From Mustelus asterias (lineage: Eukaryota): DNA of 64,000 nucleotides. The translations under genes and the position numbers were made by a program. A model generated the notes under the pieces. The model ran no database searches and was not told where the DNA came from. It saw only the letters and a list, made by a program, of their open reading frames with translations. Below, one piece after another: positions 1 through 64,000 of the stretch. Within the stretch, counting starts at the first letter, position 1; the number at the start of each line of letters is the position of its first letter. Where the stretch lies: the NCBI RefSeq assembly GCF_964213995.1, contig NC_135804.1, positions 59,334,001-59,398,000 on the forward strand. Reading direction: 5' to 3'.

Positions 1-560
1 AGTGGTACTCTGTCTCTTGTCAGGCAGCCAATTTCCTCTCCAGATGAATAATTTGCCTTTAATTCCCTCCGCTTAAAACTTCCATGGAGGCTCCTATACG
101 AAAACGTTATCAATCCTTCTGACTGTCCACATCAATAACATCCATATGAATTTCCTGCTCACTACTGCAGACACTTCATCAAAAAATCTATTTTGACTGG
201 CATGAATTAGCTTGAAAAATCCATGCGGACTCTCCCTGATCAGCTCTATGGTGTAGAGAATTCCAAAGACCCCTGAGAAAATAAATTACACTTCATCTCA
301 TCTTAGATAATTCCTCCCTGATTCGGAAGCTATACTCCTTAGTTCTGGATTTATCTGTGAGGAGAAACATTTAGTTTCCACATCTACCCTTTGAAACCCT
401 TTCAGAATTTTATACGTTTCAATAAGTTCAGCTCTCATTCTTCTGAACTGCAACTAATGTAGGCACAATCTGTTCAACCTTTCCTCATAAGACACCAGTT
501 CTATCCCAGGATTCAACCTTGTGCACATTCTCTTAACTTGCTCCAATGTCCCAATATCCC
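1..560 (-). mobile_element. Old CR1 LINE fragments (ORF2)
   Basis: Minus-strand peptide LEQVKRMCTRLNPGIELVSYEERLNRL matches the CR1 ORF2 C-terminus seen elsewhere in the window. Confidence 0.7.
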
Positions 561-762
561 TGCTTAAACAGCTGAAAAAACTAGACATAAAACACTTTTC
601 TGTCTTTGTATATTTCTTCCTTACGTCAAATGATATACTTCCGGCGTCAAACATTATATTTATGTCTCTATATGCTGTTGAACTTCTAAAGGAATTGTTA
701 GGGACAAAATCAGAAACTCAAAGGTATGTTATGGAGTTACTTTGAACTCAAATGTTTTTGAT

Positions 763-1543
763 TGTGACATTCGTGGAAGCATAAGGTGTTTCACTCTAGG
801 TGTGATTCTATCAACCCACTAGGAAGCTTTTAGTAAAATAAACTTTATTTAACAACACAGTTGAAATATAACAAAATGAATTCGCATAACTTTTATCAGT
901 TGAAGTACTGAAACATGATTAAGTATAATTCTTAACAGCTAGCTATCCCTATAGTTCTAATTTAGCCAATATCCCCACAGACATACATCCTTCTTCAGAA
1001 TCAGTTATCACAAAAGTACATATAGGATCGCGTATATGCTAGGTTTCTGGCCTTTAAACCCCTTTGGACAGAGATACAGAAAGATACCTGCCTTCTGAAT
1101 GCCATGCAGCAGCCCTCGAAAAAATCTGTCCTCAAACAGCAGAACGTCAGAGATAGAGACTTATTTTCTGGCAGATTCCAGTCTCAAACCCAAGAGAGAG
1201 AAAGAGAGAGGTAGAGAGCTCCTTCTTCTCTCTAAAGATCCTCCAAGCAGCAACTGAGTTTGTGTCGCTCTGTGACCACCCAGTCACATGACTTTCCTAT
1301 CAATCAACTTAATCAAACACGACTCTGAAAACCCCCAGGGAAAGCACAAAAAATGAACACACCTGCATTAGCCCAGATTAAAACAAACATTCCAGCAATT
1401 AGAATTATTTATACTTCCAGAGAATTAACAGGTGGGCTGGCTGTCATAGTCAAAGCAACACTGGTAATTAGAATTGACTCCTCTCCAAATCCTGCGCAAG
1501 AAACATGGCAAAAATAAATTCTTAAAGGCACAGTTTTGTCACT
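763..1543 (-). mobile_element. Probable solo LTR (Gypsy-type)
   Basis: Termini tgtgaca...tgtcac; ~785-875 resembles 22360-22460, which lies beside the Gypsy RNase H fragment. Confidence 0.5.
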
Positions 1544-2463
1544 GAATGCATTGCTCCTTGAGATTGAACACATGAGGCTGTCGTTACGGCTTTTGGACAA
1601 AAAATGAGAAAATGGAATGCCCATCCACTATATTCGCCGTGACAATATAATACAATTGGCAGATAATAGGAAACCCTATAGTGTGCCATGGCATGGTGGC
1701 CCAATAACAATGCAAATCGGATCCATAGGTGACTTTCTTCTGCTTTCGTGCTGTAGCCTCCAAAAATGCCAATCTGCTGCAGCTATTCCCTGCAGCTACA
1801 GCCAATTGTCCAGTGTCATTCCAATTTGTATCACAGCATCTCCAACCACCTTTAGTTTACCAAACGCATGCTCCGTTTGGCGGCCAATCGCCTTACACAG
1901 TAGCCCAAAATTCAGATGAGTTTCGCATTTCTCCCGGAGAGAATTTGCCCAGGTATCTTGTACTCATGAACCCAATTGCCTGGGTATACTGCAGGCATTA
2001 AACAAAAATATAATGCAATTTAGTTAATTTGTCCCTATTTAGCAACTTTATCTCTTTTGTCTCCACGTTTTAGATGAAATAATTTATCAAATTAGAATTT
2101 CTTTCCTGACAGATGCTTGCCACAAAATCTTGGAAAAAAATCACTACGTTAAGATAGGCATTCATCAGCATTTACCACATATTTACTGTCCAGCGTTGCA
2201 GTAAAATATCATTCTTCACTCCCCATCGCCTGTCAAGCAATATTAACATTTCGGTCCGTGGCTCCAACCTTTCAAACAACCCGTTCTCACAGCAGTTATT
2301 CCCTTTACATCGCTCTGCCAACTCCACACCCCAATATTTTAATATTGCTCCCATTGACGTCTCGACATTAATCCTTCATAAACATCACTTTCCGGTCATC
2401 CTGCTACATGTTAAAATGTTTAATGATGACCATGAAACCATTGTCGATTGTCTTAAAAAAAAC

Positions 2464-2598
2464 TCATCTGACGAAGGGACAGCCTGTTCCGAAAGCTAGT
2501 GGCATTTGCTACCAAATAAACCTGTTGGACTTTAACCTGGTGTTGTTAAACTTCTTACTATGTTTACCCCATTCCAACGCCGGCATCTCCACATCATA
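2464..2598 (+). mobile_element. Penelope-like element terminus containing a minimal hammerhead motif (2464-2502)
   Basis: tcat-CTGACGA-(gggac/gttcc stem)-GAAA-gc-TA-gtgg followed by the aataaacctgttggactttaacctgg...ccacatcat tail shared with copies at 19.6, 28.5 and 39.9 kb. Confidence 0.75.
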
Positions 2599-3592
2599 GT
2601 CCCCTCGCTAACAGGTACAACGTTTTGGGTACTTTTGGGAGGGGGAGTGGGGGTGATAACCGTTCAGTGAAGCAAAAGAGCAGCAGCCAGGCCTATGGCA
2701 CCACAACTGGCTTTGCTGTAGAGCAGGGTCGGGCAAAGTCCAAGCGAGTGATAGTTCTAGGAGATTCGCTGGTTAAGATACAAACAAGCTTTTCTGTGGC
2801 CGCGTTCAAAACTCCAGGATGGTGTGTTGCCTCCCTGGTGCCAGGGTCAAGGACGTTTCTGAGTGGTTGCAAGAAATTCTTAAGGGGGAGGATAAACAGC
2901 CAGCGGTCGTTGTGCACATTTGTACCAACGACATTGGTAGAAAGATGGATGAGGTGCTGCAAAGAGAGTATAGGGAATTAGGAAAGAGGCTGGAAAGCAA
3001 GACCTCGAGGGTAGTAACCTCTGGATTACGACCAGTGCTATGTGCTGGTGAGGCAAGGAATAATAAAATAGGGCAGCTGAATGCGTGGCTATGGAGCTCG
3101 TGCCGAGGGAAGAGTTTCACGTTCTGGGATGATTTGGGATTTCTTCTGGGGCATGGCTGACCTGTACAGGGACAGGTTGCAGCTAAACAGGAGGTGAACC
3201 AGCATCCTTGCAGGGAGATTCGCAAGCGCTATTCGGGTGAATTTATACTAGAGTGGCAGGCGGCTGGGAACCAGAGCAGGAGGACAGCAAGTGGAAGAAT
3301 TGAGGAGATGGTGGATGTTAGGACTAGTAAGTCTGAAAGGAAGGACAGGCAGGGATAGGTTAATGAAGATGATGGGCTGAAGTGCGCTTATTTCAACGCA
3401 AGGTGCGTTATGAGTAAGGCAGATGAGCTTAGAACCTGGACCAGTACATGGGACTATGATGTTGTGGCCAGACAGTGACTTGTTTGAGAGAGGTATGAGA
3501 CTGATTGCTCAATGTTCCGGGTTTCGATGTTTCAGACGAGATAGAGAGGGAGTTAACGTATGTAGAAGAGTTGCATTATTAATCAAGGAGAA

Positions 3593-6360
3593 TAGAACGT
3601 AGAACATAGAACATTACAGCGCAGTACAGGCCCTTCGGCCCTCGATGTTGCACCGACCAGTGGAACCAATCTAAAGCCCCTCTAATCTACACTATTCCAA
3701 TATCATCAATATGTTTATCCAATAACCATTTGAATGCTCTTAATGTTGACGAGTCCACTACTGCTGCAGGCAGAGCATTCCATGCCCTTACTATTCTCTG
3801 AGTAATGAACCTACCTCTGACATCTGTCCTATATCTCTCACCCCTCAATTTAAAGCTATGTCCCCTCATGCTAGCCATCACCATCCGAGGAAAAAGGCTC
3901 TATCTATCCACCCTATCTAATCCTCTGATCATCTTGTATGCCTCTATTAAGTCACCTCTTAACCGTCTTCTCTCTAATGAAAACAACCTCAATCCCCTCA
4001 GCCTTTCCTCATACGATTTTCCCACCATACCAGGCAACATCCTGGTAAATCTCCTCTGCACCCTTTCCAACACTTCCACATCTTTCCTATAATGCGGCGG
4101 CCAGAACTGTACGCAATACTCCAACTGCGGCCGCATCAGAGTTTTGTACAGTTGCCGCATGACCTCCTGGCTCCGAAACTCAATCCCTCTACCAATAACA
4201 GCGAACACACCGTACACTTTCTTAACAACCCTATCAACCTGGGTGCCAACTTTCAGGGATCTATGCACATGGACACCCAGATCCCTCTGTTCATCCACAC
4301 TACCAAGTATCTTACCATTAGCCCAGTACTCTGTATTCCTGTTACTCCTTCCAAAGTGAATCACCTCACACTTCTCCACACTAAACTCCATTTGCCACCT
4401 CTCAGCCGAGCTCTGCAGCTTATCTCTGTCCCTCTGTAACCTGCCACTTCCCTCTGCACTGTCTACAACTCCACCGACTTTAATGTCATCCGCAAATTTA
4501 CTAATCCATCCTTCCACGCCCTCATCCAGGTCATTAATAAAAATGACAAACAGCACTGGCCCCAAAACAGATCCTAGCGGTACACCACTAGTAACTGAAC
4601 TCCAGGATGAATATTTCCCATCAACCACGACCCTCTGTTTTCTTACAGCTAGCCAATTCCTGATCCAAACCACTAAATCACCCTCAATCCCATGCGTCCA
4701 TATTTTCTGCAAAAGCTTACCATGGGGAACCTTATCAAACGCATTGCTGAAATCCATATACACCACATGAACCGCTTTACCCTCATCCACCTCTTTGGTC
4801 ACCTTCTCAAAGAACTCAATAAGGTTTGTGAGGCACGACCTACCCTTCACAAAACCGTGCTGACTATCCCTAATCAACTTATGCCTTTCTAGGTGATTAT
4901 AAATCCTATCTCTTATAATCCTTTCCAATACTTTGCCCACAACAGAAGTAAGGCTCCCCAGTCTATAATTACCAGAGTTGTCCCTACTGCCCTTCTTGAA
5001 CAAGGGGACAACATTTGCTATCCTTCAGTCTTCTGGCACTGTTCCTGTAGACAATGACGACACAAAGATCAAAGCCAAAGGCTCTGCAATCTGCTCTCTA
5101 GCCTCCCAGAGAATCCCAGGATAAATCCCATCCAGCCCAGGAGACTTATCTATTTTTATCCTTTCCAGAATTGCTAACACCTCCTCCTTATGAACATCAA
5201 TCCCATCCAGTCCAACAGCCTGCATCTCAGTACTCCCCTCGAGAACACTGTCCCTCTCCAGTGTGAATACCGATGAAAAATATTCATTTAGTGCCTCTCC
5301 TATCTCTTCAGACTCCACGCACAACTTCCCACTACTGTCCTTGACTGGCCTTAATCTTACCCTCGTCATTCTTTTACTCCTGACATACCTATAGAAAGCT
5401 TTAGGGTTTTCCTTGATCCTACCTGCCAAAGACTTCTCATGTCCTCTCCTGGCTCTTCTTAACTCTTTCTTTAGGTCCTTCCTGGCTAACTTTTAACTCT
5501 CAAGTGCCCTAACTGAGCCTTCACGTCTCATCTTAACATAAGTCTCCTTCTTCCTCTTCACAAGAGATTCAACCTCCTTAGTAAACCACGGTTCCCTCAC
5601 ACGTCTGCTTCCTCCCTGCCTGACAGGTACATATTTATCAAGGACGCGTAGTAGCTGTTCCTTGAACAAGTTCCACATTACAATTGTGCCCATCCCCTGC
5701 AGTTTCCTTCCCCAACCTATGCCAGCTAAATCTCGCCTCATCGCATCATAATTTCCTTTCCCCCCAACTATAACTCTTGCCCTTTGGTATATACCTATCC
5801 TTTTCCATTGCGAAGGTAAACGTAATCGAATTGTGGTCACTGTCACCAAAGTGCTCACTTACCTCCAAATCTAGCACCTGGCGTGGTTCATTACCCAGTA
5901 CCAAATCCAATGTGGCCTCGCCTCTTGTTGGTCTATCTACGTACTGCGACAGGAAGCCTTTCTGCACACATTGGACAAAAACCGACCCCTCAAAAGTACT
6001 CGAACTACAGCTTTTCCAGTCAATATTTGCAAAGTTAAAGTCCCCCAGTACAACTACCCTGTTACTTTCGCTTCTATCCAGAATCATCTTTGCAATCTTT
6101 TCCTCTACATCGCTGGAACTTTTCGGAGGTCGATAGAAAACTCCCAACAGGGTGACCTCTCCTTTCCTGTTTCTAACCTCAGCCCAAACTACCTCAGTAG
6201 ACGAGTCCTCATCAAATGTCCTTTCTGCCACCGTAATACTGTCCTTGACTAACAATGCCACACCTCCCCCTCTTTTACACCTTCCCTGCACTTACTGAAA
6301 CATCTAAACCCTGGAACCTGCAGCAACCATTCCTGTCCCTGCTCTATCCATGTCTCCGAG
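3593..6360 (-). mobile_element. Younger 5'-truncated CR1 LINE nested antisense in the host CR1
   Basis: ORF2 pieces 5746-6291 (APE), 5025-5429, 3900-5003 (RT, KFADD), 3687-3884; short-repeat 3' tail at ~3593-3615. Confidence 0.95.
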
Positions 6361-7902
6361 ATGCCCACGTCTGGACTCAGGGAGGACATACTGGAGAATT
6401 CGTCTACTGAAGCAATATGGGTAGAGCTCAAAAATAAGAAAGGTGCAATTACTTTGATGGGATTATACTATAGGCCCCCAACAGCCACCGGGTCATTGAG
6501 GAACAAATATGTTGGCAGATTATGGAAAGATGCAGTAACAGGGGCGCCATAGTGGGTGACTTTAACTTCCCAAATATTGACTGGGACTCTCTTAGAGCAA
6601 GAGGCTTACACGGGGCAGACTTATTGAGGTGCATACAAGAGAGTTTATTGAAACAATATGTGAATAGTCCACCGAGAGCAGGGGCCATCCTAGATCTTGT
6701 ATTGACAAATGAGCCTGGTTAGGTGACTAATCTTTCAGTGGGAGAATATTTTGAAAACAGATATCACAACTCCTTAGATTTTTAGATAGCTATGAATAAG
6801 GATAAATCAGGACCTTGTGGGAAGGAACTAAATGGGGGAGGGCAGATTGCGACAGAATTAGGTAGGAACTAGAAAGAGTTAATTGGGAGCAGCTGATATC
6901 GGGCAAACCGACCTTTGACATGGGGAGTTGTTTAAAGACCGACTGATCAGAGTTCAGAAACGGCATGTTCCAGTAAGGAGGAAGGAGAAGCATGGTAAGT
7001 TAAGGGATCACTTGATAATGAGGGAGGTTTTGAATTTAGTCAAAAGGAAAAAAGGAAGCAGATGTAAGGTTTAGGAAGCTGAAATCGGCTAGGGTCCGTC
7101 AGGATTATAAAGAAAACAGGAAAGAATTCAAGCAGGAGAGCAAGGAGGAGGTTATGAAATGACTTTGGCAAGTAGGGTTAAAGAGAATCCCAAGGCATTT
7201 TATACATACATTCAAAACAAGAGGATAACTAGGGAGAGGGTAGGACCACTCAAGGATAAAGGAGCAAATTTGTGCCTGGAGGCAGAGGATGTGGGCGAGA
7301 CCCTAACTTTGCTTCGGTATTCACCATGGAGAAGGACATGGAGGATAGTGGGATAAATGTGGGGCATGTTAATATGCTTGGGCATTTTGAGATCAAGAAC
7401 GAAGTGGTGTTGGGCCACTTGAAGAGCATTAAGATAGATAAGTCTCCAGGATCCGATGGGATCTACATCAGGTTATTTGAGAAAGGCAAGAGAGGAAATT
7501 GCTAGGGCCCTGACAAAGATCTTTACGTACTCAGTAACCACTGGAGAGGTCCCGGAGGACTGGTGAGTAGCTAATTTTGTCCCTCTGTTCAAGAAAGGAA
7601 AAAGGGTTAATTCAGGAAATTATTGACTGGTGAGTCTCACATCAGTGTTTGGGAAGCTATTGGAGAAAATTCTTAGAGATTGGATTAATGTGCATTTGGG
7701 AAAGTTAGGAAAATTCAGCATGGTCTTGTGCGGGGCAGGTCATGTCTCACTAACTTGATTGATGTTTTCAAGGAGGTGACGTAGGTGCCCATAAAGCTTT
7801 TGGTAAGGTCCCTCATGGTAGGCTCACCCTGAAGATTAAGATGAATGGGATCCGGGGTGACCTGCCCACTTGGATACAGAATTGGCTTCCCCATCGAAGT
7901 CA

Positions 7903-8200
7903 GAAGTTTGAAGTTTATTTATTCGTGTCACAAGTCGGCTTACATTAACACTGCAATGAAGTTACCTAGTCGTCATATTCTGGTGCCTGTTTGAGTACAT
8001 TGAGGGAGAATTTAGATGGCCGATCGACCTAACCAGCACGTCCTTTGGACTGTGGGAGGAAACCGGAGCACCTGGAGGAAACCCACACAGGCATGTGGAG
8101 AACGTGCACACTCCGCACTGACAGTGACCCAAGCTGGGAATCAAACTGGGTCTCTGGCGCTGTGAGGCAGCAGTGCTAACCACTGTTCCACCGTGCCGCC
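7903..8200 (-). mobile_element. HE1-type tRNA-derived V-SINE
   Basis: Reverse complement begins ggcggcacggtggaacagtggttagcactgctgcctcacag, with the central gggtttcctcc..gtgctccggtttcctcccacagtccaaa core. Confidence 0.9.
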
Positions 8201-9934
8201 ACTAGAGTGGTAGTGGTGGGAGGGTGTTTTACTGTCTGGAGGTCCATGGCTAATGGTGTTGCACAGTGATCCATACTGGGACCTCTGCTATTTGTGATAT
8301 ATACAAATGACTTGGGTGAAAACGTAGATGGGTGGGTTAGTAAATTTGCAGATTACACAAAAATGGGTGGAGTAGTGGATAGTGTGGAATGTTGTCAAAA
8401 GATACAGCGGGAGATAGATCAGTTGCCGGTATGGGGGGGAAAAATGGCAGATGGAGTTTCATTTGGTCAAGTGTGAGGTGCTGCACTTTGGGAGATCAAA
8501 TGTTAAGGTGAAGTATATAGTTAATGACAAGAGCCTGAGCAGTATTGATGTACAGAGGGATCTTGGAGTTCAAGTCCATAGCTCTCTGAAAGCGGCCAGT
8601 CCAGTAGAAAGGGTGATAAGAAAGGCGTATGATATGTTTTCCTTTATTGGTTGGAGCATCGGTTACAAGAGTCAGGATTTAATGTAGCAGCTTTATAAAA
8701 CTTTGCTTAGACCGTTCTTAGAGTATTGCGTTCAATTGTGGTTGCCACATAACAAGAAGGATATGGAGGCCTGGAGAGGGTGCAAAAGAAATTTGCCAGG
8801 AAGTTGCCTGAATTAAAGGGTATGAACTATAAGGAGAGGCAAGGCAACGTAGGATTGTTTTCTCTGGAGTGGTGAAGGCTGAGGGGAAACCTAATATAAG
8901 TCGAGAAAAGTAGAGAGGCATAGATAGGCTAACAGTCAGAATCTTTTTCCCAAAGTTGTAATGTCTAATACTAGGCGGCATGCACTTAAGGCGAGAAGGA
9001 GAATGTTCAAAGGAGATGTGAGGGCCAAGTTTTTTACACAGAGACTTGTAAGTACCTGGAATGCGCTGCCAGGGGTGGTCGGAAGGCAGATACGATAGGG
9101 GCGTTTGAGGGGCTTTTAGAGAAGCACATCAAGATGCAAAGAATTGAGGGATATGGACCAAGGGCATGCAGAAGGGATTAGTTTAATTGGTGTCATGTTC
9201 GGCACAACATGGTTGGTCACAGGGCCTATTCTTGTGCTATGTTCTACGTTCAAAGTTGGGCCAAATTATGAAATATATTCTCTCTAATAAAGAATACTTT
9301 CGTGCCTACAGGGCACGGAATCTAGCTGTTCATTTCGAAATTAAAGGCAATTGTGTTTTGTTTCGACTAATGAGGCGTGTTGAGGAAGATATGAGTGGAA
9401 TGCTGCCGATTTGATTTCCTTAAATTTCTCCAATCCAACATAAGTTTACCTACCAACTAGGCCATCTGCGGGTGAAGCTCACCAATGGCTGTGAAAACGA
9501 CTGAAAAAAAAAGCTGCCCTCAGATCGTAATCCGGGTCTTGGCAGGCATCGCTCTCTATCTATGTGCACTGCGGCCAGTTCGAAAAGCACACCGTTGCCA
9601 ATATAAATGGCTACAAACCTCCGCTTCAAAGCTAACAACTTAATTTATTTTCTTAACCAATTCCTTCCACGTCCCAAGTGCTAATTTCTCCTGGCTACAG
9701 ACTTTTGCAGGACTCAGGACCTCATCCTGAATGTTCAAGTGGCAACCTAGACAATGACGTTGATCTATCGTCGCTGAAATATTGATTAAATAAGAAAACT
9801 AGTAGCCTTAATTGCAGTCTTTATAAAGCCAAACAGCGCCTCAGACATTTAATATATCTTTTGCAGTTGCAGGACTGGTGGAGGCCATTAAATCAATTTC
9901 ACCTGTCTATCTGGTCAACGGGAGCTCTCTGATG

Positions 9935-10065
9935 CAAAAATAGAAAATACTGGAAAACCTCAGCGGGCCTGACAGCTCTCTCCACAGATGCTGTCAGACC
10001 TGCTGAGATTTTCCAGCATTTTCTATTTTGTTTCAGATTCCAGCATCCGCAGTATTTTGCTTTTA
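9935..10065. repeat. Short fold-back repeat (related copies at ~33085-33180 and ~50806-50900)
   Basis: aaaatactggaaaacctcagc...ctgacagc and gctgtcag...gctgagattttccagcatttt are inverted copies; possibly a second Penelope-type terminus. Confidence 0.55.
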
Positions 10066-10549
10066 TAGTAGGACCTCTCTGGATGTGTTCGCTCTTCTTC
10101 CCCTGGTTTATTTTCACCGCTGATAGAACAATCCCGAAACTCGATCTAGCAGCATTCCGAGATCACTTGGATCGCAGAATTAAGCTCGACACCATCTTTT
10201 CAAGTCCTACTCAGAATAGGCACTAAATGGTGAACTTGCAGCCTTGACAACACCCAAGCAATAAATTAAAAAACACATATTCAATTGTCTTATCAATTAC
10301 ATTATAGTCCCCACCTCAATAACCACTTGTACTTCACTATCCAATGTCTCAATTAACCTTTATGTGAGAAGCATATCTTCAAACCTCGGAGGATCTCGAA
10401 ATTAAATCATGTGCTTAAATAGATGGAGAAAATAGCACAATAAAACCTCTAGGATTGCAATGTAGGCTTCCTGAGCAGTCAGCGGAAAATTGTTCGGCAT
10501 TTATTTAGACAAGATATTTTCAACAGGAACAACAGGGCAATAATAGTAA

Positions 10550-13495
10550 TAGTTACCCTCTATTAACCGGGATAATATCAACATAAAATATATAGAGGGT
10601 ACATAATTCTAAGACTGCATTTAGGAGAAATTTGTTTTAAGACAGTAATATGCAAACTCCAAATGACTTAGTTTTAGGAAATGAATCTGGGCAGGCGAAA
10701 GGCGCCTCAGTGGGGGAATAGTTTGGCAATGATAATCAGAAATCAGTTAGACTTTGATTGTTATGGGAAAGGTCCAGGATAGACCAAGAGTGAAAACTTA
10801 ACGTTTGTGAAAGGCCCAAAAATTAAACCGAGATCATATTTGGAAAAGTTGAACCGCAAACAGTTTCTTGAAGGAATATTTGTGTCTGAGCAACAGGAGC
10901 CATTCACGGGGAGTTCCGAAACTTTCAAAATGACTATATTTCCATAAAGAAAAAGAATGGGACTTCCAGGTATGGATTGGCCGGCACCATCCCGCCTTCC
11001 AGATGTCAAAGTGCCCCCCAGATGTCAGTGTAGGATAAGGCAAAATAGGCCATGTCACATACGAAAGGTCTGCATTGCAGAAGGTTTGGAGGAGTGTGGA
11101 AAATGCCTGTGTGACATTTAAAAGGGAACTAAAGAAATAATGAGCGGGCGTGGAAAATACTGACAAGTATTATGAAGGAAAACCGGAATGTGCTTTATGA
11201 ATGCGTAAAGAGCGGAAGAGAATTGCTACGTAATGTGACAGATTGACAAAGACTCCTAAAAAGTGATGTACTGTGTTATGGCGGAAGACCTGAACATGAT
11301 TCTCAATTAATACTGCATATATGTGTTGTCAAAATATAGGCCTTATATCGACGTTTTAGTAAAGGAGGGGGAGTGTGAGATGTTGGATGCAAGAAGCATT
11401 GCGAGAGAGAGCATAGCATCTTTGAAAGTGGATAGATAACCAGTTCTGGAAGAAATCTATCCTAAGTACTAAGACAAACAAGGCAGGAAATAATGCGAGT
11501 TCTGCTTACCATCTTTCTCACCTATCTGGCTACAGGCCTGGTGCCAAAGGACGACGGACAACTAAAATTATCTCTTACAGTTGTTAGCATTGCTGCCTCA
11601 CAGCGCCAGGGACCCGGATTCGATTCCCGGCTTGGGTCACTTGTCTGTGCTGTGCTTGCACGTTCTCCCCGTATCTGTGTCGGTTTCCTCCGGGTGCTCC
11701 GGTTTCCTCCCACAGTTCAGCACAGACGTGCTGGTAGGTGCACAGACGTGCTGGTTAGGGGCATTGGCCATGCTAGATTGTCCCTCAGTGTACCGGAACA
11801 GACGCCGGAGTATGGCGACTGGAGGATTTTCAGAATAACTTCATTGCCATGTTAATATAAGCCTACTTGTGACATTAAGAAATAAACTTGAAGCATTAAA
11901 CTTTAACTTGTATAAAGACAGGGAAAGGATTGACCCCGTGATTACAGACAAGACAGCCTAACCTTGCCTGGGTCAACTTATTGGAAAAAAATATCTGATA
12001 ATCAAATAAATAGTCAGTAAAGAAATGCATGTACAATTCAGTGAGAACCCCATGGACATACTAAGGGAAGTTTGTGTCCGCCTAAACTGATTGTTTTATT
12101 TGAGGAGGTGACAAGGAGCGCTAGTGAGGGTGGCACGTTCAATATAGTCTATGTGGATTTAGCCGGACCTTTGGCAAGATTCAACACTGCAAACGAGTCA
12201 GTAAAATCAGAGTCCCTGAAGAGCCACGGTCAAGTGGCAAATTGGATCCAAAATTAGATGAGTAGCAATGTAGCCTCCAGCAAAGAACATTTGTCAAAGG
12301 ATGTCTTTTGTACGTTTCCAGACGGATTCTATAGAGTTTAGGTCTAGGTCCCTTGCTTCTCATGGGTATATACCAAAACTCGAGAGTTAAATTTATTTGG
12401 CATAATTAAGAAGTTTTCAGATGACATAAAATTACTCGTGTGTTGATAGTAAAGATGGGAGCTGCAGCACTCAGGAAGATACCTATGAATTGGTCAGCTG
12501 GGCAGAAAGGTGGCAGATGGAATTCAGCCTGAAAATATGTGAGGTAATTTGGGGAGTAGGAAACAACCCAATACACAACAAATGGTAGGGCATTAAGAAG
12601 TGTAGAAGAACAGAGGTACATTCACAGATCCGTAAAAGCAGCAGGTCACGTGGATGAAGTGGTTGAAGTGCATATGGGACATTTTCCTTTATTAAGCCAG
12701 GGAGCGAATATAAGAACATGGAGGTCAAGTTGGAAATGTACTAAACACTAGCTAGGCCAACGCCACAACTCTGACTAACAGGCACGCCAAGCTATCGTTC
12801 GTAGTAAAGAGGATACAGAGCAGATTTACAGGAATGTTGTCAGGAAGTGAGAATTTTAGCTATGAGATAATCCAGACTGGTGTTGTTTTATTTGTAACAG
12901 ATAAGGCTGAGGTAAATTTAAGGTATATAAAATTATGAATCGCATGCATGTGAAGGATCTATTAACGTTAATATCTAACCTTAACAGAAAGGTTCATATG
13001 TCAGGGGCATAGATTTAAAGTAATTGGCACTGCCCATAAGGGCGATAATTACAAAAGAGCTTATCTCAGTTAAAGCAGTACATGGAAATAGATTCAACTT
13101 AACTCACGTGGCTGCGATCCAATAGTTTGAAAGTGAGCTTAGGCTGGTGCCAGAGGTCTAGCGGACGTTCGGCCAGGGCAAATACAGTAGAGGGGTCAAT
13201 AACCAGGACACATATAAATAAGGTAAGCCGCAGGCGATTTAGAGGGGATTTGAGGAAAAACACTTTCACCCTAAGGTTGGTGGGAATCTGGAACTCGCTA
13301 CCTGAAAGAGTGGGAGAGATGAGAACCTTCGCAACATAAAAAACAGCATTTAGATGAACATCAGAAACGCCATACCATTCAAAGCTACGGACCACTTGTT
13401 GGAATATGGGATGCGAATAGATAGACGTTTGATGGCCGGTGCGAGCTCGATGGGCGGGATGACGTCTTTCAGTGCTGTTAACTCAATGACTATGA
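10550..13495 (+). mobile_element. Old CR1 ORF2 remnants directly upstream of gene A
   Basis: Degenerate RT and C-terminal motifs (VANWIQN, WQMEFS, RRFRGDLRKNTFTLRLVGIWNSLP). Confidence 0.75.
11578..11890 (+). mobile_element. HE1-type V-SINE
   Basis: gttagcattgctgcctcacagcgccagggacccggattcgattcccgg plus the V-core. Confidence 0.88.
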
Positions 13496-13942
13496 CTGCT
13501 GCGTCGTAATTGTTTCGTTTACTTGCCACGAACTAGAATATCTTTGCATGGGACTATTACGCGCAATCTCTTTTTTTCTTGTTCACAATCTCTTTAACCT
13601 TTACGAAGGTCAATCAATTAACTTCTCTCTTTGGCTTTCCCGCTGTTATCCAATATGCTTAGACTGCAGTTACAGGAAACAATACTGTGCAATTATCAAT
13701 CCTGTCCACGAAAACCAAATGCTTTTCTTAACTTTGTTATCCGTAACACGTGGAATTCTAACAATCGCAAAAGTATACAAATTAGAAGATCCCAGTGAAC
13801 AAATCAAGGTTGATTTCTGAATCCGGAGTCATAGAACGTCAAGCATCATTGCGACGTAACACAGAAAGTAAACCACAAACTATTCTTCACAGTTGCAAGC
13901 TCGTAGCTACTGCAGAGTCAACAGTTGTATCCGTTGCTAAGA

Positions 13943-13994
13943 ATGATGAAAATGTTTTTTCTGTGCCTGATCCTCCAAGGGATTAATCACACAG
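13943..13994 (+). CDS. Gene A (VJ-C1 IgSF receptor) exon 1, leader MMKMFFLCLILQGINHT
   Basis: ATG, hydrophobic core and phase-1 donor ACAG|gtagca; splices in frame to the V exon at 14161. Confidence 0.8.
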
Positions 13995-14160
13995 GTAGCA
14001 ATTTATTCATTTCCCCAGTTGCTTTAATTGATAATTAGCTCCGAAGTATTTCTATGTCAATTTAGCGAACCTTATTTCCTCTGTCTAGATTATGTTTTGA
14101 GCCTTTCACTTTTATGTTGTATCCAATTCAATTGACGTGTGTTGTCTTAATTTCTGACAG

Positions 14161-14481
14161 CTGCGGACCACACTTCGTTCAGTGTGTCTCAAGCACCAGA
14201 AGAAACGACTGTATCCAGAGGAGAAAACATCACCTTCTACTGCATATTCCCCATTTTTCAATCCCAAGCCTGGATACGGGTGTTATGGTGGAAACATGGT
14301 GAGAATGAATTCCTGCATTCAAGCCCAGACAAGAGAAAAAGGTTTGGTATGAAAAGTAAAGTGAGCGGTTTCTTTCGCTTACTAAATGTGACAGTGCAAG
14401 ACTCTGGAATCTATCACTGTACGGTGATCTGTCAGGGAGTAGGTCGAGGAAATGGAACCGGATCACATCTAATTGTGCATG
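14161..14481 (+). CDS. Gene A exon 2, Ig V-set domain with in-exon J-like G strand
   Basis: ttctgacag| acceptor and G|gtaaat donor; 321 nt, phase 1-1; motifs NITFYC, VLWWK, DSGIYHC, GNGTGSHLIV. Confidence 0.92.
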
Positions 14482-15093
14482 GTAAATGTCAAATATACTT
14501 GTCAAATGTACACAGCATCTTTTGACTGTTTCACCGATCCATTTTTGTCAGTGTTAACATGATTAGTAACACAAGCAATAGTCCTCTCTCTATAGAATTG
14601 TTATTTAGACATGCAATGCCACGCGCAGAGTACTGCGAAATGAATCAATATTATTGAATTTGACAACAACTATGAAGGCAATGTATGCGCCAGCTGAATG
14701 ACCGTGGAAACTCACAGCAGTTTCCAAACATATAACTGAATGAAAATCATTTATAATAAAACGCATCATTCAATCAGTACATTGATCTTGCTCATTTGAG
14801 ACACGCACCATCCTGAACATCATTTATGTTAAAATTCATCTCCCAATAAGTACACCATTCTTGTTAACTTCAGATTCTTTTTCTGCCTCTATCCCTGTCC
14901 TGGCGACTTAATATTCCTGAAATCCTGAGATTTGGATGAGGTTCGTATACAATAGGTAGAAATTTAAAAAGTCAGGAGGCCGCGTTTTTGAATTGTACTA
15001 TTATAAGAAAATGAAACGAATGTATATCAGAATCAAACTTAATTTATCCAAATCGAGCACATTACTCGCCTTTGTTCATTCTGTGTTCCGCAG

Positions 15094-15405
15094 CGGCCCC
15101 AAACCCACTGAATCTTGTCTCCAGGGCATCTGAAGGGTATTTATCTGCGCCTTTGACTCTAGTCTGTGAAACGGCAGAGTTGTATCCGGAAAATTTCACC
15201 CTCACTTGGTATAAAAATGGACTCGAAACTACATTTGGAATACACGCCAGTAAAGTGCAAAACAGAGAGGGACTATATGAAGTTTCCAGCTCTTTGGTTG
15301 AAACGCAGCCTGTCCCGAGCGACGCCAATTATACGTGTTTGGTATCTCATGTCTCCCTCAAGACTCCGGCGGTTGTCATCTACACTCGTTCTAAATCTAG
15401 CCAAG
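15094..15405 (+). CDS. Gene A exon 3, Ig C1-set domain
   Basis: ccgcag| ... AAG|gtacga; 312 nt; LVCETAELYPENFTLTWYKNG ... YEVSSSL ... YTCLVSH (C1 signature YxCxVxH). Confidence 0.92.
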
Positions 15406-15654
15406 GTACGACGACAGGAATCCAAAAAGGGATTAAATAATTATTGAATTCGTAAAGGGATATAATGGACAGTTTGCACATAAAGATACTCATGGTAATA
15501 GTTCACGACATTTCATGGGAAATAGAAATGAAAATATTAGATTTAATTGAGTAATATACTTCAACCTAATGTTATGTTATAACATCAGCTGCACACATGT
15601 TCTCAGTTAAGCCTTATTGTTGATAATTGCCACTATTGTATGTATAACGTATAC

Positions 15655-15960
15655 TAGAACATACGAAATCGAAATCGGAGTTCATCATAGGGCCCGTCGA
15701 ATATGCGTGGCCATTCGATAAGATAATTACTGACTTTCTACATCAACTCTACTTTCCAGTCCGATCCCCTAACGATTGCAACTTTGTATATACTCACTGA
15801 CTCAGCATTCACAGCCTTCTGAGGTACTGAATTCCTAAGATTTGAAACTCTTGGATGAAGAATTCTCTCCTAACCGCAGCCTGAGATGACCAAACCCTTA
15901 TCTTGTGACTTTGATCCAAAGTACTAGACTTCCAGCCAGAGATAGCAGTTTGCTGATCTA
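15655..15960 (-). mobile_element. Old CR1 3' fragment in a gene A intron
   Basis: Minus-strand HKIRV...VRREFFIQ... and CR1-like 3' UTR. Confidence 0.55.
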
Positions 15961-16002
15961 ATTTATGGAAAGAAATAATTTTTTTCTCGTTCTGTATTAT
16001 AG

Positions 16003-16116
16003 TTCCTGGGAACACTATTAGATTAACCAATGAACTGTTCGTCAGCCTGTTTGCAAAACACTCGCCGCTACTCCTGATCATCACTAGGGCGCACTGCCAA
16101 ATACCGATTAAGAACG
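16003..16116 (+). CDS. Gene A exon 4, atypical TM-homologous exon VPGNTIRLTNELFVSLFAKHSPLLLIITRAHCQIPIKN
   Basis: Polypyrimidine tract plus tatag| acceptor and ACG|gtaagc donor; 114 nt, phase 1-1, open; shares atcatcact(a/g)gggcg with the gene B TM exon. Confidence 0.65.
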
Positions 16117-17606
16117 GTAAGCGTTTGATTTTAATACAAAACGTCAGATACCGAGCGTCGAGAGAGTGAGAGTTAGTACTACATGGAGAGAGGATTTTAT
16201 TGAAGTCGGAATATTCTGTTCAGAGCAAACCACTGATTTCCCCAAACAGTGACAAATTCTTCACGTCAAAACACGGTAATTATTGTAAAACCATACCACA
16301 AATGGATCTGATTAACTGTATATCTGTCACTGACATTTTTCGCTTTGCAGCAACTGCTGAATGAAATATATCGTTTCGCACAGTTTCCAACTAGTCTGTA
16401 GTGAGACTGCAGTTAGTTTGTGTGGAGCCTTGTATCGTTCAGACCTGAAATGGTTGCAGGTCATTGCTGCCCTGCACAGGAGTTGGCATTTCGGACAGTC
16501 GCGAAATCTGAATTGGAAAAACATGTTCTATTTTGGTACCTTCTCGAGTAAGGAGTTTGCAACAATTGACAATCGAACTAAGTGAGTACTTTAAAAAACC
16601 TCCTCATGACTAAATTTCAGTCATTCACGTGGCAAAAGCGTAAGGAGGACAGCAGCGCTGCCAAGAACCTGCACGTTCATTTGCGCATCTCCGGAAAGGT
16701 TTGAAATGAGAAAATAAGGATTGCATAATGAGCAATTTATTTATTGTTGGAAGTATTTGCCTCGCAAGAAATACTTAACACCGGGAGCTCGGGAATGAAA
16801 CTGTTTTTGCGAAAACAAAATCAGGCGTGGCGTTGATGGTTCGCTCTTGTCCCTTTCGCGAGATCGCAGAAGACCAATTTGTCCCCGCCATCCAGTGTTT
16901 ACTCTTCTAAATAGATACGGAGCAGAAAGCAAAACTGATGGTTTTGTTGAAATCTAAAGAGGTAATCATTTTTGTAGCTTTACCTATATTTGGAAAAAAA
17001 AGTTAGCGAATCTGTATTCAAGCGGAGCAGGAACTTTAAGGATTTCAGTAACTTGGTGTGGCGAGCGCTTTGATATTTTTAAATTTAAATTCTAATTATA
17101 AATTTTAATTATAATTACGACTTGCAATAACCGGTATTCAGATTTGCAGTTATTTGAAATTATTCAGCATGGCTTCTGTGCTTTATCTCTAGCCATTCTG
17201 CTTAATGTTTCACCAGTAGTATGTAAAATGATGCAGGGAAGTGAAATAGGCATATTAAAATATTTTTCCGGTCCATGTAAGAAACACAGGTTGAAATCGC
17301 CAACATGTTGCAGCACCTTTAAGTAGAACCATGTACACTCCAAAACTTATAATTGAATCGGAGAGGCCCGTGCAGTCTCAGGCGGTGCTGAGATCAGACC
17401 GACAGCGATTATCACAGGCCGATGTGTTACGATAATATTCCCGTGATAACGAATAATAAATACAAGGTTGGCTGTTTCCTGTCGTGTATTGCAGCTCCGG
17501 TTCTGTGCATTTTTTTCTTCCTCATGAATGCTTTGTGTAGAAGCCAATAAAACTGGAAAGAACACCAATTAATAATCTTTCCAAACATTAATTTTCAGAC
17601 TAAACA

Positions 17607-18807
17607 AGTTATCATCATGGATAAAGTCAATAAAATATATGTTATCAGAGCTTACTTATTTCAATCAAGCATTATTATTTTTCGTGCGTAAAATTGCAAA
17701 ACCTGGTTTTTGACCTGCGTGTTTCGTATTTTGACGTCTAGAGTTGATGTTTCTTTTGAAATGGAGTCTGCAATATATTTGCTGGCCCACAGAAGCCTCA
17801 GAACACAGGGGCCTTCGCGGGTTAGAACTGTCAAACTCCAAAAGAAAACAAATGAAGAAGATTAAATGTAACACGTGAGAAAAGAGTAACTTATGACATT
17901 ATTATGTAACTGAATATAAAATGTAAGTGTTTGCTTTTGCTTAACGGTTTGTGGAAATTTATTTGCTTTTGCTTAACGATTTGTGGAAATTTACTTGAAT
18001 TGCCTATAATAGTTATTTGATGTATTGGCATTGGAGGGAGTGCAGAGAAGGTTCACCAGGTTGATACCGGAGATGAGGGGTTTGGATTATGAGGAGAGGC
18101 TGAGGAGATTGGGTTTGTACTCGTTGGAGTTTAGAAGGATGAGGGGGGATCTTATGGAGACTTATAAGATAATGCGGGGGCTGGATAGGGTGGAGGCGGA
18201 GAGATTCTTTCCACTTAGTAAGGAAGTTAAAACTAGAGGACACAGCCTCAAAATAAAGGGGGGTCGGTTTAAGACAGAGTTGAGGAGGAACTTCTTCTCC
18301 CAGAGGGTGGTGAATCTCTGGAATTCTCTGCCCACTGAGGTGGTGGAGGCTACCTCGCTGAATATGTTTAAAGCGCGGATGGATGGATTCCTGATCGGTA
18401 AGGGAATTAAGGGTTATGGGGATCAGGCGGGTAAGTGGTACTGATCCACGTCAGATCAGCCATGATCTTATTGAATGGCGGGGCAGGCTCGAGGGGCTAG
18501 ATGGCCTTTTCCTGCTCCTATTTCTTATGTTCTTATGATTGCCTTGATTGCCTTGTGTAGTTTGACGAATCGGTGGCACTGAATGGATGAATACGCTGAC
18601 TGTTGAGTTATCATCATGTATAAGGTCAATAAAATATATGTTATTAGATCTTGCTTATTTCAATCAAGCATTATTAATTTTCGTGCGTAAAATTGCAAAA
18701 CCTGGTTTTTGATCTGCGTGTGTCGTATTTTGACGTCTAGAGTAGATGATTCTTTTGAAATGGACTCTGCAATATATTTGCTGGCCCACAGAAGCCTCAG
18801 AACACAG
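17607..18807 (+). repeat. 202-bp direct duplication (17607-17808 and 18606-18807)
   Basis: Direct comparison shows ~11 mismatches and no indels; the spacer holds a later CR1 3' insertion. Confidence 0.9.
18010..18537 (+). mobile_element. Young 5'-truncated CR1 3' fragment
   Basis: Intact ORF2 C-terminus 18025-18444, tcttatgt-repeat tail, attgcct target duplication. Confidence 0.93.
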
Positions 18808-19598
18808 TTTGCATCTGATAACACAGGAGGTGCATTTCTCTAAGTTCCCTGTGACTATCCATTTCCATTCGATATGATACGTCCAGAAAATTACAGGTCA
18901 CTGGCAAACGAAATACCTTAATTGTGCTTATTGGGGGTTGTCTTCAGAACGAAAGCAATTTTAAGAGCTTCTACGTCCAGCAATACTAATTTTTTTTTAT
19001 ACTTTTCCAATTCAATCAAATCAAGTTGAGTCGGTGTATAGTGCTGAGTATAGGTGTGAACAATAATCGTGCAGAGTTGAAAACCTTTTTCGTATTGGAG
19101 ATTAAGTCCTATTTTAGTGTGGCTATATCATCAGATGACAGAAAGCTCGTAATTATCGTGGTTGAACGATGAATTATTTAGGAAGTATCTCACTTAAATT
19201 GCAGAGTTGAAACATTGCGCAGTTAGTTATTGGAAGAAACGCAGCCCATCGTTTCTAATGACACAAGTGTAACTCTGATTTTAGAGCTAATACAACGCAA
19301 AGTGAATGGGTGTTGTTCTCACTGTTTGTTTGACAACTGTTTGCGTTAACACACATTAGGATCCTATAATTTTACAGTAAGAGATTCAGGCTGGGCTGTT
19401 CTTATAGTCTGTACTCTACAATGGCTCTGCATGAACCATTCAGTTTCCAATCAAATAATTCATTTCGAAAAGGATTCTTGGCTGTGATTCTACATTTTGT
19501 GGCAAAGAGCATCTATTATTCCCGAACCAGCTTCCCGGAAAGAATATTTTGTTTCGCATCCATCTTTATATTTCCAGATTATGTTAACGTTCTCCTCA

Positions 19599-19960
19599 TG
19601 ATGTGGAGATGCCGGCGTTGGACTGGGGTAAACACAGTAAGAGTTTTAACAACACCAGGTTAAAATCCAACAGGTTTATTTGGTAGCAAATGCCATCAGC
19701 TTTCGGAGAGCTGCTCCTTCGTCAGATGGAGTGGAAATCTGCTCTCAAACAGGGCACAGAGACACAAAATCAAGTTACAGAATACTGATTAGAATGATCA
19801 GATTCTAATCAGTATTCTGTAACTTGATTTTGTGTCTCTGTGCCTTGTTTGAGAGCAGATTTCCACTCCATCTGACGAAGGAGCAGCGCTTCGAAAGCTA
19901 ATGGCATTTGCTCCCAAATAAACCTGTTGGACTTTAACCTGGTGTTGTTAAAACTCTTAC
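19599..19960. mobile_element. Penelope-like insertion arranged as an inverted (fold-back) pair of termini
   Basis: 19637-19797 is the reverse complement of ~19802-19960; 13-bp target duplication aacgttctcctca at 19586-19598 and 19961-19973. Confidence 0.88.
19868..19904 (+). ncRNA. Minimal type-I hammerhead ribozyme motif (Penelope-associated)
   Basis: Stem I ccat/atgg, core CUGACGA, stem II ggagc/gcttc, GAAA, rudimentary palindromic helix III (AGCU), cleavage site UA. Confidence 0.7.
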
Positions 19961-20099
19961 AACGTTCTCCTCAGCAGTGGAAATATTCCGCTACTATTCG
20001 TTTTTCATGACGCCTCAGAGGCTTGAAAACTTATCAAGTCACTGATCAATCCCTAGAGCGTCGGTGGTGGGAATGGGGGCGGGGTAGGGGGGTGCACGG

Positions 20100-22120
20100 T
20101 TCCCACATAATTACATTCCATGTTTTGCCATTTGGATGGCCCCTTTTAATTTGTTCTTGCCATCTTCCACAATTTTATGTAAGTTCTTACATCTGCTGAA
20201 TATTACTTCCGTGTCATTTTTCGCGATGCCTCCAAATACTAAATCAAGGCCATTCCTTTTCACTTTTATCACGTGATAAGTTGACGTTGCCACCATTCAC
20301 TCAGGTCACTCTGCCCTTCGGCACTATTACTATTCCTACTATTTAAAATGCATTTAATGCTCTTATTTTACACGGCCAAACGCAGTATTTCCTCGTTCTC
20401 CGAATGCTGTATCAAGCAGCTCTCTGCCCTTGGAACAGCCAATGCCGTCTGCAGCATTTCATGATCTGTGCCAGAATTGCTTCAGAAACTCTCCATGATG
20501 TTTCAACTGCAGATTATGAAGACGCTGCCTCAATTTCCTGAAGAAGGTCATTGATCTTTGTAGTAAACAAAAGCAGTCAAGTACGGCATCTGTAATACAT
20601 GTTTCGACACATCTTGTCATTCCGAGAAGCTTCTATTTATGCTTACATTTTACTTTGTCTCTTTCACCCATCTTCGTATCCGTCGGGCATATTGTTCTTA
20701 CTGCAATGTATCCATACCGTCATTGGCAATGGAAAGTACACATAAACTGCATCTACTGCATTTCATTGATCTACTCCTTCTGTTATTTTACAGAGAATTT
20801 TGTAAGACTTTGTATAAATTTGTGCTGACTAGGCTTGGTTAATTACGTTTCTTTATGAAATAAGTAGTTTACTGCTGGTGGACAGAGGCCTGGCGTGATG
20901 TAAATAAATGGGACAATGTTAACAGTCACTAAGCAAAATGCATTAAAAGTCAGGTCGACTTCTGAAATTCAAAGGGTTTTAAACTAACTGGCGAGAGTTT
21001 TTGTTCCTGGTAACAGTGAGCTAAGATAAGGGCGATACTGTTGTTGTGGTGTACATAAGACATTCAAAAGGAACTTGACGTGCTGCGCAAATCAAGGTGA
21101 TGGAATAAAAGCGAGAGTGGCACAGTGGATATGAAATTAACGAAACGACAGGAAAAGTTGCATTGGGTGGTTGTTCATCGTACGGGAGGAAAGTTTATAA
21201 AGGAGTTCCCTACAGTTGATGGGGGACCCCTGCACTGCCTAATATATCTCATATGTCATAAACCTGGGTGCATAGGGCGCAATTATAAAATTGGGAATGG
21301 CGCAGAACTTTGAATTATTTTGAAATGAGGAGGGTAGTTTTACACTTCCAGAGGACTTCGGCAGGCCTGAATAAATGGGAAGGTAAATAGCATTTGGAAT
21401 TTAATGTAGAAAAGTGTGAAGCCTTGCACTCTGCTACGAGGAGATGCATTATGAAATAAAGGCATAGGAGCAGATGTGGAGGGCGTACATGTGCACAAAT
21501 CCTTGAATGTAATTCAGGAAGTGGTTAATAAAGCGTACAGGATATTGGGTTTTATAAATAGGTATCTAGGTAAGGAGGCAATAATATATCTGTACTGTAA
21601 ATCCGAATGAAACACTAGTTCGGTCTCAACTGGAATATTGTGCAAAGTTCTGGGCACCGTCCTTAAGGAAGGATATGAAAACATTAAACATGACGCAGAG
21701 AAGGGAATGTTTCCAAGGACGAGGAACTTCAATTAAGATTGGAGAAGCCGGAAATGTTCTCCTTGAAGGAGAGAAGATAAATAGATGATTTGACAGCAGT
21801 TTTCAATTTCTTGAGCAGTCTGGACAGAATAGATAGTGACAGAAGGATCTCGATTCTGCTGATTGACGACCGATTTACTGCAGCAGGCAAAATAAGCAAC
21901 TGCAACATGCGATTTTTTTCAAAAACAGGAAACGGTTATAATGTACTGGAGTGTGTTGGGGGCAGATTCAATCGAAACATTCAAAAGAAAATTGGATAAT
22001 TATCTGAAAATATAAAAATATGGTATGGGGAAAATGAAACTAGATTATTTAGGCTTGTGCGGAGTCGACACGGACAGGATTTGTTTCTGTGCAGAAAACA
22101 TTCTCTGATTCTCTGATAAG
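20100..22120. mobile_element. Highly decayed CR1 fragments (minus strand ~20100-20850, plus strand ~20950-22120)
   Basis: Remnants such as gaatttaatgtagaaaagtgtgaa (EFNVEKCE) and ctggaatattgtgcaaagttctgg (LEYCAKFW). Confidence 0.6.
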
Positions 22121-22823
22121 TCAAGCCATTATTTTAATTCACCTATAGTTGTAAGTATTGCTGGGGAGCACAGGCGACTTCTCATGGAACAAAAAGCTGA
22201 AGACAATTAATTTGGTCGCTTTACAACGATTAGCTACAGAGCACGCTGAGTTCTAACACCCTAGGGAAAAGTAACACTGCCCTCTCAGGGTACTGGAGCA
22301 GAATCTCAAGTCCTTAAGAAGGCAGAGTAGACCCCGACGACTTATATATTTAGCATAGATGTGAGGAGAGGATATTTCTCTCCATGAATGATTCCACTGA
22401 CAAAGTATGGGTCTTTTATCGTAAAATAAACATTATTTAAGAACGCAATTTAAATATAACTCTAATAAATGAAGGAACTTAACCATTAACAGTCGAGCAA
22501 TATTTAAAAATCAAAGGAAGCAACTTTTCTTTCTAGCTTATCAATGTTCCCGTTTCAAAAAAGCCCCATTCATGGATTGATCAACACCACTTTTAATCAA
22601 TATTATTAACAAATCCAGGGATACTGTGTTAACAGTCTTGAAGATTTTAATGAGACTTTGTGGAGAGAGTTCTCAAGAATGGCCTGCACATGCCTCTGAC
22701 TTTAGCAGCCATCCAATTAACAATTGCAAAAGCTTCTTTCTTGCTGCCACAGACGCAGTTCTGAACTTGAACCACACTTTCATTTGACCCTGTCAATCAA
22801 CTTCCTAAGAAATATTTTCAAAG

Positions 22824-23113
22824 AATAGAATCCCTACAGTGCAGGATGGGGCCATTCGGCTTTGCGACCCTGCACCGGCAGCAATCCCACCCAAACCCTA
22901 ACCCTGTTACCCCGTGCATTTAATCTGATAGCCTCCCTGACACTAAGTGGGAATTTAGCATGGCCAACTAATCAAATCTGCACATCTTTGGACTGTGGGA
23001 GGAAATTGGAGCACCTGGAGGGAACCCAAGCAGGCTGCAACCCGAGGCCAGAATTGAACCCAGGTCCCTGGCACTGTGAGGCAGCAGTGCTAGTGACTGT
23101 GCCACCATGCTGT
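22824..23113 (-). mobile_element. HE1-type V-SINE nested in the Gypsy fragment
   Basis: ggactgtgggagga..ggagcacc core and cactgtgaggcagcagtgcta tRNA-like end. Confidence 0.85.
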
Positions 23114-23913
23114 CCATGTTTTGTGCAAACAAAAGTCCATTAGCTCTATCAAAGTAACTAATTCCTAGCTGAAATGCGTAATTAACTTGTTATTGCCAAC
23201 CTGAAGCTAAATGTTTACCAGGCACACCGACTGTCTGTAGAATAGAACTGAAATTTCAAACATTATATAGAAACACAAAAATTGAACATTATTTATATCT
23301 GGAGCTACTACCTAGTATCATGAGACCTTACCCTTAAATAAAAAAACAAGAATATGAAAAGATGGCTTCATTTTTCTAAAGCCTTTATTATTTTCACACT
23401 ATTCGTACTCTATCAGGTATACATCTTATGACATATAAGCATGCAAATTTAAACAGTATTATAGTCCAGTTCAGTCTTTCTTTTCCAACACGGAATATTC
23501 TATCCTTTTAGCAAATCATAGACGTGATAAAACATCTGCAATCACATTCTCTCTTCCTGTCATACCTGTAATGTTCAAATTAAATGTCTGTAACAATAAG
23601 CTCCACCTAAACAGTCTTGCACTTCCATCTTTAAACTTCTCCAGAAGCTTCAATATATTATGGTCAGTATAAATAATTATGTTTGATGAACTGCTGGCAA
23701 CATAAATATTAAAATGTTGCAATGCCAATGCAAAATTCAAGGCCTCCTTCTCCATGATCGAATATCTGTTTTGATGAACATTTCGCTGTTTGGAAAAATA
23801 ACCAACAGGTCTCTTCATCATTTCATGGTCTTCTTGTAACAGTACAGCACCAATACCCACATTACGTGCATCAATGACCACTTTGAATTGCATAATTCGG
23901 CGAGATGATTAAG

Positions 23914-24233
23914 AGTAGAATGGAATAGAATCCCTACACTGCAGAAGGAGGCCATTCGGCCTATCGAGTCTTCACGGACCACAATCCCACTCAGGCTCTT
24001 TCCCCGTAACCCCACACATTTACCCCGCTAGTCTCCCTGACACTAGAGTCAATTTAGCATGGCCAATCCACCTAACGCGCACATTTTTGGAGTGTGGGAG
24101 CAAACCGGAGCACGGGAAGGAAACACACGGGGAGGATGTGCAAACTCCATACAGACAGTTACCCGAGGCCGGAATTGAACCAGGGTCTCTGGCGCGGTGA
24201 GGCAGCAGTGCTCACCACTATGCCATCGTGCCG
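23914..24233 (-). mobile_element. HE1-type V-SINE nested in Gypsy pol
   Basis: Same SINE core; tagaat tail at the left end. Confidence 0.85.
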
Positions 24234-24779
24234 CTCACAGTTGGCTACCACAGTTTTCGGATTGTCAATTGCCTCCTGACATTCAGAGGTCCACTGAAAT
24301 TTCTTGCGCTTCTTCACAGTTCAGTCAGTGGCATAACCTGACTGCTAAAATTTCGCACGGATTTTCTCTAGAAACCACTGATGCACATTTCTCTTCCAGT
24401 TGACAGTTCCCAATAACTAACTTTCCTTCTCATATTCCGTGGGGCCATCTGTCCATGTCCAATCATATGGTCGAGGAACGTGACATGGGCTTTGGCGCGC
24501 GCGCATTTTCGAGATCAAAGGAATATTTTACGAATGTTGAAGTTCTTCTAAACAGACATTAGGAAGTAATTGGAAACAGGGATGGGATATTTCACCAAGA
24601 CTCCGAAGGGAAGAAATGCCACGAAACTCAAGCGGGGGAACACAAATTTGAACAGATAGGTAATTCGGATGTCTTCAAGATTCAGTGAAAGTGGTTAGGT
24701 GAAGAAAAATGTGCTCACGTGATTTAGATAATGGGAAGCAAATTACATTTTATACTCAATCTTATAATCTCAAAATTCA

Positions 24780-25395
24780 TTTCCGGAACATCGACTCCAC
24801 TCGTTTCCTTGGCAAGTGCCTGTTGTTAATAAGATTTCTTGGAACTTAAGTGTTATGTTTGACTCCGAAGAATATTCTGACCATATATTCGCATCAACCC
24901 AGAATTATCCACGATCGCCTTTGCAACATTGCCCTCTACAGTTGACTAGCCAGCCTCCCGCGCTGTACCCTATGTAAACCCCAGGTTATCTAACAGTCTG
25001 TCGCCCATTTTCTCCCTCTCATCAAGTTTCCTCATCCATTAACTCTCTGCTCGCTAATCTACATTTGCTCCCAACTAAGCAATTGCATTTTTCAAATCCT
25101 CAAGCTGCTTTTCATGACCTGTCCCCTTCCTCCTTCTGTAATCCTCTCCAGCCACAGAACAGGCGGAGGTCTCCGAACTCCTCTAATTCTGGCCTCTCCA
25201 ACATCCCCAATTTTCACTGCTTAACCATTGGCAGCGTGCGTTCATCTGGCAAAAATCTCTAATTCCCCTCTGAACCCTTCTGCCTCCACTTCTTTTTCCT
25301 CCTTTTAGGTACTTCTTTGATGACGTTTTATCGCCCATGATATCTCCTTATTACTTTGGTGTCAATTCATTTCATAACGGTTCAATGAAGTGCCC
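24780..25395 (+). mobile_element. L2-clade LINE 3' remnant
   Basis: ttaactctctgctcgctaatctacatttgctccca...ttcaaatcctc resembles the L2 ORF2 motif ITPxLxxLHWLP...FKIL. Confidence 0.55.
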
Positions 25396-28300
25396 GAGAA
25401 AACGGAGTGCCATTTTGCTCTGAGTGCTTGGGAGTTAAGGTGAGAGTGGGAGATTAGAAGAATTTGAAGAGAATTAACCTTAAATTTTGTTCGCAATGCT
25501 AACACAAATGTTTGGTATTTTTCCTCGACTGCATATTGCTGGATTTGAAAGTACTTTAGATCTAAAAAAGGTAGAAACAAGGACCCTTAGTGGACTAGCC
25601 AGATGATTAATTTAGGGCAGATATTAAACCAGTTTAGACTGTTCTTTTGCGAACGGGGAGGCAGAGACTATAAAAACTAAATTCCCGATGCCCTAGCACG
25701 GAGTGCCATTTTGCTCTGTGCGCTTGCAAGTTAAGGTGAGTGTGGGAGTTCAGGAAAGTGCAGGAGGGAGTATTGCTGCCTTGTTTCTCTTTACTGTACA
25801 CACGTCAGTGAGGGCAGTTGCAGGCCAAGGCAGGAGGAGTGAACATGGGCGGTGAGTCTTTCTCTCTTATTCCTTTCTGACTTCGGAAGTGAAGGCTGGG
25901 TGGGGAAACAGAAATTGTGGAAAGTAAAAATTCGTGGTACAAACAAATTAAAGCAAAGGGTATGGAGTTATTTGATTTATTTCCTTTTTTAAGACTTCTA
26001 ACGTTTTGAAACTTAAAAGGATTTAGTGATGATGACCGCAGAGCTCGAAGCCGTGGTCTGGTCTTCTTGCTCCATGTGGAAGGCCGGGCAAATTACCAGT
26101 GCCGGGGACCAACGTGTGTGCAGAAGGTGTGTCCAGGTGCAGCTCCTGGAAGCCCGAGCGTCCGAGCTGGAACAGCGGCTGGGGACTCTGTGCATCATCC
26201 ACGAGTCTGAGAGCATTGTGGATAGCACGTTTAGAGATATGTTCACACTACAGCTGAAGGCAGCAGGGGAACGGCTGATCCACGGGCAGACCAAGAGCAA
26301 CAAACGGGTAGTTCAGGAGTCTTCTGGGGTCTCGCTCGCAAATCGGTACTCCATTTTGGAGGCTAATGAGGGCGCTCGTTCCTCCAGGGAGTGTGTACCG
26401 ACCCAAGCTTCTGGCACCACATGCAGCCTGGGGGTGGGGTGGGGAGAAGCAGGGCATTAGTAATAGGGGATTCTATAGTCAGAGTAACAGATAGGCGCTA
26501 CTGTGGCCGTCAACATGACTCCAGGATGGCGTGTTGCCTCCTTGGTGCTCGGGTCTGGGAGGCCACTGAACTGCTGCAAGGCATCCTGAAAGGGAGTGTG
26601 ATAAGACAGAAGTCATGGTGCATGTTCGTGCCAATGACATCGTTCAAAAGTTCGAAAGAAGGATGAGGTCTTGCATCAAGCATTAGGGGCTAGGCAGTGG
26701 AATAAAAGGCACGATCTCTTGTTGAGTGATCTCTGGGTTATTCCCAGTGTCACGTGGTAGCGAACACAGAAATAGGAGAATACCGCAGATGAATGCGTGG
26801 CTTAAGATTTAGTGCAGGAAAGAAGGTTTTAGATTTCTGGATTACTGGGACGAGTTCAGGGAAATGTGAGATGTGTACAAGCGGGATGGTCTACAGCTGA
26901 ACCAGGGCAGGACTCATGTCCTTGCGGGACATTTTGCTTGTGCTGTTGGGAGGAGTTTTAACTAATTTGGCAGGAGCAGGGGACACAGACTATGAGCGGA
27001 ATAGGGTCACCGCATAATACAATAAGACAATCAAGTCAGAGGGAGAACAGCTTTACCAAGTTTCAAGGGAGTAAGGCAAGGCTGGATGGCCTCTACGTTA
27101 ATACCAGGAGTATTGCGGGTAAAGCAAATGAATTAAGGACGAGGATTGACATGTGGAATTGTAATAATAACCATCGCAAAGATACGGTTGGGAGAGGGTC
27201 AGTATTGGCAATTCAACATCCCGGGATATAGAAACTTCAGGCAAGACAGAGGACTGGGAAAGAGAGGAGCAAGCATTGAATTATTAGTTAAGGAGTCAGT
27301 TACTGCAGTAAGGAGAGTTGCTATCTTCGAAGGGGCATTGAATGAAGCTTTGTGGGTAGAACTTAGGAATAGAAAATAAGGCCACATTGCTAGGTGTTTA
27401 TTATAAACCCCAGAGAGTCAGTTGGAATTTGAGGGGCTAATATGTGTACAATTTGCAAAGGCGTGTGAAAATAATAACAGTAGGATAATTATAATAGGTG
27501 ATTTCAACTTTCCCAACATTAACTGGATGAACATAATGTTAAGGATTTGACTGGAGTAGATTTTTTGAAATGCGTGGAGGAGAACTTTAGGCCAATATGT
27601 AAAGCGTCCGACAAGGGAAGGAGCTGTGCTGGGCCTAATTCTGGAGAATGAAGCCGAACAAGTGGTTGAGCTGGTAGTGTGCGTAGTGGTAGCGACCAGA
27701 TCATGGTATGATTTAAGCTTGTTATGGACAAAGGAATATACAACTTCCCAAAAAGGTTTTGGATTGGGCAGAGCGGAGTTTAAGAAATGAGGCAGGATCT
27801 TGCGAAGGCAATCTGCGAACAGCTACAATTGGGGAAATCTGCAGAAGAACAATGGGGTTGTTCAAATAGGAAATAGCCCAGCATGTTCCAAGTAGGGTGA
27901 TGGGAAAGAGTAACAATCCCAGAGAACCATGGATGACCAGATATATTCAAGGCAAGATGCAAAGGAAAAGAAAAGCTTTTAGCAGTTACAAGGAGACCAA
28001 ATCAGCAGAGTCATTAGTGAAGTACAGAACATGCAGGGCAGACTGTAAGAAAGCAATTTGAAATGCTAAAAGGGGACATAAGAGAGCTCTGGCTTGTAAA
28101 AGTAGGGAAAATCCCAACGTATTCTATAAATATATCAATGGGAAGAGGTTAACCAGGGAAAGAGTAGGGTCCATTAGGGAGAAAGGGGACAGTCTGTAGG
28201 TGGAGTGAGACAGTGTTCAACGAATGCTTCACATCTGCCTTCACCAAGAGAATGAGGATGAAGGTATGGAGCTCAGAAGGAGGGAGTGTGAGGTTCTTGA

Positions 28301-28466
28301 GCAAATTGACATGGGGAAGGATAAGGTACTGGAAGTATTGGCAAGCTTAAATGTGGACAAATCGCCAGGTCCAGGTGAATTGTGTCCCAGGCTTCTGTGG
28401 CAGGCAAGAGAGGAGACTGCAGGGTTCTGACCCAATTTTTAATTTCTCTCTGGCCACAGAGGAGGT

Positions 28467-28605
28467 AAACACAGTCAGAGTTTTAACAACACGAGGTTAA
28501 AGTCCAATAGGTTTATTTGGTATCAAATAATCCTGTTGGACTTTAACCTGGTATTGTTAAAACTCTTACTGTGTTTACCCCAGTCCAACGCCGGCATCTC
28601 CACAT
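28467..28605 (+). mobile_element. Penelope-like terminus with partial inversion, inserted in CR1
   Basis: 12-bp target duplication cacagaggaggt at 28455-28466 and 28606-28617. Confidence 0.85.
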
Positions 28606-29519
28606 CACAGAGGAGGTGCCAGAGAACTGGAGAACCTTGAATGTGGTTCTGCTATTTAAGAAGGATTGTAGAGGAAAGCCACGTAAGTACAGACCAGTGA
28701 GTCACAGGTCAATCATAGGGAAATTATTGGAGAAAATTCTGAATGAGAGCATCCATCTCTCATTTAGCGAAGCAAGTTCGATTAAGGATAGTCAGCATGG
28801 CTTTGTCAGAGGGAGGTCATGCCTACCAAAGTTGATCGAATTTTTTGAGGAGCTGACTAAGTTCACCTCCTCAAATGTAGTTTATATGTATTTCAGCAAA
28901 GCCTTTTTCCAGGTCCCACATGGGAGACTTATAAAGAAATTAAATGGAATACAGGATACATTGATAAAATGGATTCAAAATTGGCTCAATTGTAGGAGAC
29001 AGAGCATGATGACACTTGATGATGGCTGCGTTAGTGACTGGAAGCCAGAGTCCAGTGGTGAACTGTGCTGGGTCCCCTATTATTCATCATTTATATCAGC
29101 AGCATAGGTAACTGTGGGAGGTAGGATTAATAAGTTTGTGGATGGCACAAAAAATGGCCGGATACTTAACAGTGAGGTAGAGTGTCTTGGGCTGCAAGGA
29201 GACAGAGATGGGATAATCACATGGGTAGATATGTAGCAAATTGAATTTAACCCTGAAAAATGTGAGGTGATACACTTTGGAAGGAATAATTGGACAAGAA
29301 GTACTCAATGAATGGCATAACACTAGGGAGTTCTGTGAAACTAAGGGACCATGGGGTCTTTGTCCAGAGATCTCTGAAACCGCAAGCACATGTCGGTACA
29401 TTGCTGAAAAAGTAATTGGGACACTTGCATTTATCAATCGAGGCGGAGCTTACAAAAGCAGGGAAGTCATGTTGGAGTTGTATATAACTTTAGTGAGGCC
29501 ATAGCAAGAGTGCTGTGTG

Positions 29520-30356
29520 GTGAAGAAGGCATTCAGCATGCTTGGTTTCATCGGTCAGAACATTGAATACAGGAGTTGGGACGTCTTGTTGAAGTTATAC
29601 AAGACATCGGTAAGGCCACACTTGGAATACTGTGTGCAATTCTGGTCATAGAAAGGATATTATTAAACTAGAAAGAGTGCAGAAAAGATTTACTAGGATG
29701 CTATCATTTTCTATTTTTTGGGGCGTTTAAGAGATCCGTAGATAGGTTCATGGACGAAAAGAAATTGGTTTAGGTTGGAGGGTCACAGTTTTTTTTTTTT
29801 TTAACTGGTCGGTGCAACATCGTGGGCCGAAGGGCCTGTTCTGCGCTGTAATGTTCTATGTTCTATGTTCTATGTTCTATCGGGACTTGATGGATTGAGT
29901 TATAAGGAGAGGCTGAATAGACTGGGACTTTTTTCTCTGGAGCGTAGGAGGCTGAGGGGTGACCTTATAGAGGTCTATAAAATAATGAGGGGCATAGACA
30001 AGGTAGATAGTCAATATACCTTCCCAAAGGTAGGGGAGTCTAAAACTAGAGGGCCTAGGTTTAAGGTGAGAGGGGAGAGATACAAAAGTGTCCAGAGGGG
30101 CAAAGTTTTCACACATAGGGTGGTGAGTGTCTGGAATAAGCTGCCAGAGGTAGTAGTGGAGGCAGGTACAATTTTATCCTTTAAAAAGCATTTAGATAGT
30201 TACATGGGTACGATGGGTATAGAGGGATGTGGGCCAAATGCGGGCAATTGGGATTAGCTTAGGGGTTTCAAAAAAAAAGGGCAGCATGGACAAGTTGGGC
30301 CGAAGGGCCTGTTTCCATGCTGTAAACCTCTATGACTCTATGACTATGACTCTATG
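29520..30356 (+). mobile_element. CR1 3' fragment nested in CR1, itself containing a further CR1 3' tail at 29706-29876
   Basis: Interrupts the host xCVxFW motif; gactctat-repeat tail; inner piece has ctatc duplication and gttctat-repeat tail. Confidence 0.85.
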
Positions 30357-31166
30357 AATTCTGGTCGCCACATTCTTGGAAGGCTGTAGTTGCTTTGGAG
30401 TGGGTGCAAAGGAGATTCACCAGGGTGCTACCTGGGATGGAACTTTTAAGTTATGAAGAAAGGTTGGATAGACGTGGATTGTTTTTGTTGGAGCAGAGAA
30501 GACTGGACGGGGGAGAGGGGTGCACCTGATCGAGGTGTGTACGATTATGAGGGGCATAGTCAGAGTGGATAAGGAGCAGCTCTTCCCCTTAGTTGAAGGG
30601 TTAGTTATGAGGGAGCACAAATTCAAGGCGAGGGACAGGAGGTTTATGGGGGACGTGAGGAAAATCCTTTTACCCAGAGTGCGGTGACGGTTTGGAATGC
30701 ACTGCCTGGTAGCGTGGCAGAGGCGGGTTGCCTCATAAAATGGCCTGGATGAGCACTTGGAACGCCATGACATTCAAGGCTACGGGTCAAGTGCTGATAA
30801 ATGGGATTAGATGGGAAGTCAGGTATTTCGCACGTGTTGTTGCAGACTCGATGGACCGAAGGGCATCTTCTACGCTGTATGATTCGATGTTATCGCGTCA
30901 AGGGGGTGGGTAAAAACGCAAGCTGATGTTGTAAATCATCCTTTTTGAAACTCAGTTTTTTTTAACCCTCATTTTTAGTTGATCGTGCTGCAGGTGATTC
31001 CAAAAGCTGCCGGACGGTCACAAACGAAACGTATTTTTGAACAAGCGTAAAACAGGATGTCAAACGTCATTGCGATGGTTTTCAGATCAAATGTTCAGCA
31101 GACAATTCACACAGTGATAAACACACGGTCACTGCAGTCAGACATCAACTGAACCTTTATCACAGA

Positions 31167-31227
31167 ATGTTGTCCAATCTGATTCTTCTGTTAACGTCCC
31201 TGTCTCTCCTGAAGATCATTTCAACAG
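31167..31227 (+). CDS. Gene B exon 1, leader MLSNLILLLTSLSLLKIIST
   Basis: ATG, Leu-rich core and phase-1 donor ACAG|gtattg. Confidence 0.85.
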
Positions 31228-31420
31228 GTATTGGGATATTATCTACCCCAACTGTCTTATTAAAGAAATAAATATTTCATTGTTCCCAAGTCGATAGAAT
31301 TAAAGGCAGTTCGTCCTTCAAAACCTCTTCTGCATTTCCATGCAGAAACATGTTCTAAGATCTCTCCTTTCGCATTGAATACAGTTAATTAATACAAACT
31401 TTAAATATACTTTCTAACAG

Positions 31421-31741
31421 GTGCTCCAGGAACTTCGATCAGAGTGTCTCAAAGTCCTAAACAGGTAACTATATTGAGGGGGACAAACATCACCTTCTAC
31501 TGCATAATCCCCCTTTCTCATGACAATGTGGATGTCGAGGTGCTTTGGTGGAAACAGGGTGAGAATAAATATATGACAAAAGGAACCGATGACAGAAAAC
31601 GATTCGATTTCAAAATTAAAGGAGGTGGTTTATTTGAGCTGCGAAACGCGACTCTCCAGGACTCAGGAATCTATCACTGCGCAGTGATCCGTCAGGGAAA
31701 AAATAGTGGAAATGGAACAGGATCAAATTTAATTGTCTGCG
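31421..31741 (+). CDS. Gene B exon 2, Ig V-set domain with J-like G strand
   Basis: ctaacag| ... G|gtaagt; 321 nt; NITFYC, VLWWKQ, DSGIYHC, GNGTGSNLIVC. Confidence 0.93.
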
Positions 31742-32346
31742 GTAAGTGACTGAAATGGCCGGGAATATCAAGCACGCTGTTTTGCCATTGTTTTATTGTG
31801 CTGCCTTTGATATTGTAAAGCTCTGTGCACAACTGCCAATTACGCAGCGGAATGTGACATTTTATTTGCTGTGTTATTCCAAACTGCTGGAAATACTCAG
31901 CAATTCAGGGCATGTCTGCGAAGAGAGAGGCAAAGTTAAAGTCTCAGGTCCATCAACTTTTTGAGTAAAGTGTTACCTGATTCACCTCAAAATATAATTT
32001 TTAGATCAGATTTCTTAGTCCGAGGCTGGCCCACGTAGTCTCGATTCCCCAGCCAGAGGAAACAACCTCGCCGAATCTATCCTGTCAAGCACATTTACAA
32101 TCTTGAATGTTCCAATGACATCACTTCATTCTAACTTTTTCATTCTTCGCCTGTATGAGCTTCCATAAATCTATATAACCTTGCTTTTATTACCGGTGTC
32201 GGACAGATTGTTTTTCTCTTGCGGACGCTGTTGACTGATCTATTCTTACTAACATAAAGGGAAGCGAATGAGGATATAATTCGTCTCTCATTCCTTACTC
32301 TGAACATTTCTCCACCAACCTGACTTTCCCCATGTTCTGTTCGCAG

Positions 32347-32658
32347 CTACACCAACTCCGTTAAAGATTTTCGCTAAGCATCCCGCAAGGAATTCAACTA
32401 CGTTCCTGACTCTTGTGTGTCAGACGGCTGGATTTTACCCGGGTGATTTGACCCTCCTTTGGTATAAAAATGGCGTCAACATCACAACGGTGGGAAATCC
32501 GATCAAACGGCAGAACGCAGAAGGACTGTATGAAGTTTCCAGCTCTTTTGAAGAGCCGCACTTTGTGCGGAACGAAGCTGTTTACATCTGTTTGGTAACT
32601 CACATCTCCCTCCGGACTCCTGCCATTGCCATTCACACTGTTACCAACTCCTGCTCAG
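32347..32658 (+). CDS. Gene B exon 3, Ig C1-set domain
   Basis: tcgcag| ... CAG|gtatgt; 312 nt; LVCQTAGFYPGDLTLLWYKNG ... YICLVTH; ends NSCS with an extra Cys. Confidence 0.93.
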
Positions 32659-33965
32659 GTATGTGGCCAACAGGCCAAGAAACAATCTCCAAATTCAGTA
32701 AGGGGCATTTCTTGGAGTTTATTGGCACTGGCAATTTTAAAATAATATCCCGAAATATCCAACCTAAGGAAATCTTATGTTTTCAGTCAAGATATATTGA
32801 AACAAACATCTTGTCAAACCTAAGTAATTGTACTGACTTCCGACTGAATGGTGTATCACAGCAGGTTCTTAATTGTTTGAAAATGAAAAAAGGACAAGTG
32901 GGTTTTCTCTCCCATCCAATTATTTTACACTATGTACCTATTATTAGACATTGAGTTACCTCTTATTTTATTTTCCCAGTATCAGTTTTCCTCACACGAT
33001 TTTACAGAAAATGAAGCGTCAGTTTGTTTTATTGGCCTCATGTGAAAGTGTCAGAAGCCAGCCGTTTAGATAACTCCTATTGGGCTTGTTTCTGTCGAAA
33101 GCTAATTTCGACCCGTAACGTTAACTCTGTTTCTCTCCACAGATGCTGCCAGACCTACAGCAGTTTCTGTTTTTATTTTTCTTTATGCAGCGTTTTGGAA
33201 CGGGGAGGCATTTCATAAAATGCATTTCGACTTTAACTGTGATTTGCTTCCATTAAATGTAACTGAAACTCGTCTGATTAATGATCGCTATTTCCGTTTA
33301 ATTAATAAATAACCGAAATTTAATTTGAGGGTGAAAGGTAAGCATTACTTTGACAGCGATCTCCTTTCCGATGTAGTGACCGTCTGCAGTTAATAAACTG
33401 CAGACAATTGAGCATTTATTTTGTTGAATTGAAACAAAAACTACTCCTTTCAGCCTTGGCAAGTCCAAGTCTCACTAATTTGCCGCGAATTAATCAAATA
33501 AGAGTGAAAGAGGCAAAGAAAATTGAAGTTGCAGAAAACGTCCTTCTGTCAAACGGAATGTTAACCCTCTCACGCCAATGTTTAGAACATCCGAAACTGG
33601 TAATCTCCCTGGCAGATACTTATGGCCTTGTGCCATCCTTTGTGAAAGTAAGTTACTTTTACTTGCAGCTTATGGTGGTAAATGTCATGGCCCCTGGAGT
33701 TCTGGAGTTAAGTCTTTAATAGGAATACTATATGTAAAATTATTGGGAGACAAAGATGATCCCGGATGGCTGCTCGTTTGTAGTTTTTCCACATCAGATC
33801 TAGAAAAATGACTTGAGGTTATTTTTAAACGTCCTTCTCCTAGGGCTGCCGTACAAAGCTGCTGTAAATATGAGCAGTAGTTTACCCAATCGATTATGGT
33901 GGGAGCCAAGGATAGGTAATGCAGAAACAAATTAAAACACAGAACCAACCATTTTTTTCTTGCAG

Positions 33966-34076
33966 ATTCTGATGGTGGATATCATTACCTCTGGATTTCT
34001 AGGTGTGTCATGGGTGGATTGGTGTTTCTGATGCTTATAATCATCACTGGGGCGAAATTGATTTCGAAGAATAAAG
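33966..34076 (+). CDS. Gene B exon 4, transmembrane DSDGGYHYLWISRCVMGGLVFLMLIIITGAKLISKNK
   Basis: tttcttgcag| ... AAG|gtaacc; 111 nt, phase 1-1; hydrophobic helix with Arg near its N-terminal end and basic residues after it. Confidence 0.88.
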
Positions 34077-34149
34077 GTAACCCACAATTTTCATTTTGAG
34101 ATAAATCTTCAGGGCGATGGTAAGGGCGCCCTCACGGAATCCCACGTGT

Positions 34150-34600
34150 CTTTGGAATGCAGAAGGAGGCCTTTCGGCCCACCCAGATTTCATTGATTCG
34201 CTGAAAGTGCATTCTACCAAACCCCACTCCCTCCGTTTTCTCCGTAATTTTGCACGTTATTTCTTTTGAGATATCAATCTAATTCCCCTTCGAATACATC
34301 GATCGAACCTGCCTCCACCATCCTTTAAGGAAATTCGTTCCAGATTCCAACCACCCTTTGGGTGTACAAAATCCTCACGTAATTTCTATTACTTTGTCTA
34401 TTATTTTGAAACTGTGCTCTGTAGTTCTTGATGTACATCTGAGGGAGAAGAGTTTCTCACTGATTGCCCTGTCCATAACCCCCCAGGACGTGGGGGGTAT
34501 AAACTTTCCTCTCAGCCATCTATTTTCCAAGGAAAACAGACCCAATTTAAACAATCTATGCTCATATCTTGTTTTCTTAGAACAATTCTTGTGAATTTCC
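34150..34600 (-). mobile_element. Old CR1 3' fragment in a gene B intron
   Basis: gttccagattccaaccaccctttgggtg and cctctcagccatctattttccaagg are reverse CR1 3' motifs. Confidence 0.6.
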
Positions 34601-36024
34601 TGAGCAGCTCCACACGATAGCTATTCAATTAATATTTAATTGAATTAATAATAATTGAAGCAAAAAAAAAGAAATCTTTTGCTCAAACTCCAGCTGAATT
34701 GAGAATGTTATAGTGAAAGAATTGCCACAAATTGTAAAGAATCATATGGTTTGGACAACACCAATGACGTTTTTAAGTAAAATGCTGTCAACGTTCTTTC
34801 CAGTCGCTGTACGCGAATGTTGATGAATTCATCGATTCGGATTTCCAACAAAGCCCGGAAAATTTAATACCTCAAAATCACTGCTGATAGTAATCCTACT
34901 TGATCCGCCTCGAAATGTGGATTGTTCACTTCAATGTAGAATGCAATTCTTTGTTATGGCATCTGAAGACACTTCACACACTGGTCTACCTAAAAATTTA
35001 TTCCACATATATTTCTCTGTGGAAAGAAAACGATCTCCAGGTATTATTGTAAAATGATAATTTTTATTTTGTTTTACCAATGATCTTTGTACTGGCACTC
35101 ACAGTTACACATGTCATACTATATTTGTAGGGAAATGTCGTGCTTATATTACTGCAGCAATCGTTCAAAGATGTGGAGTCGTAATGCCGAGCAAATGGGG
35201 TAAAACTTGGAATGGGATTGTGAGAGTTTAAATTCAGTTAAAATATATATATACAACATTTGATCAGTAAAAGATTTGTCATTTGAGTGATTAGCTCAAA
35301 TCAGTAACAATACTGGACCGTGAGCTGGTAAATTCTTATAATTTATCCAAGAAGAGTATTTAGATTTATATAAATGTTGTGGAAATGGAAATTGTTTACT
35401 ACGACTTATTTCATAAAAGGTCTCTATCTCTCTTTCATGTCCATTAAAATATTGTTTTGATAAGCATTTGGTACTTCTTGAGATGGAGGTGCAGGTGGTT
35501 AAAGAAATACTGAAAATTACATTTGGTAGTTTCATCAACACACAGCTCTGTTCTAATTACATACAATTATCGGAGCGTTGCTTTTGCGAGTTGGCATTGC
35601 ATGTCTCAGATGTTGAAACTGCCTCGAATTGTGCTCTATCTGTAACACTGTAGTGTAGTGAAAATCGACAGAACGAAATGTCAGTTACAATAGGCGCCCG
35701 AATTTCCGGACTTAACATTGACACACCAATGTGTATATTGACCGTGGTTGATGCAATTTTTAGGTGATGAAGCATAACACACTTGTGAGAGTATTGAGAA
35801 GATTAACACGTTGTAGCGACGCGCCGCTTGTGTTTTTGCTATATTAACAATTGTTGCGAAATATGTACCGCATGGGCGGGTTTATAAAACTAAATAAAGA
35901 AAATGCTCATTCGCTCATCTCGCTCCGGTAATGCTTTTTTAAATTTAGACGTTAATGATTACAACATTAAAATGTACCTCGTGTTACCTCTCAATATAAT
36001 GCTAGCGATTCTGCTTACTTGCAG

Positions 36025-36074
36025 AAACAGACAATGTTCGGATTAATCGGACATTCTACACCATGTTTACCATT
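36025..36074 (+). CDS. Gene B putative cytoplasmic exon (end and frame uncertain)
   Basis: Acceptor ttgcag|aaacag and the downstream tttaccattgtaaactt are conserved with gene C 53794-53843 while flanks are more diverged. Confidence 0.35.
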
Positions 36075-37974
36075 GTAAACTTTTCTAACTCACGAACAAA
36101 TGGAAGCTTCAGCCGGCTCGCTTTAAGACCCATGCATTTTCCTAATCTTTTAATTTCTAATATTATGCTACATGTAGGAGTATGTTCTTAAACACATTTT
36201 TAGGTTGTGTGTTTATTTCTCGATACATATCTGTTAGCACACATCTGCTAAACTCGTGACACTTGCCTTTGTGTAACGCACTGAAATGTAATGATGATCA
36301 AATTATAGTTAAGTAGGACTGCAGGTAACTGGGAGCGCAACCGCCTGAAAGTTCTTTTTCATGTCACTCATCATCCTGATTTGGAAACACATCGCCGTTT
36401 ATTCATCGTCGCTGGGTCAACATCCTGGAACTACCTCCATAACAGCTCTGTGGGCATGCTGGGGCTGCAGTGGTTTCCTATGACAGCTCACTGTCACCTT
36501 CTCAGGAGTTGCTAGCGATGGGCAGTAAATGCTGGCCGAGAAAGAGACACCCAAAGCTAAAATCAGATGAATTTTGAAGTCTGCAATCAATATATAGAAT
36601 CCCTATAGTGCAGAAGGTGGGCAAACGGCCCATCAAGTCTGCTTCGACTCTCTGACAGGGCATCCCACAGACAGTCACCCAAGGTCAGAATCGAACCTGG
36701 TCTCCGGGCATTGTGTCAACCACTGTGCCAGCGTTCCGCCTTTTCTCAAATGACAAAAAAATGTTGGAATTGTGCAAATTTTATTCAATCGCCTTTCGAT
36801 TACAACAAATTTTGCGAATGCCAACTAATGTTGCCCAAGCACTGTATTGTGTGGAAAAATACCTGATGGGATGTGTTGTTGTTCAGCTTCATCCGCAGCG
36901 TCACCCTTGCATATGTTCGAAGGTAATTGTGATGTCACATTCGGGGAAGTTCCCTGAATATATTCATGCTCAAGAATCCCTTTAAGCAACAGTTTAACAT
37001 GTATAAATAACGATTCAAAGCGGCTGTCAATGTATCCATAATTCCCTGTTTCACACTCAGGTGTCTTGTATGGTTTGGAAGATTGCCCTTTTCTTTTAAG
37101 AACGCTCTAAAATTTGCTGCGGTCGTGACAATGGAAAAGTTCGTGCTCGCAAAGAGAAGCGAATACTGCTCAACAGAGACGCATGAGAACGTGCCCGCAG
37201 AGTGGAGTGAAAAAATACACAGACGGCAAATGCGATGACAGTATGCACGCCCAGTGAAAAGATATTTGTCCCAGAGAATTAAAATACGTACCCTATGAGA
37301 AAGACGAACATATCAAAGATAATCGATAGCCGTTTTGGAAAACAAAAATATGGCAACATTCATTCTTTCATTCTGTCTTAATTCATCGCGTACTCGCTGA
37401 ATTTCCCACTGATCACTATCAGAAGCTGTTTACTTCATGATTTTGCCGTCAAAGCGAGCTATGCATTTCAGACCGCAGATGTAAACTTGCCAGGGAATGG
37501 ACTGGGTTCTGTTTATCCAGTCCATCATTATTAGACCTAAATATCAGCACATCGGCTGTATAGATGGCGTCATCCAAACTAACCGAGGTGAACTAAATTT
37601 TAGAGACTCCATTGACTGCTTTAATGCATATGGATAAAATGACATGGACAGAACGCATAATTTTCAAACAATAGGAGCAACGCAGCATAGAGAGTGCAGC
37701 CTATCTAACTGTAAGGCGATGGCCTACGCAGCTGAGATGCAGAGAAGCTTCAACCAGCAGGGCTTTTTGTCATGCCTGTCGACTAAGCCAGAAACCAAAA
37801 CAGCATATGTATCAACTTGTAGCCACTAGTTGTACATACGCAATATCCTATACTGCTGTCAAGTAAACCTGCATCCTGGTGAAAATGGTTCTACGTGTTG
37901 CAAATAAAAGTTGTATTCAGCTTTATTTACAAATATGCAGGATAAGCCGCGCATCATAGAAATACGCTGATAGG

Positions 37975-38605
37975 ATCATAGAATTTCTACAGTGCAGAAG
38001 GCGATTCGGCCCATCGACTCTGTACAGACTCAGCATTTTTCCAAGGTCACCGCCACCCCACCACCCCCCCCCCCCCAACCCCTGCCCTATCCCCATGACC
38101 CCACGCATTTATCACAGCCAATCCACCTAACGCACACATCTTGAGACAATGAGGAGCAATACATTCGGGCCAATCCATCTAATCAGCTCATCACTGGACT
38201 GGGCGACAAATTGGCACAGTGGTTAACACTGCTGTCGCACAGCGCCAGGGATCAGGGTTCGATTCCAGGCTTGGTGTCACAGTTTGTACGTTCTCCCCGT
38301 GGGTTTCCTCTGGGTGCTCTGGTTTCCTTCCACAATCGGAAAGATGTGCTGGTTAGGCATGGCCAATGCTTAATTCTTCGAACAGGCGTCAAAGTGTGGC
38401 GACCCCAGGATTTTCACAGTAATTTCATTGCAGCGTCAATGTAAGCCGACTGTGACTAATAAATAAACTTTACTTTTTAAACTTGTGGGAGGAAAGTGGT
38501 GCGCCCAGAAGAATCCCACACAGACACGGGGGAACGTACAAACTCCATACATACAGTCACCCAGGTCCGGAAATGAAACAGGCCCCTGGCGCTGCGAGAC
38601 AGCAG
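37975..38605. mobile_element. Cluster of three HE1-type SINE pieces (minus 37975-38198, plus 38203-38475, minus 38483-38605)
   Basis: ggcacagtggttaacactgctgtcgcacagcgccaggga head and V-core in both orientations. Confidence 0.8.
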
Positions 38606-38769
38606 AAACATAACTAGAAACTAGAAGCAGGAGCAGGCTTTCGACCCTTGAGCCTGCTTTGCCATTCATGATGATCATCAAATTCAATATCCTGATCCCA
38701 ACATTCCCCTATATTCCTTGATCTCTTTAGCCCCAAGGGCTATATCTAATTTATTCCTGAAATTACATC

Positions 38770-41540
38770 CGTTGCTCGGTGTTTATTATAGACCCCCAGA
38801 TAGTCAGCGGGAAATTGAACAGCAAATATATGTGCAATTCGCAGAGGGGTATAAAAATGATAAGAGAGTAATTATATCAGGTGATTTCAACTTTCCCAAC
38901 ATTAATTGGGATAGCTATCATGTTAAGGGCTTAGGTGGAGTAGAGTTCTTAAAATATATTCAGGAAAACTTCTTAGGTCAATATGTAAAGGATTCAACGG
39001 GAAGGAGCTATGTTGGACTTAATTCGGGGGAATGAAGCCAGACAAGTGGTTGATGTGCTGGCGGGAGAGCATTTTGGTGATTATGACCACAACATGGTCC
39101 AATTCAAAGTTGTTATGGACAAAGACATTGACATGTTGCAGATTAGGTTTTCTATTGGGGGAGAGTAGATTTTAACAAAATTAGGAAGGATCTGGCCAAG
39201 GTAGATAGGAACGAGTTACTAGTAGGGAAATCTACAGAAGAGCAGTGGGAGTATCCAAAGATGGAATGGAGAGGTTGCAGGCCCAATATGTTCCCTCTGG
39301 GGTAACAGGAAGGTGTAACAAACCCAGAGAACCACGGATGACCAGAGACATTCAGAATACAATGAGAAGGAAAATAGAGGCTTTTAATAAGTATAAGGGG
39401 AATAAGCCTGCGGAGGCATTAGTGGAGTACAGAAAGTGCAGGCTGGACCTTAAAAGATCAATAACAAGAGCAAAAAGGGGATATGAGAAAGCTCTGGCTG
39501 GTAAAAGAAGGGAAAATCCTAAGATATTCTATAAGTATATCAATGGGAAGAGGATAACCAGGGAAAGAGTAGGGCCCATTAGGGACCAAGGGGGGAATCT
39601 GTGGATGAAAGCAGAGGACATTGGTAGGGTGTTAAATGAGTACTTCACATCTATCTTCACCCATGAAAATGAGGAGGTAGTGATGGAACTCGGAGAGAAA
39701 GACAGAGGCGCAAGAGAAAATTATCACAGGGAAGGACAAGGTATTGGATGTATCGTGGGCTGAAAAGTGTATAAAACTCCAGGTCCGGCTGAATTGTGTC
39801 TCACGTTGTTGTGGGAGGCAAGGGAGGAAATCGCAGGGGCTCTGACCCAAATTTCTAATTCCTCCCTGGCTACCGGGGAGGTCATGCTGTGGAGATGCCG
39901 GCGTTGGACTGGGGTAAACACAGTAAGAGTTGTAAGAACACCAGGTTAAAGTCCAACAGATTTATTTGGTAGCAAATGCCATTAGCTTTCGAAAGCTAAT
40001 GGCATTTGCTACCAAATAAACCTGTTGGACTTTAACCTGATGTTGTTAAAACTCTTACCGGGGAGGTGCCAGAGGACTGGAGAACAGCTAATGTGGTCCC
40101 ACTATTTAAGAAAGTTTGTAGAGACAAGCCAGGGAATGATGGACCAGTAAGTCTTACGTCTGTGGTTGGGAAACTACTGGGGAAGATTCTGAAGGAGAGA
40201 ATCTACCTCCATTTGGAGAGGCAAGGTTTGATCGGGGATAATCAGCATGGCTATGACAGAGGGAGGCCATGCTTAACACATTTGCTTGAATTTTTTGAGC
40301 ATGTAACCAAGTGTGTGGATGAGAGTAGTACGGTTGATGTAGTTTGCATGGATTTCAGCAAAGCCTTTGGCAAAGTCCCACATGGGAGACTTATTAAGAA
40401 GACTAATGCACATGGGATACAGTGCGATTTGACAAGGTGGATTCATAATTGGCTTAGCGGTAGGAGATAGAGAGTGGTGACAGGTGGCTGCTTTAGTGAT
40501 TGGAGGCCAGTGGCCAGTGGCGTAACATAGGGATCCGTGCTGGGGCTCTATTGTTCGTAATTTATATAAATGACATAGATGACTATATGGGAGGTAGGAT
40601 CAGTAAGTTTGCCTATGACGCAAATATTGGCCGGGTAGTTAACAGAGTGTCTTGGGTGACAGTAAGATATCTATGAGATGGTCAAATAGGCGGATAAGTG
40701 GCAGATGGAATTTAACCCTGAAAAGGGTGAGGTGATGCACTTTGGAAGGAGTAATTTGACAAGGAAGTATGCGATGAAAGGTCTGACACTAGGAATTTTT
40801 GAAGAACAAAGGGAGCTTGGCGTGTTTGTCCATAGATCTCTGAAGGCGGAAAGACAGGTTAATAGGGTGGTGAAAAAGGTATATGACACACGCCTTTATC
40901 AGTTGGGGTATAGATTACAAAGTAGAGAGGTCATGATGGAGTCGTATAGAACTTTGGTGAGGCCACAGCTGGAGTACTGTGTGCAGTTCTGGTGGCTACA
41001 TTATAGGAAGGACGTGAATGTACTGGAGGGGGTGCAGATGCGATTTACCAGGATGCTACCTGGGATGGAACATTTACGTTATGAAGAGTGGTTGGATAAG
41101 CTTGGGTGGTTTTCGTTGGAGCAGAGAAGACTAAGGAGCGACCTGATTGAGGTGTTCATGATTATGAGGGGCATGGACAGGGTGGATAGGGAGCAGCTGT
41201 TCCCCTTAGTTGAAGAGTCAGCTTCGAGGGGACACAAGTTAAAAGTGAGGGGTGGGAGATTTAGGGGGGTTTGAGAAAGAACCTTTTTACTCAGAGGGTG
41301 GTGACTGTCTGGAAAGTATTGCCTGGAATGGTGGTGAAGGCGGGATGCCTCACATCCTTTAACAAGTACCTGGATGTGTACTTGGCAGGCCATAACATTC
41401 AAGGCTATGGGCCAAATGCTGGCAAGTTGGATTAGGTGGGCAGGCCACTGCATTTCATGCGTCGGTGCAGACTCGATGGGCCAAATGGCCGCTTCTGCAC
41501 TGTAGTATTCTGTGATTCTGTTACTCTGTGATTCTGTGAA
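38770..41540 (+). mobile_element. 5'-truncated CR1 ORF2 (APE-RT) with ttctgtga-repeat tail
   Basis: GVYYRPP, GDFNFPNINW, PEDWRTANVVPLFKK, MEFNPEK. Confidence 0.92.
39883..40055. mobile_element. Penelope-like fold-back insertion in CR1
   Basis: Palindrome centred on ctttc|gaaag (39990/39991); target duplication taccggggaggt at 39871-39882 and 40056-40067. Confidence 0.87.
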
Positions 41541-42490
41541 TGACACAACGTTTTGGTCTCAACTACTTCCTGTGGTAGTGAATTCCACACATTCACCACT
41601 CTCTGGGTGAAGATAGTTCTCCTCACCTCAGTTATAAATGGTTTACCCCTTACCCTCAAACTATGACCTCTAGTTCTGGACTAACCCACGACCACGAACA
41701 TTCTTTCTGAATCTACCCTGTCTAACCATGTTGGAATCTTGAAGGTTTCAATGAGATGCTCTCTCACTCTTCTAAACTCCAATGAACACACTCATAACCT
41801 ACTTAATCCTTCCTCACATGACAGATCTGTCATCCTAGTGATCAGCCTGGTAAACATTTACTGTGCTCCCTCTATAGCAAGGACATCGTTCCTTAGATAA
41901 GGACACCGAAACTGCACATAATACTCCAGATGTGGCCACACCACGCGCTATACAATTGTACCAATAAATGTCTATTCTTATACTCAAATCTCCTCGCTAT
42001 GAAGGCCAACATGCCATTTGACTTCTTTACTGCCTGCTATACCTGCACCGAGGATACCAAGATCTCGTTAAGCATCCAAATCTCTCAATTTACAACTATT
42101 CAAGTAATAATCTGTCTTCCTATTATTGCGACTAAAGTTGATAAGCTTCACATTTATCCACATTGCACTGCATCTGCCATATATATACCCACGCACTCAA
42201 CCTGTCCAAATCACGCTGAAGCATCTCTGCGTCGTCCTCGCAGCTCAACCTCCCACCCAACTTTGTATCACCTTCAACTATGGAGATAATACATTTAGTT
42301 CACACTTTCAAATCAATAATAAATGATAGGAACAGTTGGAGCCTAGCAGAGATCCTTGCGGTGTCCCACTGGACACTACCTGACAATCAGAACAAGACCC
42401 ACTAATGTCAATGTTTTGCTTCATGTATGCTAACGAGCTTTCTATCCATCTCAGGATGTTACCTGCAATACCCATGGGCTTTAACTTTAC
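41541..42490 (-). mobile_element. CR1 3' fragment
   Basis: MRVRGKPFITEVRRTIFTQRVVNVWNSLPQ on the minus strand. Confidence 0.8.
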
Positions 42491-42492
42491 AT

Positions 42493-43735
42493 TTGATTTG
42501 ATTGATTTGATTTGATTTGATTTATTATTGTCACATGTACTAACACACAGTGAAAAGTATTGTTTCTTGCACGCTATACAGACAAAAACATACCGTTCAT
42601 AGAGAAGGAAATGAGAGCGTGCAGAATGTAGTGTTACAGTTATAGCGAGAGAAAGATCAACTTAATGCAAGGTAAGTCCATTCAAAAGTTTGACAGCAGC
42701 AGGGAAGAAGCCGTTCTTGAGTCGGTTGGTACATGACCTCAGAGTTTTATATCTTTTTCCGGAAGAAAGAATCTGGAAGAGAGAATGTCTGGTGTGCGTG
42801 GGGTCCTTAATCGTGGTGGCTGCTTTGCCGAGGCAGCAGGAAGTGTAGACAGAGTCAATGGATGGGAGGCTGGTTTGCGTGATGGATTGGGTTACATTCA
42901 TGATCTTTTGTAGTTCCTTGCGGTCTTGGGCAGAGCAGGAGCCATACCAAGCTGTGATACAACCAGAAAGAATGCTTTCTATGGTGCATCTGTAAAAGGT
43001 GGTGAGAGTTGTAGCTAACATGCCAAATTTCCTTAATCTTCTGAGAAAGTAGAGGCGTTGGTGGGCTTTCTTAACTGTAGTGTCGGCATGGGGGATCAGG
43101 ACAGGTTGGTGGTGATCTGGACACCTAAAATCTTGAAGCTCTCAACTCTTTCTACTTCGTCTCCGTTGATGTAGACAGGGGCATGTTCTCCTTTACACTT
43201 CCTGAAGTCGATGCCAATCTCTTTCATTTTGTTGACAGTGAGGGAGAGATTATTGTTGCTGCACCAGTTCACCAGATTCTCTATCTCATTTCTGTACTCT
43301 GTCTGGTCATGGTTTGAGATCCGACCCACTACGGTGGTGTCGTCAGCAAACTTGAAAATCGAATGCAATGGAATTTGGCCACACAGTCATAGCTGTATAA
43401 GGAGTATAGTAGGGGCTGAGAACACAGCCTTGTGGGGCACCGGTGTTGAAGATGAGCGTGGAGGAAATGTTGTTGCCTATCCTTACTGATTGTGGTCTGT
43501 GAGTTAGAAAGTTCAGGATCCAGTCGCAGAGGGTGATGCCGAGGCCCAGGCCACAGAGTTTGGAGATGAGTTTCGTGGGAATAATGGTGTTGAAGGCTGA
43601 GCTGTAGTCAATAAATAGGTGTCTGACATAAGTGTCCTTCTTATCTAGGTGTTCCAGGGTTGAGTGCAGGGCCAGGGAAATGGCGTCTGCTTTGGACCAT
43701 CTGCGGCGGTCGGCAAAATGTAGTGGATCCAGGTA
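42493..43735 (-). mobile_element. Rex1/Babar-clade LINE, 5'-truncated
   Basis: [70 protein letters not shown]; aaatc-repeat tail. Confidence 0.9.
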
Positions 43736-43739
43736 ATCT

Positions 43740-44460
43740 GCTTTATGACACAATGCCGAAAGCCTACTGAAACTCTAAATAAGCCACATCCACTGGTTCT
43801 CCTCGGTCAACTCTACGAGCTCCAGCCTCGAAGCATTCCAATTTTCCCTTTGTAAATCCATGCTGACTTAACTGTGCGAAGTGAGGGATATGTGAGGGGC
43901 TGAAACATGGATTTCGTGGAAAGATGGACAGGAATTTGAAGGGGCAAACACGTCCACGGACCTTGGAGAGGCAAATATGTTGGAAATTGGATAGTGGTTT
44001 GCAAGAATGAAGGGGGAAAGGATTGATCGTTTGAGGAGACGGATTATGTCAGCCTCTTTGCAGGAGTGAGTTATCCTACATAGAGGGAGAACGGGCAACA
44101 CTATCAGCTAAAACAGATAGCAGGAATAGAGGATTGTGTTATCATCAGTTTAGTCAGAATAGAGTCAAGACTGTAGGAGGTTGGTTTCATGATGAACTCT
44201 AAGGCAGCAAGTGGAGGGGCTGGAAGGAAAGTGGAGAATAATGTGATTTTAGGGCTGGGTGTGCATTCCTTAGAGGACATTTGCAGAAATGGGGAAATGA
44301 ATGCGAAGGAGACAGCTGAGCAGATGTTTTCAAGTTTAGTAACTGAAAAGGTCATGCAATCCTCGTATTTGTTGTAGGGGATGGTGTATGAGAGGAGATA
44401 AAAGTTTATGGAGACGGTTTGCAGTCGACAAAAATGCCAGAGGTCAGTCAACATTGCATT
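43740..44460 (-). mobile_element. Decayed L2-like RT fragment
   Basis: KPTSYSLDSILTKL and ANHYPISNIF (cf. NYRPISNL) remnants. Confidence 0.55.
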
Positions 44461-44764
44461 TTGGGTGATTCACGAAAATAGAATAATTTTAGTACACTGT
44501 AGGAGGACCCGTTGGTTCTTTATGTGGCCCATAGAGATCAGGCGATCAACAAACAAACCAGTTTAATTATATTGCTTTGGATCAATTTGATAATTATTGC
44601 CCAGTTGCAATCAGAGGGTATAAATAACCCATGTTATTTCAAGCTAATAAGAGTTTGATACGGATACAGTTGCATTGACAGCTGACCATCTAATTATATT
44701 GACGTAGTGTAGAGTTTGACTGTATATCTAACGATGCGTATGCGTGCCAGCTCAAAAACAAAGT

Positions 44765-45326
44765 GGACCCTATTTTACCATTTTGATTCTAGGTGCTGGG
44801 CTTGAAACTGGGAGTGTTTCAGATCCGACTTTTGAGACGCCTCCATACGCACGCTGCCTGCAAAAATATCAGCGAGTCCGATTCTCGCTGCCTAAGCCTG
44901 TGGGTGGGCATTAATGCACCTAAACCCCACGCCCCCCTCCGCCCCCCCCCCCCCCCCCCCCACCTCTCAAGCAGAGAGCCGTGGGACGCTCGGCACCTAC
45001 TTCCTCACTAAATGTAGCGCCCGAATTAGACTTTCATGGAGCATGTCTGTTTCGCGCCGATTCTGGATGCGCGAACGAGGTGGTAAAGGGAGAAGTGCCA
45101 GTCGAGTTTGGCGTGCTGCCCATTAAGTCAATTTAAATGCATGCAAATGCGTTTCAATGTCAGTCGGGCCCGTTTTGGGCACGGTACTGATTGCGGCCAT
45201 TTTCGAGCCTTGGTTAAGGGGAAACTGGTGCGGAGGCAGGTGCGGATCGTGCTACCTGCCTAACGCCTGACTTTACCAAGTTTTTGCGCCTGAAACTAGA
45301 TGCAATGCGATGGTAAAATCGAGCCC
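44765..45326. mobile_element. Non-autonomous DNA transposon (MITE) with imperfect terminal inverted repeats
   Basis: Left ggaccctattttaccat and right atggtaaaatcgagccc; GC-rich non-coding interior; abuts the left edge of duplication copy 2. Confidence 0.65.
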
Positions 45327-45328
45327 GA

Positions 45329-48300
45329 TATCTTCGAGGGAGCATTGAATAAAGGTTTGTGGGTAGAACTTAGGAATAAAAAATAAAGTCATATTTCTAG
45401 CTGTTTTTTATGAACACCCAGATAGTCAGTTGGAAATTGAGGGGCTAAAATGAGCTCAATATGCAAAGGTGAGTAAAAATAATAACAAAAAGGTAATTAT
45501 AGTAGGTGATATCAACTTTCCCAACATTAACTGGGATAAACATAGCGTAAAGAGTTTGACTGGAGTGGATTTCTTGAAATGTGTAGAGGAGAACCTGAGG
45601 CCAATACGTAGAGCGTCCAACAAGGGAAGGAGCTTTGCTGGGCCCAATTCTGGAGAATGAAGCCGAACAGGTGTTTGAGGTGGTGGATGGGTGGGGGATG
45701 GTGGGGGTGGTGAGGGTTGGGGGGGGGGGGGGGGCGGGGGGCGGGGGCGGGGCGGGATCATTTCAGTGATAGTGACCATAACATGGTACAATTTACTCTT
45801 GATATGGACAAAGAATCATACAACTTGCAAAAAATGTTTTTGGTTTGGGGGAGAGAGCAGAGTTTAATGAAATGAGGCAGAATCTTGCCAAGGTAGAAAA
45901 GGAACAGCTACTATTAGGGAAATCTACAGAAGTGCAATGGGGCGTTCAATAAAGAAATGGGAGGGGGAGGTGGTACAAGCCGAACACGTTCATTCTAGGG
46001 TGTTAAGAAAGAATAGCAACCCAAAGAACCATCGATGACCAGATATATTCAGGACAAGATGCTAAGGAAAATAAAAGCTTTTAGCAGATACAAGGCGACC
46101 AAATCAGCAGAGGCATTAGTGAAGTACAGAACGTGCAGGGCAGACTGTAAGTAAGCAATTAGAAAAGTTAAAAAGGGATATGTGAGAGCTGTGGCTTGTA
46201 AAAGTAGGGAAAATCCCTACATATTCTCTAAATATATCAATGGGAAGAGGTTAACCAGGCGAAGAGTAGGGTCCATTCTGGAGCAAGGGGCCAATGTATG
46301 CGTGGAGCAAGAGGATATTGGCAGAGTGTTCAACCGATACTTCACATCTGTTTTCACCAAGAGAATTGGGATGAAGATATGGAGCACAGAGGGAGAGGCT
46401 GTGAGGTTCTTGAGCAAATTGACATAGGGAAAAACAAGGTACTGGAGGAATTGGCAGGCTTGAATGGGGACAAATCGCCAGGTCCAGATGAATTGTGCCC
46501 CAGGCATCCGTGGCAGGCAGGAGAGGAGGCTTCCGAGGTTCTGCCCCAATTTTGAGTTCCTCTCTGGCCACGGAGGAAGTGCCAGAGAACTGGAGAAGAA
46601 TGAATGTGGTTCAAAGGGTTGTAGAGGTAGGCCACGTAAGCACAGACCAGTGGGTCATAGGTCAGTCATAGGGAAACTGCTGGAGAAAATTCTGAAGGAG
46701 AGCATCTATCTCTCCTTTAGAGAGGCAAGGCTTGATTACAGATAGTCAGCATGGCTTTGTCAGAGGGAGGTCATGCCTACCAAAGCTGATTGACTTTTTT
46801 GAGGAGGTGATTAAGTTCTAGAGTGCAGTTGATGTAGTTTATTTTTATTTAAGCAAAGCGTTTGACAAAGTCCCACATGGGAGACTTATAAAGAAATTAA
46901 ATGGAATACAGGGTACATTGATAAAATGAATTCAAAATTGGCTCAATTTAAGAGGCCGAGTGTGGTGACAGAAGGCTGCTTTAATGACTGGAAGCCAGTG
47001 TCCAGTGGCGTATCACAGGTCCCCTACTATTCACCATTTATATAAACAACATAGATGACTATGTGGGGGGTAAGATTAATAAGTTTGTGCATAACACAGA
47101 CATTGGCCTGATGCTTGACAGTGAGGTAGAGTGTCTTGTGCTATAGGGAGATGTAGATGGGATACTCAATGAGCAGATATGTAGCAGATGGAATTTAACC
47201 CTGAAAAGTGTGAGGTGATACACTTTGGAAAGAATAATTGGACAAGAAGTACTCAATGAATGGCACGACACTAGGAAGTTCTGTAAAACAAAAGGACCAT
47301 GGGGTGTTTGTCCAGAGATCTCGGAAACTGGAAGCACATGTTCATAGAGTGTTGAAAAAGTCATATCAGACACTTGCATTTATCAATCGAGGCATACATC
47401 ACAAAAGCAAGGAAGTGATGTTGGAGTTGTATAGAATTTTAGTGAGGCCACAGCTGGACTACTGTGTGCAGTTCTGGTCGCCACATTCTTGGAAGGCTGT
47501 GATTTATCTGGAGAGGGTGCAGAGGAGATTCACCAGTCTGCTGCCTGGGATGGAACATTTAAGTTATGAAGAGAGGTTGGACCAGAGGAGACTGGGCGGG
47601 GGAGGGGGAAGGGGGTGCACCTGATCGAGTTGTATGAGTTTAAGAGGGGCATAGACAGAATGGATAAGGAGCAGCTCTTCCCCTCAGTTGAAGGGTTAAT
47701 CATGAGGGAGCACAAATTCAAGGGGAGGGACAGGAGGTTTATGGGGGATGTGAGGAGAAACCTTTTTATCCGGAGTGTAGGGACGGTTTAGACTGCGCTG
47801 TCTGGTAGCAGGGTAGAGGTGAGTTGCCTCACAACCTTTAAAAAGTACCTGGATGAGCACTTGGAACGTCATGACGTTCAAGGCTATGGGCCAAGTGCTG
47901 ATAAATGGGATTAGGAGAGAGGTCAGGTGTTTCATATGTGTTGGTGCAGACTCGATGGGCCGAACGGCATCTTCTGCGCTGTATGATTCTATGTTATTGC
48001 GTCAAGGGGGCGGCGGGGAGAAGGGGGGGGGGGCGGGGTGCTGGCGGGTGGATATAAAAACAAGCTGATGTTGTAAATGTTCCTTCTTGAAACTCCGTTT
48101 TTTAAACCCTTATTTTTAGTTGATCGTGCTGCAGGTGCGGTCACAGACGAAACGTATTTTTGAACAAACAGGTACAGGGTGTCAAACGTCATTGCGATGG
48201 TTTTCAGATCAAATATTCAGCAGACAATTCACACAGTGATAAACACACGGTCACTGCAGTCAGACATCAACTGAACCTTTATCACGGAATGTTGTCGAAT

Positions 48301-49820
48301 GTGATCCTTCTGTTCACGTTCCTGTCTCTCCCGAAGGTCATTTCAGCGAGTATTGGGATATTCTCTACCCAAACTGTCTCATTAAACAAGCAAATATTTT
48401 ATTGTTCCCACGTCAATTGAATTAAAAGTCGTTCGTCCGTCCGTCAAAATCTCCGGTCTCTGTCTTCCAGACAGAAACATATTCCAAAGTCTCTCCTTTC
48501 ACACTGAATACTGTTACTTAATACAAACCTTCAATATATTTTCTAACAAGTGCTCCGGGAGCTTCGATCAACGCGTCTCAAAGTCCTAAACAGATAACTA
48601 TATTGAGAGGGACAAACATCACTTTCTATTGCAGAATTCCCCTTTCTCATGACAATGTGGATGTCGAGGTGCGTTACTGGAAACAGGGTGAGAATAAATA
48701 TATGACAAATGGAACCGATGACAGAAAACGATTCGATTTCAAAACTAAAGGAGGTGATTTATTTGAGCTGCGAAACGCGACTCTCCAGGACTCAGGAATC
48801 TATGACTGCGCAGTGTTCCGCCAGGGGGAAAATAGTGGAAATGGAACAGGATCCAGCTTAACTGTCTGCGGTAAATGACTGGAATGACCAAGAACATCAA
48901 GCACTCGATTTTATCACTGTTTCATTGTGCTGCCTTTGATGCTGTAAAGCTCTGTGCTCAGCTGCTAATTAGGCAGCGGAATGTGACATCTTATTTGCTG
49001 TGTTATTCAAAACTGCTGGAAATACACAGCCATTCAGGGCATGTCTACGAAGAGAGACGCAAAGTTACAGTCTCAGATCTGTTACCTTTTTGAGTAAAAT
49101 GTTACTTGATTCATTACAAAATGTAATTTTTACATCAGATTTCTCATCTTGAGGTTGGTCCACCGTATTCTAGATTCCCCAGCCGGAGGAAGCAACCTCG
49201 CCGAGTCTACCCTGCCAGGTACATTTACAATCATGTATGTTCCACTGAAATCATCTCATTCTAACCTTTTCACTCTTCGCCTGTATGAGCTTCCATAAAT
49301 CTATATAACCTTGCTTTTATTACCGGTGTCGGACAGATTGTTTTTCACTTGGGGACGCTGCTGACTGACCTATTTTTACCAACATAAAGGGAAGCGAATG
49401 GGGATATAATTCTTCTGTCATTCCTTACTCTGAACGTCTCTCCACTAACCTGATTTTCTCCATATTTTGTTCGCAGCTGCACCAACTCCGTTAAAGCTTT
49501 CCCTAAGCATCCTGCAAGCAATTCATCTACGTTCCTGACTCGTGTGTGTCAGACGCCTGGGTTTTACCCGAGTGATTTGACTCTCCTTTGGTATAATGAT
49601 GGTGTCAACATCACAACGGTGGTTAATCCGATCAAGCAGCAGAACAGTGAACGACTGTATGAAGTTTCCAGCTCTTTAGAGGAGCCGCAATCTGTGCAGA
49701 ACGAAACTGTTTACATCTGTTTGGTAACTCAGATCTCCCTCCGGCCTTCGGCCATTGCCACTCACATTGTTACCAACTCCTGCCCAGGTATGAGGCCAAT
49801 AGGCCAATAAGTGAAATTAG
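45329..49820 (+). repeat. Segmental duplication copy 2 (CR1 45329-47992 plus gene C ectodomain exons)
   Basis: Same CR1 copy without the nested insertions at 28467 and 29520; promoter and intron sequence nearly identical to gene B. Confidence 0.9.
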
Positions 49821-52817
49821 TAGTTTTTTTTAAATCAGAAAAGGGTCTTTCTTGGAAATTATTGACCTCAATTATCATGAAGATAATTTTAAAATAAAAT
49901 ATCGGTAAATATAAAATGAAAGAGAAGATTGAATGGTTCTGTGTGAAGTTTTATTGGCCCAAACTTGTTGTCAAAGCGAAGTAGTATCATTGTTGTCCTC
50001 CTGCCTTTTGAAGCTCGGCAGGTTCCAATTTTTTCAAAAGACAAAGTTGCAAGCGGCCGAAACGTTCCATCTATTTATTTTACTTATAATGCTTATTATT
50101 AAACATTCGCATTTGGCCACTTCTCATACTGATTTTATATTTTCCAGGACCAGTTTTCCTCACACCGGCTGCAGAACCAGGAGTGGCAGTTTGTTTGGTT
50201 TGCCCCACTGTGAATGGGTCCAAAGTTAGTCTTGTGGGCAGGTCGCAATGCCTCTTCATGACCCAGCGGTTAGGAGCAAAAACGCCCTTTTGAAGTATTT
50301 CATTTTGCTTGCAGCCCAGATCTGCAGTATAACTTATTGCGATTCATAGGTTAATTAATTAACATGTTCTGTTATTAGCAAATAACCATGCATTGCTTTC
50401 CCTTCCTACTGCTTCTTACTTCAGTTAACATACTCCACAACATTGAATTTGCACATTAAGGGACTGAATAAAGTCCATATTTCTCATAGCAGTGGCACGT
50501 TTCGTTTCATTGAATTACTAATATTTTATTAAATAATAGTGTAAAAGAAAAATATAAGTCAAATGCAAGAACAAGCCTATTGATCCATCGAAATGTTCTC
50601 GAAGGGAATTTTCATCGCGCCCCAAATTGGTACTCTCCCTCGCAGGTAATTCTGGTGTTGTGCTATCCTTTGTGAGAATGAATTATTTTGACATCAATCT
50701 AATATGGTAAATTGCGAATACTTTGAAGTAATGCTCTCCTCCGAAACATATCACCCAGTTGCAGAAAACATGAGCACTAGTTTAACCAACAAATTAATTC
50801 GAGGTAAAAGCAAATTACTGCGAATGCTGGAATCTGAAACAAAAACAGAAAATACTGGGAAATCTTAGCAGGTCTGACAGCTTCTGTACTGAGAGAATAT
50901 TAATTCGAGGTTTCTTTTTAGGTAGCGTCCGAAATAAATTCTCAGCATCATTTTAATTTTGCAGAGCCTGATGGTAAATATCATTACATTTGGATTTCTG
51001 GATGTACGGTGGGTGGATTGGCTTTTCTGATATTCATGGTCATAATTGGGACGAGAGTCTGTCTGAAGAATACAGGTAGGTACCCCTTTATGCAAATCTT
51101 CAGGGGAACGGAGAGATTGTGCTCGGCGGCGTTGTGAGCATAAGGATTGCGCAATTGTCACTTATTGGATGCAAGAAAAACCGAAATCGTGAGCGGCAAA
51201 TGGGACTGATTTTATAACGTAGTCGTTGTCTCAAAATTAGGATTTAATGAATCTGATTATTTGTACATTACATTTGGTAATGCCCGCATTCTGGCAGATG
51301 GTAAATCCTGTCAGTGTCCAGATGGAGAAGATTTATAATTCACTTAAAATGTGAAAATCTGGCATTGGCAAAATATGACAAATCTGAGGACTGGCACAAA
51401 ATATCAAGTAACTGATTAATGTCCTTTAGAGACGGAAACAGATTCAACGCGGTCTGAACTATGTGTGACTCCAGTCCGACAGAAGTATGGTCAATTCTTA
51501 AATAGCCTCTGAAGTGGCCACGCAAGCCACTTAGTCATATCTGGCTAACGACAGCCGGAGGTGGACAACAAGTATGCTCGTCTGCGGCACCGACGTCTTG
51601 AGAATGAATGAAGCAAGATAGCAGTTTGACTTTTTCGACATGGTTAATATTCTCACATAGTTCCATAAACAACATGGTCGAGCCGCCGCTTTACAGGCTA
51701 AAGGAACAAATTTATTCCGAGTTTCTACCTGATGCATTACCCCGATAATGAATAATCACTCCGTATCTCTTTGAACGAACGTTTGGGTTTTATCATTAAT
51801 GATCAAAATTGTATTCCGTTGTGCGGTGGACTAGAACACCCCACAGTTCGATTGTTCCCTTGTATGACGCACTGCCTTGTCCATGTAGTTTAACATCCAA
51901 CATTAAACCATTGTTAATTTGTATGAAATGGACATTTTATGTGCTCGGCCAACCAAATACTTGGTCGTTTTCAGTTTCATCATTAGTAATATCACTAGAA
52001 TCCAGAGAGCTTTTTTTTTCTCATCTCCGCTGTGGCCTGCGTCCGTGTGTGTTTCTGCGCGTGTTTCTGTGAGTGTCTGTGTTTGCGTAATTGTGTGCGT
52101 GCGTTTTTATCCAAGTGTGTGTTAAACATTATCTAGCCTCTAAAAATACTTTTGAAGGCACAACTATGGAAAGTGATCGTTACAGATCGTAACCATTGAA
52201 AGAAATTCATTTGCTTATTTTCCAGGTAAACAGGAAAGTGCAACAATAGTGAACATTGGTGACGAGCGGGTGGGTTATTTTTTATATAAATGTTGTTACT
52301 TCGTCGCGGTCCTGCTTAGCCACGTTATGAAGGCACTTCCCTTGGCCAACAAGTCCCGGTGTGGAGTTCAAAGCGGGAATTTCTGGTGCAGCCAAAAGAG
52401 TCTCTTTGTATGGTAGCACCTTTCAACAGTCATGCCGTCACACAGCAAGGCATGTGCTCCTCTGCCCGACTTCGAATCTAACTATTTAAGATTCTTCAGT
52501 TTCTCCCCTAATTATGAACATCTTCAAACTTTTTTTACTTTCTACATTTACATTTTTTAAATTTTCTACATGGACTTAACCGTCCAAACTACAATGACTA
52601 TCAGTATTCCGCTGCAGGGTTTCACATTCGCCACACTCTCCTACCTATTACATAATAGCTTCAAAACTGAATGCTAATCCCTGAATTCTGATGAATCAAT
52701 GACTCACATGCCTCATAAAGTGGAACAGCACCAAATTAGGCTGTGCAACACGAGTCATAAAGTATTTTAATTCTAGAAGCTTGCTTTTATAATGTGCTTT
52801 CTTTTCTACCTTACCGT

Positions 52818-53150
52818 GGGCGGCACGGTAGCACCGTGGTTAGCACTGCTGCTTCACAGCTCCAGGGTCCCAGGTTCGATTCCCGGCTCGGGTCACTGTC
52901 TGTGTGGAGTTTGCACGTTCTCCCCGTGTCTGCGTGGGTTTCCTCCGGGGTGCTCCGGTTTCCTCCCACAGTCCAAAGATGTGCGGATTAGGTTGATTGG
53001 CTAGGTTAGAAATTGTCCCTTAGAGTCCTGAGATGCGTAGGTTAGTGGGATTAGCGGGTAAATATGTGAGGGTAGGGCCTGGGTGGGATTGTGGTCGGTG
53101 CAGACTCGATGGGCCGAATGGCCTCCTTGTGCACTGTAGGGTTTTTATGA
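52818..53150 (+). mobile_element. Young full-length HE1-type V-SINE
   Basis: gggcggcacggtagcaccgtggttagc (A box region), ggttcgattccc (B box), V-core and CR1-like 3' tail. Confidence 0.93.
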
Positions 53151-53919
53151 TACTTGTAACCAGATTCAACTTACTTCCATGTGGTGCCCTCTTTACTGAT
53201 TCCTTATCTTTTCCGAAAGCCCCTGTAAGTCATGTCCACAAATGTCCTTTGTTTTTTCACCTTTGTTATTTCTCAAAGAATTACGTAAGAGAAACCAAGC
53301 ATATCTGCTTGTTGAAAAATGGGTGCTCATCGGGTTTTGATGAATTTGTGTTTCTGTAAAGGTCTGTCAAATTTTCTCAAGTTATTAAAGTGTCCACTGC
53401 ATGTAAGGAAATGTTCTACAACTGTGTTAATACGATTGTGTTTCAAATTATTATCGCATTAGGCTTTGTCGTGCAACAACAGCACATGCTTCAGCAGCCT
53501 TTCGATAACTAAATGATGAAACAAGACACATTCGCGCCAGCAGTGAAAAAGTTAACGCATGGAAGCGATCAGCTAAGCGTTCTGCCTTGTGCTGTTGCTA
53601 TATCGACAAACATTGCGAAACATTAACACTGGCGGGCTGGTTTCTACAGCTCGACTTGGCTCGATAGCTCACTTCCGCTGCAGCAATGCGAGTTTTAAAT
53701 TTAGCTGTTAATTGCAACACTCTAAAAATGTAAAAATGTACCCGGTGTTGCGGAGCGACGGTTATTGCGCCTCACTTTTCTGTATAATTGCAGAAACAGA
53801 AAATATTTATCTGACACGGATACTATGTTTGATATTTACCATTGTAAACTTTCCTTATCTCATTATCAATCTGAATCTATAACTGCGCCACGTTAAGGTG
53901 GCGAAATTGCTCCTATCTT

Positions 53920-54155
53920 GTTTTTTTACACAGACGTTGTGGGTGCCTGGAACTCCATGCCGCGGGAAGTACTGGAAGCAGATACGATCGTGACTTATAA
54001 GGAGCGTCTGGACAAATACATGAATAGCATAGGTATAGAGGTATATGGTCCCCGGAAGGATTGGGGGTTTTAGTTCCGTCGGTTAGCATGGTCGGTACAG
54101 GCGCGGAGGGCCGAAGGGCCTGTTACTGTGCTGTAATTTGCTTTGTTCTTTGTAT
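53920..54155 (+). mobile_element. CR1 3' end fragment
   Basis: tttttacacagacgttgtgggtgcctggaac ... gggccgaagggcctgtt tail. Confidence 0.8.
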
Positions 54156-55749
54156 TTTCAACTTCCAATATCACGCCCCTATTGCGGCGCATCGACATCT
54201 GCACCAGAAATTCCCGCTTTGAACTCCACACCGGGACTTGTTGGCCAAGGAAAGTGCCTTCATAACGTGGCTAAGCAGGATATTATCAACCTGAAATTCC
54301 TGCCAATAGCAGACGGTAAGAACGGGAGGGCTTCCTTGTCAGCCAGAATTGTGTTGCAGCTGCTGCGCAACAGCCTCCTCGCGTTAAAGGCCGCCAAACG
54401 CAGGTTCCTACCACGGTCTGTGCTCCGCAGGTAGCGTGTTCCAAGGTTTCAGGGACTACCAGAGACAGGAATTATGCAATGTGTGCATTGGCCCAAGTAC
54501 GACCTCTGGCCGTTTATTTAGCTACACTGAAGATTTAGCACGCCATGGAATGGAGTGGTCTGCAATGCTGTCAGAACTGATCACATGGCATCCAGCTTTT
54601 AAATTGTGGACACATTTCTAAAACGTCAAAAGTGAATGCAATTTTAACTTAATCACTTTTTGATTGAAACAATTTGAAGAGAAGAGCTGCTAATCACTAT
54701 CGACCAATTAGTTATTTTATAAATGATTTCTTATGGGACATCTTGCTGTTCGGTTTCATCTGCATTATGACCATTCTTTGCTTTTTACTGAAAGCACTAT
54801 GGGCAGTTTGGAAGATTGTGCTTTGACTTTACGAATACACTGCATTTTATTACACTCAAGGGAGTGGAAAATTTGGATCTCACAAACAAAAGCTCGATTA
54901 ATGCCCAAAATACACGCGTGACTACCTACGCTCGGACGCACAGACACGTAAGCCCAATTCACAGTCTGCGTGCATACCCATTGAAAAAACATCCAATCAG
55001 CAATATTAAAGTGAATACATTATTAAAAAGGTGAACATAACAATGAGAAACCGTCTTGGGAGTCTCAGAAGGGGTGAAATCCACTCCTTAGCTGCTTCTA
55101 TCTTTACCCATCAAACTCGTTTATCCTTCTCACCAATTACTATCCCTGTATGCATGATGCCGTGGATATGTCGTTTCATGCATTTTATACTATAGTTACG
55201 AGTTTGAGAGTGAGAAGTTGGACTCTCAGTTACTCCCAATACATAATTTCTAGATATAAGAAGCAGGGCACAATATAAATAGCCACGCATCTCACTGACA
55301 GCGTCATCCGAGCTGATAGAAGTGGCCTAAATTAAAAGATAGGTAGCATGACATTTACAGAGTGTGTATTTTGTAAACAGTTGACGCATGGACTACATCC
55401 ACTTTAGCCGTAAGCCGATGGCATTTGCAATCGAGATCGAGCGATGCTGCTTGCCGCACAAAATTGTTTCCCTCCAGTCTATGAAGGCAGAACGAAGCTG
55501 CATGTGTATTTAGCTTTCAACCACAGACAGTTAGATAGGCACCTGTTCATTCATCTACAGTCAAGCACATCTACAGCAGTTTCGGATTTTCAAAGAAAAG
55601 CCATTTAAGCCTTATTCCTGAAGGATCCAGGAACACACTCTTTTGATACAAACACGCCCTGATAATTATTTGAGCACTTTCTTTCTCTTTGGCCTATTAA
55701 CTATTTTGCATTTGAGGTTTTTATCTAAAATTCAAGAACTCCATTTGAT

Positions 55750-57100
55750 ATAGCGATCTGTTATCTCGAATTATCCTCAGAGGAAACACAGATCGCTCAA
55801 CATCTCTGACTGCTCGCTGGTGGCTCGGCGAAGAAGGAGTCCCCGAAATCCGGTGCTGAACATTGCAGCACGTGGGGTTCCTAATGTCCGTTGACATATG
55901 TTTATGTACTGGAGTTCTACAGTTAATCTCAGATGGTGTGAGCTTAGTTTGAAATTCGTGCATGGAGAAGATCAGTTGGTTTTGTAATAGATCTTGTAAC
56001 CTCGTTATGCACCAATGGACTGGGGACAGCAAAATTGCTAAAGCTCCCACCTTCAATGGCTGTTAGTGTTGCCCCTAAAATGAAATAAGTCATTGGACAA
56101 GCATGTGTTAACATTGCAAGGCGAGGTCTCGATCTAAAGCGATTGTTAGATTTTAGATTCTTTTCCCCAATTATTCTATCTACCCATCTTTCTTTTGCTC
56201 CTTTCACCCTCTTTTTATCGCAGTCTGTGATGTACTGTTGGGTCTCCAACCGCGCAATTTCCATTGTTTGGTCTACAGACAGATTCACGTTGATAGAGCA
56301 TTTGTTTGTATCACAATTTAAAAGTGCTAATCCAGAATACTAACAAAAGTGTGTCGATGCACTCTCGCGTTACTTGGTTTTGACATATAGTTGATGCGAA
56401 GTATGGGCATTGTCAATGTTACTGTACACAATGAGGATGCCTAAGAAGTCGGAACTTCTCCTTGTCAAGCTTCTTCAACAGTTGAAATGTTGGTTTGTTG
56501 GAAGCGCTTTTTGCCCAGCAAGGCATTGACGCCAAACCCAGTTCACTCTTTGACCTGATTGTTTCCAAGCCAGAAGGACGCAATATAAACGCTGTTCTAT
56601 CCGGCCTACCTGACATAACCGTAAGAGCTGGAACTGAAACCCAAATGCTTTTTAGCACAAAGTTGGTCAAAATACAGTACATGTCATCTCCAGTTGTTAT
56701 GAATGGCTTGAGTTATGCAGCAGGGATGAAGCTAATGCGCAGATAAATCTAAACCTTTTGAACATGTAGCTTTAGCTGGAACATCACTTGGTGCATCTAT
56801 ATCTACCAGCTAAACACCAACGATTCCCCTATTACAACATTCAATTATCTCTTCAATTATTTCAGAGTGTTGTCCTCACTTCGGTACCTCAAGTCTCTTC
56901 CATCATGGACCAGTCTTGTGTGGCTTAATGCTTTTCATGTTTTGGCTTTTGGCATCCAGGTGGCATTGCAAGGTTATACAGGCTGGTGATTGCTTGTTTT
57001 TCTACAAATGTTACCTGTTGGCTTGTAAAATCTAGGATATTGACTTAAAGATGTTGCAGTGTAATGTGCCTCCAGGTCAATATGGTGTGATATTTACAGA
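55750..57100 (+). mobile_element. Possible highly decayed EnSpm/CACTA-like transposase
   Basis: Broken plus-strand peptides in the expected order: IGQACVN..FRFFSPII, SQFKSANP, MH, KYG..LYTMR, VVMNGLSYAAGM; recognised from memory only; boundaries approximate. Confidence 0.35.
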
Positions 57101-59473
57101 AGAGATTGGAGGTGATTGCATTCCCTTGACGTTGCTACTCTCATCCTGTTCAGTGGCGGGGATCGTACTGCTGTAACGTGCTGGCCAATAACATCGCCCT
57201 TACAAAACGTCGAAAGTAGCTTGCGTGTCTAGCCGGATGCTGCTCTGAATTTCCATCACAGTGCGCGTTTCACATCGGCTCGTGCAGCCCAGCCAACTGC
57301 ACTACATTTAATCAATCAATCTGAAATTTCACTTCCGTGTATGTCGCTTCATTTAAAATAAATATCCTAAAATTCATAATGTGCGACTGTGAGACATATG
57401 AGAACTGCATGTGTTAAATTACTTGCTGAATTCGAGAGAGGGAATCAGTTTTGACAACATGATACTTCATGACACAATGATAATGAACTCCTAAGTCGTA
57501 ATCTTTCCTAGAATCGTATAGACATGTCTGTTATTAAACAACACATGATTATTCAGTGTTCATGTTGTAACAATGCGAACCTAAGTTCTTATGTAATGGT
57601 TTCTGGAAATACATTGGTGGCAACGATTTACATTGACGACAACTATCACTATAATTAACCGTGTTATAACATTGCGCGCCGAAACGTTATTTATGCATCC
57701 GCAGCTCTGAGGTGCCTGTTAAGTCCAATGATATTATGAGTTGAACATGCCCACAGATGCTGACAGATTGCAACCTCTCGGACACAGATAGGCATAGCAA
57801 CAGCCGAGTTGTTATGTGGTGTGGGATAAATCGAGATGAAAGGTACTGCCTTAACTATAGACAATACAAAACTCATGACGCAGATATCTCTGTACAAAGA
57901 CATAACATTTATTCAAAACAAAAACAAGCAGCTGCAAGGAGATCATCAAAAGGGTTAAGTAGCTCTGAGATAGAACCTCTCTGGTGAATCTAATGTATAC
58001 AGTCAAAAACTGATAAATTACAGTTTTTCTTATCAATCATTCCCGCCTTATATTAGTTTTAAATCAATTACATTTAATATACATTCATCAATAATAATCC
58101 AAAAAATTCACCTCAGCCAATTGCATTTTACCACCCAGCGTGAAGATATCTCATTCGTCAATTTAATCCGAATTTAATCTTAACTCTCATCTTGACTAAA
58201 GTCACTTCCTTGTTGTCTGGTTATCCTAAACGCTTACTTCAGAGGTCAAAGTGGACGTTCCCACCGGATCATTGAGAAATTGGATTGACATGTGATCCCG
58301 TGTCCCGGCACGACCCATCTTAAGGCTAGACAATGATTAAACCTACTCATGTTGCAATATGTGTTCCCGCATAAGAAACTTTCCTGATATGAACTTTACT
58401 AACTACGGGTTCCCAGGCCTTTGACTCTAAACTATTCGTCTTTACTATCATCCCTTGCGGTAACCTGCTTTCGCCTGAAGAGAACGATGATTTAGACAAT
58501 ACTTAAAATACATTAAAATACCAGTATATATGTTGTAAAATCATAATTACTTCTTTAACTTTCTTGCTGATTTCATATATGTGCAAACCATTCCATCATT
58601 AACTTATTAATATGCTCCAAAATCATTTAACTCTTTACTGGTAGTCCTGTCAGTGTCTTATTAAAAACCTTATTAACTGGTTCGAAATTTCCCACATCAT
58701 TAGGTCTCCCCTGAACAATTATTTTTAATCCTATTGCCTGTCCCTTTGCCCCACCCCCCGCCACCCCCCGAACATCATGAATTTTCTATATCGCATGGCT
58801 CCAACTATTTGCCCCTTTTCCCGTTGTTGTGTTGTGAATATATTAACCAGGAAACTTTAGCTAATTTCTGCAGACTGTTGAATTCAAGACCCGTTCCTCC
58901 TGAAGTCTTCCAAACCGTGCTCGTACTTTGCTTCCTCTGATAATGGGATGATTGTTGTTTTTGTGTCAGTCGAATTACTATCAATAGTAACCGCCTCTTG
59001 ATTATTCTTGTTTTCCATCTGACGCGTTGTAACCCCGATACTGAACTTGCCCGTGAATTGCAGTTTCTGAATATAAAGGAAGTTGCAACACATGGTGCAT
59101 GTGGCATTGAACGTGGTCTTTTGTGACCCTTACTTTCACAATTACAGACGCCCATAAAACACACCAAGTTGCATTGGAAAGCTCAAACGATTCCGCAAAA
59201 GTATTTAATCAAGTACGATGTATTATGGAACTTGAAATATACCTTACGAAAGAAGTTTGAAGTTGCCTTGAGTTTTGATGTGACACGGGTTAAATCATCT
59301 ACCTGAAGCATACGCCTTCTGCTTACTCTTTAAACTCGGCCGATGGCACCAGAATCATAAGAGTATCGTCTCATACGTCTTCACCTCACTGCCCATCAGG
59401 ATTTACGTTGCGTTATTTCTGCTCAGATCGAGACTTTCGTGTTATCTTCATACGTCCAGTATCTATCGCTAAA

Positions 59474-59528
59474 ATGGCATCGAGGACTGTGCTTCAGAGT
59501 GCACAGGTCATCTGGATTATCTTGACTG
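59474..59528 (+). CDS. Gene D exon 1, leader MASRTVLQSAQVIWIILT
   Basis: aaaATGG context; phase-1 donor CTG|gtattt; 99-nt intron to V. Confidence 0.75.
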
Positions 59529-59627
59529 GTATTTACTATCGTTCACTCCTTGTCTTTACGTCTGTGTCTCGCTCTCGCTCTGTCTTTTTTTTAATAAGTA
59601 AAACGAATGTTCATTTTTTTTTCATAG

Positions 59628-59945
59628 TTGCTGCCAATCCTCTGATTGAAGTGACCCAGGTCCCTGAAAATATCTATTCGATAATCGGGACTAATATTGC
59701 ATTTGACTGCACGTTTCCTACTTCTCAAGACGATTTAGATGTGAACATTCATTGGTGGAAACTTGGCGAAAAGGATTTGATGCGGCCAGGATCAGATAGC
59801 AGGAAATGGTTTGCCACTGGGAATGGAAGAGCTTCCTTTAAACTCCTGAATATCAGTATTCAGGACTCTGGAGTCTATTACTGCGGAGTGACACTTCAGG
59901 GAAACTGGTTCACAAATGGAAGTGGATCAACGCTCGTCGTCAGTG
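59628..59945 (+). CDS. Gene D exon 2, Ig V-set domain with J-like G strand
   Basis: tttttcatag| ... G|gtaaga; 318 nt; VTQVP, AFDC, IHWWK, DSGVYYC, TNGSGSTLVVS. Confidence 0.93.
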
Positions 59946-61688
59946 GTAAGAGAAGTGTTAAGACGCTAGGCTGCATAGTCTCAAGTTTATTCAAATAAAT
60001 AATGAAGATTAGCATCCCTTCAGCGTTCGCTTGGTCGATTCTTAAATAGTTACATTGGAAATTAATTGCTCCAATAGAAAGATTCTAGGCATGAAATAAA
60101 GATGCTCTTTTCACCTTCTTAGTTGCTTCGGTAATCATTATTTCTGCTCTTTCATGCGTTCAAACCTGCACAGGAACCGTTTTCAGGTCATTCAAGTGCG
60201 GATGCAGATTGTGAAACAACTTGAATTAATTTCGGTACAAATAATATTTCGAATAGTTTAAAATAGTGCTTATTATCAAAAAATAAACATCATGATACAA
60301 GTGTTCTTATTGAGTCCAATGACAACCAGAACACAAATCATACTCTTCCTGCTTTATAGCGAATGTCTATATAGAGCACGTGGTGTTTCCAAGAGTTTTA
60401 CAAGCGTATTTCTGTTTTAATGTACGACCCTAGCAGCAGATCTGCACACAATATTCCATAAACAGAAAGGAGAAACTATCAAATAATTACTGACAGTGTT
60501 TCGGGGAATACTTACTAGCCAAGAGAGGGGACGATGTCAATGTATTTCTCTGACTAGTGCTGGGGCTACGTAGAGTTTATCTCCTCCGAAGCACTGCACT
60601 TTTTGAAGTGCAACACTCCCTCCGTAATATACTAAAGAGTTTGCACTGATTATATTCTCAGATGAGGGGAATACAGCGTGGAACTCAGAACTTTCTCAGA
60701 CTTAAGGGTGCCGCCATTGACCTATGGAATTCACCATGTGCTCCAAGTCTGAAGAATCAAGTTCTCAAATGCTTGGCTATCATTCAGTTCTTTATTCGGT
60801 AGCTTTGATCACTTCCTGACTGACTAACGCAATAACCTGAATCTTCCCAAATCCCGTCAAAAACGAATATGCCACCGGTACAGAAATTGATAAATCTATA
60901 CCTGAGTTGTGCAAAGTCTATCCGTCGCAGTTCTTAAACTTCAGATACACCTTGCACGCTGAATTAAACAGTGAAATGAACGTGTCGCCTTTTGTTCAAT
61001 CCAAGATTGAAATTTTGTTGTTTTATTACGAACCCACAATAGAACTATGTCGTCCCCGTTTAGCAATCGGAGTGTAGTCCAGAAGAGGATGGGTGATGTG
61101 TATGGGGTGGGATCACAATTCCTCCGCTCATTGTAAGTAGCGACATAGTCTGAGGGCCTTCTGGAAGTTTCATTCGGTTGCTAATTGAGAGCAAATAAAC
61201 TTTTCACAAAGGCATTTCCCATTCACTACAAGAGCAACCCCAACGCTTCATCCGTGCTTTTGCGCTCTTCTTCCTAACCAGGCAAACAGGAAAGTCAGAT
61301 TCGAGAACTACACAGTGCAATTGCACCGAGTTCATAAGATCTGGAATGCACTACCTGAAAGCTGGTTAGAAGCGAATTCAATAGAAATTTAAAAGGAGAT
61401 TTGATATGTACTTTAAGTGGAACATTTGCTGCGTTGGGGTAAGAGCCGAGGCGTGAAATTAATTGCATATTTCTTGCAAAGAGCCACCGCAGGCACAATA
61501 AGCCGACTGGCATTCTTTACACTCTATGATGCAATAATCTACAATAATTATAGAGCGATATTTTAATTCCAACAGTAATAAACAGATTGATAGCTCTTTA
61601 AGCTGTTTTAGCTCAAATTGAATAAAAGTGAATGCTACTCTACAGAATATACTATATTTTATAACTTTATTTCTCGATCTTTCGCCAG

Positions 61689-62000
61689 CTCTCCCAACTC
61701 CCGTGACGATTGTTCCCAGCGCATCTGCAAGCAATGTACCCGGTTCTTTGACGCTCGTGTGCGAGATGGCTTCATTTTACCCGGCGGGTCTAACTATCAT
61801 TTGGTACAAAAATAACGGAAGCATTGAGAATGGAATTCACACCACCAAACAACTCAGCAGAACTGGAATGTATGAAGCTTCCAGCTATTTCGAAGAGGCA
61901 CAGCCTGTCCAGGGAGGGACTGTTTATGTCTGCCTAGTTTCTGATGCCGCTCTCCAGATTCCGGCTATGGCAAGTTACATAGTTCCCAATTGTAAACCAG
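61689..62000 (+). CDS. Gene D exon 3, Ig C1-set domain
   Basis: cgccag| ... CAG|gtatga; 312 nt; LVCEMASFYPAGLTIIWYKN ... YVCLVSD (His to Asp in the C1 motif); ends PNCKP. Confidence 0.9.
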
Positions 62001-62561
62001 GTATGATATTAGTTTTTATAGAAAAAAATGACAAGGCAAAAAATTCGAACGTTATTGAAAGTGAGCGAACTGTATATTTCACCGTAGTGACGGCGGTGGC
62101 AATAAAATGCAAAATACATTTGTAAGATAAGGTCAATATTTAAAGTAGTGAAATGTATTCTTTGTTTCCACGGCCTTTACTTTTCCATTTTGAGACCGAC
62201 CAGCTCCTCGGAGTAGCAACAACTTTTTAAATGCAGGAAACTTCCATCTATGGTCGGGAGTGAAAAAGCGGTTTCGGTTGGGCCAAATACCAGCCAAATG
62301 ATTTGGAATTTAAATGGTGTGTTGGCACCGTGGGTAAAGTTTTACACTTACATTTTGTGGAGAAAAATAACATGCCTACTCTTACCTGGAGAGAAATCCT
62401 TAACATCGAGAAGTCATGATACAACTCCACATAATGCCAAGGGGAATTAATACTTGAATTACCGAATTTAGTAAAACAAAAATATTAATATTTTATTGCA
62501 GCGATAGTAACCGAGTGTGAAAAAAATACCGGGACTAAGTATCGGTGAGGCGATAGTTAAA

Positions 62562-62690
62562 AATAATTTTCCCATTCCGCCCACCATGGGAATCGTAGCC
62601 GGCGAGGGGCGGACCATGGGAAGGTCCGTTAACCTCGGCCGCGATTTTCCGTTTTCGGGGCGAGCACAGCCGGAAAATCGTCGCCCCCTG
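62562..62690. mobile_element. Short GC-rich MITE-like repeat in a gene D intron
   Basis: attttcc...ggaaaatcgtcgccc inverted ends resembling the 44765 element. Confidence 0.4.
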
Positions 62691-62924
62691 AAATTCGTCT
62701 TGAGCGACAGCGCAAATTGGACGACAACTAGTCATTGCAGTTTTTGCACCTCTCCTGATAACCTTTGTTCTTTGTTTGTTCTTTGTTTGTTCTTTTAGTT
62801 TTCTACAGGTTAAATGGTGCGATGTGTCACTTCCCCATCCTAACATGCATCGTTTAGTTTCAAATAGCGGGAAATGAATTTTCACCAAAAAATATTCTGA
62901 TTCCCCAGTATGAACAATTCGGCA

Positions 62925-63264
62925 ATTTTCGGCAAAGCAGCCAGCATAATTAAAGACCCCTCGCACCCCGGACATTCTCTCTTCCAGCTTTTTCCATTGG
63001 GAAAAAGATAAAAATATCTGAGGTCACGTACCATCCGACTCAAGAGCAGCTTCTTCCCTGCTGCCGTCAGACTTTTGAATGGACCTAGTTTGCATTAAGT
63101 TGATCTTTCTCTACATCCTGGCTATGACTGTAACACTACATTCGGCATTCTCTCGTTTCCTTCTCTATGAACGGTATGCTTTGTCTGGATAGCGTGCACG
63201 AAATAATACTTTTCACTGTATGCTAATACATGTGACAATAATAAATCAAATCAAATCAAATAAA
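62925..63264 (+). mobile_element. Rex1-clade LINE 3' fragment
   Basis: Reverse-complement match to 42493-42835; aaatc-repeat tail; ends ~90 nt before the gene D TM exon. Confidence 0.88.
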
Positions 63265-63351
63265 ATTCTTCAATATCGGGATCTCTTTGCGGTTGTAACT
63301 GCAGATGACACATCCACAGCTCCAAGTTTGGAAGTTTTGTCTATCTTTCAG

Positions 63352-63462
63352 GTCGCGACAGTACCTCGTCCTCATCTTATTTACAGATTTTTGGGTGCGC
63401 AGGCTTCACAATGATGGTTTTGCTGCTGCTGATCATCATGAGAATGCTGGGCAACTATAAAG
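63352..63462 (+). CDS. Gene D exon 4, transmembrane GRDSTSSSYLQIFGCAGFTMMVLLLLIIMRMLGNYK
   Basis: tctttcag| ... AAG|gtagga; 111 nt as in genes B and C; uncharged hydrophobic core with the conserved Cys. Confidence 0.85.
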
Positions 63463-63964
63463 GTAGGATATCGTATTAGAACGTAATTAAAATATAAATC
63501 AGAAATAACAGGCAGCAGCCAGTAAGCAGCAAAAGACGATTGATCCACTATGAACTCAATTTTCCACTGGCACTGGAAGCTTTCAGTTGGTTGTTGGGTT
63601 TTTAAATTTGTCTGCGATATTGATTCGAGTATTTATTTCAGATTGGTATGCGTTTAAATATAGATTGTGTTTTCAGAACGCAACCTCCCAACACATCCCA
63701 ATTCAAAAATGTCCTCTCTGACACACTCCGAGAATAATTTATCCAATATTGTTTCCCCATCATTTAGGCAGAGATTTCTTTTTTAAAAATGTAGTGAATA
63801 GCTTTGCATTAGCATTTGCCATCCAGCATCCCTCGCGCAGACACAGGTAGCGGAGTTTAATGATGCTTTCTTGTCTTATCCTCACGGAAATTATCAGTTT
63901 ATTTGCTGAATCATATTATGCATCATTGACAATGACGTTTTGGATTTTGCGCTTTAGCACGCAG

Positions 63965-64000
63965 ACAGAGAACAGATGAAGCAAACAGCCGTGACAAATC
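63965..64000 (+). CDS. Gene D first cytoplasmic exon, truncated by the window end (DREQMKQTAVTN...)
   Basis: acgcag| acceptor, open in phase 1; positional counterpart of gene C 52226-52269 (GKQESATIVNIGDER). Confidence 0.5.

Follow-up and report, generated by a model that had tools for sequence, protein, structure and literature searches.

Four co-oriented germline-joined V(J)-C1 membrane genes in the shark Mustelus asterias, probably part of a paired-receptor family of cartilaginous fish

Four tandem genes in the window

The window, the whole 64,000-nucleotide stretch of chromosomal DNA from the smooth-hound shark Mustelus asterias that was analysed, carries four co-oriented genes (A, B, C and D) on the + strand, and all features described below lie on that strand. 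Each gene is built from leader, V, C1 and transmembrane (TM) exons. A sequence-only reading of this DNA had proposed four such paralogs; four V and C1 exon pairs were indeed recovered, with exactly the exon sizes it had given (V 318-321, C1 311-312 and TM 111-114 nt), and every intron of genes A-D was found in phase 1, as it had claimed. AG/GT dinucleotides are present at all exon borders except the V acceptor of gene C, which reads AA. Only B and D of the four copies look fully intact within the window; gene A has an odd membrane anchor and gene C is a pseudogene.

The leader exon of gene A (52 nt, 13943-13994) contains an ATG, a hydrophobic run and a GT donor in phase 1, and was weakly matched by tblastn to the leader of the homologue P0007. 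It is followed by a V(J) exon (321 nt, 14161-14481) with AG/GT borders and an open frame (Pfam V-set, E 6.7e-9), 86% identical to that of the same-species paralogue P0012, and by a C1 exon (312 nt, 15094-15405; Pfam C1-set, E 4e-10). The next exon (114 nt, 16003-16116) is TM-like, with a polypyrimidine/AG acceptor, a GTAAGC donor and phase 1 on both sides. Its hydrophobic run is broken by Lys-His-Ser-Pro, leaving it weakly hydrophobic and under the hydrophobicity cut-offs used, and it resembles the P0008 TM exon weakly (E 5.2). A relic of a cytoplasmic ITIM exon was placed at 17304-17420 by a weak tblastn match to the P0008 tail (E 0.09-0.36, 36% identity over 39 aa), in which all three tyrosines are replaced. 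Gene A may be a copy from an inhibitory lineage with a decayed ITIM exon and a central Lys in its TM exon; it would then be a newly activating form, a decoy form or a dying gene.

Gene B matches the RefSeq model P0001 of Mustelus asterias, named "SIRP-alpha-like", at 100%. Its leader exon (61 nt, 31167-31227) agrees at 100% with P0001 residues 1-21 and is followed by the V(J) exon (321 nt, 31421-31741) and a C1 exon (312 nt, 32347-32658), again at 100% to P0001, that ends in NSCS and so contains a membrane-proximal Cys. In the TM exon (111 nt, 33966-34076), the outer end of the membrane span carries an Arg (AGG). The last coding piece (34804-34823), six residues and a stop, was placed from the P0001 C-terminus and has an AG acceptor; the tail comprises 11 residues. 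An 899-nt contig from the public run X1, taken as RNA by guess, joins 31100-31222, 31416-31740 and 32346-32658 with GT..AG ends, confirming the leader donor, both borders of the V(J) exon and the C1 acceptor. The contig ends at the C1 end, and its splice support covers only the leader, V and C1 exons of gene B. Run X1 showed zero depth in repeat-free intron bins of this gene, and no gene B splice joints were found in three DNA-like runs. The contig differs from the window at 21/761 positions (about 3%) and may derive from an allele of gene B, from a close paralogue or from a sister species. The sequence-only reading had staked itself on at least one member being spliced, and this contig links the leader, V and C1 of gene B. 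Gene B appears to be an intact, transcribed member of a short-tailed, Arg-TM type that is putatively activating.

Gene C is a pseudogene twin of gene B: its V acceptor has mutated from AG to AA and its C1 exon (311 nt, 49477-49787) has a 1-nt deletion near the 5' end, followed by in-frame stops. The leader exon (61 nt, 48289-48349) precedes a V exon (321 nt, 48550-48870) with 86% amino acid identity to that of B, and the TM exon (111 nt, 50965-51075) encodes Gly (GGA) at the position of the gene B Arg. Gene D consists of a leader exon placed by prediction only (67 nt, 59474-59540), a V(J) exon (318 nt, 59628-59945; Pfam V-set, E 2.4e-7), a C1 exon (312 nt, 61689-62000) that is 78% identical to P0196 of Scyliorhinus torazame and bears a membrane-proximal Cys (NCKP), and a TM exon (111 nt, 63352-63462) whose span lacks a basic residue. 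Gene D falls in a third lineage, which is divergent and has an uncharged TM. Tail type could be read within the window for gene B only, the tail of A having decayed and that of D lying beyond the window.

Domain identity and the J-like strand

All four V exons match the Pfam V-set (E 1.7e-9 to 2.4e-7), and the three readable C1 exons (A, B and D) match the Pfam C1-set (E 2e-12 to 4e-10) with 40-48 bits against a cut-off of 21. The motif Y-x-C-x-V-x-H is intact in A and B; D has Asp, and pseudogene C has Gln, in place of its hallmark His. When a profile of three C1 sequences was compared with solved structures, the best single domain was the Ig lambda constant domain (38.5 bits); CH1 and UrIg2 domains scored 22-24 bits against the same profile, and no SIRP chain was among the best 60 chains. 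With the gene B C1 alone as query, SIRP-gamma domain 2 was the best of three alignments shown (25.5 bits). Neither SIRP V domains nor NKp30 appeared when the V exon was compared with solved chains and the best 60 were inspected, and NKp30 was likewise absent from the best 60 for the FG region of that exon.

The V exon had been said to carry a J-like G strand already, and an ungapped alignment pairs its motif NG-x-G-S-x-L-x-V with FGxGTxLxV, the J region of a TCR alpha chain. Among family members with a readable motif, the strand starts mostly with Asn, or with another residue, and never with the J Phe; no junctional length variation suggestive of a joining scar was seen at the G strand. The predicted absence of recombination signal sequences (RSS) also held: a search of the whole 64-kb window for heptamer-12/23-nonamer arrangements with up to 3 mismatches gave 0 matches per spacer, where about 0.8-0.9 would be expected by chance. 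The window genes do not have the layout of rearranging Ig or TCR genes: V and J share one exon, and the 64 kb contain no RSS-like match. These results support the claim that the V(J)-C1-TM genes of the window are joined in the germline, do not rearrange and belong to an expanded family.

Distribution, names and signalling tails of the family

A search with the gene B V exon returned 235 representatives at E<=1e-3, of which 79 reached E<=1e-10. Chondrichthyans accounted for 10/10, 16/16 and 52/54 of the named matches and for 23 of 30 individually looked-up proteins, the other seven being multi-V reptile proteins; the sequence searches behind this restriction to cartilaginous fish used a short domain that evolves fast. 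Members are present in the chimaera Callorhinchus, and chimaera, sharks and rays all share in a family that had already diversified. The V tree and the C1 tree agree on three lineages, one for A, one for B/C and one for D, each with orthologues from other orders of sharks, and rays join the A and B lineages in the V tree. The genes occur in several copies, four of them in 50 kb, with at least three RefSeq models on the same chromosome record.

Automatic annotation had been expected to produce SIRP-like, B7-H6-like or light-chain-like labels, and the RefSeq names of relatives include all three: SIRP-alpha-like, SIRP-beta-like, NCR3-ligand-1 (B7-H6)-like, lambda light-chain-like, tapasin-related, CD276 and PD-L1-like. 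SIRP-alpha-like or SIRP-beta-like is the commonest, and labels are inconsistent even inside single clades. Two C1 stretches were found in 3 of the 122 proteins with a C1 match, namely the skate protein P0039 and two others, P0046 and P0195, that look like fused models. Members without C1 also exist, with the arrangement V-TM-ITIM (for example P0016 and P0086), and at least one gene is spliced into forms that include C1 and forms that lack it (P0088, P0091).

Of the 92 family proteins whose TM could be detected, those with tails of <=25 residues carry a basic residue within or at the membrane span in 12/17 cases vs 8/49 for those with ITIM tails, a count that uses automatic gene models, some surely truncated, and ignores relatedness. 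In the long tails, tyrosines of the ITIM type alternate with others of the TxYAxx type; the window contains no intact ITIM exon. The combination of long tails with ITIMs and short tails usually accompanied by a basic TM residue points to a paired inhibitory/activating system, consistent with the innate-receptor role that had been proposed. We infer that long-tailed members with several ITIM-type motifs would recruit SH2 phosphatases and inhibit, and that short-tailed members with a basic TM residue would activate through a partner ITAM adaptor. In B, C and D, the membrane-proximal Cys could form disulfide-linked dimers. Taken together, the window is probably part of a large, tandemly duplicating family of germline V(J)-C1 type I paired receptors, chondrichthyan-only among named relatives.

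Relation to known receptor families

The window genes could be cartilaginous-fish co-orthologues of tetrapod SIRP, an ancient lineage with one C1 instead of two, although we consider this rather unlikely. SIRP is V + C1 + C1, and its forms comprise one with ITIMs, one with a basic TM that uses DAP12, and splice variants with D1 only (PMC12975943). Apart from domain number, the shark family matches these traits. Shared are a V with a J-like strand followed by a C1-set domain, type I membrane topology, an ITIM versus basic-TM short-tailed pair (seen at family level, with B as the short-tail/Arg type in the window) and splice forms without C domains, and SIRP is the usual RefSeq label of the shark genes. 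The two C1 domains of skate P0039 and the SIRP-gamma alignment of the gene B C1 point the same way. So do the alternating tyrosines of the long tails, which may resemble those of the SIRP-alpha tail. However, the SIRP ectodomain has one V-set domain with two of the C1-set type, and each window gene, like nearly all relatives, has a single C1, followed in the window genes by the TM. The V exon shows no special similarity to SIRP among its best 60 solved chains, the three-sequence C1 profile gives the Ig lambda constant domain a far higher score and has no SIRP chain in its best 60, and a 2026 survey places the SIRP family at Tetrapoda (PMC13262535). Another possible, if doubtful, reading is that the genes belong to the published shark NCR3 (NKp30) family and that only the species is new. 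NKp30 likewise has a germline-joined VJ-type V, and the window genes share its J-like G strand and lack of RSS; it is multigene in sharks, and the TM of human NKp30 bears an Arg at its outer end, like that of gene B. Kinlein et al. (2021, Immunogenetics 73:333) reportedly described a shark NCR3 family of eight divergent subtypes. V-TM members, and the gene spliced with and without C1, fit such a family, for which nurse shark accessions MT914154-MT914161 are available (PMC12227049). By contrast, tetrapod-form NKp30 is a single V without a C domain, and all four window genes have a C1 exon. In the accessible text of two papers from the same research circle, NKp30 is termed a "VJ" gene and UrIg the novel "VJ-C1" gene, and term counts in that text found no mention of ITIM or SIRP (PMC10751288, PMC12227049). 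No NCR3-named or nurse shark protein occurred among the 10 + 16 + 54 named matches or the 30 looked-up proteins; the absence of NKp30 from the best 60 solved chains argues in the same direction, but none of these points is decisive.

The resemblance to antigen receptors allows an improbable further reading, in which the genes are post-RAG derivatives and not pre-RAG relics: a rearranging IgL- or TCR-like gene became germline-joined, as occurs in shark Ig clusters, gained a TM and signalling tail, and multiplied. The window genes share the plan of Ig light and TCR chains, a leader with a single V(J) and a single C1, and B, C and D also share the membrane-proximal Cys; their best C1 match is the Ig lambda constant domain, well above CH1 and UrIg2, and their FG/J region is colinear with that of a rearranged TCR alpha chain. 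Set against this, they hold V and J in one exon, the J Phe is replaced by Asn and is never seen among family members with a readable motif, and neither junctional length variation nor RSS remnants were detected, the latter across the window. Family tails are ITIM-bearing or short, the TM lacks a TCR-type charge pattern, and the family was already diverse in chimaera, sharks and rays. Least credible is that the genes encode B7-H6-like or tapasin-like V-C1 ligands or chaperones instead of receptors. The names NCR3 ligand 1-like, CD276, PD-L1-like and tapasin-related suggest this, as does an NCR3LG1-named cluster among the top matches of an Atlas feature search (0.96), but such names vary even within single clades, and the J-like G strand, the multiple ITIMs and the dichotomy between charged TM and short tail on one side and long tails on the other are receptor signatures.

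With one C1 each and four copies in 50 kb, the window genes fall outside UrIg and UrIg2, which have VJ plus at least three C domains and are each known as a single gene per genome. The family shares with them a single-exon VJ, C1-type domains, occurrence in cartilaginous fish, the lack of rearrangement and a leader intron directly ahead of the V exon (PMC12227049). UrIg, however, has three C domains and is secreted, and UrIg2 has nine to eleven C domains (PMC12227049), in contrast to the shark family with its single C1, its tails that are short or carry ITIMs, and its numerous copies; its C1 profile scores UrIg2 C domains at only the 22-24 bits given above. A likeness in organisation is found in teleosts. 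Novel immune-type receptors (NITRs) form a large clustered teleost family of V(J)-bearing paired inhibitory and activating receptors, as the shark genes seem to do, but are not known to have the C1 domain that the window genes possess. NITR is listed among the joined-VJ genes (PMC11599192).

A bolder and less likely account, in line with the resemblance to a pre-RAG ancestor that the sequence-only reading had proposed, takes the germline V(J)-C1 paired receptors as an undescribed, chondrichthyan-wide family, the only known never-rearranging membrane receptors with exactly one V(J) and one C1, like TCR and light chains. They would then form a surviving offshoot of the pre-RAG antigen-receptor stock that underwent a KIR/LILR-like innate expansion in cartilaginous fish. 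On this account the C1 is closer to the Ig lambda constant domain than to any other solved domain, the Cys of some lineages could make disulfide-linked dimers, and the family would model the structure of the invaded ancestor better than the UrIg genes with their several C domains.

Anatomy and state of the four receptor genes

Four co-oriented genes of one plan, A, B, C and D, occupy the plus strand from 13.9 kb of the window, which is free of N bases. Each is built from leader (52, 61, 61 and 67 nt in A, B, C and D), V (321, 321, 321 and 318 nt), C1 (312, 312, 311 and 312 nt) and TM (114, 111, 111 and 111 nt) exons, with phase-1 introns throughout; borders were set from reading frames and AG/GT sites, and for gene B additionally from the RefSeq protein P0001. 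The exon sizes and phase-1 introns given by the sequence-only reading were matched in every measurable detail. Pfam assigned all four V exons to the V-set (E 1.7e-9 to 2.4e-7) and the three readable C1 exons to the C1-set (40-48 bits, the cut-off being 21). The Y-x-C-x-V-x-H motif is intact in A and B, and its His is replaced by Asp in D. A Cys lying 2-3 residues past the last C1 strand is present in B, C and D and absent from A; this stalk Cys was used for the window genes only, as the family-wide count (29 of 92) is inflated by a conserved Cys with which the TM begins.

The first 14 kb of the window and most of the intergenic space consist of LINE-type and other retroelement remains. LINE-type reverse transcriptase/endonuclease frames, decayed to differing degrees, lie before gene A (3900-6291, minus strand) and between the receptor genes (18025-18444, 28571-30257, 38718-41274 and 46298-47624, all plus strand). 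By eye, a 125-aa frame at 23516-23893 (minus strand) resembles the reverse transcriptase/RNase H junction of an LTR retroelement. At 45456-45791 (minus strand), a 111-aa proline-rich frame (a P run with S/T/Q) inside a G-rich stretch is probably low-complexity sequence and not a gene.

Every V exon terminates in NG-x-G-S-x-L-x-V immediately 5′ of the donor site. When the last 36 residues of the B V exon were searched against solved chains, the best full-length single-domain match was a rearranged TCR alpha chain, whose J-segment F-G-x-G-T-x-L-x-V pairs residue by residue with the strand of B, Asn replacing Phe. No heptamer-spacer-nonamer with three or fewer mismatches and either spacer was found in the whole 64 kb. 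Since chance expectation is below one, this zero count is by itself unremarkable; it does mean that nothing RSS-like lies 3′ of any V exon.

The sequence-only reading had treated the four genes as equivalents, a view that must be amended, as one of them (C) is dead and another (A) doubtful. Gene B is intact and corresponds at 100% identity to P0001 (274 aa, Mustelus asterias), which was returned by the C1 search. It is the only one of the four window genes matched to a RefSeq model, and the name of that model, ‘tyrosine-protein phosphatase non-receptor type substrate 1-like’, is misleading. The B TM exon opens with Arg (AGG), two residues ahead of the conserved Cys, and the tail comprises 11 residues, reached via a 20-nt last coding piece. 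Gene C arose recently as a copy of B (81.5% identity over 2.5 kb, introns included), with Gly (GGA) at the position of the B Arg; its V acceptor reads AA, and the loss of 1 nt near the start of C1 leads to stops. Gene D is the most divergent copy in the window: no relative exceeds 51% identity with its V, and a catshark protein matches its C1 at 78% identity. The D TM carries no charge, and the D tail falls past the window end.

In gene A the leader, V and C1 exons are intact, and the V is 86% identical to that of P0012, which RefSeq models with a long tail bearing ITIMs and which lies on the same chromosome record. The 114-nt exon of A, located by tblastn hints and a relaxed scan and falling below the hydrophobicity cut-offs in two scans, has good splice sites and carries Lys-His-Ser-Pro in the middle of its hydrophobic run. 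About 1.2 kb 3′ of this exon lies a relic of an ITIM exon (a weak match, E 0.09) in which all three tyrosines have been replaced; a scan of the window found no ITIM exon downstream of A, B, C or D. Gene A may be either an inhibitory gene becoming a charged-TM or decoy form, or else a dying gene.

A spliced contig matching gene B

No run recorded as RNA was found to contain the B stretch. In the public sequencing run X1, which is RNA by guess, an 899-nt contig of depth 64 spans 31100-31222, 31416-31740 and 32346-32658, and its two GT..AG joints coincide exactly with the predicted leader/V and V/C1 borders once the cut offsets are applied. Repeat-free intron bins have zero depth in X1, and three DNA-like runs span the introns without the X1 joints. 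In these two respects the joined form behaves as RNA would and not as a retrocopy would. The contig stops at the end of C1 and so covers no TM or tail exon. With 21 mismatches to the window over 761 positions, it may derive from an allele, a sister species or a closely related paralogue; the 12 listed codon differences comprise 5 silent and 7 residue-changing substitutions and no stops. Two further runs, X4 and X5, whose word share had hinted at RNA, cover introns and were set aside as DNA-like.

Within the B intron between C1 and TM, positions 33005-33258 are a very high-copy repeat, with a summed contig depth in the DNA-like run X2 of ~5,000-15,000 versus ~50 in the flanks. Numerous contigs join or end there, and likewise at ~31881-31909. 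The repeat at 33005-33258 is probably a SINE- or MITE-like element.

A cartilaginous-fish family with putatively paired signalling tails

A search of 1.84 billion representatives with the B V exon returned 235 proteins with E<=1e-3, of which 79 had E<=1e-10. Nearly all single-V matches are 220-400 aa long with V, C1, TM and tail, and every V-C1 protein that could be named comes from a cartilaginous fish. In three protein searches cartilaginous fish accounted for 10/10, 16/16 and 52/54 of the named matches, the remaining two of the 54 (from the search with a 41-row family profile) being one weak teleost match and one unnamed fragment. Of 30 proteins looked up individually, 23 belong to cartilaginous fish; the other seven, which were picked for looking different, are multi-V, ITIM-tailed reptile proteins. 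Family members occur in Callorhinchus, rays, a skate and sharks of several orders, which we take to number at least five. Within each species the listed members share one chromosome-size record. Their RefSeq names range over SIRP-alpha-like, SIRP-beta-like, tapasin-related, NCR3-ligand-1-like, lambda light-chain-like, CD276, PD-L1-like, MHC class II beta-like and uncharacterised, a jumble that is the look of an unnamed family. An Atlas feature search with P0002, the catshark orthologue of B, returned generic V-C1 clusters only.

In long-tailed members the tail holds between one and four ITIM-type motifs, which often alternate with T-x-Y-A-x-[IL] motifs. Among 92 family proteins with a placeable TM, counted from automatic models and ignoring relatedness, a basic residue in or at the TM span was present in 12 of 17 whose tail does not exceed 25 residues, in 8 of 49 ITIM-tailed proteins and in 6 of 26 whose long tail lacks a motif; this association of a short tail with a basic TM residue is an indication, not a test. 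Both kinds are found within the lineage of B: P0002 has the same Arg and short tail as B, and in the horn shark protein P0004 the residue is Gly and the tail holds two ITIMs.

A quick tree of 119 V domains was made by maximum likelihood; it is unrooted and short on columns for its number of rows. It groups A with horn shark, sevengill, catshark and ray proteins (clade of 14, SH-aLRT 96), B and C with proteins of catshark, horn shark, bamboo shark and devil ray (clade of 8, SH-aLRT 98), and D with P0078 (clade of 12, SH-aLRT 93). A C1 tree of 103 domains, likewise unrooted and with few columns, recovered the same partners with support of 87-91 and no starred clade, so that V and C1 have travelled together. 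On these trees the three window lineages are old, and two of them, judged from the V tree, older than the shark/ray split.

Outside the window, a conserved sister lineage (P0062, P0169-P0180, P0060 and P0173, the last from M. asterias and on the same chromosome record) is represented among the retrieved models by a single gene in each species, chimaera to rays. Its members combine V-C1-TM with a tail that is rich in Lys, Arg and Cys and lacks ITIMs. The branching of this lineage broadly tracks species groups, and its F-G region may resemble that of NKp30. The nearest V relatives outside the cartilaginous fish are multi-V, ITIM-tailed turtle, lizard and viper proteins (P0145, P0157, P0158 and others). 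Three multi-V proteins, one of them a lizard protein by look-up, adjoin a shark/ray subgroup in the V tree (SH-aLRT 94, not starred), several members of which are V-TM without C1. In Heterodontus francisci, P0088, P0165, P0166 and P0091 derive from one gene whose isoforms, with and without C1, share the same V, TM and ITIM tail. The C1-less isoforms parallel the D1-only splice forms reported for SIRP in PMC12975943.

Relation to known receptors

In comparisons with solved structures, whole-chain ranking is dominated by multi-domain chains and antibodies, and the comparison was restricted to per-domain scores from the few alignments shown. In these, the C1 of B alone scored 25.5 bits with SIRP-gamma d2, 20.3 with UrIg2 C1 and 18.6 with Ig lambda C. 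A profile of the A, B and D C1 domains scored 38.5 bits with the Ig lambda constant domain and 22-24 with CH1 and UrIg2 domains; no SIRP chain was among its best 60 solved chains. The best single-domain matches to the V were weak (23-28 bits) and comprised an amphioxus VJ-C2 protein, shark antigen-receptor V domains, PD-L1 and TCR V-alpha. NKp30 and the SIRP V were absent from the best 60 solved chains for the V exon, as was NKp30 from the best 60 with the lineage-N profile. The word-indexed protein searches, including that with the 41-row family profile, returned no named NKp30, SIRP, IgL or TCR. These domain scores suggest an ectodomain that is antigen-receptor-like in a general way, and the tails point to a signalling logic like that of SIRP, KIR or LILR. 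The window genes differ from SIRP in domain number, and from NKp30, at least in its tetrapod form, in having a C1.

We file the family as germline VJ-type paired immunoreceptors. The proposal made from the sequence alone is upheld as to kind: the genes belong to an expanded family of innate receptors that are shaped like antigen receptors, do not rearrange and bear inconsistent automatic names. The placement of this family near the pre-RAG ancestor goes beyond the evidence of this analysis. There is a substantial chance that the family has already been described under the NCR3 name, and a real chance that it is undescribed and of interest for how antigen receptors arose. In the accessible portions of PMC12227049 and PMC10751288, NKp30 is called a ‘VJ’ gene, UrIg is presented as a novel shark ‘VJ-C1’ gene, and the words ITIM and SIRP are never used, wording that leans, indirectly, against a description already existing. 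Among the open papers searched, none described a shark V-C1-TM-ITIM family.

Should the family prove to be the published shark NCR3 family (Kinlein 2021), the window would be an ordinary, partly decayed piece of it, and the main use of this work would be a clean annotation of four genes. From chimaeras to rays, a membrane-bound family has the exact single-chain plan of antigen-receptor chains, and, with its recognisable on/off signalling tails, lacks a consistent database name. If it is not the published family, it would be a large, testable candidate for the paired receptors, NK-like or myeloid, of cartilaginous fish, and a new outgroup for trees of antigen-receptor V and C1 domains.

Follow-up and report, generated by a model that had tools for sequence, protein, structure and literature searches.

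Probable exchange of V-C1 ectodomains between predicted inhibitory and activating receptor genes in Mustelus asterias

Genes and repeats in the window

The window is a 64,000-nt stretch of the Mustelus asterias genome (contig NC_135804.1, positions 59,334,001 to 59,398,000) with genes A, B, and C of a V-C1 immunoglobulin family (Table 1). The V domain is encoded by a single exon of 321 nt whose end, GxG(T/S)xLxV, is J-like, and is thus a non-rearranging single-exon VJ domain. The transmembrane (TM) exon of gene A is mostly deleted near 16,067; its V exon is common to the ITIM gene K. Upstream of B and C lies a LINE, which the initial annotation labeled CR1 and which we also take to be one. The copy upstream of B extends to ~26 kb and contains pieces of RT-like open reading frames (ORFs). 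Another CR1, at 38772-41514, was considered as part of the duplication discussed below; it is 71 to 74% identical to both copies and missing from alignments with the paralogs F, G, and H, and is therefore likely a separate insertion.

Table 1. Features of the window (positions are those of the window).
Feature	Position	Strand	Remarks
Gene A, within recently duplicated block	14163..16100	+	V 14163-14480, C1 15093-15404
CR1-type LINE 5′ of B, partly common to C	27322..30890	+	blastn 81-86% to 45329-47993
B promoter, 5′UTR, leader exon, and 5′ part of intron 1, E type	30950..31374	+	ATG 31167, donor 31228
Homogenized tract of E, B, F, G, and H	31375..32681	+	intron 1 end to ~20 nt of intron 3
B V exon	31421-31741	+	Pfam V-set
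B C1 exon	32347-32658	+	Pfam C1-set
B transmembrane exon	33966..34076	+	Arg near outer end; predicted activating type as F, G, H
Alternative short last exon (AVREC) in NCBI model of B	near 34,800
Predicted B last exon	35764..35898	+	tail GDEA-stop, no tyrosine; AATAAA at 35893
5′-truncated copy of same CR1, upstream of C	45329..47993	+
Pseudogene C, leader to C1	48289..49787	+
C leader	48289-48349	+
C V exon	48550-48870	+	acceptor AG reads AA at 48548-49
C C1 exon	49477-49787	+	1-nt deletion near 49495
C transmembrane exon	50965..51075	+	without B-type Arg; E (inhibitory) type
C first cytoplasmic exon, then deletion point	52226..52401	+	exon 52226-52269; deletion point 52311-52401

Genes B and C had been described as near-identical, almost base for base, through C1 and abruptly divergent thereafter. 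The abrupt step is confirmed, while the near-identity was overstated at 88%: the copies match at 2004/2278 positions (88.0%) across 30359-32681, at 1306/1491 (87.6%) from the ATG to the end of C1; two blocks of the CR1 are 84.5 and 85.4% identical, and insertions of ~0.13 kb and ~0.84 kb present in B are absent from C. A maximum chi-square scan placed the step at 32,678, ~20 nt 3′ of the C1 donor, with mismatch increasing from 11.7 to 37.6% (0 of 2000 permutations reached the observed value). As annotated, the common sequence begins within the CR1, at 27,322 (B) and 45,329 (C), and patchy similarity persists 3′ of the step (66% at 32733-33052, 75% at 33591-33683, and 75% in the TM region). Uniform intronic divergence after repeat masking is ruled out by the 62% identity of intron 3 (618/994; mean of 48% and maximum of 50% in 20 shuffled controls) compared to 81% in intron 1 (157/193) and 87% in intron 2 (446/512). 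A candidate extra exon at 32965-33050 was rejected; as judged by eye, its reading frame stops in B, and NCBI models splice C1 straight to the TM exon.

Paralogs outside the window and the shared tract

Gene E lies 157 kb upstream; this ITIM gene is intact, with VTYAAV and TTYAQV motifs in its tail and no Arg in its TM segment. In genes F, G, and H, the membrane segment carries an Arg, and the short tail, like that of B, ends in GDEA-stop; H has a stop in C1. A genome search with the TM-exon region of B returned four matches (4/4 being B, F, G, and H), and the GDEA last exon is retained in these genes at 95.5 to 96%. The ITIM exon had two matches, both within E. The NCBI models P0021 and P0001 correspond to E (ITIM tail) and B (short tail), respectively. 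Both ectodomain introns are spliced in one 899-nt leader-V-C1 contig of the presumed-RNA run X1 from another organism; the contig ends at the end of C1, and its 3′ type is not distinguishable.

When E was compared to F, G, and H, only a 1.3-kb V-intron-C1 tract was alike (about 96%), and the flanks were 72 to 74% and about 60% identical. Breakpoints between E and G were located at 31374 and 32681 (0/2000 permutations each), with 4.1% mismatch between them; no breakpoint was found between F and G (869/2000 permutations reach the observed value). The homogenization includes intron 2, which is noncoding: its identity is 94 to 97% for B versus F/G/H and 94 to 98% between types, compared to 76 to 77% for intron 1 (B versus F/G/H) and about 60% for intron 3 (between types). 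The E protein matches those of B, F, G, and H at 97 to 103 of 106 V residues and 96 to 102 of 104 C1 residues. As judged from these alignments, the sharp-edged tract is a signature of gene conversion. Genes A2 and K are a second pair in the cluster, with the V exon alone in common: V is identical at 315/321 nt, the introns at 51 to 69%, and C1 at 84%. K and its own duplicate K2 match at only 300/321 nt in V and at 95 to 96% in introns.

Gene B is a mosaic of the two types. Its mismatch with E is 1.5% before and 40.3% after the breakpoint at 32681, while its mismatch with G is 28% before and 3.5% after the breakpoint at 31374. At diagnostic sites, defined as positions separating E from F=G=H, B carries the E base at 83 of 85 upstream sites (30950-31420) and the F/G/H base at 473 of 483 downstream sites; within the tract, there are only 13 such sites (5 E-like and 8 F/G/H-like in B), and the crossover point is not placeable. 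Gene B thus has the promoter, the leader, and ~90 kb of upstream DNA of E (96 to 99%), including the same full CR1 copy (97 to 99% tiles to E's upstream), joined to a 3′ half of the F/G/H type. The block 59,115,877-59,209,4xx aligns to 59,277,056-59,366,68x at 95.7 to 98.4%, ends at the C1 of B, and has no evident microhomology at the duplication junction (C4:59,277,055/56). The 5′ partner of B is E, outside the window, and not C (1.5% versus 11.7% mismatch). Unequal crossover within the shared tract is the likely origin of B: a ~90-kb block ending in the ectodomain of E would have been duplicated recently (2 to 4% divergence), and recombination inside the tract would have placed an activating 3′ half behind the E promoter. 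Further exchange would be needed, since similarity of the B 3′ region to F/G/H drops from 91 to 98% within the gene to 82 to 87% at 41.5-44.8 kb.

In gene C, the 1-nt deletion leaves a 311-nt C1 exon instead of the normal 312 nt (a frameshift), and ~2.7 kb with the ITIM exons is gone relative to E (E 59,212,137 jumps to 59,214,867). Its identity to E is even along the gene, about 88%, with 84 to 95% tiles over 45.0-64.0 kb (19 kb) and no breakpoint (256/2000 permutations). The E base is present in C at 59/85 upstream and 331/483 downstream diagnostic sites and at 29/31 sites in the TM exon. The E block was probably duplicated at an earlier time (about 12% divergence), with the CR1 edge at 45,329 marking the left border of the copy; this event would have produced E and C, with C dying later.

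In the initial annotation, the B/C step was attributed to conversion or unequal crossover placing a common ectodomain on different signaling exons. This kind of mechanism, known from paired receptors, is supported; the actors were misidentified. A B-type ectodomain did not move onto C, which tracks E throughout, and with C being a pseudogene, B and C cannot be a working activating/inhibitory pair. The step is explained by paralogs that lie beyond the window: given the E/F/G/H tract and the history of C, it is the right edge of the tract viewed against a dead outgroup. The candidate activating/inhibitory pair is E against B, F, and G, with the opposing roles read from motifs.

Catshark comparison and alternative explanations

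The catshark and horn shark data consist of protein models only. The catshark ITIM protein (P0023) matches the catshark Arg proteins (P0002 and P0024) at 104/106 residues in V and 100 to 102/104 in C1, while these proteins match those of Mustelus asterias at only 82 to 87/106 and 71 to 77/104. Separate ectodomain and TM trees had been suggested as a check. The V and C1 trees cluster by species, and an Arg-type clade is rejected (p-AU of 2e-53 and 2e-07). In the TM tree, which has only 37 columns, Arg types join across species at 91/88, a grouping that is unstarred, and the test does not reject species clades (p-AU of 0.145 and 0.096). Since this tree is small and leaves species clades standing, the case for old orthology of both types draws in addition on TM identity (29/37 for E versus catshark ITIM and 18/37 for E versus B) and on the tail end, which is GDEA in B/F/G/H and GNEA in catshark Arg-type proteins. 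The leader gives weak evidence (14/20 for F versus catshark Arg, 11/21 for B/E). The GDEA/GNEA end supports the view that the signaling types may be older than the catshark split.

We consider it probable that two old V-C1 receptor types, ITIM (E and C) and Arg (F, G, H, and B), had their V-C1 parts homogenized by likely repeated conversion, are predicted partners on the same ligand, and include in B a likely crossover hybrid. Rather than a new pair being born, the main process is likely repeated homogenization of an old one, both types of which also occur in catshark. Exchange of V-C1 between E and the Arg genes would have continued while C drifted, and conversion would hold the partners, predicted to be inhibitory and activating, to a common ligand. 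As read from motifs, E would recruit SHP-1/2 via its ITIM and ITSM-like motifs, while B, F, and G would signal via an adaptor of the FcR-gamma or CD3-zeta type. B would be expressed in the cells of E.

Gene B could instead be an assembly artifact or a false haplotype duplicate joining E 5′ to F/G/H 3′ sequence over the 1.3 kb, which would leave the homogenization between E and F/G/H unaffected. In the presumed-RNA data searched, no read or contig joins the E-type intron 1 of B to its Arg-type intron 3; B therefore rests on the assembly, and false duplication is conceivable in this cluster because a 65-kb block elsewhere in it is duplicated at 99.7%. However, B differs from E by 1.5% and retains ~0.3 kb of intron 2 lost in E, its 3′ half is 3 to 5% from each of F, G, and H, and the upstream blocks are 2 to 4% apart with many indels, which makes an artifact improbable. 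A slightly poorer candidate is birth and death, in which each species forms fresh activating genes by whole-gene duplication of an inhibitory gene and purifying selection preserves the ectodomain. The ectodomain trees clustering by species and the TM species clades that are not rejected agree with it; yet between types, intron 2 is 94 to 98% identical compared to about 60% for intron 3 and about 76% for intron 1, the tract edges are sharp and intronic, and catshark has the same Arg position and short tail. The least credible proposal, C as a chimera of a B-type ectodomain on an older paralog's signaling exons with B/C as the pair, draws on the real B/C step and on the CR1 that is cut in C and full in B, but is already refuted by the uniform C/E alignment; the E bases that C takes at diagnostic sites and its broken state also count against it.

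Relation to known receptors

The mechanism itself is already known from Siglec-5/14, NKG2, and PIR; a literature search, incomplete for shark/MHC work, returned no prior report for cartilaginous fish. Fossum et al. (2011, PMC3210942) describe mammalian KLRC/NKG2, KLRI, KLRB, Ly49, and PIR as merohomogenized paired receptors, in which ligand-binding exons are homogenized within species, as in E versus F/G/B, and opposing signaling parts are orthologous across species, as may also be the case in the sharks. Those receptors are mammalian with known ligands, while the cartilaginous-fish V-C1 genes are known from sequence. In one shark pair the tract extends over the membrane-proximal C1, and in the other it covers V only, unlike the KLRC/Ly49/PIR set as presented there. 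For SIGLEC5/SIGLEC14, with the SIGLEC14/5 fusion, PMC4042635 describes conversion in the first two domains and a promoter-swapping fusion; SIGLEC11/SIGLEC16 is a related case (PMC5701461). As far as these accounts go, the Siglec systems taken together resemble the shark cluster in domain-limited conversion and a promoter-swap fusion, and they too include a copy that does not function. The Siglec fusion puts an inhibitory protein under an activating promoter and deletes one gene, whereas B is its mirror image (an activating 3′ half, an inhibitory promoter) with E kept; Siglec-14 acts via DAP12, while B carries Arg.

Ectodomain homogenization has been described for the paired receptors of mammals and is listed for Xenopus; these results extend it to the oldest lineage that has adaptive immunity and to a family of non-rearranging VJ-C1 genes labeled only SIRP-like in databases. 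They name candidates for inhibitory and activating leukocyte receptors in sharks. The places where conversion stops (V only in one pair, V-C1 in the other) point to the ligand-binding surface, and a ligand screen and a pathogen-decoy test thereby become direct. In this family, trees built from ectodomains will assign orthologs wrongly. A broader reading, which we offer tentatively as somewhat short of an even chance, is that cartilaginous fish possess a large paired VJ-C1 family of their own outside MHC linkage, a shark counterpart of KIR/LILR/SIRP; that conversion, acting independently in each lineage from before the catshark/houndshark split, has kept at least two inhibitory/activating pairs in it on common ligands; and that B is a live promoter-swap receptor bringing activation to E-expressing cells.

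NCR3/NKp30 is described as an MHC-linked non-rearranging VJ gene (PMC10751288 and PMC12227049). As characterized there, it is like the shark V in its single-exon VJ domain with the GxG(T/S)xLxV end. A TM arginine near the outer end is common to NKp30 and B/F/G/H; the shark genes have an extra C1 exon and ITIM forms, which NCR3/NKp30 does not. NKp30 was absent from the best 60 of 1107 PDB matches and from the best 60 shown of a 256-match profile search; the V matches were generic Ig domains. MHC class I matches were all on C8 (140/140), while the cluster is on C4, which lowers the case for NCR3/NKp30 identity; a class II search of the genome returned no matches. Kinlein 2021 is said to deal with shark NCR3.

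Mammalian SIRP has a V-C1-C1 layout, and NSFL1C is a neighbor of the tetrapod SIRP locus. SEP-domain matches were found only on C7 and C20, with the cluster on C4, and a scan of 100 of 302 flank ORFs gave no clear flanking gene (one RT match and one sub-cutoff GST match). The shark genes have a V and a single C1, as opposed to two C1 in SIRP, and the charged TM residue is Arg, whereas that of SIRP beta is Lys. SIRP beta pairs with DAP12, according to PMC12975943. Partly like SIRP alpha/beta, the shark genes combine a single-exon VJ-type V with C1 and have ITIM-tailed and short-tailed forms. NCBI automatic names of P0001, P0002, P0021, and P0023 are SIRP alpha/beta, and SIRP alpha was the second-best PDB sequence match, scoring 0.96 by Atlas features.

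Receptor types and gene copies

Four genes with a V-set and a C1-set domain, named A to D, lie in the window (C4:59,334,001-59,398,000). A genome search with the V exon of B returned 60 matches, of which 58/60 lie on C4, the contig carrying the window. Paralogs were compared over C4 58.98–59.83 Mb without gaps and in 20 further tiles.

Reference genes of the cluster and their positions
Gene	Position	Strand	Description
A	window 14163-16100		window copy of A2; most of the TM exon lost
A2	C4:59,186,781	opposite to K	Arg gene, 315 kb from K
K	C4:59,501,675	minus	ITIM gene
E	V at C4:59,208,468		among closest copies outside the window
F	V at C4:59,466,011		among closest copies outside the window
G	V at C4:59,629,274		among closest copies outside the window
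H	V at C4:59,804,174		among closest copies outside the window

The protein of E (NCBI model P0021) has a transmembrane segment (TM) without arginine and a tail carrying VTYAAV and TTYAQV twice. In B, F, G, and H, the TM contains an arginine close to its outer end, and a short last exon common to all four reads GDEA-stop and is followed by AATAAA; catshark proteins of the Arg type (arginine in the TM and a short tail) end in GNEA. The NCBI model of B ends in another short exon, and tyrosine is found in neither version. The C1 exon of H is interrupted by an in-frame stop (C4:59,805,188). In general, ITIMs recruit SHP-1/2, and a TM arginine of this sort pairs with FcR-gamma or CD3-zeta.

The ITIM exon of E is present in tandem (C4:59,213,170 and 59,213,872; 702-bp unit, 99% identity), and this duplication has doubled the tail motifs relative to the catshark ITIM protein P0023. 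Gene D (window 59630-61999), the fourth V-C1 gene, is ~90% identical to a copy beside E, which carries a tyrosine-motif exon at C4:59,230,525. More Arg-TM members are found at C4:59,564-59,569 kb and 59,723-59,728 kb. P0012, by name a chimaera-type RefSeq record, belongs to the family as a remote relative; its TM arginine and short tail hint at a great age for both receptor types.

The shared V-C1 tract and gene B

Across the promoter and leader and through most of intron 1, E differs from F/G/H at 26–28% of positions. From 31,374 to 32,681 (window numbering), the mismatch between E and G is ~4%, and beyond this tract it is ~40%. For each tract edge tested, 0/2000 permutations were as strong, while F versus G, scanned likewise, revealed no breakpoint (869/2000). 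Intron 2 (605 nt) lies within the tract and is as similar as the exons, so protein-level selection does not account for the likeness. Within the tract, E matches F/G/H at ~96% but C, although a duplicate of E, at 85–91%; exchange between E and F/G/H thus appears to have continued past the E/C split.

B is best read as a hybrid with an E-type 5′ side and an F/G/H-type 3′ side. Diagnostic sites are positions at which F=G=H and E has another base. Upstream of the tract, B is E-like at 83/85 of them, and downstream it is F/G/H-like at 473/483; of the 13 within the tract, 5 are E-like and 8 F/G/H-like. The E-like side forms the terminal part of a ~90-kb block, which contains gene A and terminates at the C1 exon (C4:59,115,877 onward, with a copy at 59,277,056 onward; 95.7–98.4% identity). 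In the simplest history, a recent tandem duplication would have been followed by unequal crossover within the shared tract; a single template-switch event would have an equivalent outcome. The 3′ side of B is 91–98% identical to F/G/H in the gene and 82–87% at 41.5-44.8 kb, which the simplest history does not cover. B could, less probably, be an assembly join of its two sides, as none of the contigs compared spans both; however, B is distinct on either side from each of E, F, G, and H.

Gene C and its divergence from B

The initial annotation described B and C as near-identical over the ectodomain, almost base for base, and abruptly divergent after C1. The near-identity does not hold, as B and C are 88.0% identical (2004/2278) over 30359-32681 and their upstream CR1 blocks 84.5–85.4%, but the abrupt step does: mismatch is 11.7% up to 32,678 and 37.6% beyond, matched by 0/2000 permutations. 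The step also stands because the introns, after repeat masking, diverge nonuniformly (81% identity in intron 1, 87% in intron 2, and 62% in intron 3; ~48% in shuffles). The feature is real and clearer than the sequence-only reading allowed, but with different actors.

The suggestion that C is a chimera was not borne out: it is evenly ~12% diverged from E with no breakpoint (256/2000 permutations), and the likeness extends ~65 kb, across D and further. C is thus an early copy of the E block. It is also a dead gene of inhibitory type. The V acceptor of C has AA in place of AG, and the following AG would shift the frame by one base; its C1 exon is one base short; its TM exon is E-like, without the B-type arginine; and ~2.7 kb of E, with two tandem ITIM exons, is absent between 52311 and 52401. 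In the genome search, the ITIM exon was matched twice, both times in E.

Exactly where C lost the ITIM exons, an 82-nt inverted copy (98.8%; window 52310-52391 and 54199-54280) suggests a template-switch deletion. A minus-strand gene downstream of D (C4:59,416-59,421 kb) has frameshifts in V and C1; together with the stop in H, this suggests that a large part of the C block is dead. G/C-run expansions within and around the CR1 and promoter of C (window 45679-45756, 48004-48045, and 44925-44960) are missing from B and E. A third CR1 copy (window 38772-41514), 71–74% identical to the B and C upstream copies, has no counterpart in the F/G/H alignments.

Other sharks, family assignment, and prior work

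The catshark ITIM protein P0023 matches the Arg-type P0002/P0024 at 104/106 positions in V and 100–102/104 in C1, compared to 82–87/106 and 71–77/104 for the same proteins versus Mustelus asterias. TM identity follows type (E versus P0023, 29/37; E versus B, 18/37). Trees were built from 13 rows picked from 22–24, omitting C, H, and the more distant or mis-modelled rows. In the V and C1 trees, sequences cluster by species and an Arg clade is rejected (p-AU 2e-53 and 2e-07). In the TM tree, the Arg types come together at 91/88, with species clades not rejected (p 0.145 and 0.096). Two horn shark models agree at 56/56 V residues, the tail of one being apparently mis-modelled.

A2 and K appear, from their sequences, to be a second Arg/ITIM pair in the cluster. 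Close identity between them is confined to the V exon (315/321 nt), with introns at 51–69% and C1 at 84%. K is further in V from its own duplicates K2/K3 (297/318) than from A2, though its introns are 95–96% identical to those of K2.

The V exon is of the VJ type, in one exon. SIRP alpha is the second-best PDB match and is near by Atlas features; the shark family differs in its single C1 and TM arginine, and no SIRP synteny marker was found near the cluster in the 100/302 flank ORFs scanned. The cluster, on C4, is without MHC linkage because 140/140 MHC class I matches fall on C8. We file the family as SIRP-like VJ-C1, neither NCR3 nor proven SIRP.

The process is the merohomogenization of Fossum et al. 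(PMC3210942). SIGLEC11/16 (PMC5701461) and the SIGLEC14/5 fusion with promoter swap (PMC4042635) are close parallels, and a Xenopus CEACAM case is also reported (PMC5112662); the accessible parts of PMC12227049, PMC10751288, PMC11599192, and PMC4701786 hold no account of these shark genes. None of the papers listed by our literature search on shark receptors deals, for cartilaginous fish, with paired receptors of the V-C1 kind or with conversion between them; an earlier description of the family is possible. The mechanism is of a known kind, here in a new lineage and a new family.

Related V exons form a second, larger cluster ~8 Mb off (C4:67.7-70.0 Mb). A 65-kb block is duplicated at 99.7% identity (C4:59,523,966-59,589,559 and 59,682,806-59,748,433) and may represent a very recent duplication or a false assembly duplication.

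Follow-up and report, generated by a model that had tools for sequence, protein, structure and literature searches.

A candidate paired activating and inhibitory receptor system with V-C1 ectodomains in the shark Mustelus asterias

Genes A to D lie in a 64,000-nucleotide stretch of the Mustelus asterias genome, referred to here as the window. A single transmembrane (TM) residue, Arg in gene B and Gly in genes C and D, raises the question of whether this locus holds the activating and inhibitory halves of a paired receptor and, if so, which gene is the partner of gene B.

Arg and Gly in the transmembrane exons

The codons confirm the contrast drawn in an earlier note between a TM Arg in gene B and a Gly in genes C and D. 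The gene B TM exon (33966-34076) reads ...YHYLWISRCVMGGLVFLMLIII... with an Arg codon AGG at 34001-34003, whereas the gene C TM exon (50965-51075) reads ...YHYIWISGCTVGGLAFLIFMVII... with a Gly codon GGA at 51000-51002, and the gene D TM exon (63352-63462) contains IFGCAG with a Gly codon GGG at 63393-63395. All three exons (3/3) have AG/GT borders and phase 1.

The same Arg is present in all four (4/4) B-type short-tail copies of the Mustelus asterias genome and in the catshark sequences P0002, P0006 and P0008. Among 87 distinct family TMs, Arg or Lys occupies the column of gene B's Arg 15 times and any other column from -3 to +15 at most twice. Columns +4 to +15 of these 87 TMs hold no Arg or Lys, hence no SIRP-type central Lys. 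Because the Arg recurs in 4/4 copies, in catshark and in one TM column, it is, judging from the sequences compared, not a chance residue. A rough insertion scan for the best TM window includes it as residue 1-3 when the window is 21-23 residues long and leaves it out when the window is 19 residues long; on this rough scale the Arg, like that of NKp30, belongs to the outer TM half. With the Arg so close to the window border, it may occupy an interfacial position.

Gene B as a candidate activating receptor

The exons of gene B are as follows:

31167-31227, forward strand: leader exon, matching P0001
31421-31741, forward strand: unsplit V(J) exon, V-set, ending GNGTGSNLIV, 98.8% nucleotide identity to gene I
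32347-32658, forward strand: C1-set exon, 98.4% nucleotide identity to gene I
33966-34076, forward strand: TM exon, Arg codon near the outer helix end (estimated position)
34804-34823, forward strand: terminal coding exon, VAVREC then stop, without Tyr motif (NCBI model P0001)

The predicted product is a membrane receptor with a V-C1 ectodomain, an Arg in its TM and a tail of about 10 residues lacking tyrosine motifs. This short tail is a prediction from the NCBI gene model, in which the terminal exon encodes 6 residues, and from a search that found no ITIM exons. The stop of this type of terminal exon is preserved in 4/4 Arg copies; in a single Arg copy, at C4:59,804k, C1 contains a stop. The predicted V-domain fold (pLDDT 84.7) matches only generic V/I-set domains in fold searches, and in a PDB search with the V profile, multi-domain proteins dominated the matches. 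Between the V exons of gene B and its paralogues there are 3-7 non-synonymous and 1-3 synonymous codon differences, too few for a test of diversifying selection.

The TM Arg and the very short tail make gene B likely to be the activating member of a paired receptor. By docking onto the paired Asp residues of an FcRγ or CD3ζ dimer, its Arg would give an activating signal. The Mustelus asterias genome contains TM exons of an FcRγ-like chain (G000:C275:471,050) and of a CD3ζ-like chain (C17:72,917,226) with their Cys and Asp kept. According to PMC13107469, CD89 is coupled to FcRγ through an Arg near the top of the TM, and the same is assumed for NKp30 and NKp46; PMC8102735 gives the KIR2DL4 Arg as TM position 4 and the FcRγ Asp as position 3.

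Activation through another adaptor, of the DAP10 or DAP12 type, has a precedent in NKG2D, which pairs a TM Arg with DAP10 (PMC13107469). However, the NKG2D Arg lies mid-membrane (same paper) and DAP12 partners carry a central Lys (PMC13107469 and PMC8102735), while the Arg of gene B is near the outer end, and we consider such an adaptor very unlikely.

Arg and tail type across the family

The expectation that the TM Arg tracks tail type across paralogues and species was borne out. Among 91 distinct TMs, a tail of at least 60 residues accompanies 1/18 Arg TMs against 52/73 others (p 3e-7), and an ITIM/ITSM pattern 4/18 against 44/73 (p 0.007), with 29 of the 73 non-Arg TMs having no ITIM pattern at all; tails outside the Mustelus asterias genome are those of automatic gene models. 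In 14 independent pairs (starred branches), the ITIM is solely on the non-Arg side in 11.2, the opposite holds in 0.6 and both sides are the same in 2.2 (median sign-test p 0.003). Within Mustelus asterias, 27 genes could be scored for both characters: 12 have Arg and no ITIM, 1 has both, 12 have an ITIM without Arg and 2 have neither. An exception among the Arg members is P0104/L054, which has a long ITIM tail.

The activating role proposed for gene B in the earlier note thus gains support from the tracking of Arg with tail type, from the 6-residue terminal exon and from the missing ITIM exons. It is also conceivable that gene B serves as a decoy or adhesion receptor and does not signal, its Arg sitting at the head-group interface with no adaptor bound. 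The marginal place of the Arg in the best predicted window and the existence of members with neither tail nor Arg (L056, L058 and P0034) would allow this. We regard it as improbable: Arg is confined to one TM column (15 against at most 2 elsewhere, -3 to +15), it tracks ITIM loss in independent pairs, and its position in gene B agrees with that in FcRγ-coupled receptors as described in PMC13107469 and PMC8102735.

Gene C and gene I

Gene C, which the earlier note had taken for a non-adaptor or inhibitory-type twin of gene B, does not hold up as a working partner. Its features are as follows:

48289-48349, forward strand: leader exon
48548-48870, forward strand: V exon, with AA in place of the acceptor AG at 48548-48549
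49477-49787, forward strand: C1 exon, 311 nt, 1-nt deletion near the start giving a frameshift and early stop
50965-51075, forward strand: TM exon with the Gly codon, 96.4% identity to the gene I TM exon
52226-52269, forward strand: first tail exon (KQESATIVNIGDER)
52311-52401: deletion site; the missing sequence of about 2.7 kb contains, in gene I, the two ITIM exons and the last exon

Three lesions are therefore present, namely the V acceptor change (AG>AA), the 1-nt C1 deletion and the loss of the ITIM exons. The C1 exon also carries a Leu>Arg change in the B strand, and the end branch of gene C is the longest of the B-type ectodomains (0.12-0.14 against 0.01-0.03). Assembly errors were considered as a source of the lesions and rejected, since read-derived contigs from X1 and X2 match them: both show 0 differences over 48256-48668 (V acceptor) and X2 shows 0 differences and 0 gaps over 49317-50006 (C1), although the X1 and X2 contigs may come from the assembled sample itself and X3 and X4 barely cover gene C.

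From its sequence, gene C looks like a pseudogene without an ITIM exon, and for this reason it is not supported as the working twin of gene B; it would be a decayed copy of a C-type inhibitory gene. Expression as a signalling-dead or inhibitory twin could be imagined through a cryptic acceptor and C1 skipping: in-frame AG dinucleotides are available at 48489 and 48561, the leader, V and TM exons stay open if C1 is skipped, and the TM exon is intact. However, this requires two rescue events and still yields a product without ITIMs, and the Leu>Arg change and the longest end branch also speak against it, so that we give it hardly any credence.

The likely inhibitory counterpart of gene B, on sequence grounds, is gene I and not gene C. 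Gene I is located at G000:C4:59,208,468, 157 kb upstream of gene B, and corresponds to P0005, with VTYAAV twice and TTYAQI; both ITIM exons are present in the genome with AG/GT borders. Nucleotide identity between B and I is 98.8% in V and 98.4% in C1 but 71.2% in TM, and the two ectodomains differ by 5 residues, whereas the TM exon of gene I has the C-type Gly and is 96.4% identical to that of gene C. Gene I is thus a hybrid, B-like through C1 and C-like from intron 3 onward, which probably arose by unequal exchange between a B-type and a C-type gene. Its ITIM/ITSM exons would recruit SHP-type phosphatases. Taken as a whole, the sequences probably reflect a pair of activating gene B and inhibitory gene I, the activating member docking on FcRγ/CD3ζ, in an arrangement that recurs across the family.

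The identity between the B and I regions extends well beyond the genes:

3967-32681: tract 95-98.6% identical to G000:C4:59,176,300-59,209,426

This tract stops just past the C1 exon of gene B, where the other copy turns C-type (84-89%). Because the shared identity covers at least 33 kb and includes intergenic DNA, the near-identity of B and I could have come about neutrally, as a side effect of segmental exchange.

Genes A and D

Two further genes lie on either side of B and C:

14161-16116, forward strand: gene A, V 14161-14481, C1 15094-15405
59474-63462, forward strand: gene D, leader, V, C1 and Gly TM

Gene A has suffered a 101-bp deletion at about 16069 that took away the acceptor of the TM exon together with that half of the exon which carries the Arg; an intact paralogue at C4:59,186,787 has an Arg TM. 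The last exon of gene D falls outside the window at about C4:59,399,270 and encodes one ITIM (LTYAEV) followed by a premature TAG. The ITIM is in keeping with the non-adaptor or inhibitory type proposed for gene D in the earlier note, but a ligand face shared with gene B is unsupported because the V domains are just 44% identical.

Other pairs and species

The family forms a cluster on contig C4 of at least 58 V exons, with one C1 exon per gene. The same on/off layout recurs in several subfamilies of the cluster and in other sharks, rays and chimaera. Catshark has a pair of its own, with Arg and a short tail in P0002 and P0008 against Gly and ITIM in P0007, and elephant shark has the Arg/ITIM pair P0087/P0074. 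Ectodomains cluster by species, and a clade uniting the Arg members across species can be rejected (p-AU 3e-6). Leaving out the Arg column lowers the support for a joint group of Arg TMs from smooth-hound and catshark to below 80, and the AU test then gives a borderline result (p 0.042). In oppositely oriented pairs, local alignments give 96-98% identity for V and C1 exons and about 70-77% for introns; on these alignments, homogenisation in the other pairs is exon-restricted.

Repeated homogenisation of the ectodomains would be in keeping with selection, by pathogens exploiting an inhibitory receptor, for a matching activating one. An alternative keeps B activating and I inhibitory and takes their near-identity for a recent accident of segmental recombination without selection. 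The shared tract of at least 33 kb, which takes in gene A and repeats, fits such an accident. However, the tract stops just past the ectodomain, the catshark pair was homogenised independently and identity in other pairs is confined to exons, which makes the accident rather unlikely, though less so than the decoy and other-adaptor readings of gene B. It would alter the evolutionary step only, the signalling reading being the same.

Relation to known receptor systems

The family resembles the SIRP family (SIRPα, SIRPβ1 and SIRPγ) in having a V(J)-type domain followed by a C1-set domain, inhibitory members with tandem ITIM/ITSM tails and short-tailed members with a charged TM. In a PDB search with P0001 (gene B), SIRPα was the second-best sequence match (E 2e-14), the Atlas feature matches of P0007 at 0.96 include SIRPα clusters, and the automatic NCBI names of family genes are SIRP-like, tapasin-like and Ig light chain-like. 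However, antibody, UrIg2 and MHC C1 domains score alike, and these matches do not single out SIRP as an orthologue. The SIRP ectodomain is V-C1-C1, and SIRPβ1 is activating through a central TM Lys with DAP12. In contrast, the shark genes have one C1 domain and not two, number in the tens, and carry the Arg near the outer TM end. SIRP is linked to NSFL1C; SEP-domain genes (NSFL1C candidates) are found on C7 and C20 and none on C4. A scan of 19 stretches of C4 that flank the cluster or lie inside it revealed no additional family exons, and inspection by eye showed repeats and retroelements only and no synteny marker.

The family shares with NKp30/NCR3 an unsplit VJ-type V exon and a TM Arg that lies in the top half (PMC13107469). 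However, the shark family adds a C1 domain to the single V of NKp30. All 140 MHC class I matches fall on C8, while the receptor family is on C4; a search for MHC class II gave no match anywhere in the genome. The V domain of gene B has no NKp30 match in the PDB at E 0.01, whereas NKp30 provides the top four PDB matches of a separate gene on C8, L093. The fold search does not separate V domains and hence does not discriminate NKp30. An NCR3/NKp30 identity was rejected on domain layout, contig and best matches: the family is not NKp30 because it has the extra C1, is off the MHC contig and lacks an NKp30 match.

The ectodomains of LILR, CD89, KIR and CEACAM are C2- or V-only. The shark family, being V(J)-C1, is unlike LILR, KIR and CEACAM in this respect, and the likeness is one of function and not of membership. 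It consists in on/off pairs with shared ectodomains, which occur both among the Arg/FcRγ-coupled receptors LILRA/LILRB, CD89 and the macaque activating KIR and among the gene-converted pairs CEACAM1/CEACAM3 and the Xenopus Ceacams. Receptor hybrids formed by recombination of ectodomain and TM/tail exons are described in PMC8102735, and exon-restricted conversion between oppositely oriented genes in PMC5112662.

The family also resembles the PRARP/VJC1 genes in its non-rearranging VJ exon and C1. Fu et al. 2019 and Ohta et al. 2019 are said to describe PRARP/VJC1 as non-rearranging genes, and we know of no Arg/ITIM multigene pairing for them. PMC10751288 mentions PRARP/VJC1 together with a non-rearranging VJ-C1 layout.

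Biological meaning

On the sequences compared here, the gene family fits a paired receptor in its near-identical ectodomains, ITIM/Gly member, short-tailed member with a charged TM and clustering with homogenised ectodomains. In mammals and frogs, paired receptors are well documented. The literature searched holds no such V-C1 paired family in cartilaginous fish; Kinlein 2021 (shark NCR3 family), Flajnik 2012, Ohta & Flajnik 2015 and Ohta 2019 may mention some of the genes. PMC12227049 lists a nurse-shark NCR3 set (GenBank MT914154-914161). The elephant shark pair P0087/P0074 would date the signalling logic before the holocephalan-elasmobranch split.

It is conceivable, though unlikely, that the cluster is the cartilaginous-fish counterpart of KIR/LILR, a large on/off complex of an age of at least 400 million years, reading self or MHC-like ligands through non-rearranging VJ-C1 chains with an Arg-Asp-Asp contact to ζ/γ. 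If true, the cluster would be a living model of the receptor stock behind antigen receptors, as TCRα uses the same Arg-Asp-Asp contact. The family supplies candidate on/off receptors of shark NK or myeloid cells, and its near-identical natural pairs, together with the located shark adaptor genes, would make adaptor use and ligand directly approachable.

Gene anatomy and the TM residue

Four tandem genes (A–D) are present in the window (G000:C4:59,334,001–59,398,000); in each, an unsplit V exon is followed by a C1-set exon and a phase 1 TM exon. The TM residues and codons given in the earlier note are correct, with AGG at 34001–34003 in gene B, GGA at 51000–51002 in gene C and GGG at 63393–63395 in gene D, and the difference between Arg in B and Gly in C and D is a real feature. 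Gene B is identical to the NCBI model P0001 (a protein record labelled Mustelus asterias), and a genome search with its V exon gives at least 60 matches, of which 58 are located on C4, the contig of the window. Two exons beyond the TM are located as follows.

34804–34823: gene B, terminal exon, VAVREC-stop, ten residues beyond the TM (NCBI model P0001)
52226–52269: gene C, first tail exon, retained

The TM Arg of B is the fifth residue from the Leu of LWISR. On a rough insertion scale, it occupies position 1–3 of the best 21–23-residue window and falls outside the best 19-residue window. Gene A has lost 101 bp, including the TM acceptor and the Arg, both of which are retained in its paralogue at 59,186,787. 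The last exon of gene D, located beyond the window, carries one ITIM (ITIM and ITSM are tail Tyr motifs of inhibitory type) and then a premature stop. The earlier note gives gene D a ligand-binding face similar to that of B, which a V identity of just 44% does not support.

TM Arg and tail type across the family

The tie between TM Arg and tail type was surveyed over paralogues and species and is borne out, Arg going with short, ITIM-poor tails. From a set of 219 proteins, 68 were dropped because the family profile scored them below 100 bits, and 41 because our filter detected no TM; the remaining 110 rows, part of them without a species label, give 91 distinct TMs, with tails taken from automatic gene models. 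Arg occupies the TM column of B in 18 of the 91. Tails of at least 60 residues are found in 1/18 Arg versus 52/73 non-Arg TMs (Fisher p 3e-7; median tail length 28 versus 89), any ITIM/ITSM pattern in 4/18 versus 44/73 (p 0.007), and the family-type ITIM pattern, picked after the data had been seen, in 1/18 versus 37/73. The TM filter is not biased toward this result, because five dropped rows (P0043, P0044, P0103, P0112 and P0122) have a visible Arg TM and a short tail. Counter-cases are the 29 of 73 non-Arg TMs with no ITIM pattern, and P0104, which has Arg plus ITIM. The gene of P0104 (L054, C4:69,428k) is near-identical to L055 (68,097k), which has Met at the TM column; we take its Arg and ITIM tail to be reminiscent of KIR2DL4.

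Kinship was controlled on an ectodomain tree with 76 members (37 Mustelus asterias sequences plus 39 named proteins of elephant shark, rays and other sharks), on which 18 Arg/non-Arg changes occur (shuffled labels: mean 21.7, range 16–25). Among 14 independent pairs (starred branches), ITIM is solely on the non-Arg side in 11.2, the opposite holds in 0.6, and 2.2 show no difference between the sides (median p 0.003; p between 0.0002 and 0.02); a quick tree with fewer scored tails gives 9 pairs (p 0.016). Gene C was excluded from the pair count, and ITIM labels in Mustelus asterias were assigned by hand, from exon searches 4.5–15 kb downstream or from stops within the TM exon. The 27 scored Mustelus asterias genes comprise 12 with Arg and no ITIM, 12 non-Arg with ITIM, 1 Arg with ITIM and 2 non-Arg without.

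Another Arg-TM type, which has ...II(V)DH/NH at its end (L044–L050, L066, L084; P0024, P0084, P0087), is common to smooth-hound and elephant shark and is present on different ectodomain subfamilies; it is possibly an old activating TM module. Members of the WWIYLC-TM subfamily (L062; P0040, P0089, P0116, P0119, P0161) combine a juxtamembrane region rich in Cys with a long tail, which in most of them lacks an ITIM.

Gene C and gene I

Gene C does not qualify as a working twin of B: the AG acceptor of the V exon in B is AA in C, the C1 exon of C, at 311 nt, shifts the frame into a stop, and the ITIM exons of C are lost. Assembly errors are ruled out for the acceptor and C1 lesions, because read-derived contigs of two sequencing runs (X1 and X2; one sample, possibly the individual assembled) span both sites with zero differences. 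About 2.7 kb is missing from C, and in its paralogue this stretch holds the ITIM exons. A genome search with the paralogue tail gave three matches, strong at C4:59,213,169 and 59,213,871 and weak at 68.6 Mb, none of the three being near C, and neither the ITIM exon nor the last exon turned up when the window was searched at the nucleotide level. It is possible on paper that C is rescued through a cryptic acceptor and skipping of C1, but ITIM would still be absent from any such product.

The idea that B is paired with a similar inhibitory-type member stands, with gene I (P0005) in place of C as the likely inhibitory partner on sequence grounds. Gene I is located at C4:59,208,468, 157 kb upstream of B; its exons are 98.8% (V), 98.4% (C1) and 71.2% (TM) identical to those of B, its TM exon is 96.4% identical to that of C, and its tail contains VTYAAV twice and TTYAQI. 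A tract of at least 33 kb that leads up to and includes the C1 exon of I is 95–98.6% identical to window positions 3967–32681. Because this match stops just after C1, beyond which I resembles the C/D side at 80–89%, gene I is, as judged from the alignments, a B/C hybrid. Six B-type genes are present in the genome (four Arg genes, I and C), and all four Arg genes, one of which has a stop in C1, share the same short terminal exon. The ITIM exon of I is tandemly duplicated (L031:5170–5990; copies 99% identical, 702 bp apart), which has doubled its ITIM count relative to the catshark protein P0007.

Exchange between ectodomains and cluster layout

The exchange between B and I may be neutral, which is conceivable since it involves a long tract. 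Elsewhere, V and C1 exons are 96–98% identical in four oppositely oriented pairs (L043/L044, L048/L047, L081/L049, L083/L084), and intron blocks, where alignable, are ~70–77% identical in three of these; in L035/L036, identity is 98% for V and 84% for C1. Such exon-restricted identity resembles that of the oppositely oriented paired Ceacam genes of Xenopus, for which excerpts of PMC5112662 describe exon-restricted conversion.

The window is flanked by Gly-TM and Arg-TM members of two subfamilies, in opposite orientation (C4:58.79–58.96 Mb, minus, versus 59.53–59.95 Mb, plus), and several Arg-type TM exons end at an internal stop. Further broken members are L075 (C4:~59,420k; frameshifts), L032 (stop in C1) and L045/L046 (apparent TM frameshift). 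By eye, intergenic DNA of the window (3900–5900, 27400–30250, 38800–47600) contains LINE reverse-transcriptase fragments, and the downstream flank (L105, L108) contains LTR-retroelement-like open frames.

Catshark pair and age of the TM lineages

Catshark has an equivalent pair, P0002/P0008 (Arg, tail GNEA) versus P0007 (Gly, ITIM and ITSM). The ectodomain tree groups by species and rejects a cross-species Arg-gene clade (p-AU 3e-6). The TM exon tree (36 residues) places smooth-hound and catshark Arg genes together (support 92/92) and rejects a smooth-hound clade (p 0.024). An old age of the TM lineages is weakly suggested, because with the Arg column removed the grouping drops below 80 and p is 0.042.

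Relation to known families

The family is not NKp30, because a C1 domain is present, every one of the 140 MHC class I matches maps to another contig, C8, where a different gene matches NKp30, and NKp30 is not among the PDB matches of the V of B. The MHC class I expansion is very large, its exon matches lying nearly all in G000:C8:21.6–43.4 Mb of the Mustelus asterias genome. For the NKp30/NCR3-like V exon on this contig (L093:8716–9039, minus; G000:C8:~7,146,716–7,147,039), the four best PDB matches are all NKp30, and a putative TM exon is located ~6 kb downstream. The shark family works like the LILR, KIR, SIRP and CEACAM pairs; it differs from the SIRPs, which it resembles, by a single C1 and no central Lys. 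PRARP/VJC1 genes have the same layout. No description of the family was found in the literature searched, including excerpts of PMC12272517, PMC12227049, PMC10751288, PMC3964593 and PMC11599192, and mention under the name NCR3 or VJC1 is possible.

Proposed signalling mechanism

TM exons of an FcRγ-like (C275) and a CD3ζ-like (C17) adaptor are present in the Mustelus asterias genome, with Cys and Asp retained. According to excerpts of PMC13107469, CD89 binds FcRγ via an Arg near the TM top, both Asp being required, and the same mode is assumed for NKp30 and NKp46. Excerpts of PMC8102735 place an Arg at TM position 4 of KIR2DL4 and describe macaque activating KIRs as born by recombination of ectodomain and TM/tail exons and as binding FcRγ. 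We consider a joint mechanism quite probable, in which B would be activating by pairing with γγ, ζζ or γζ and signalling via their ITAMs, I would be inhibitory by recruiting SHP-1/2, one ligand would be common to both, and the match between B and I would be kept by pathogen pressure.
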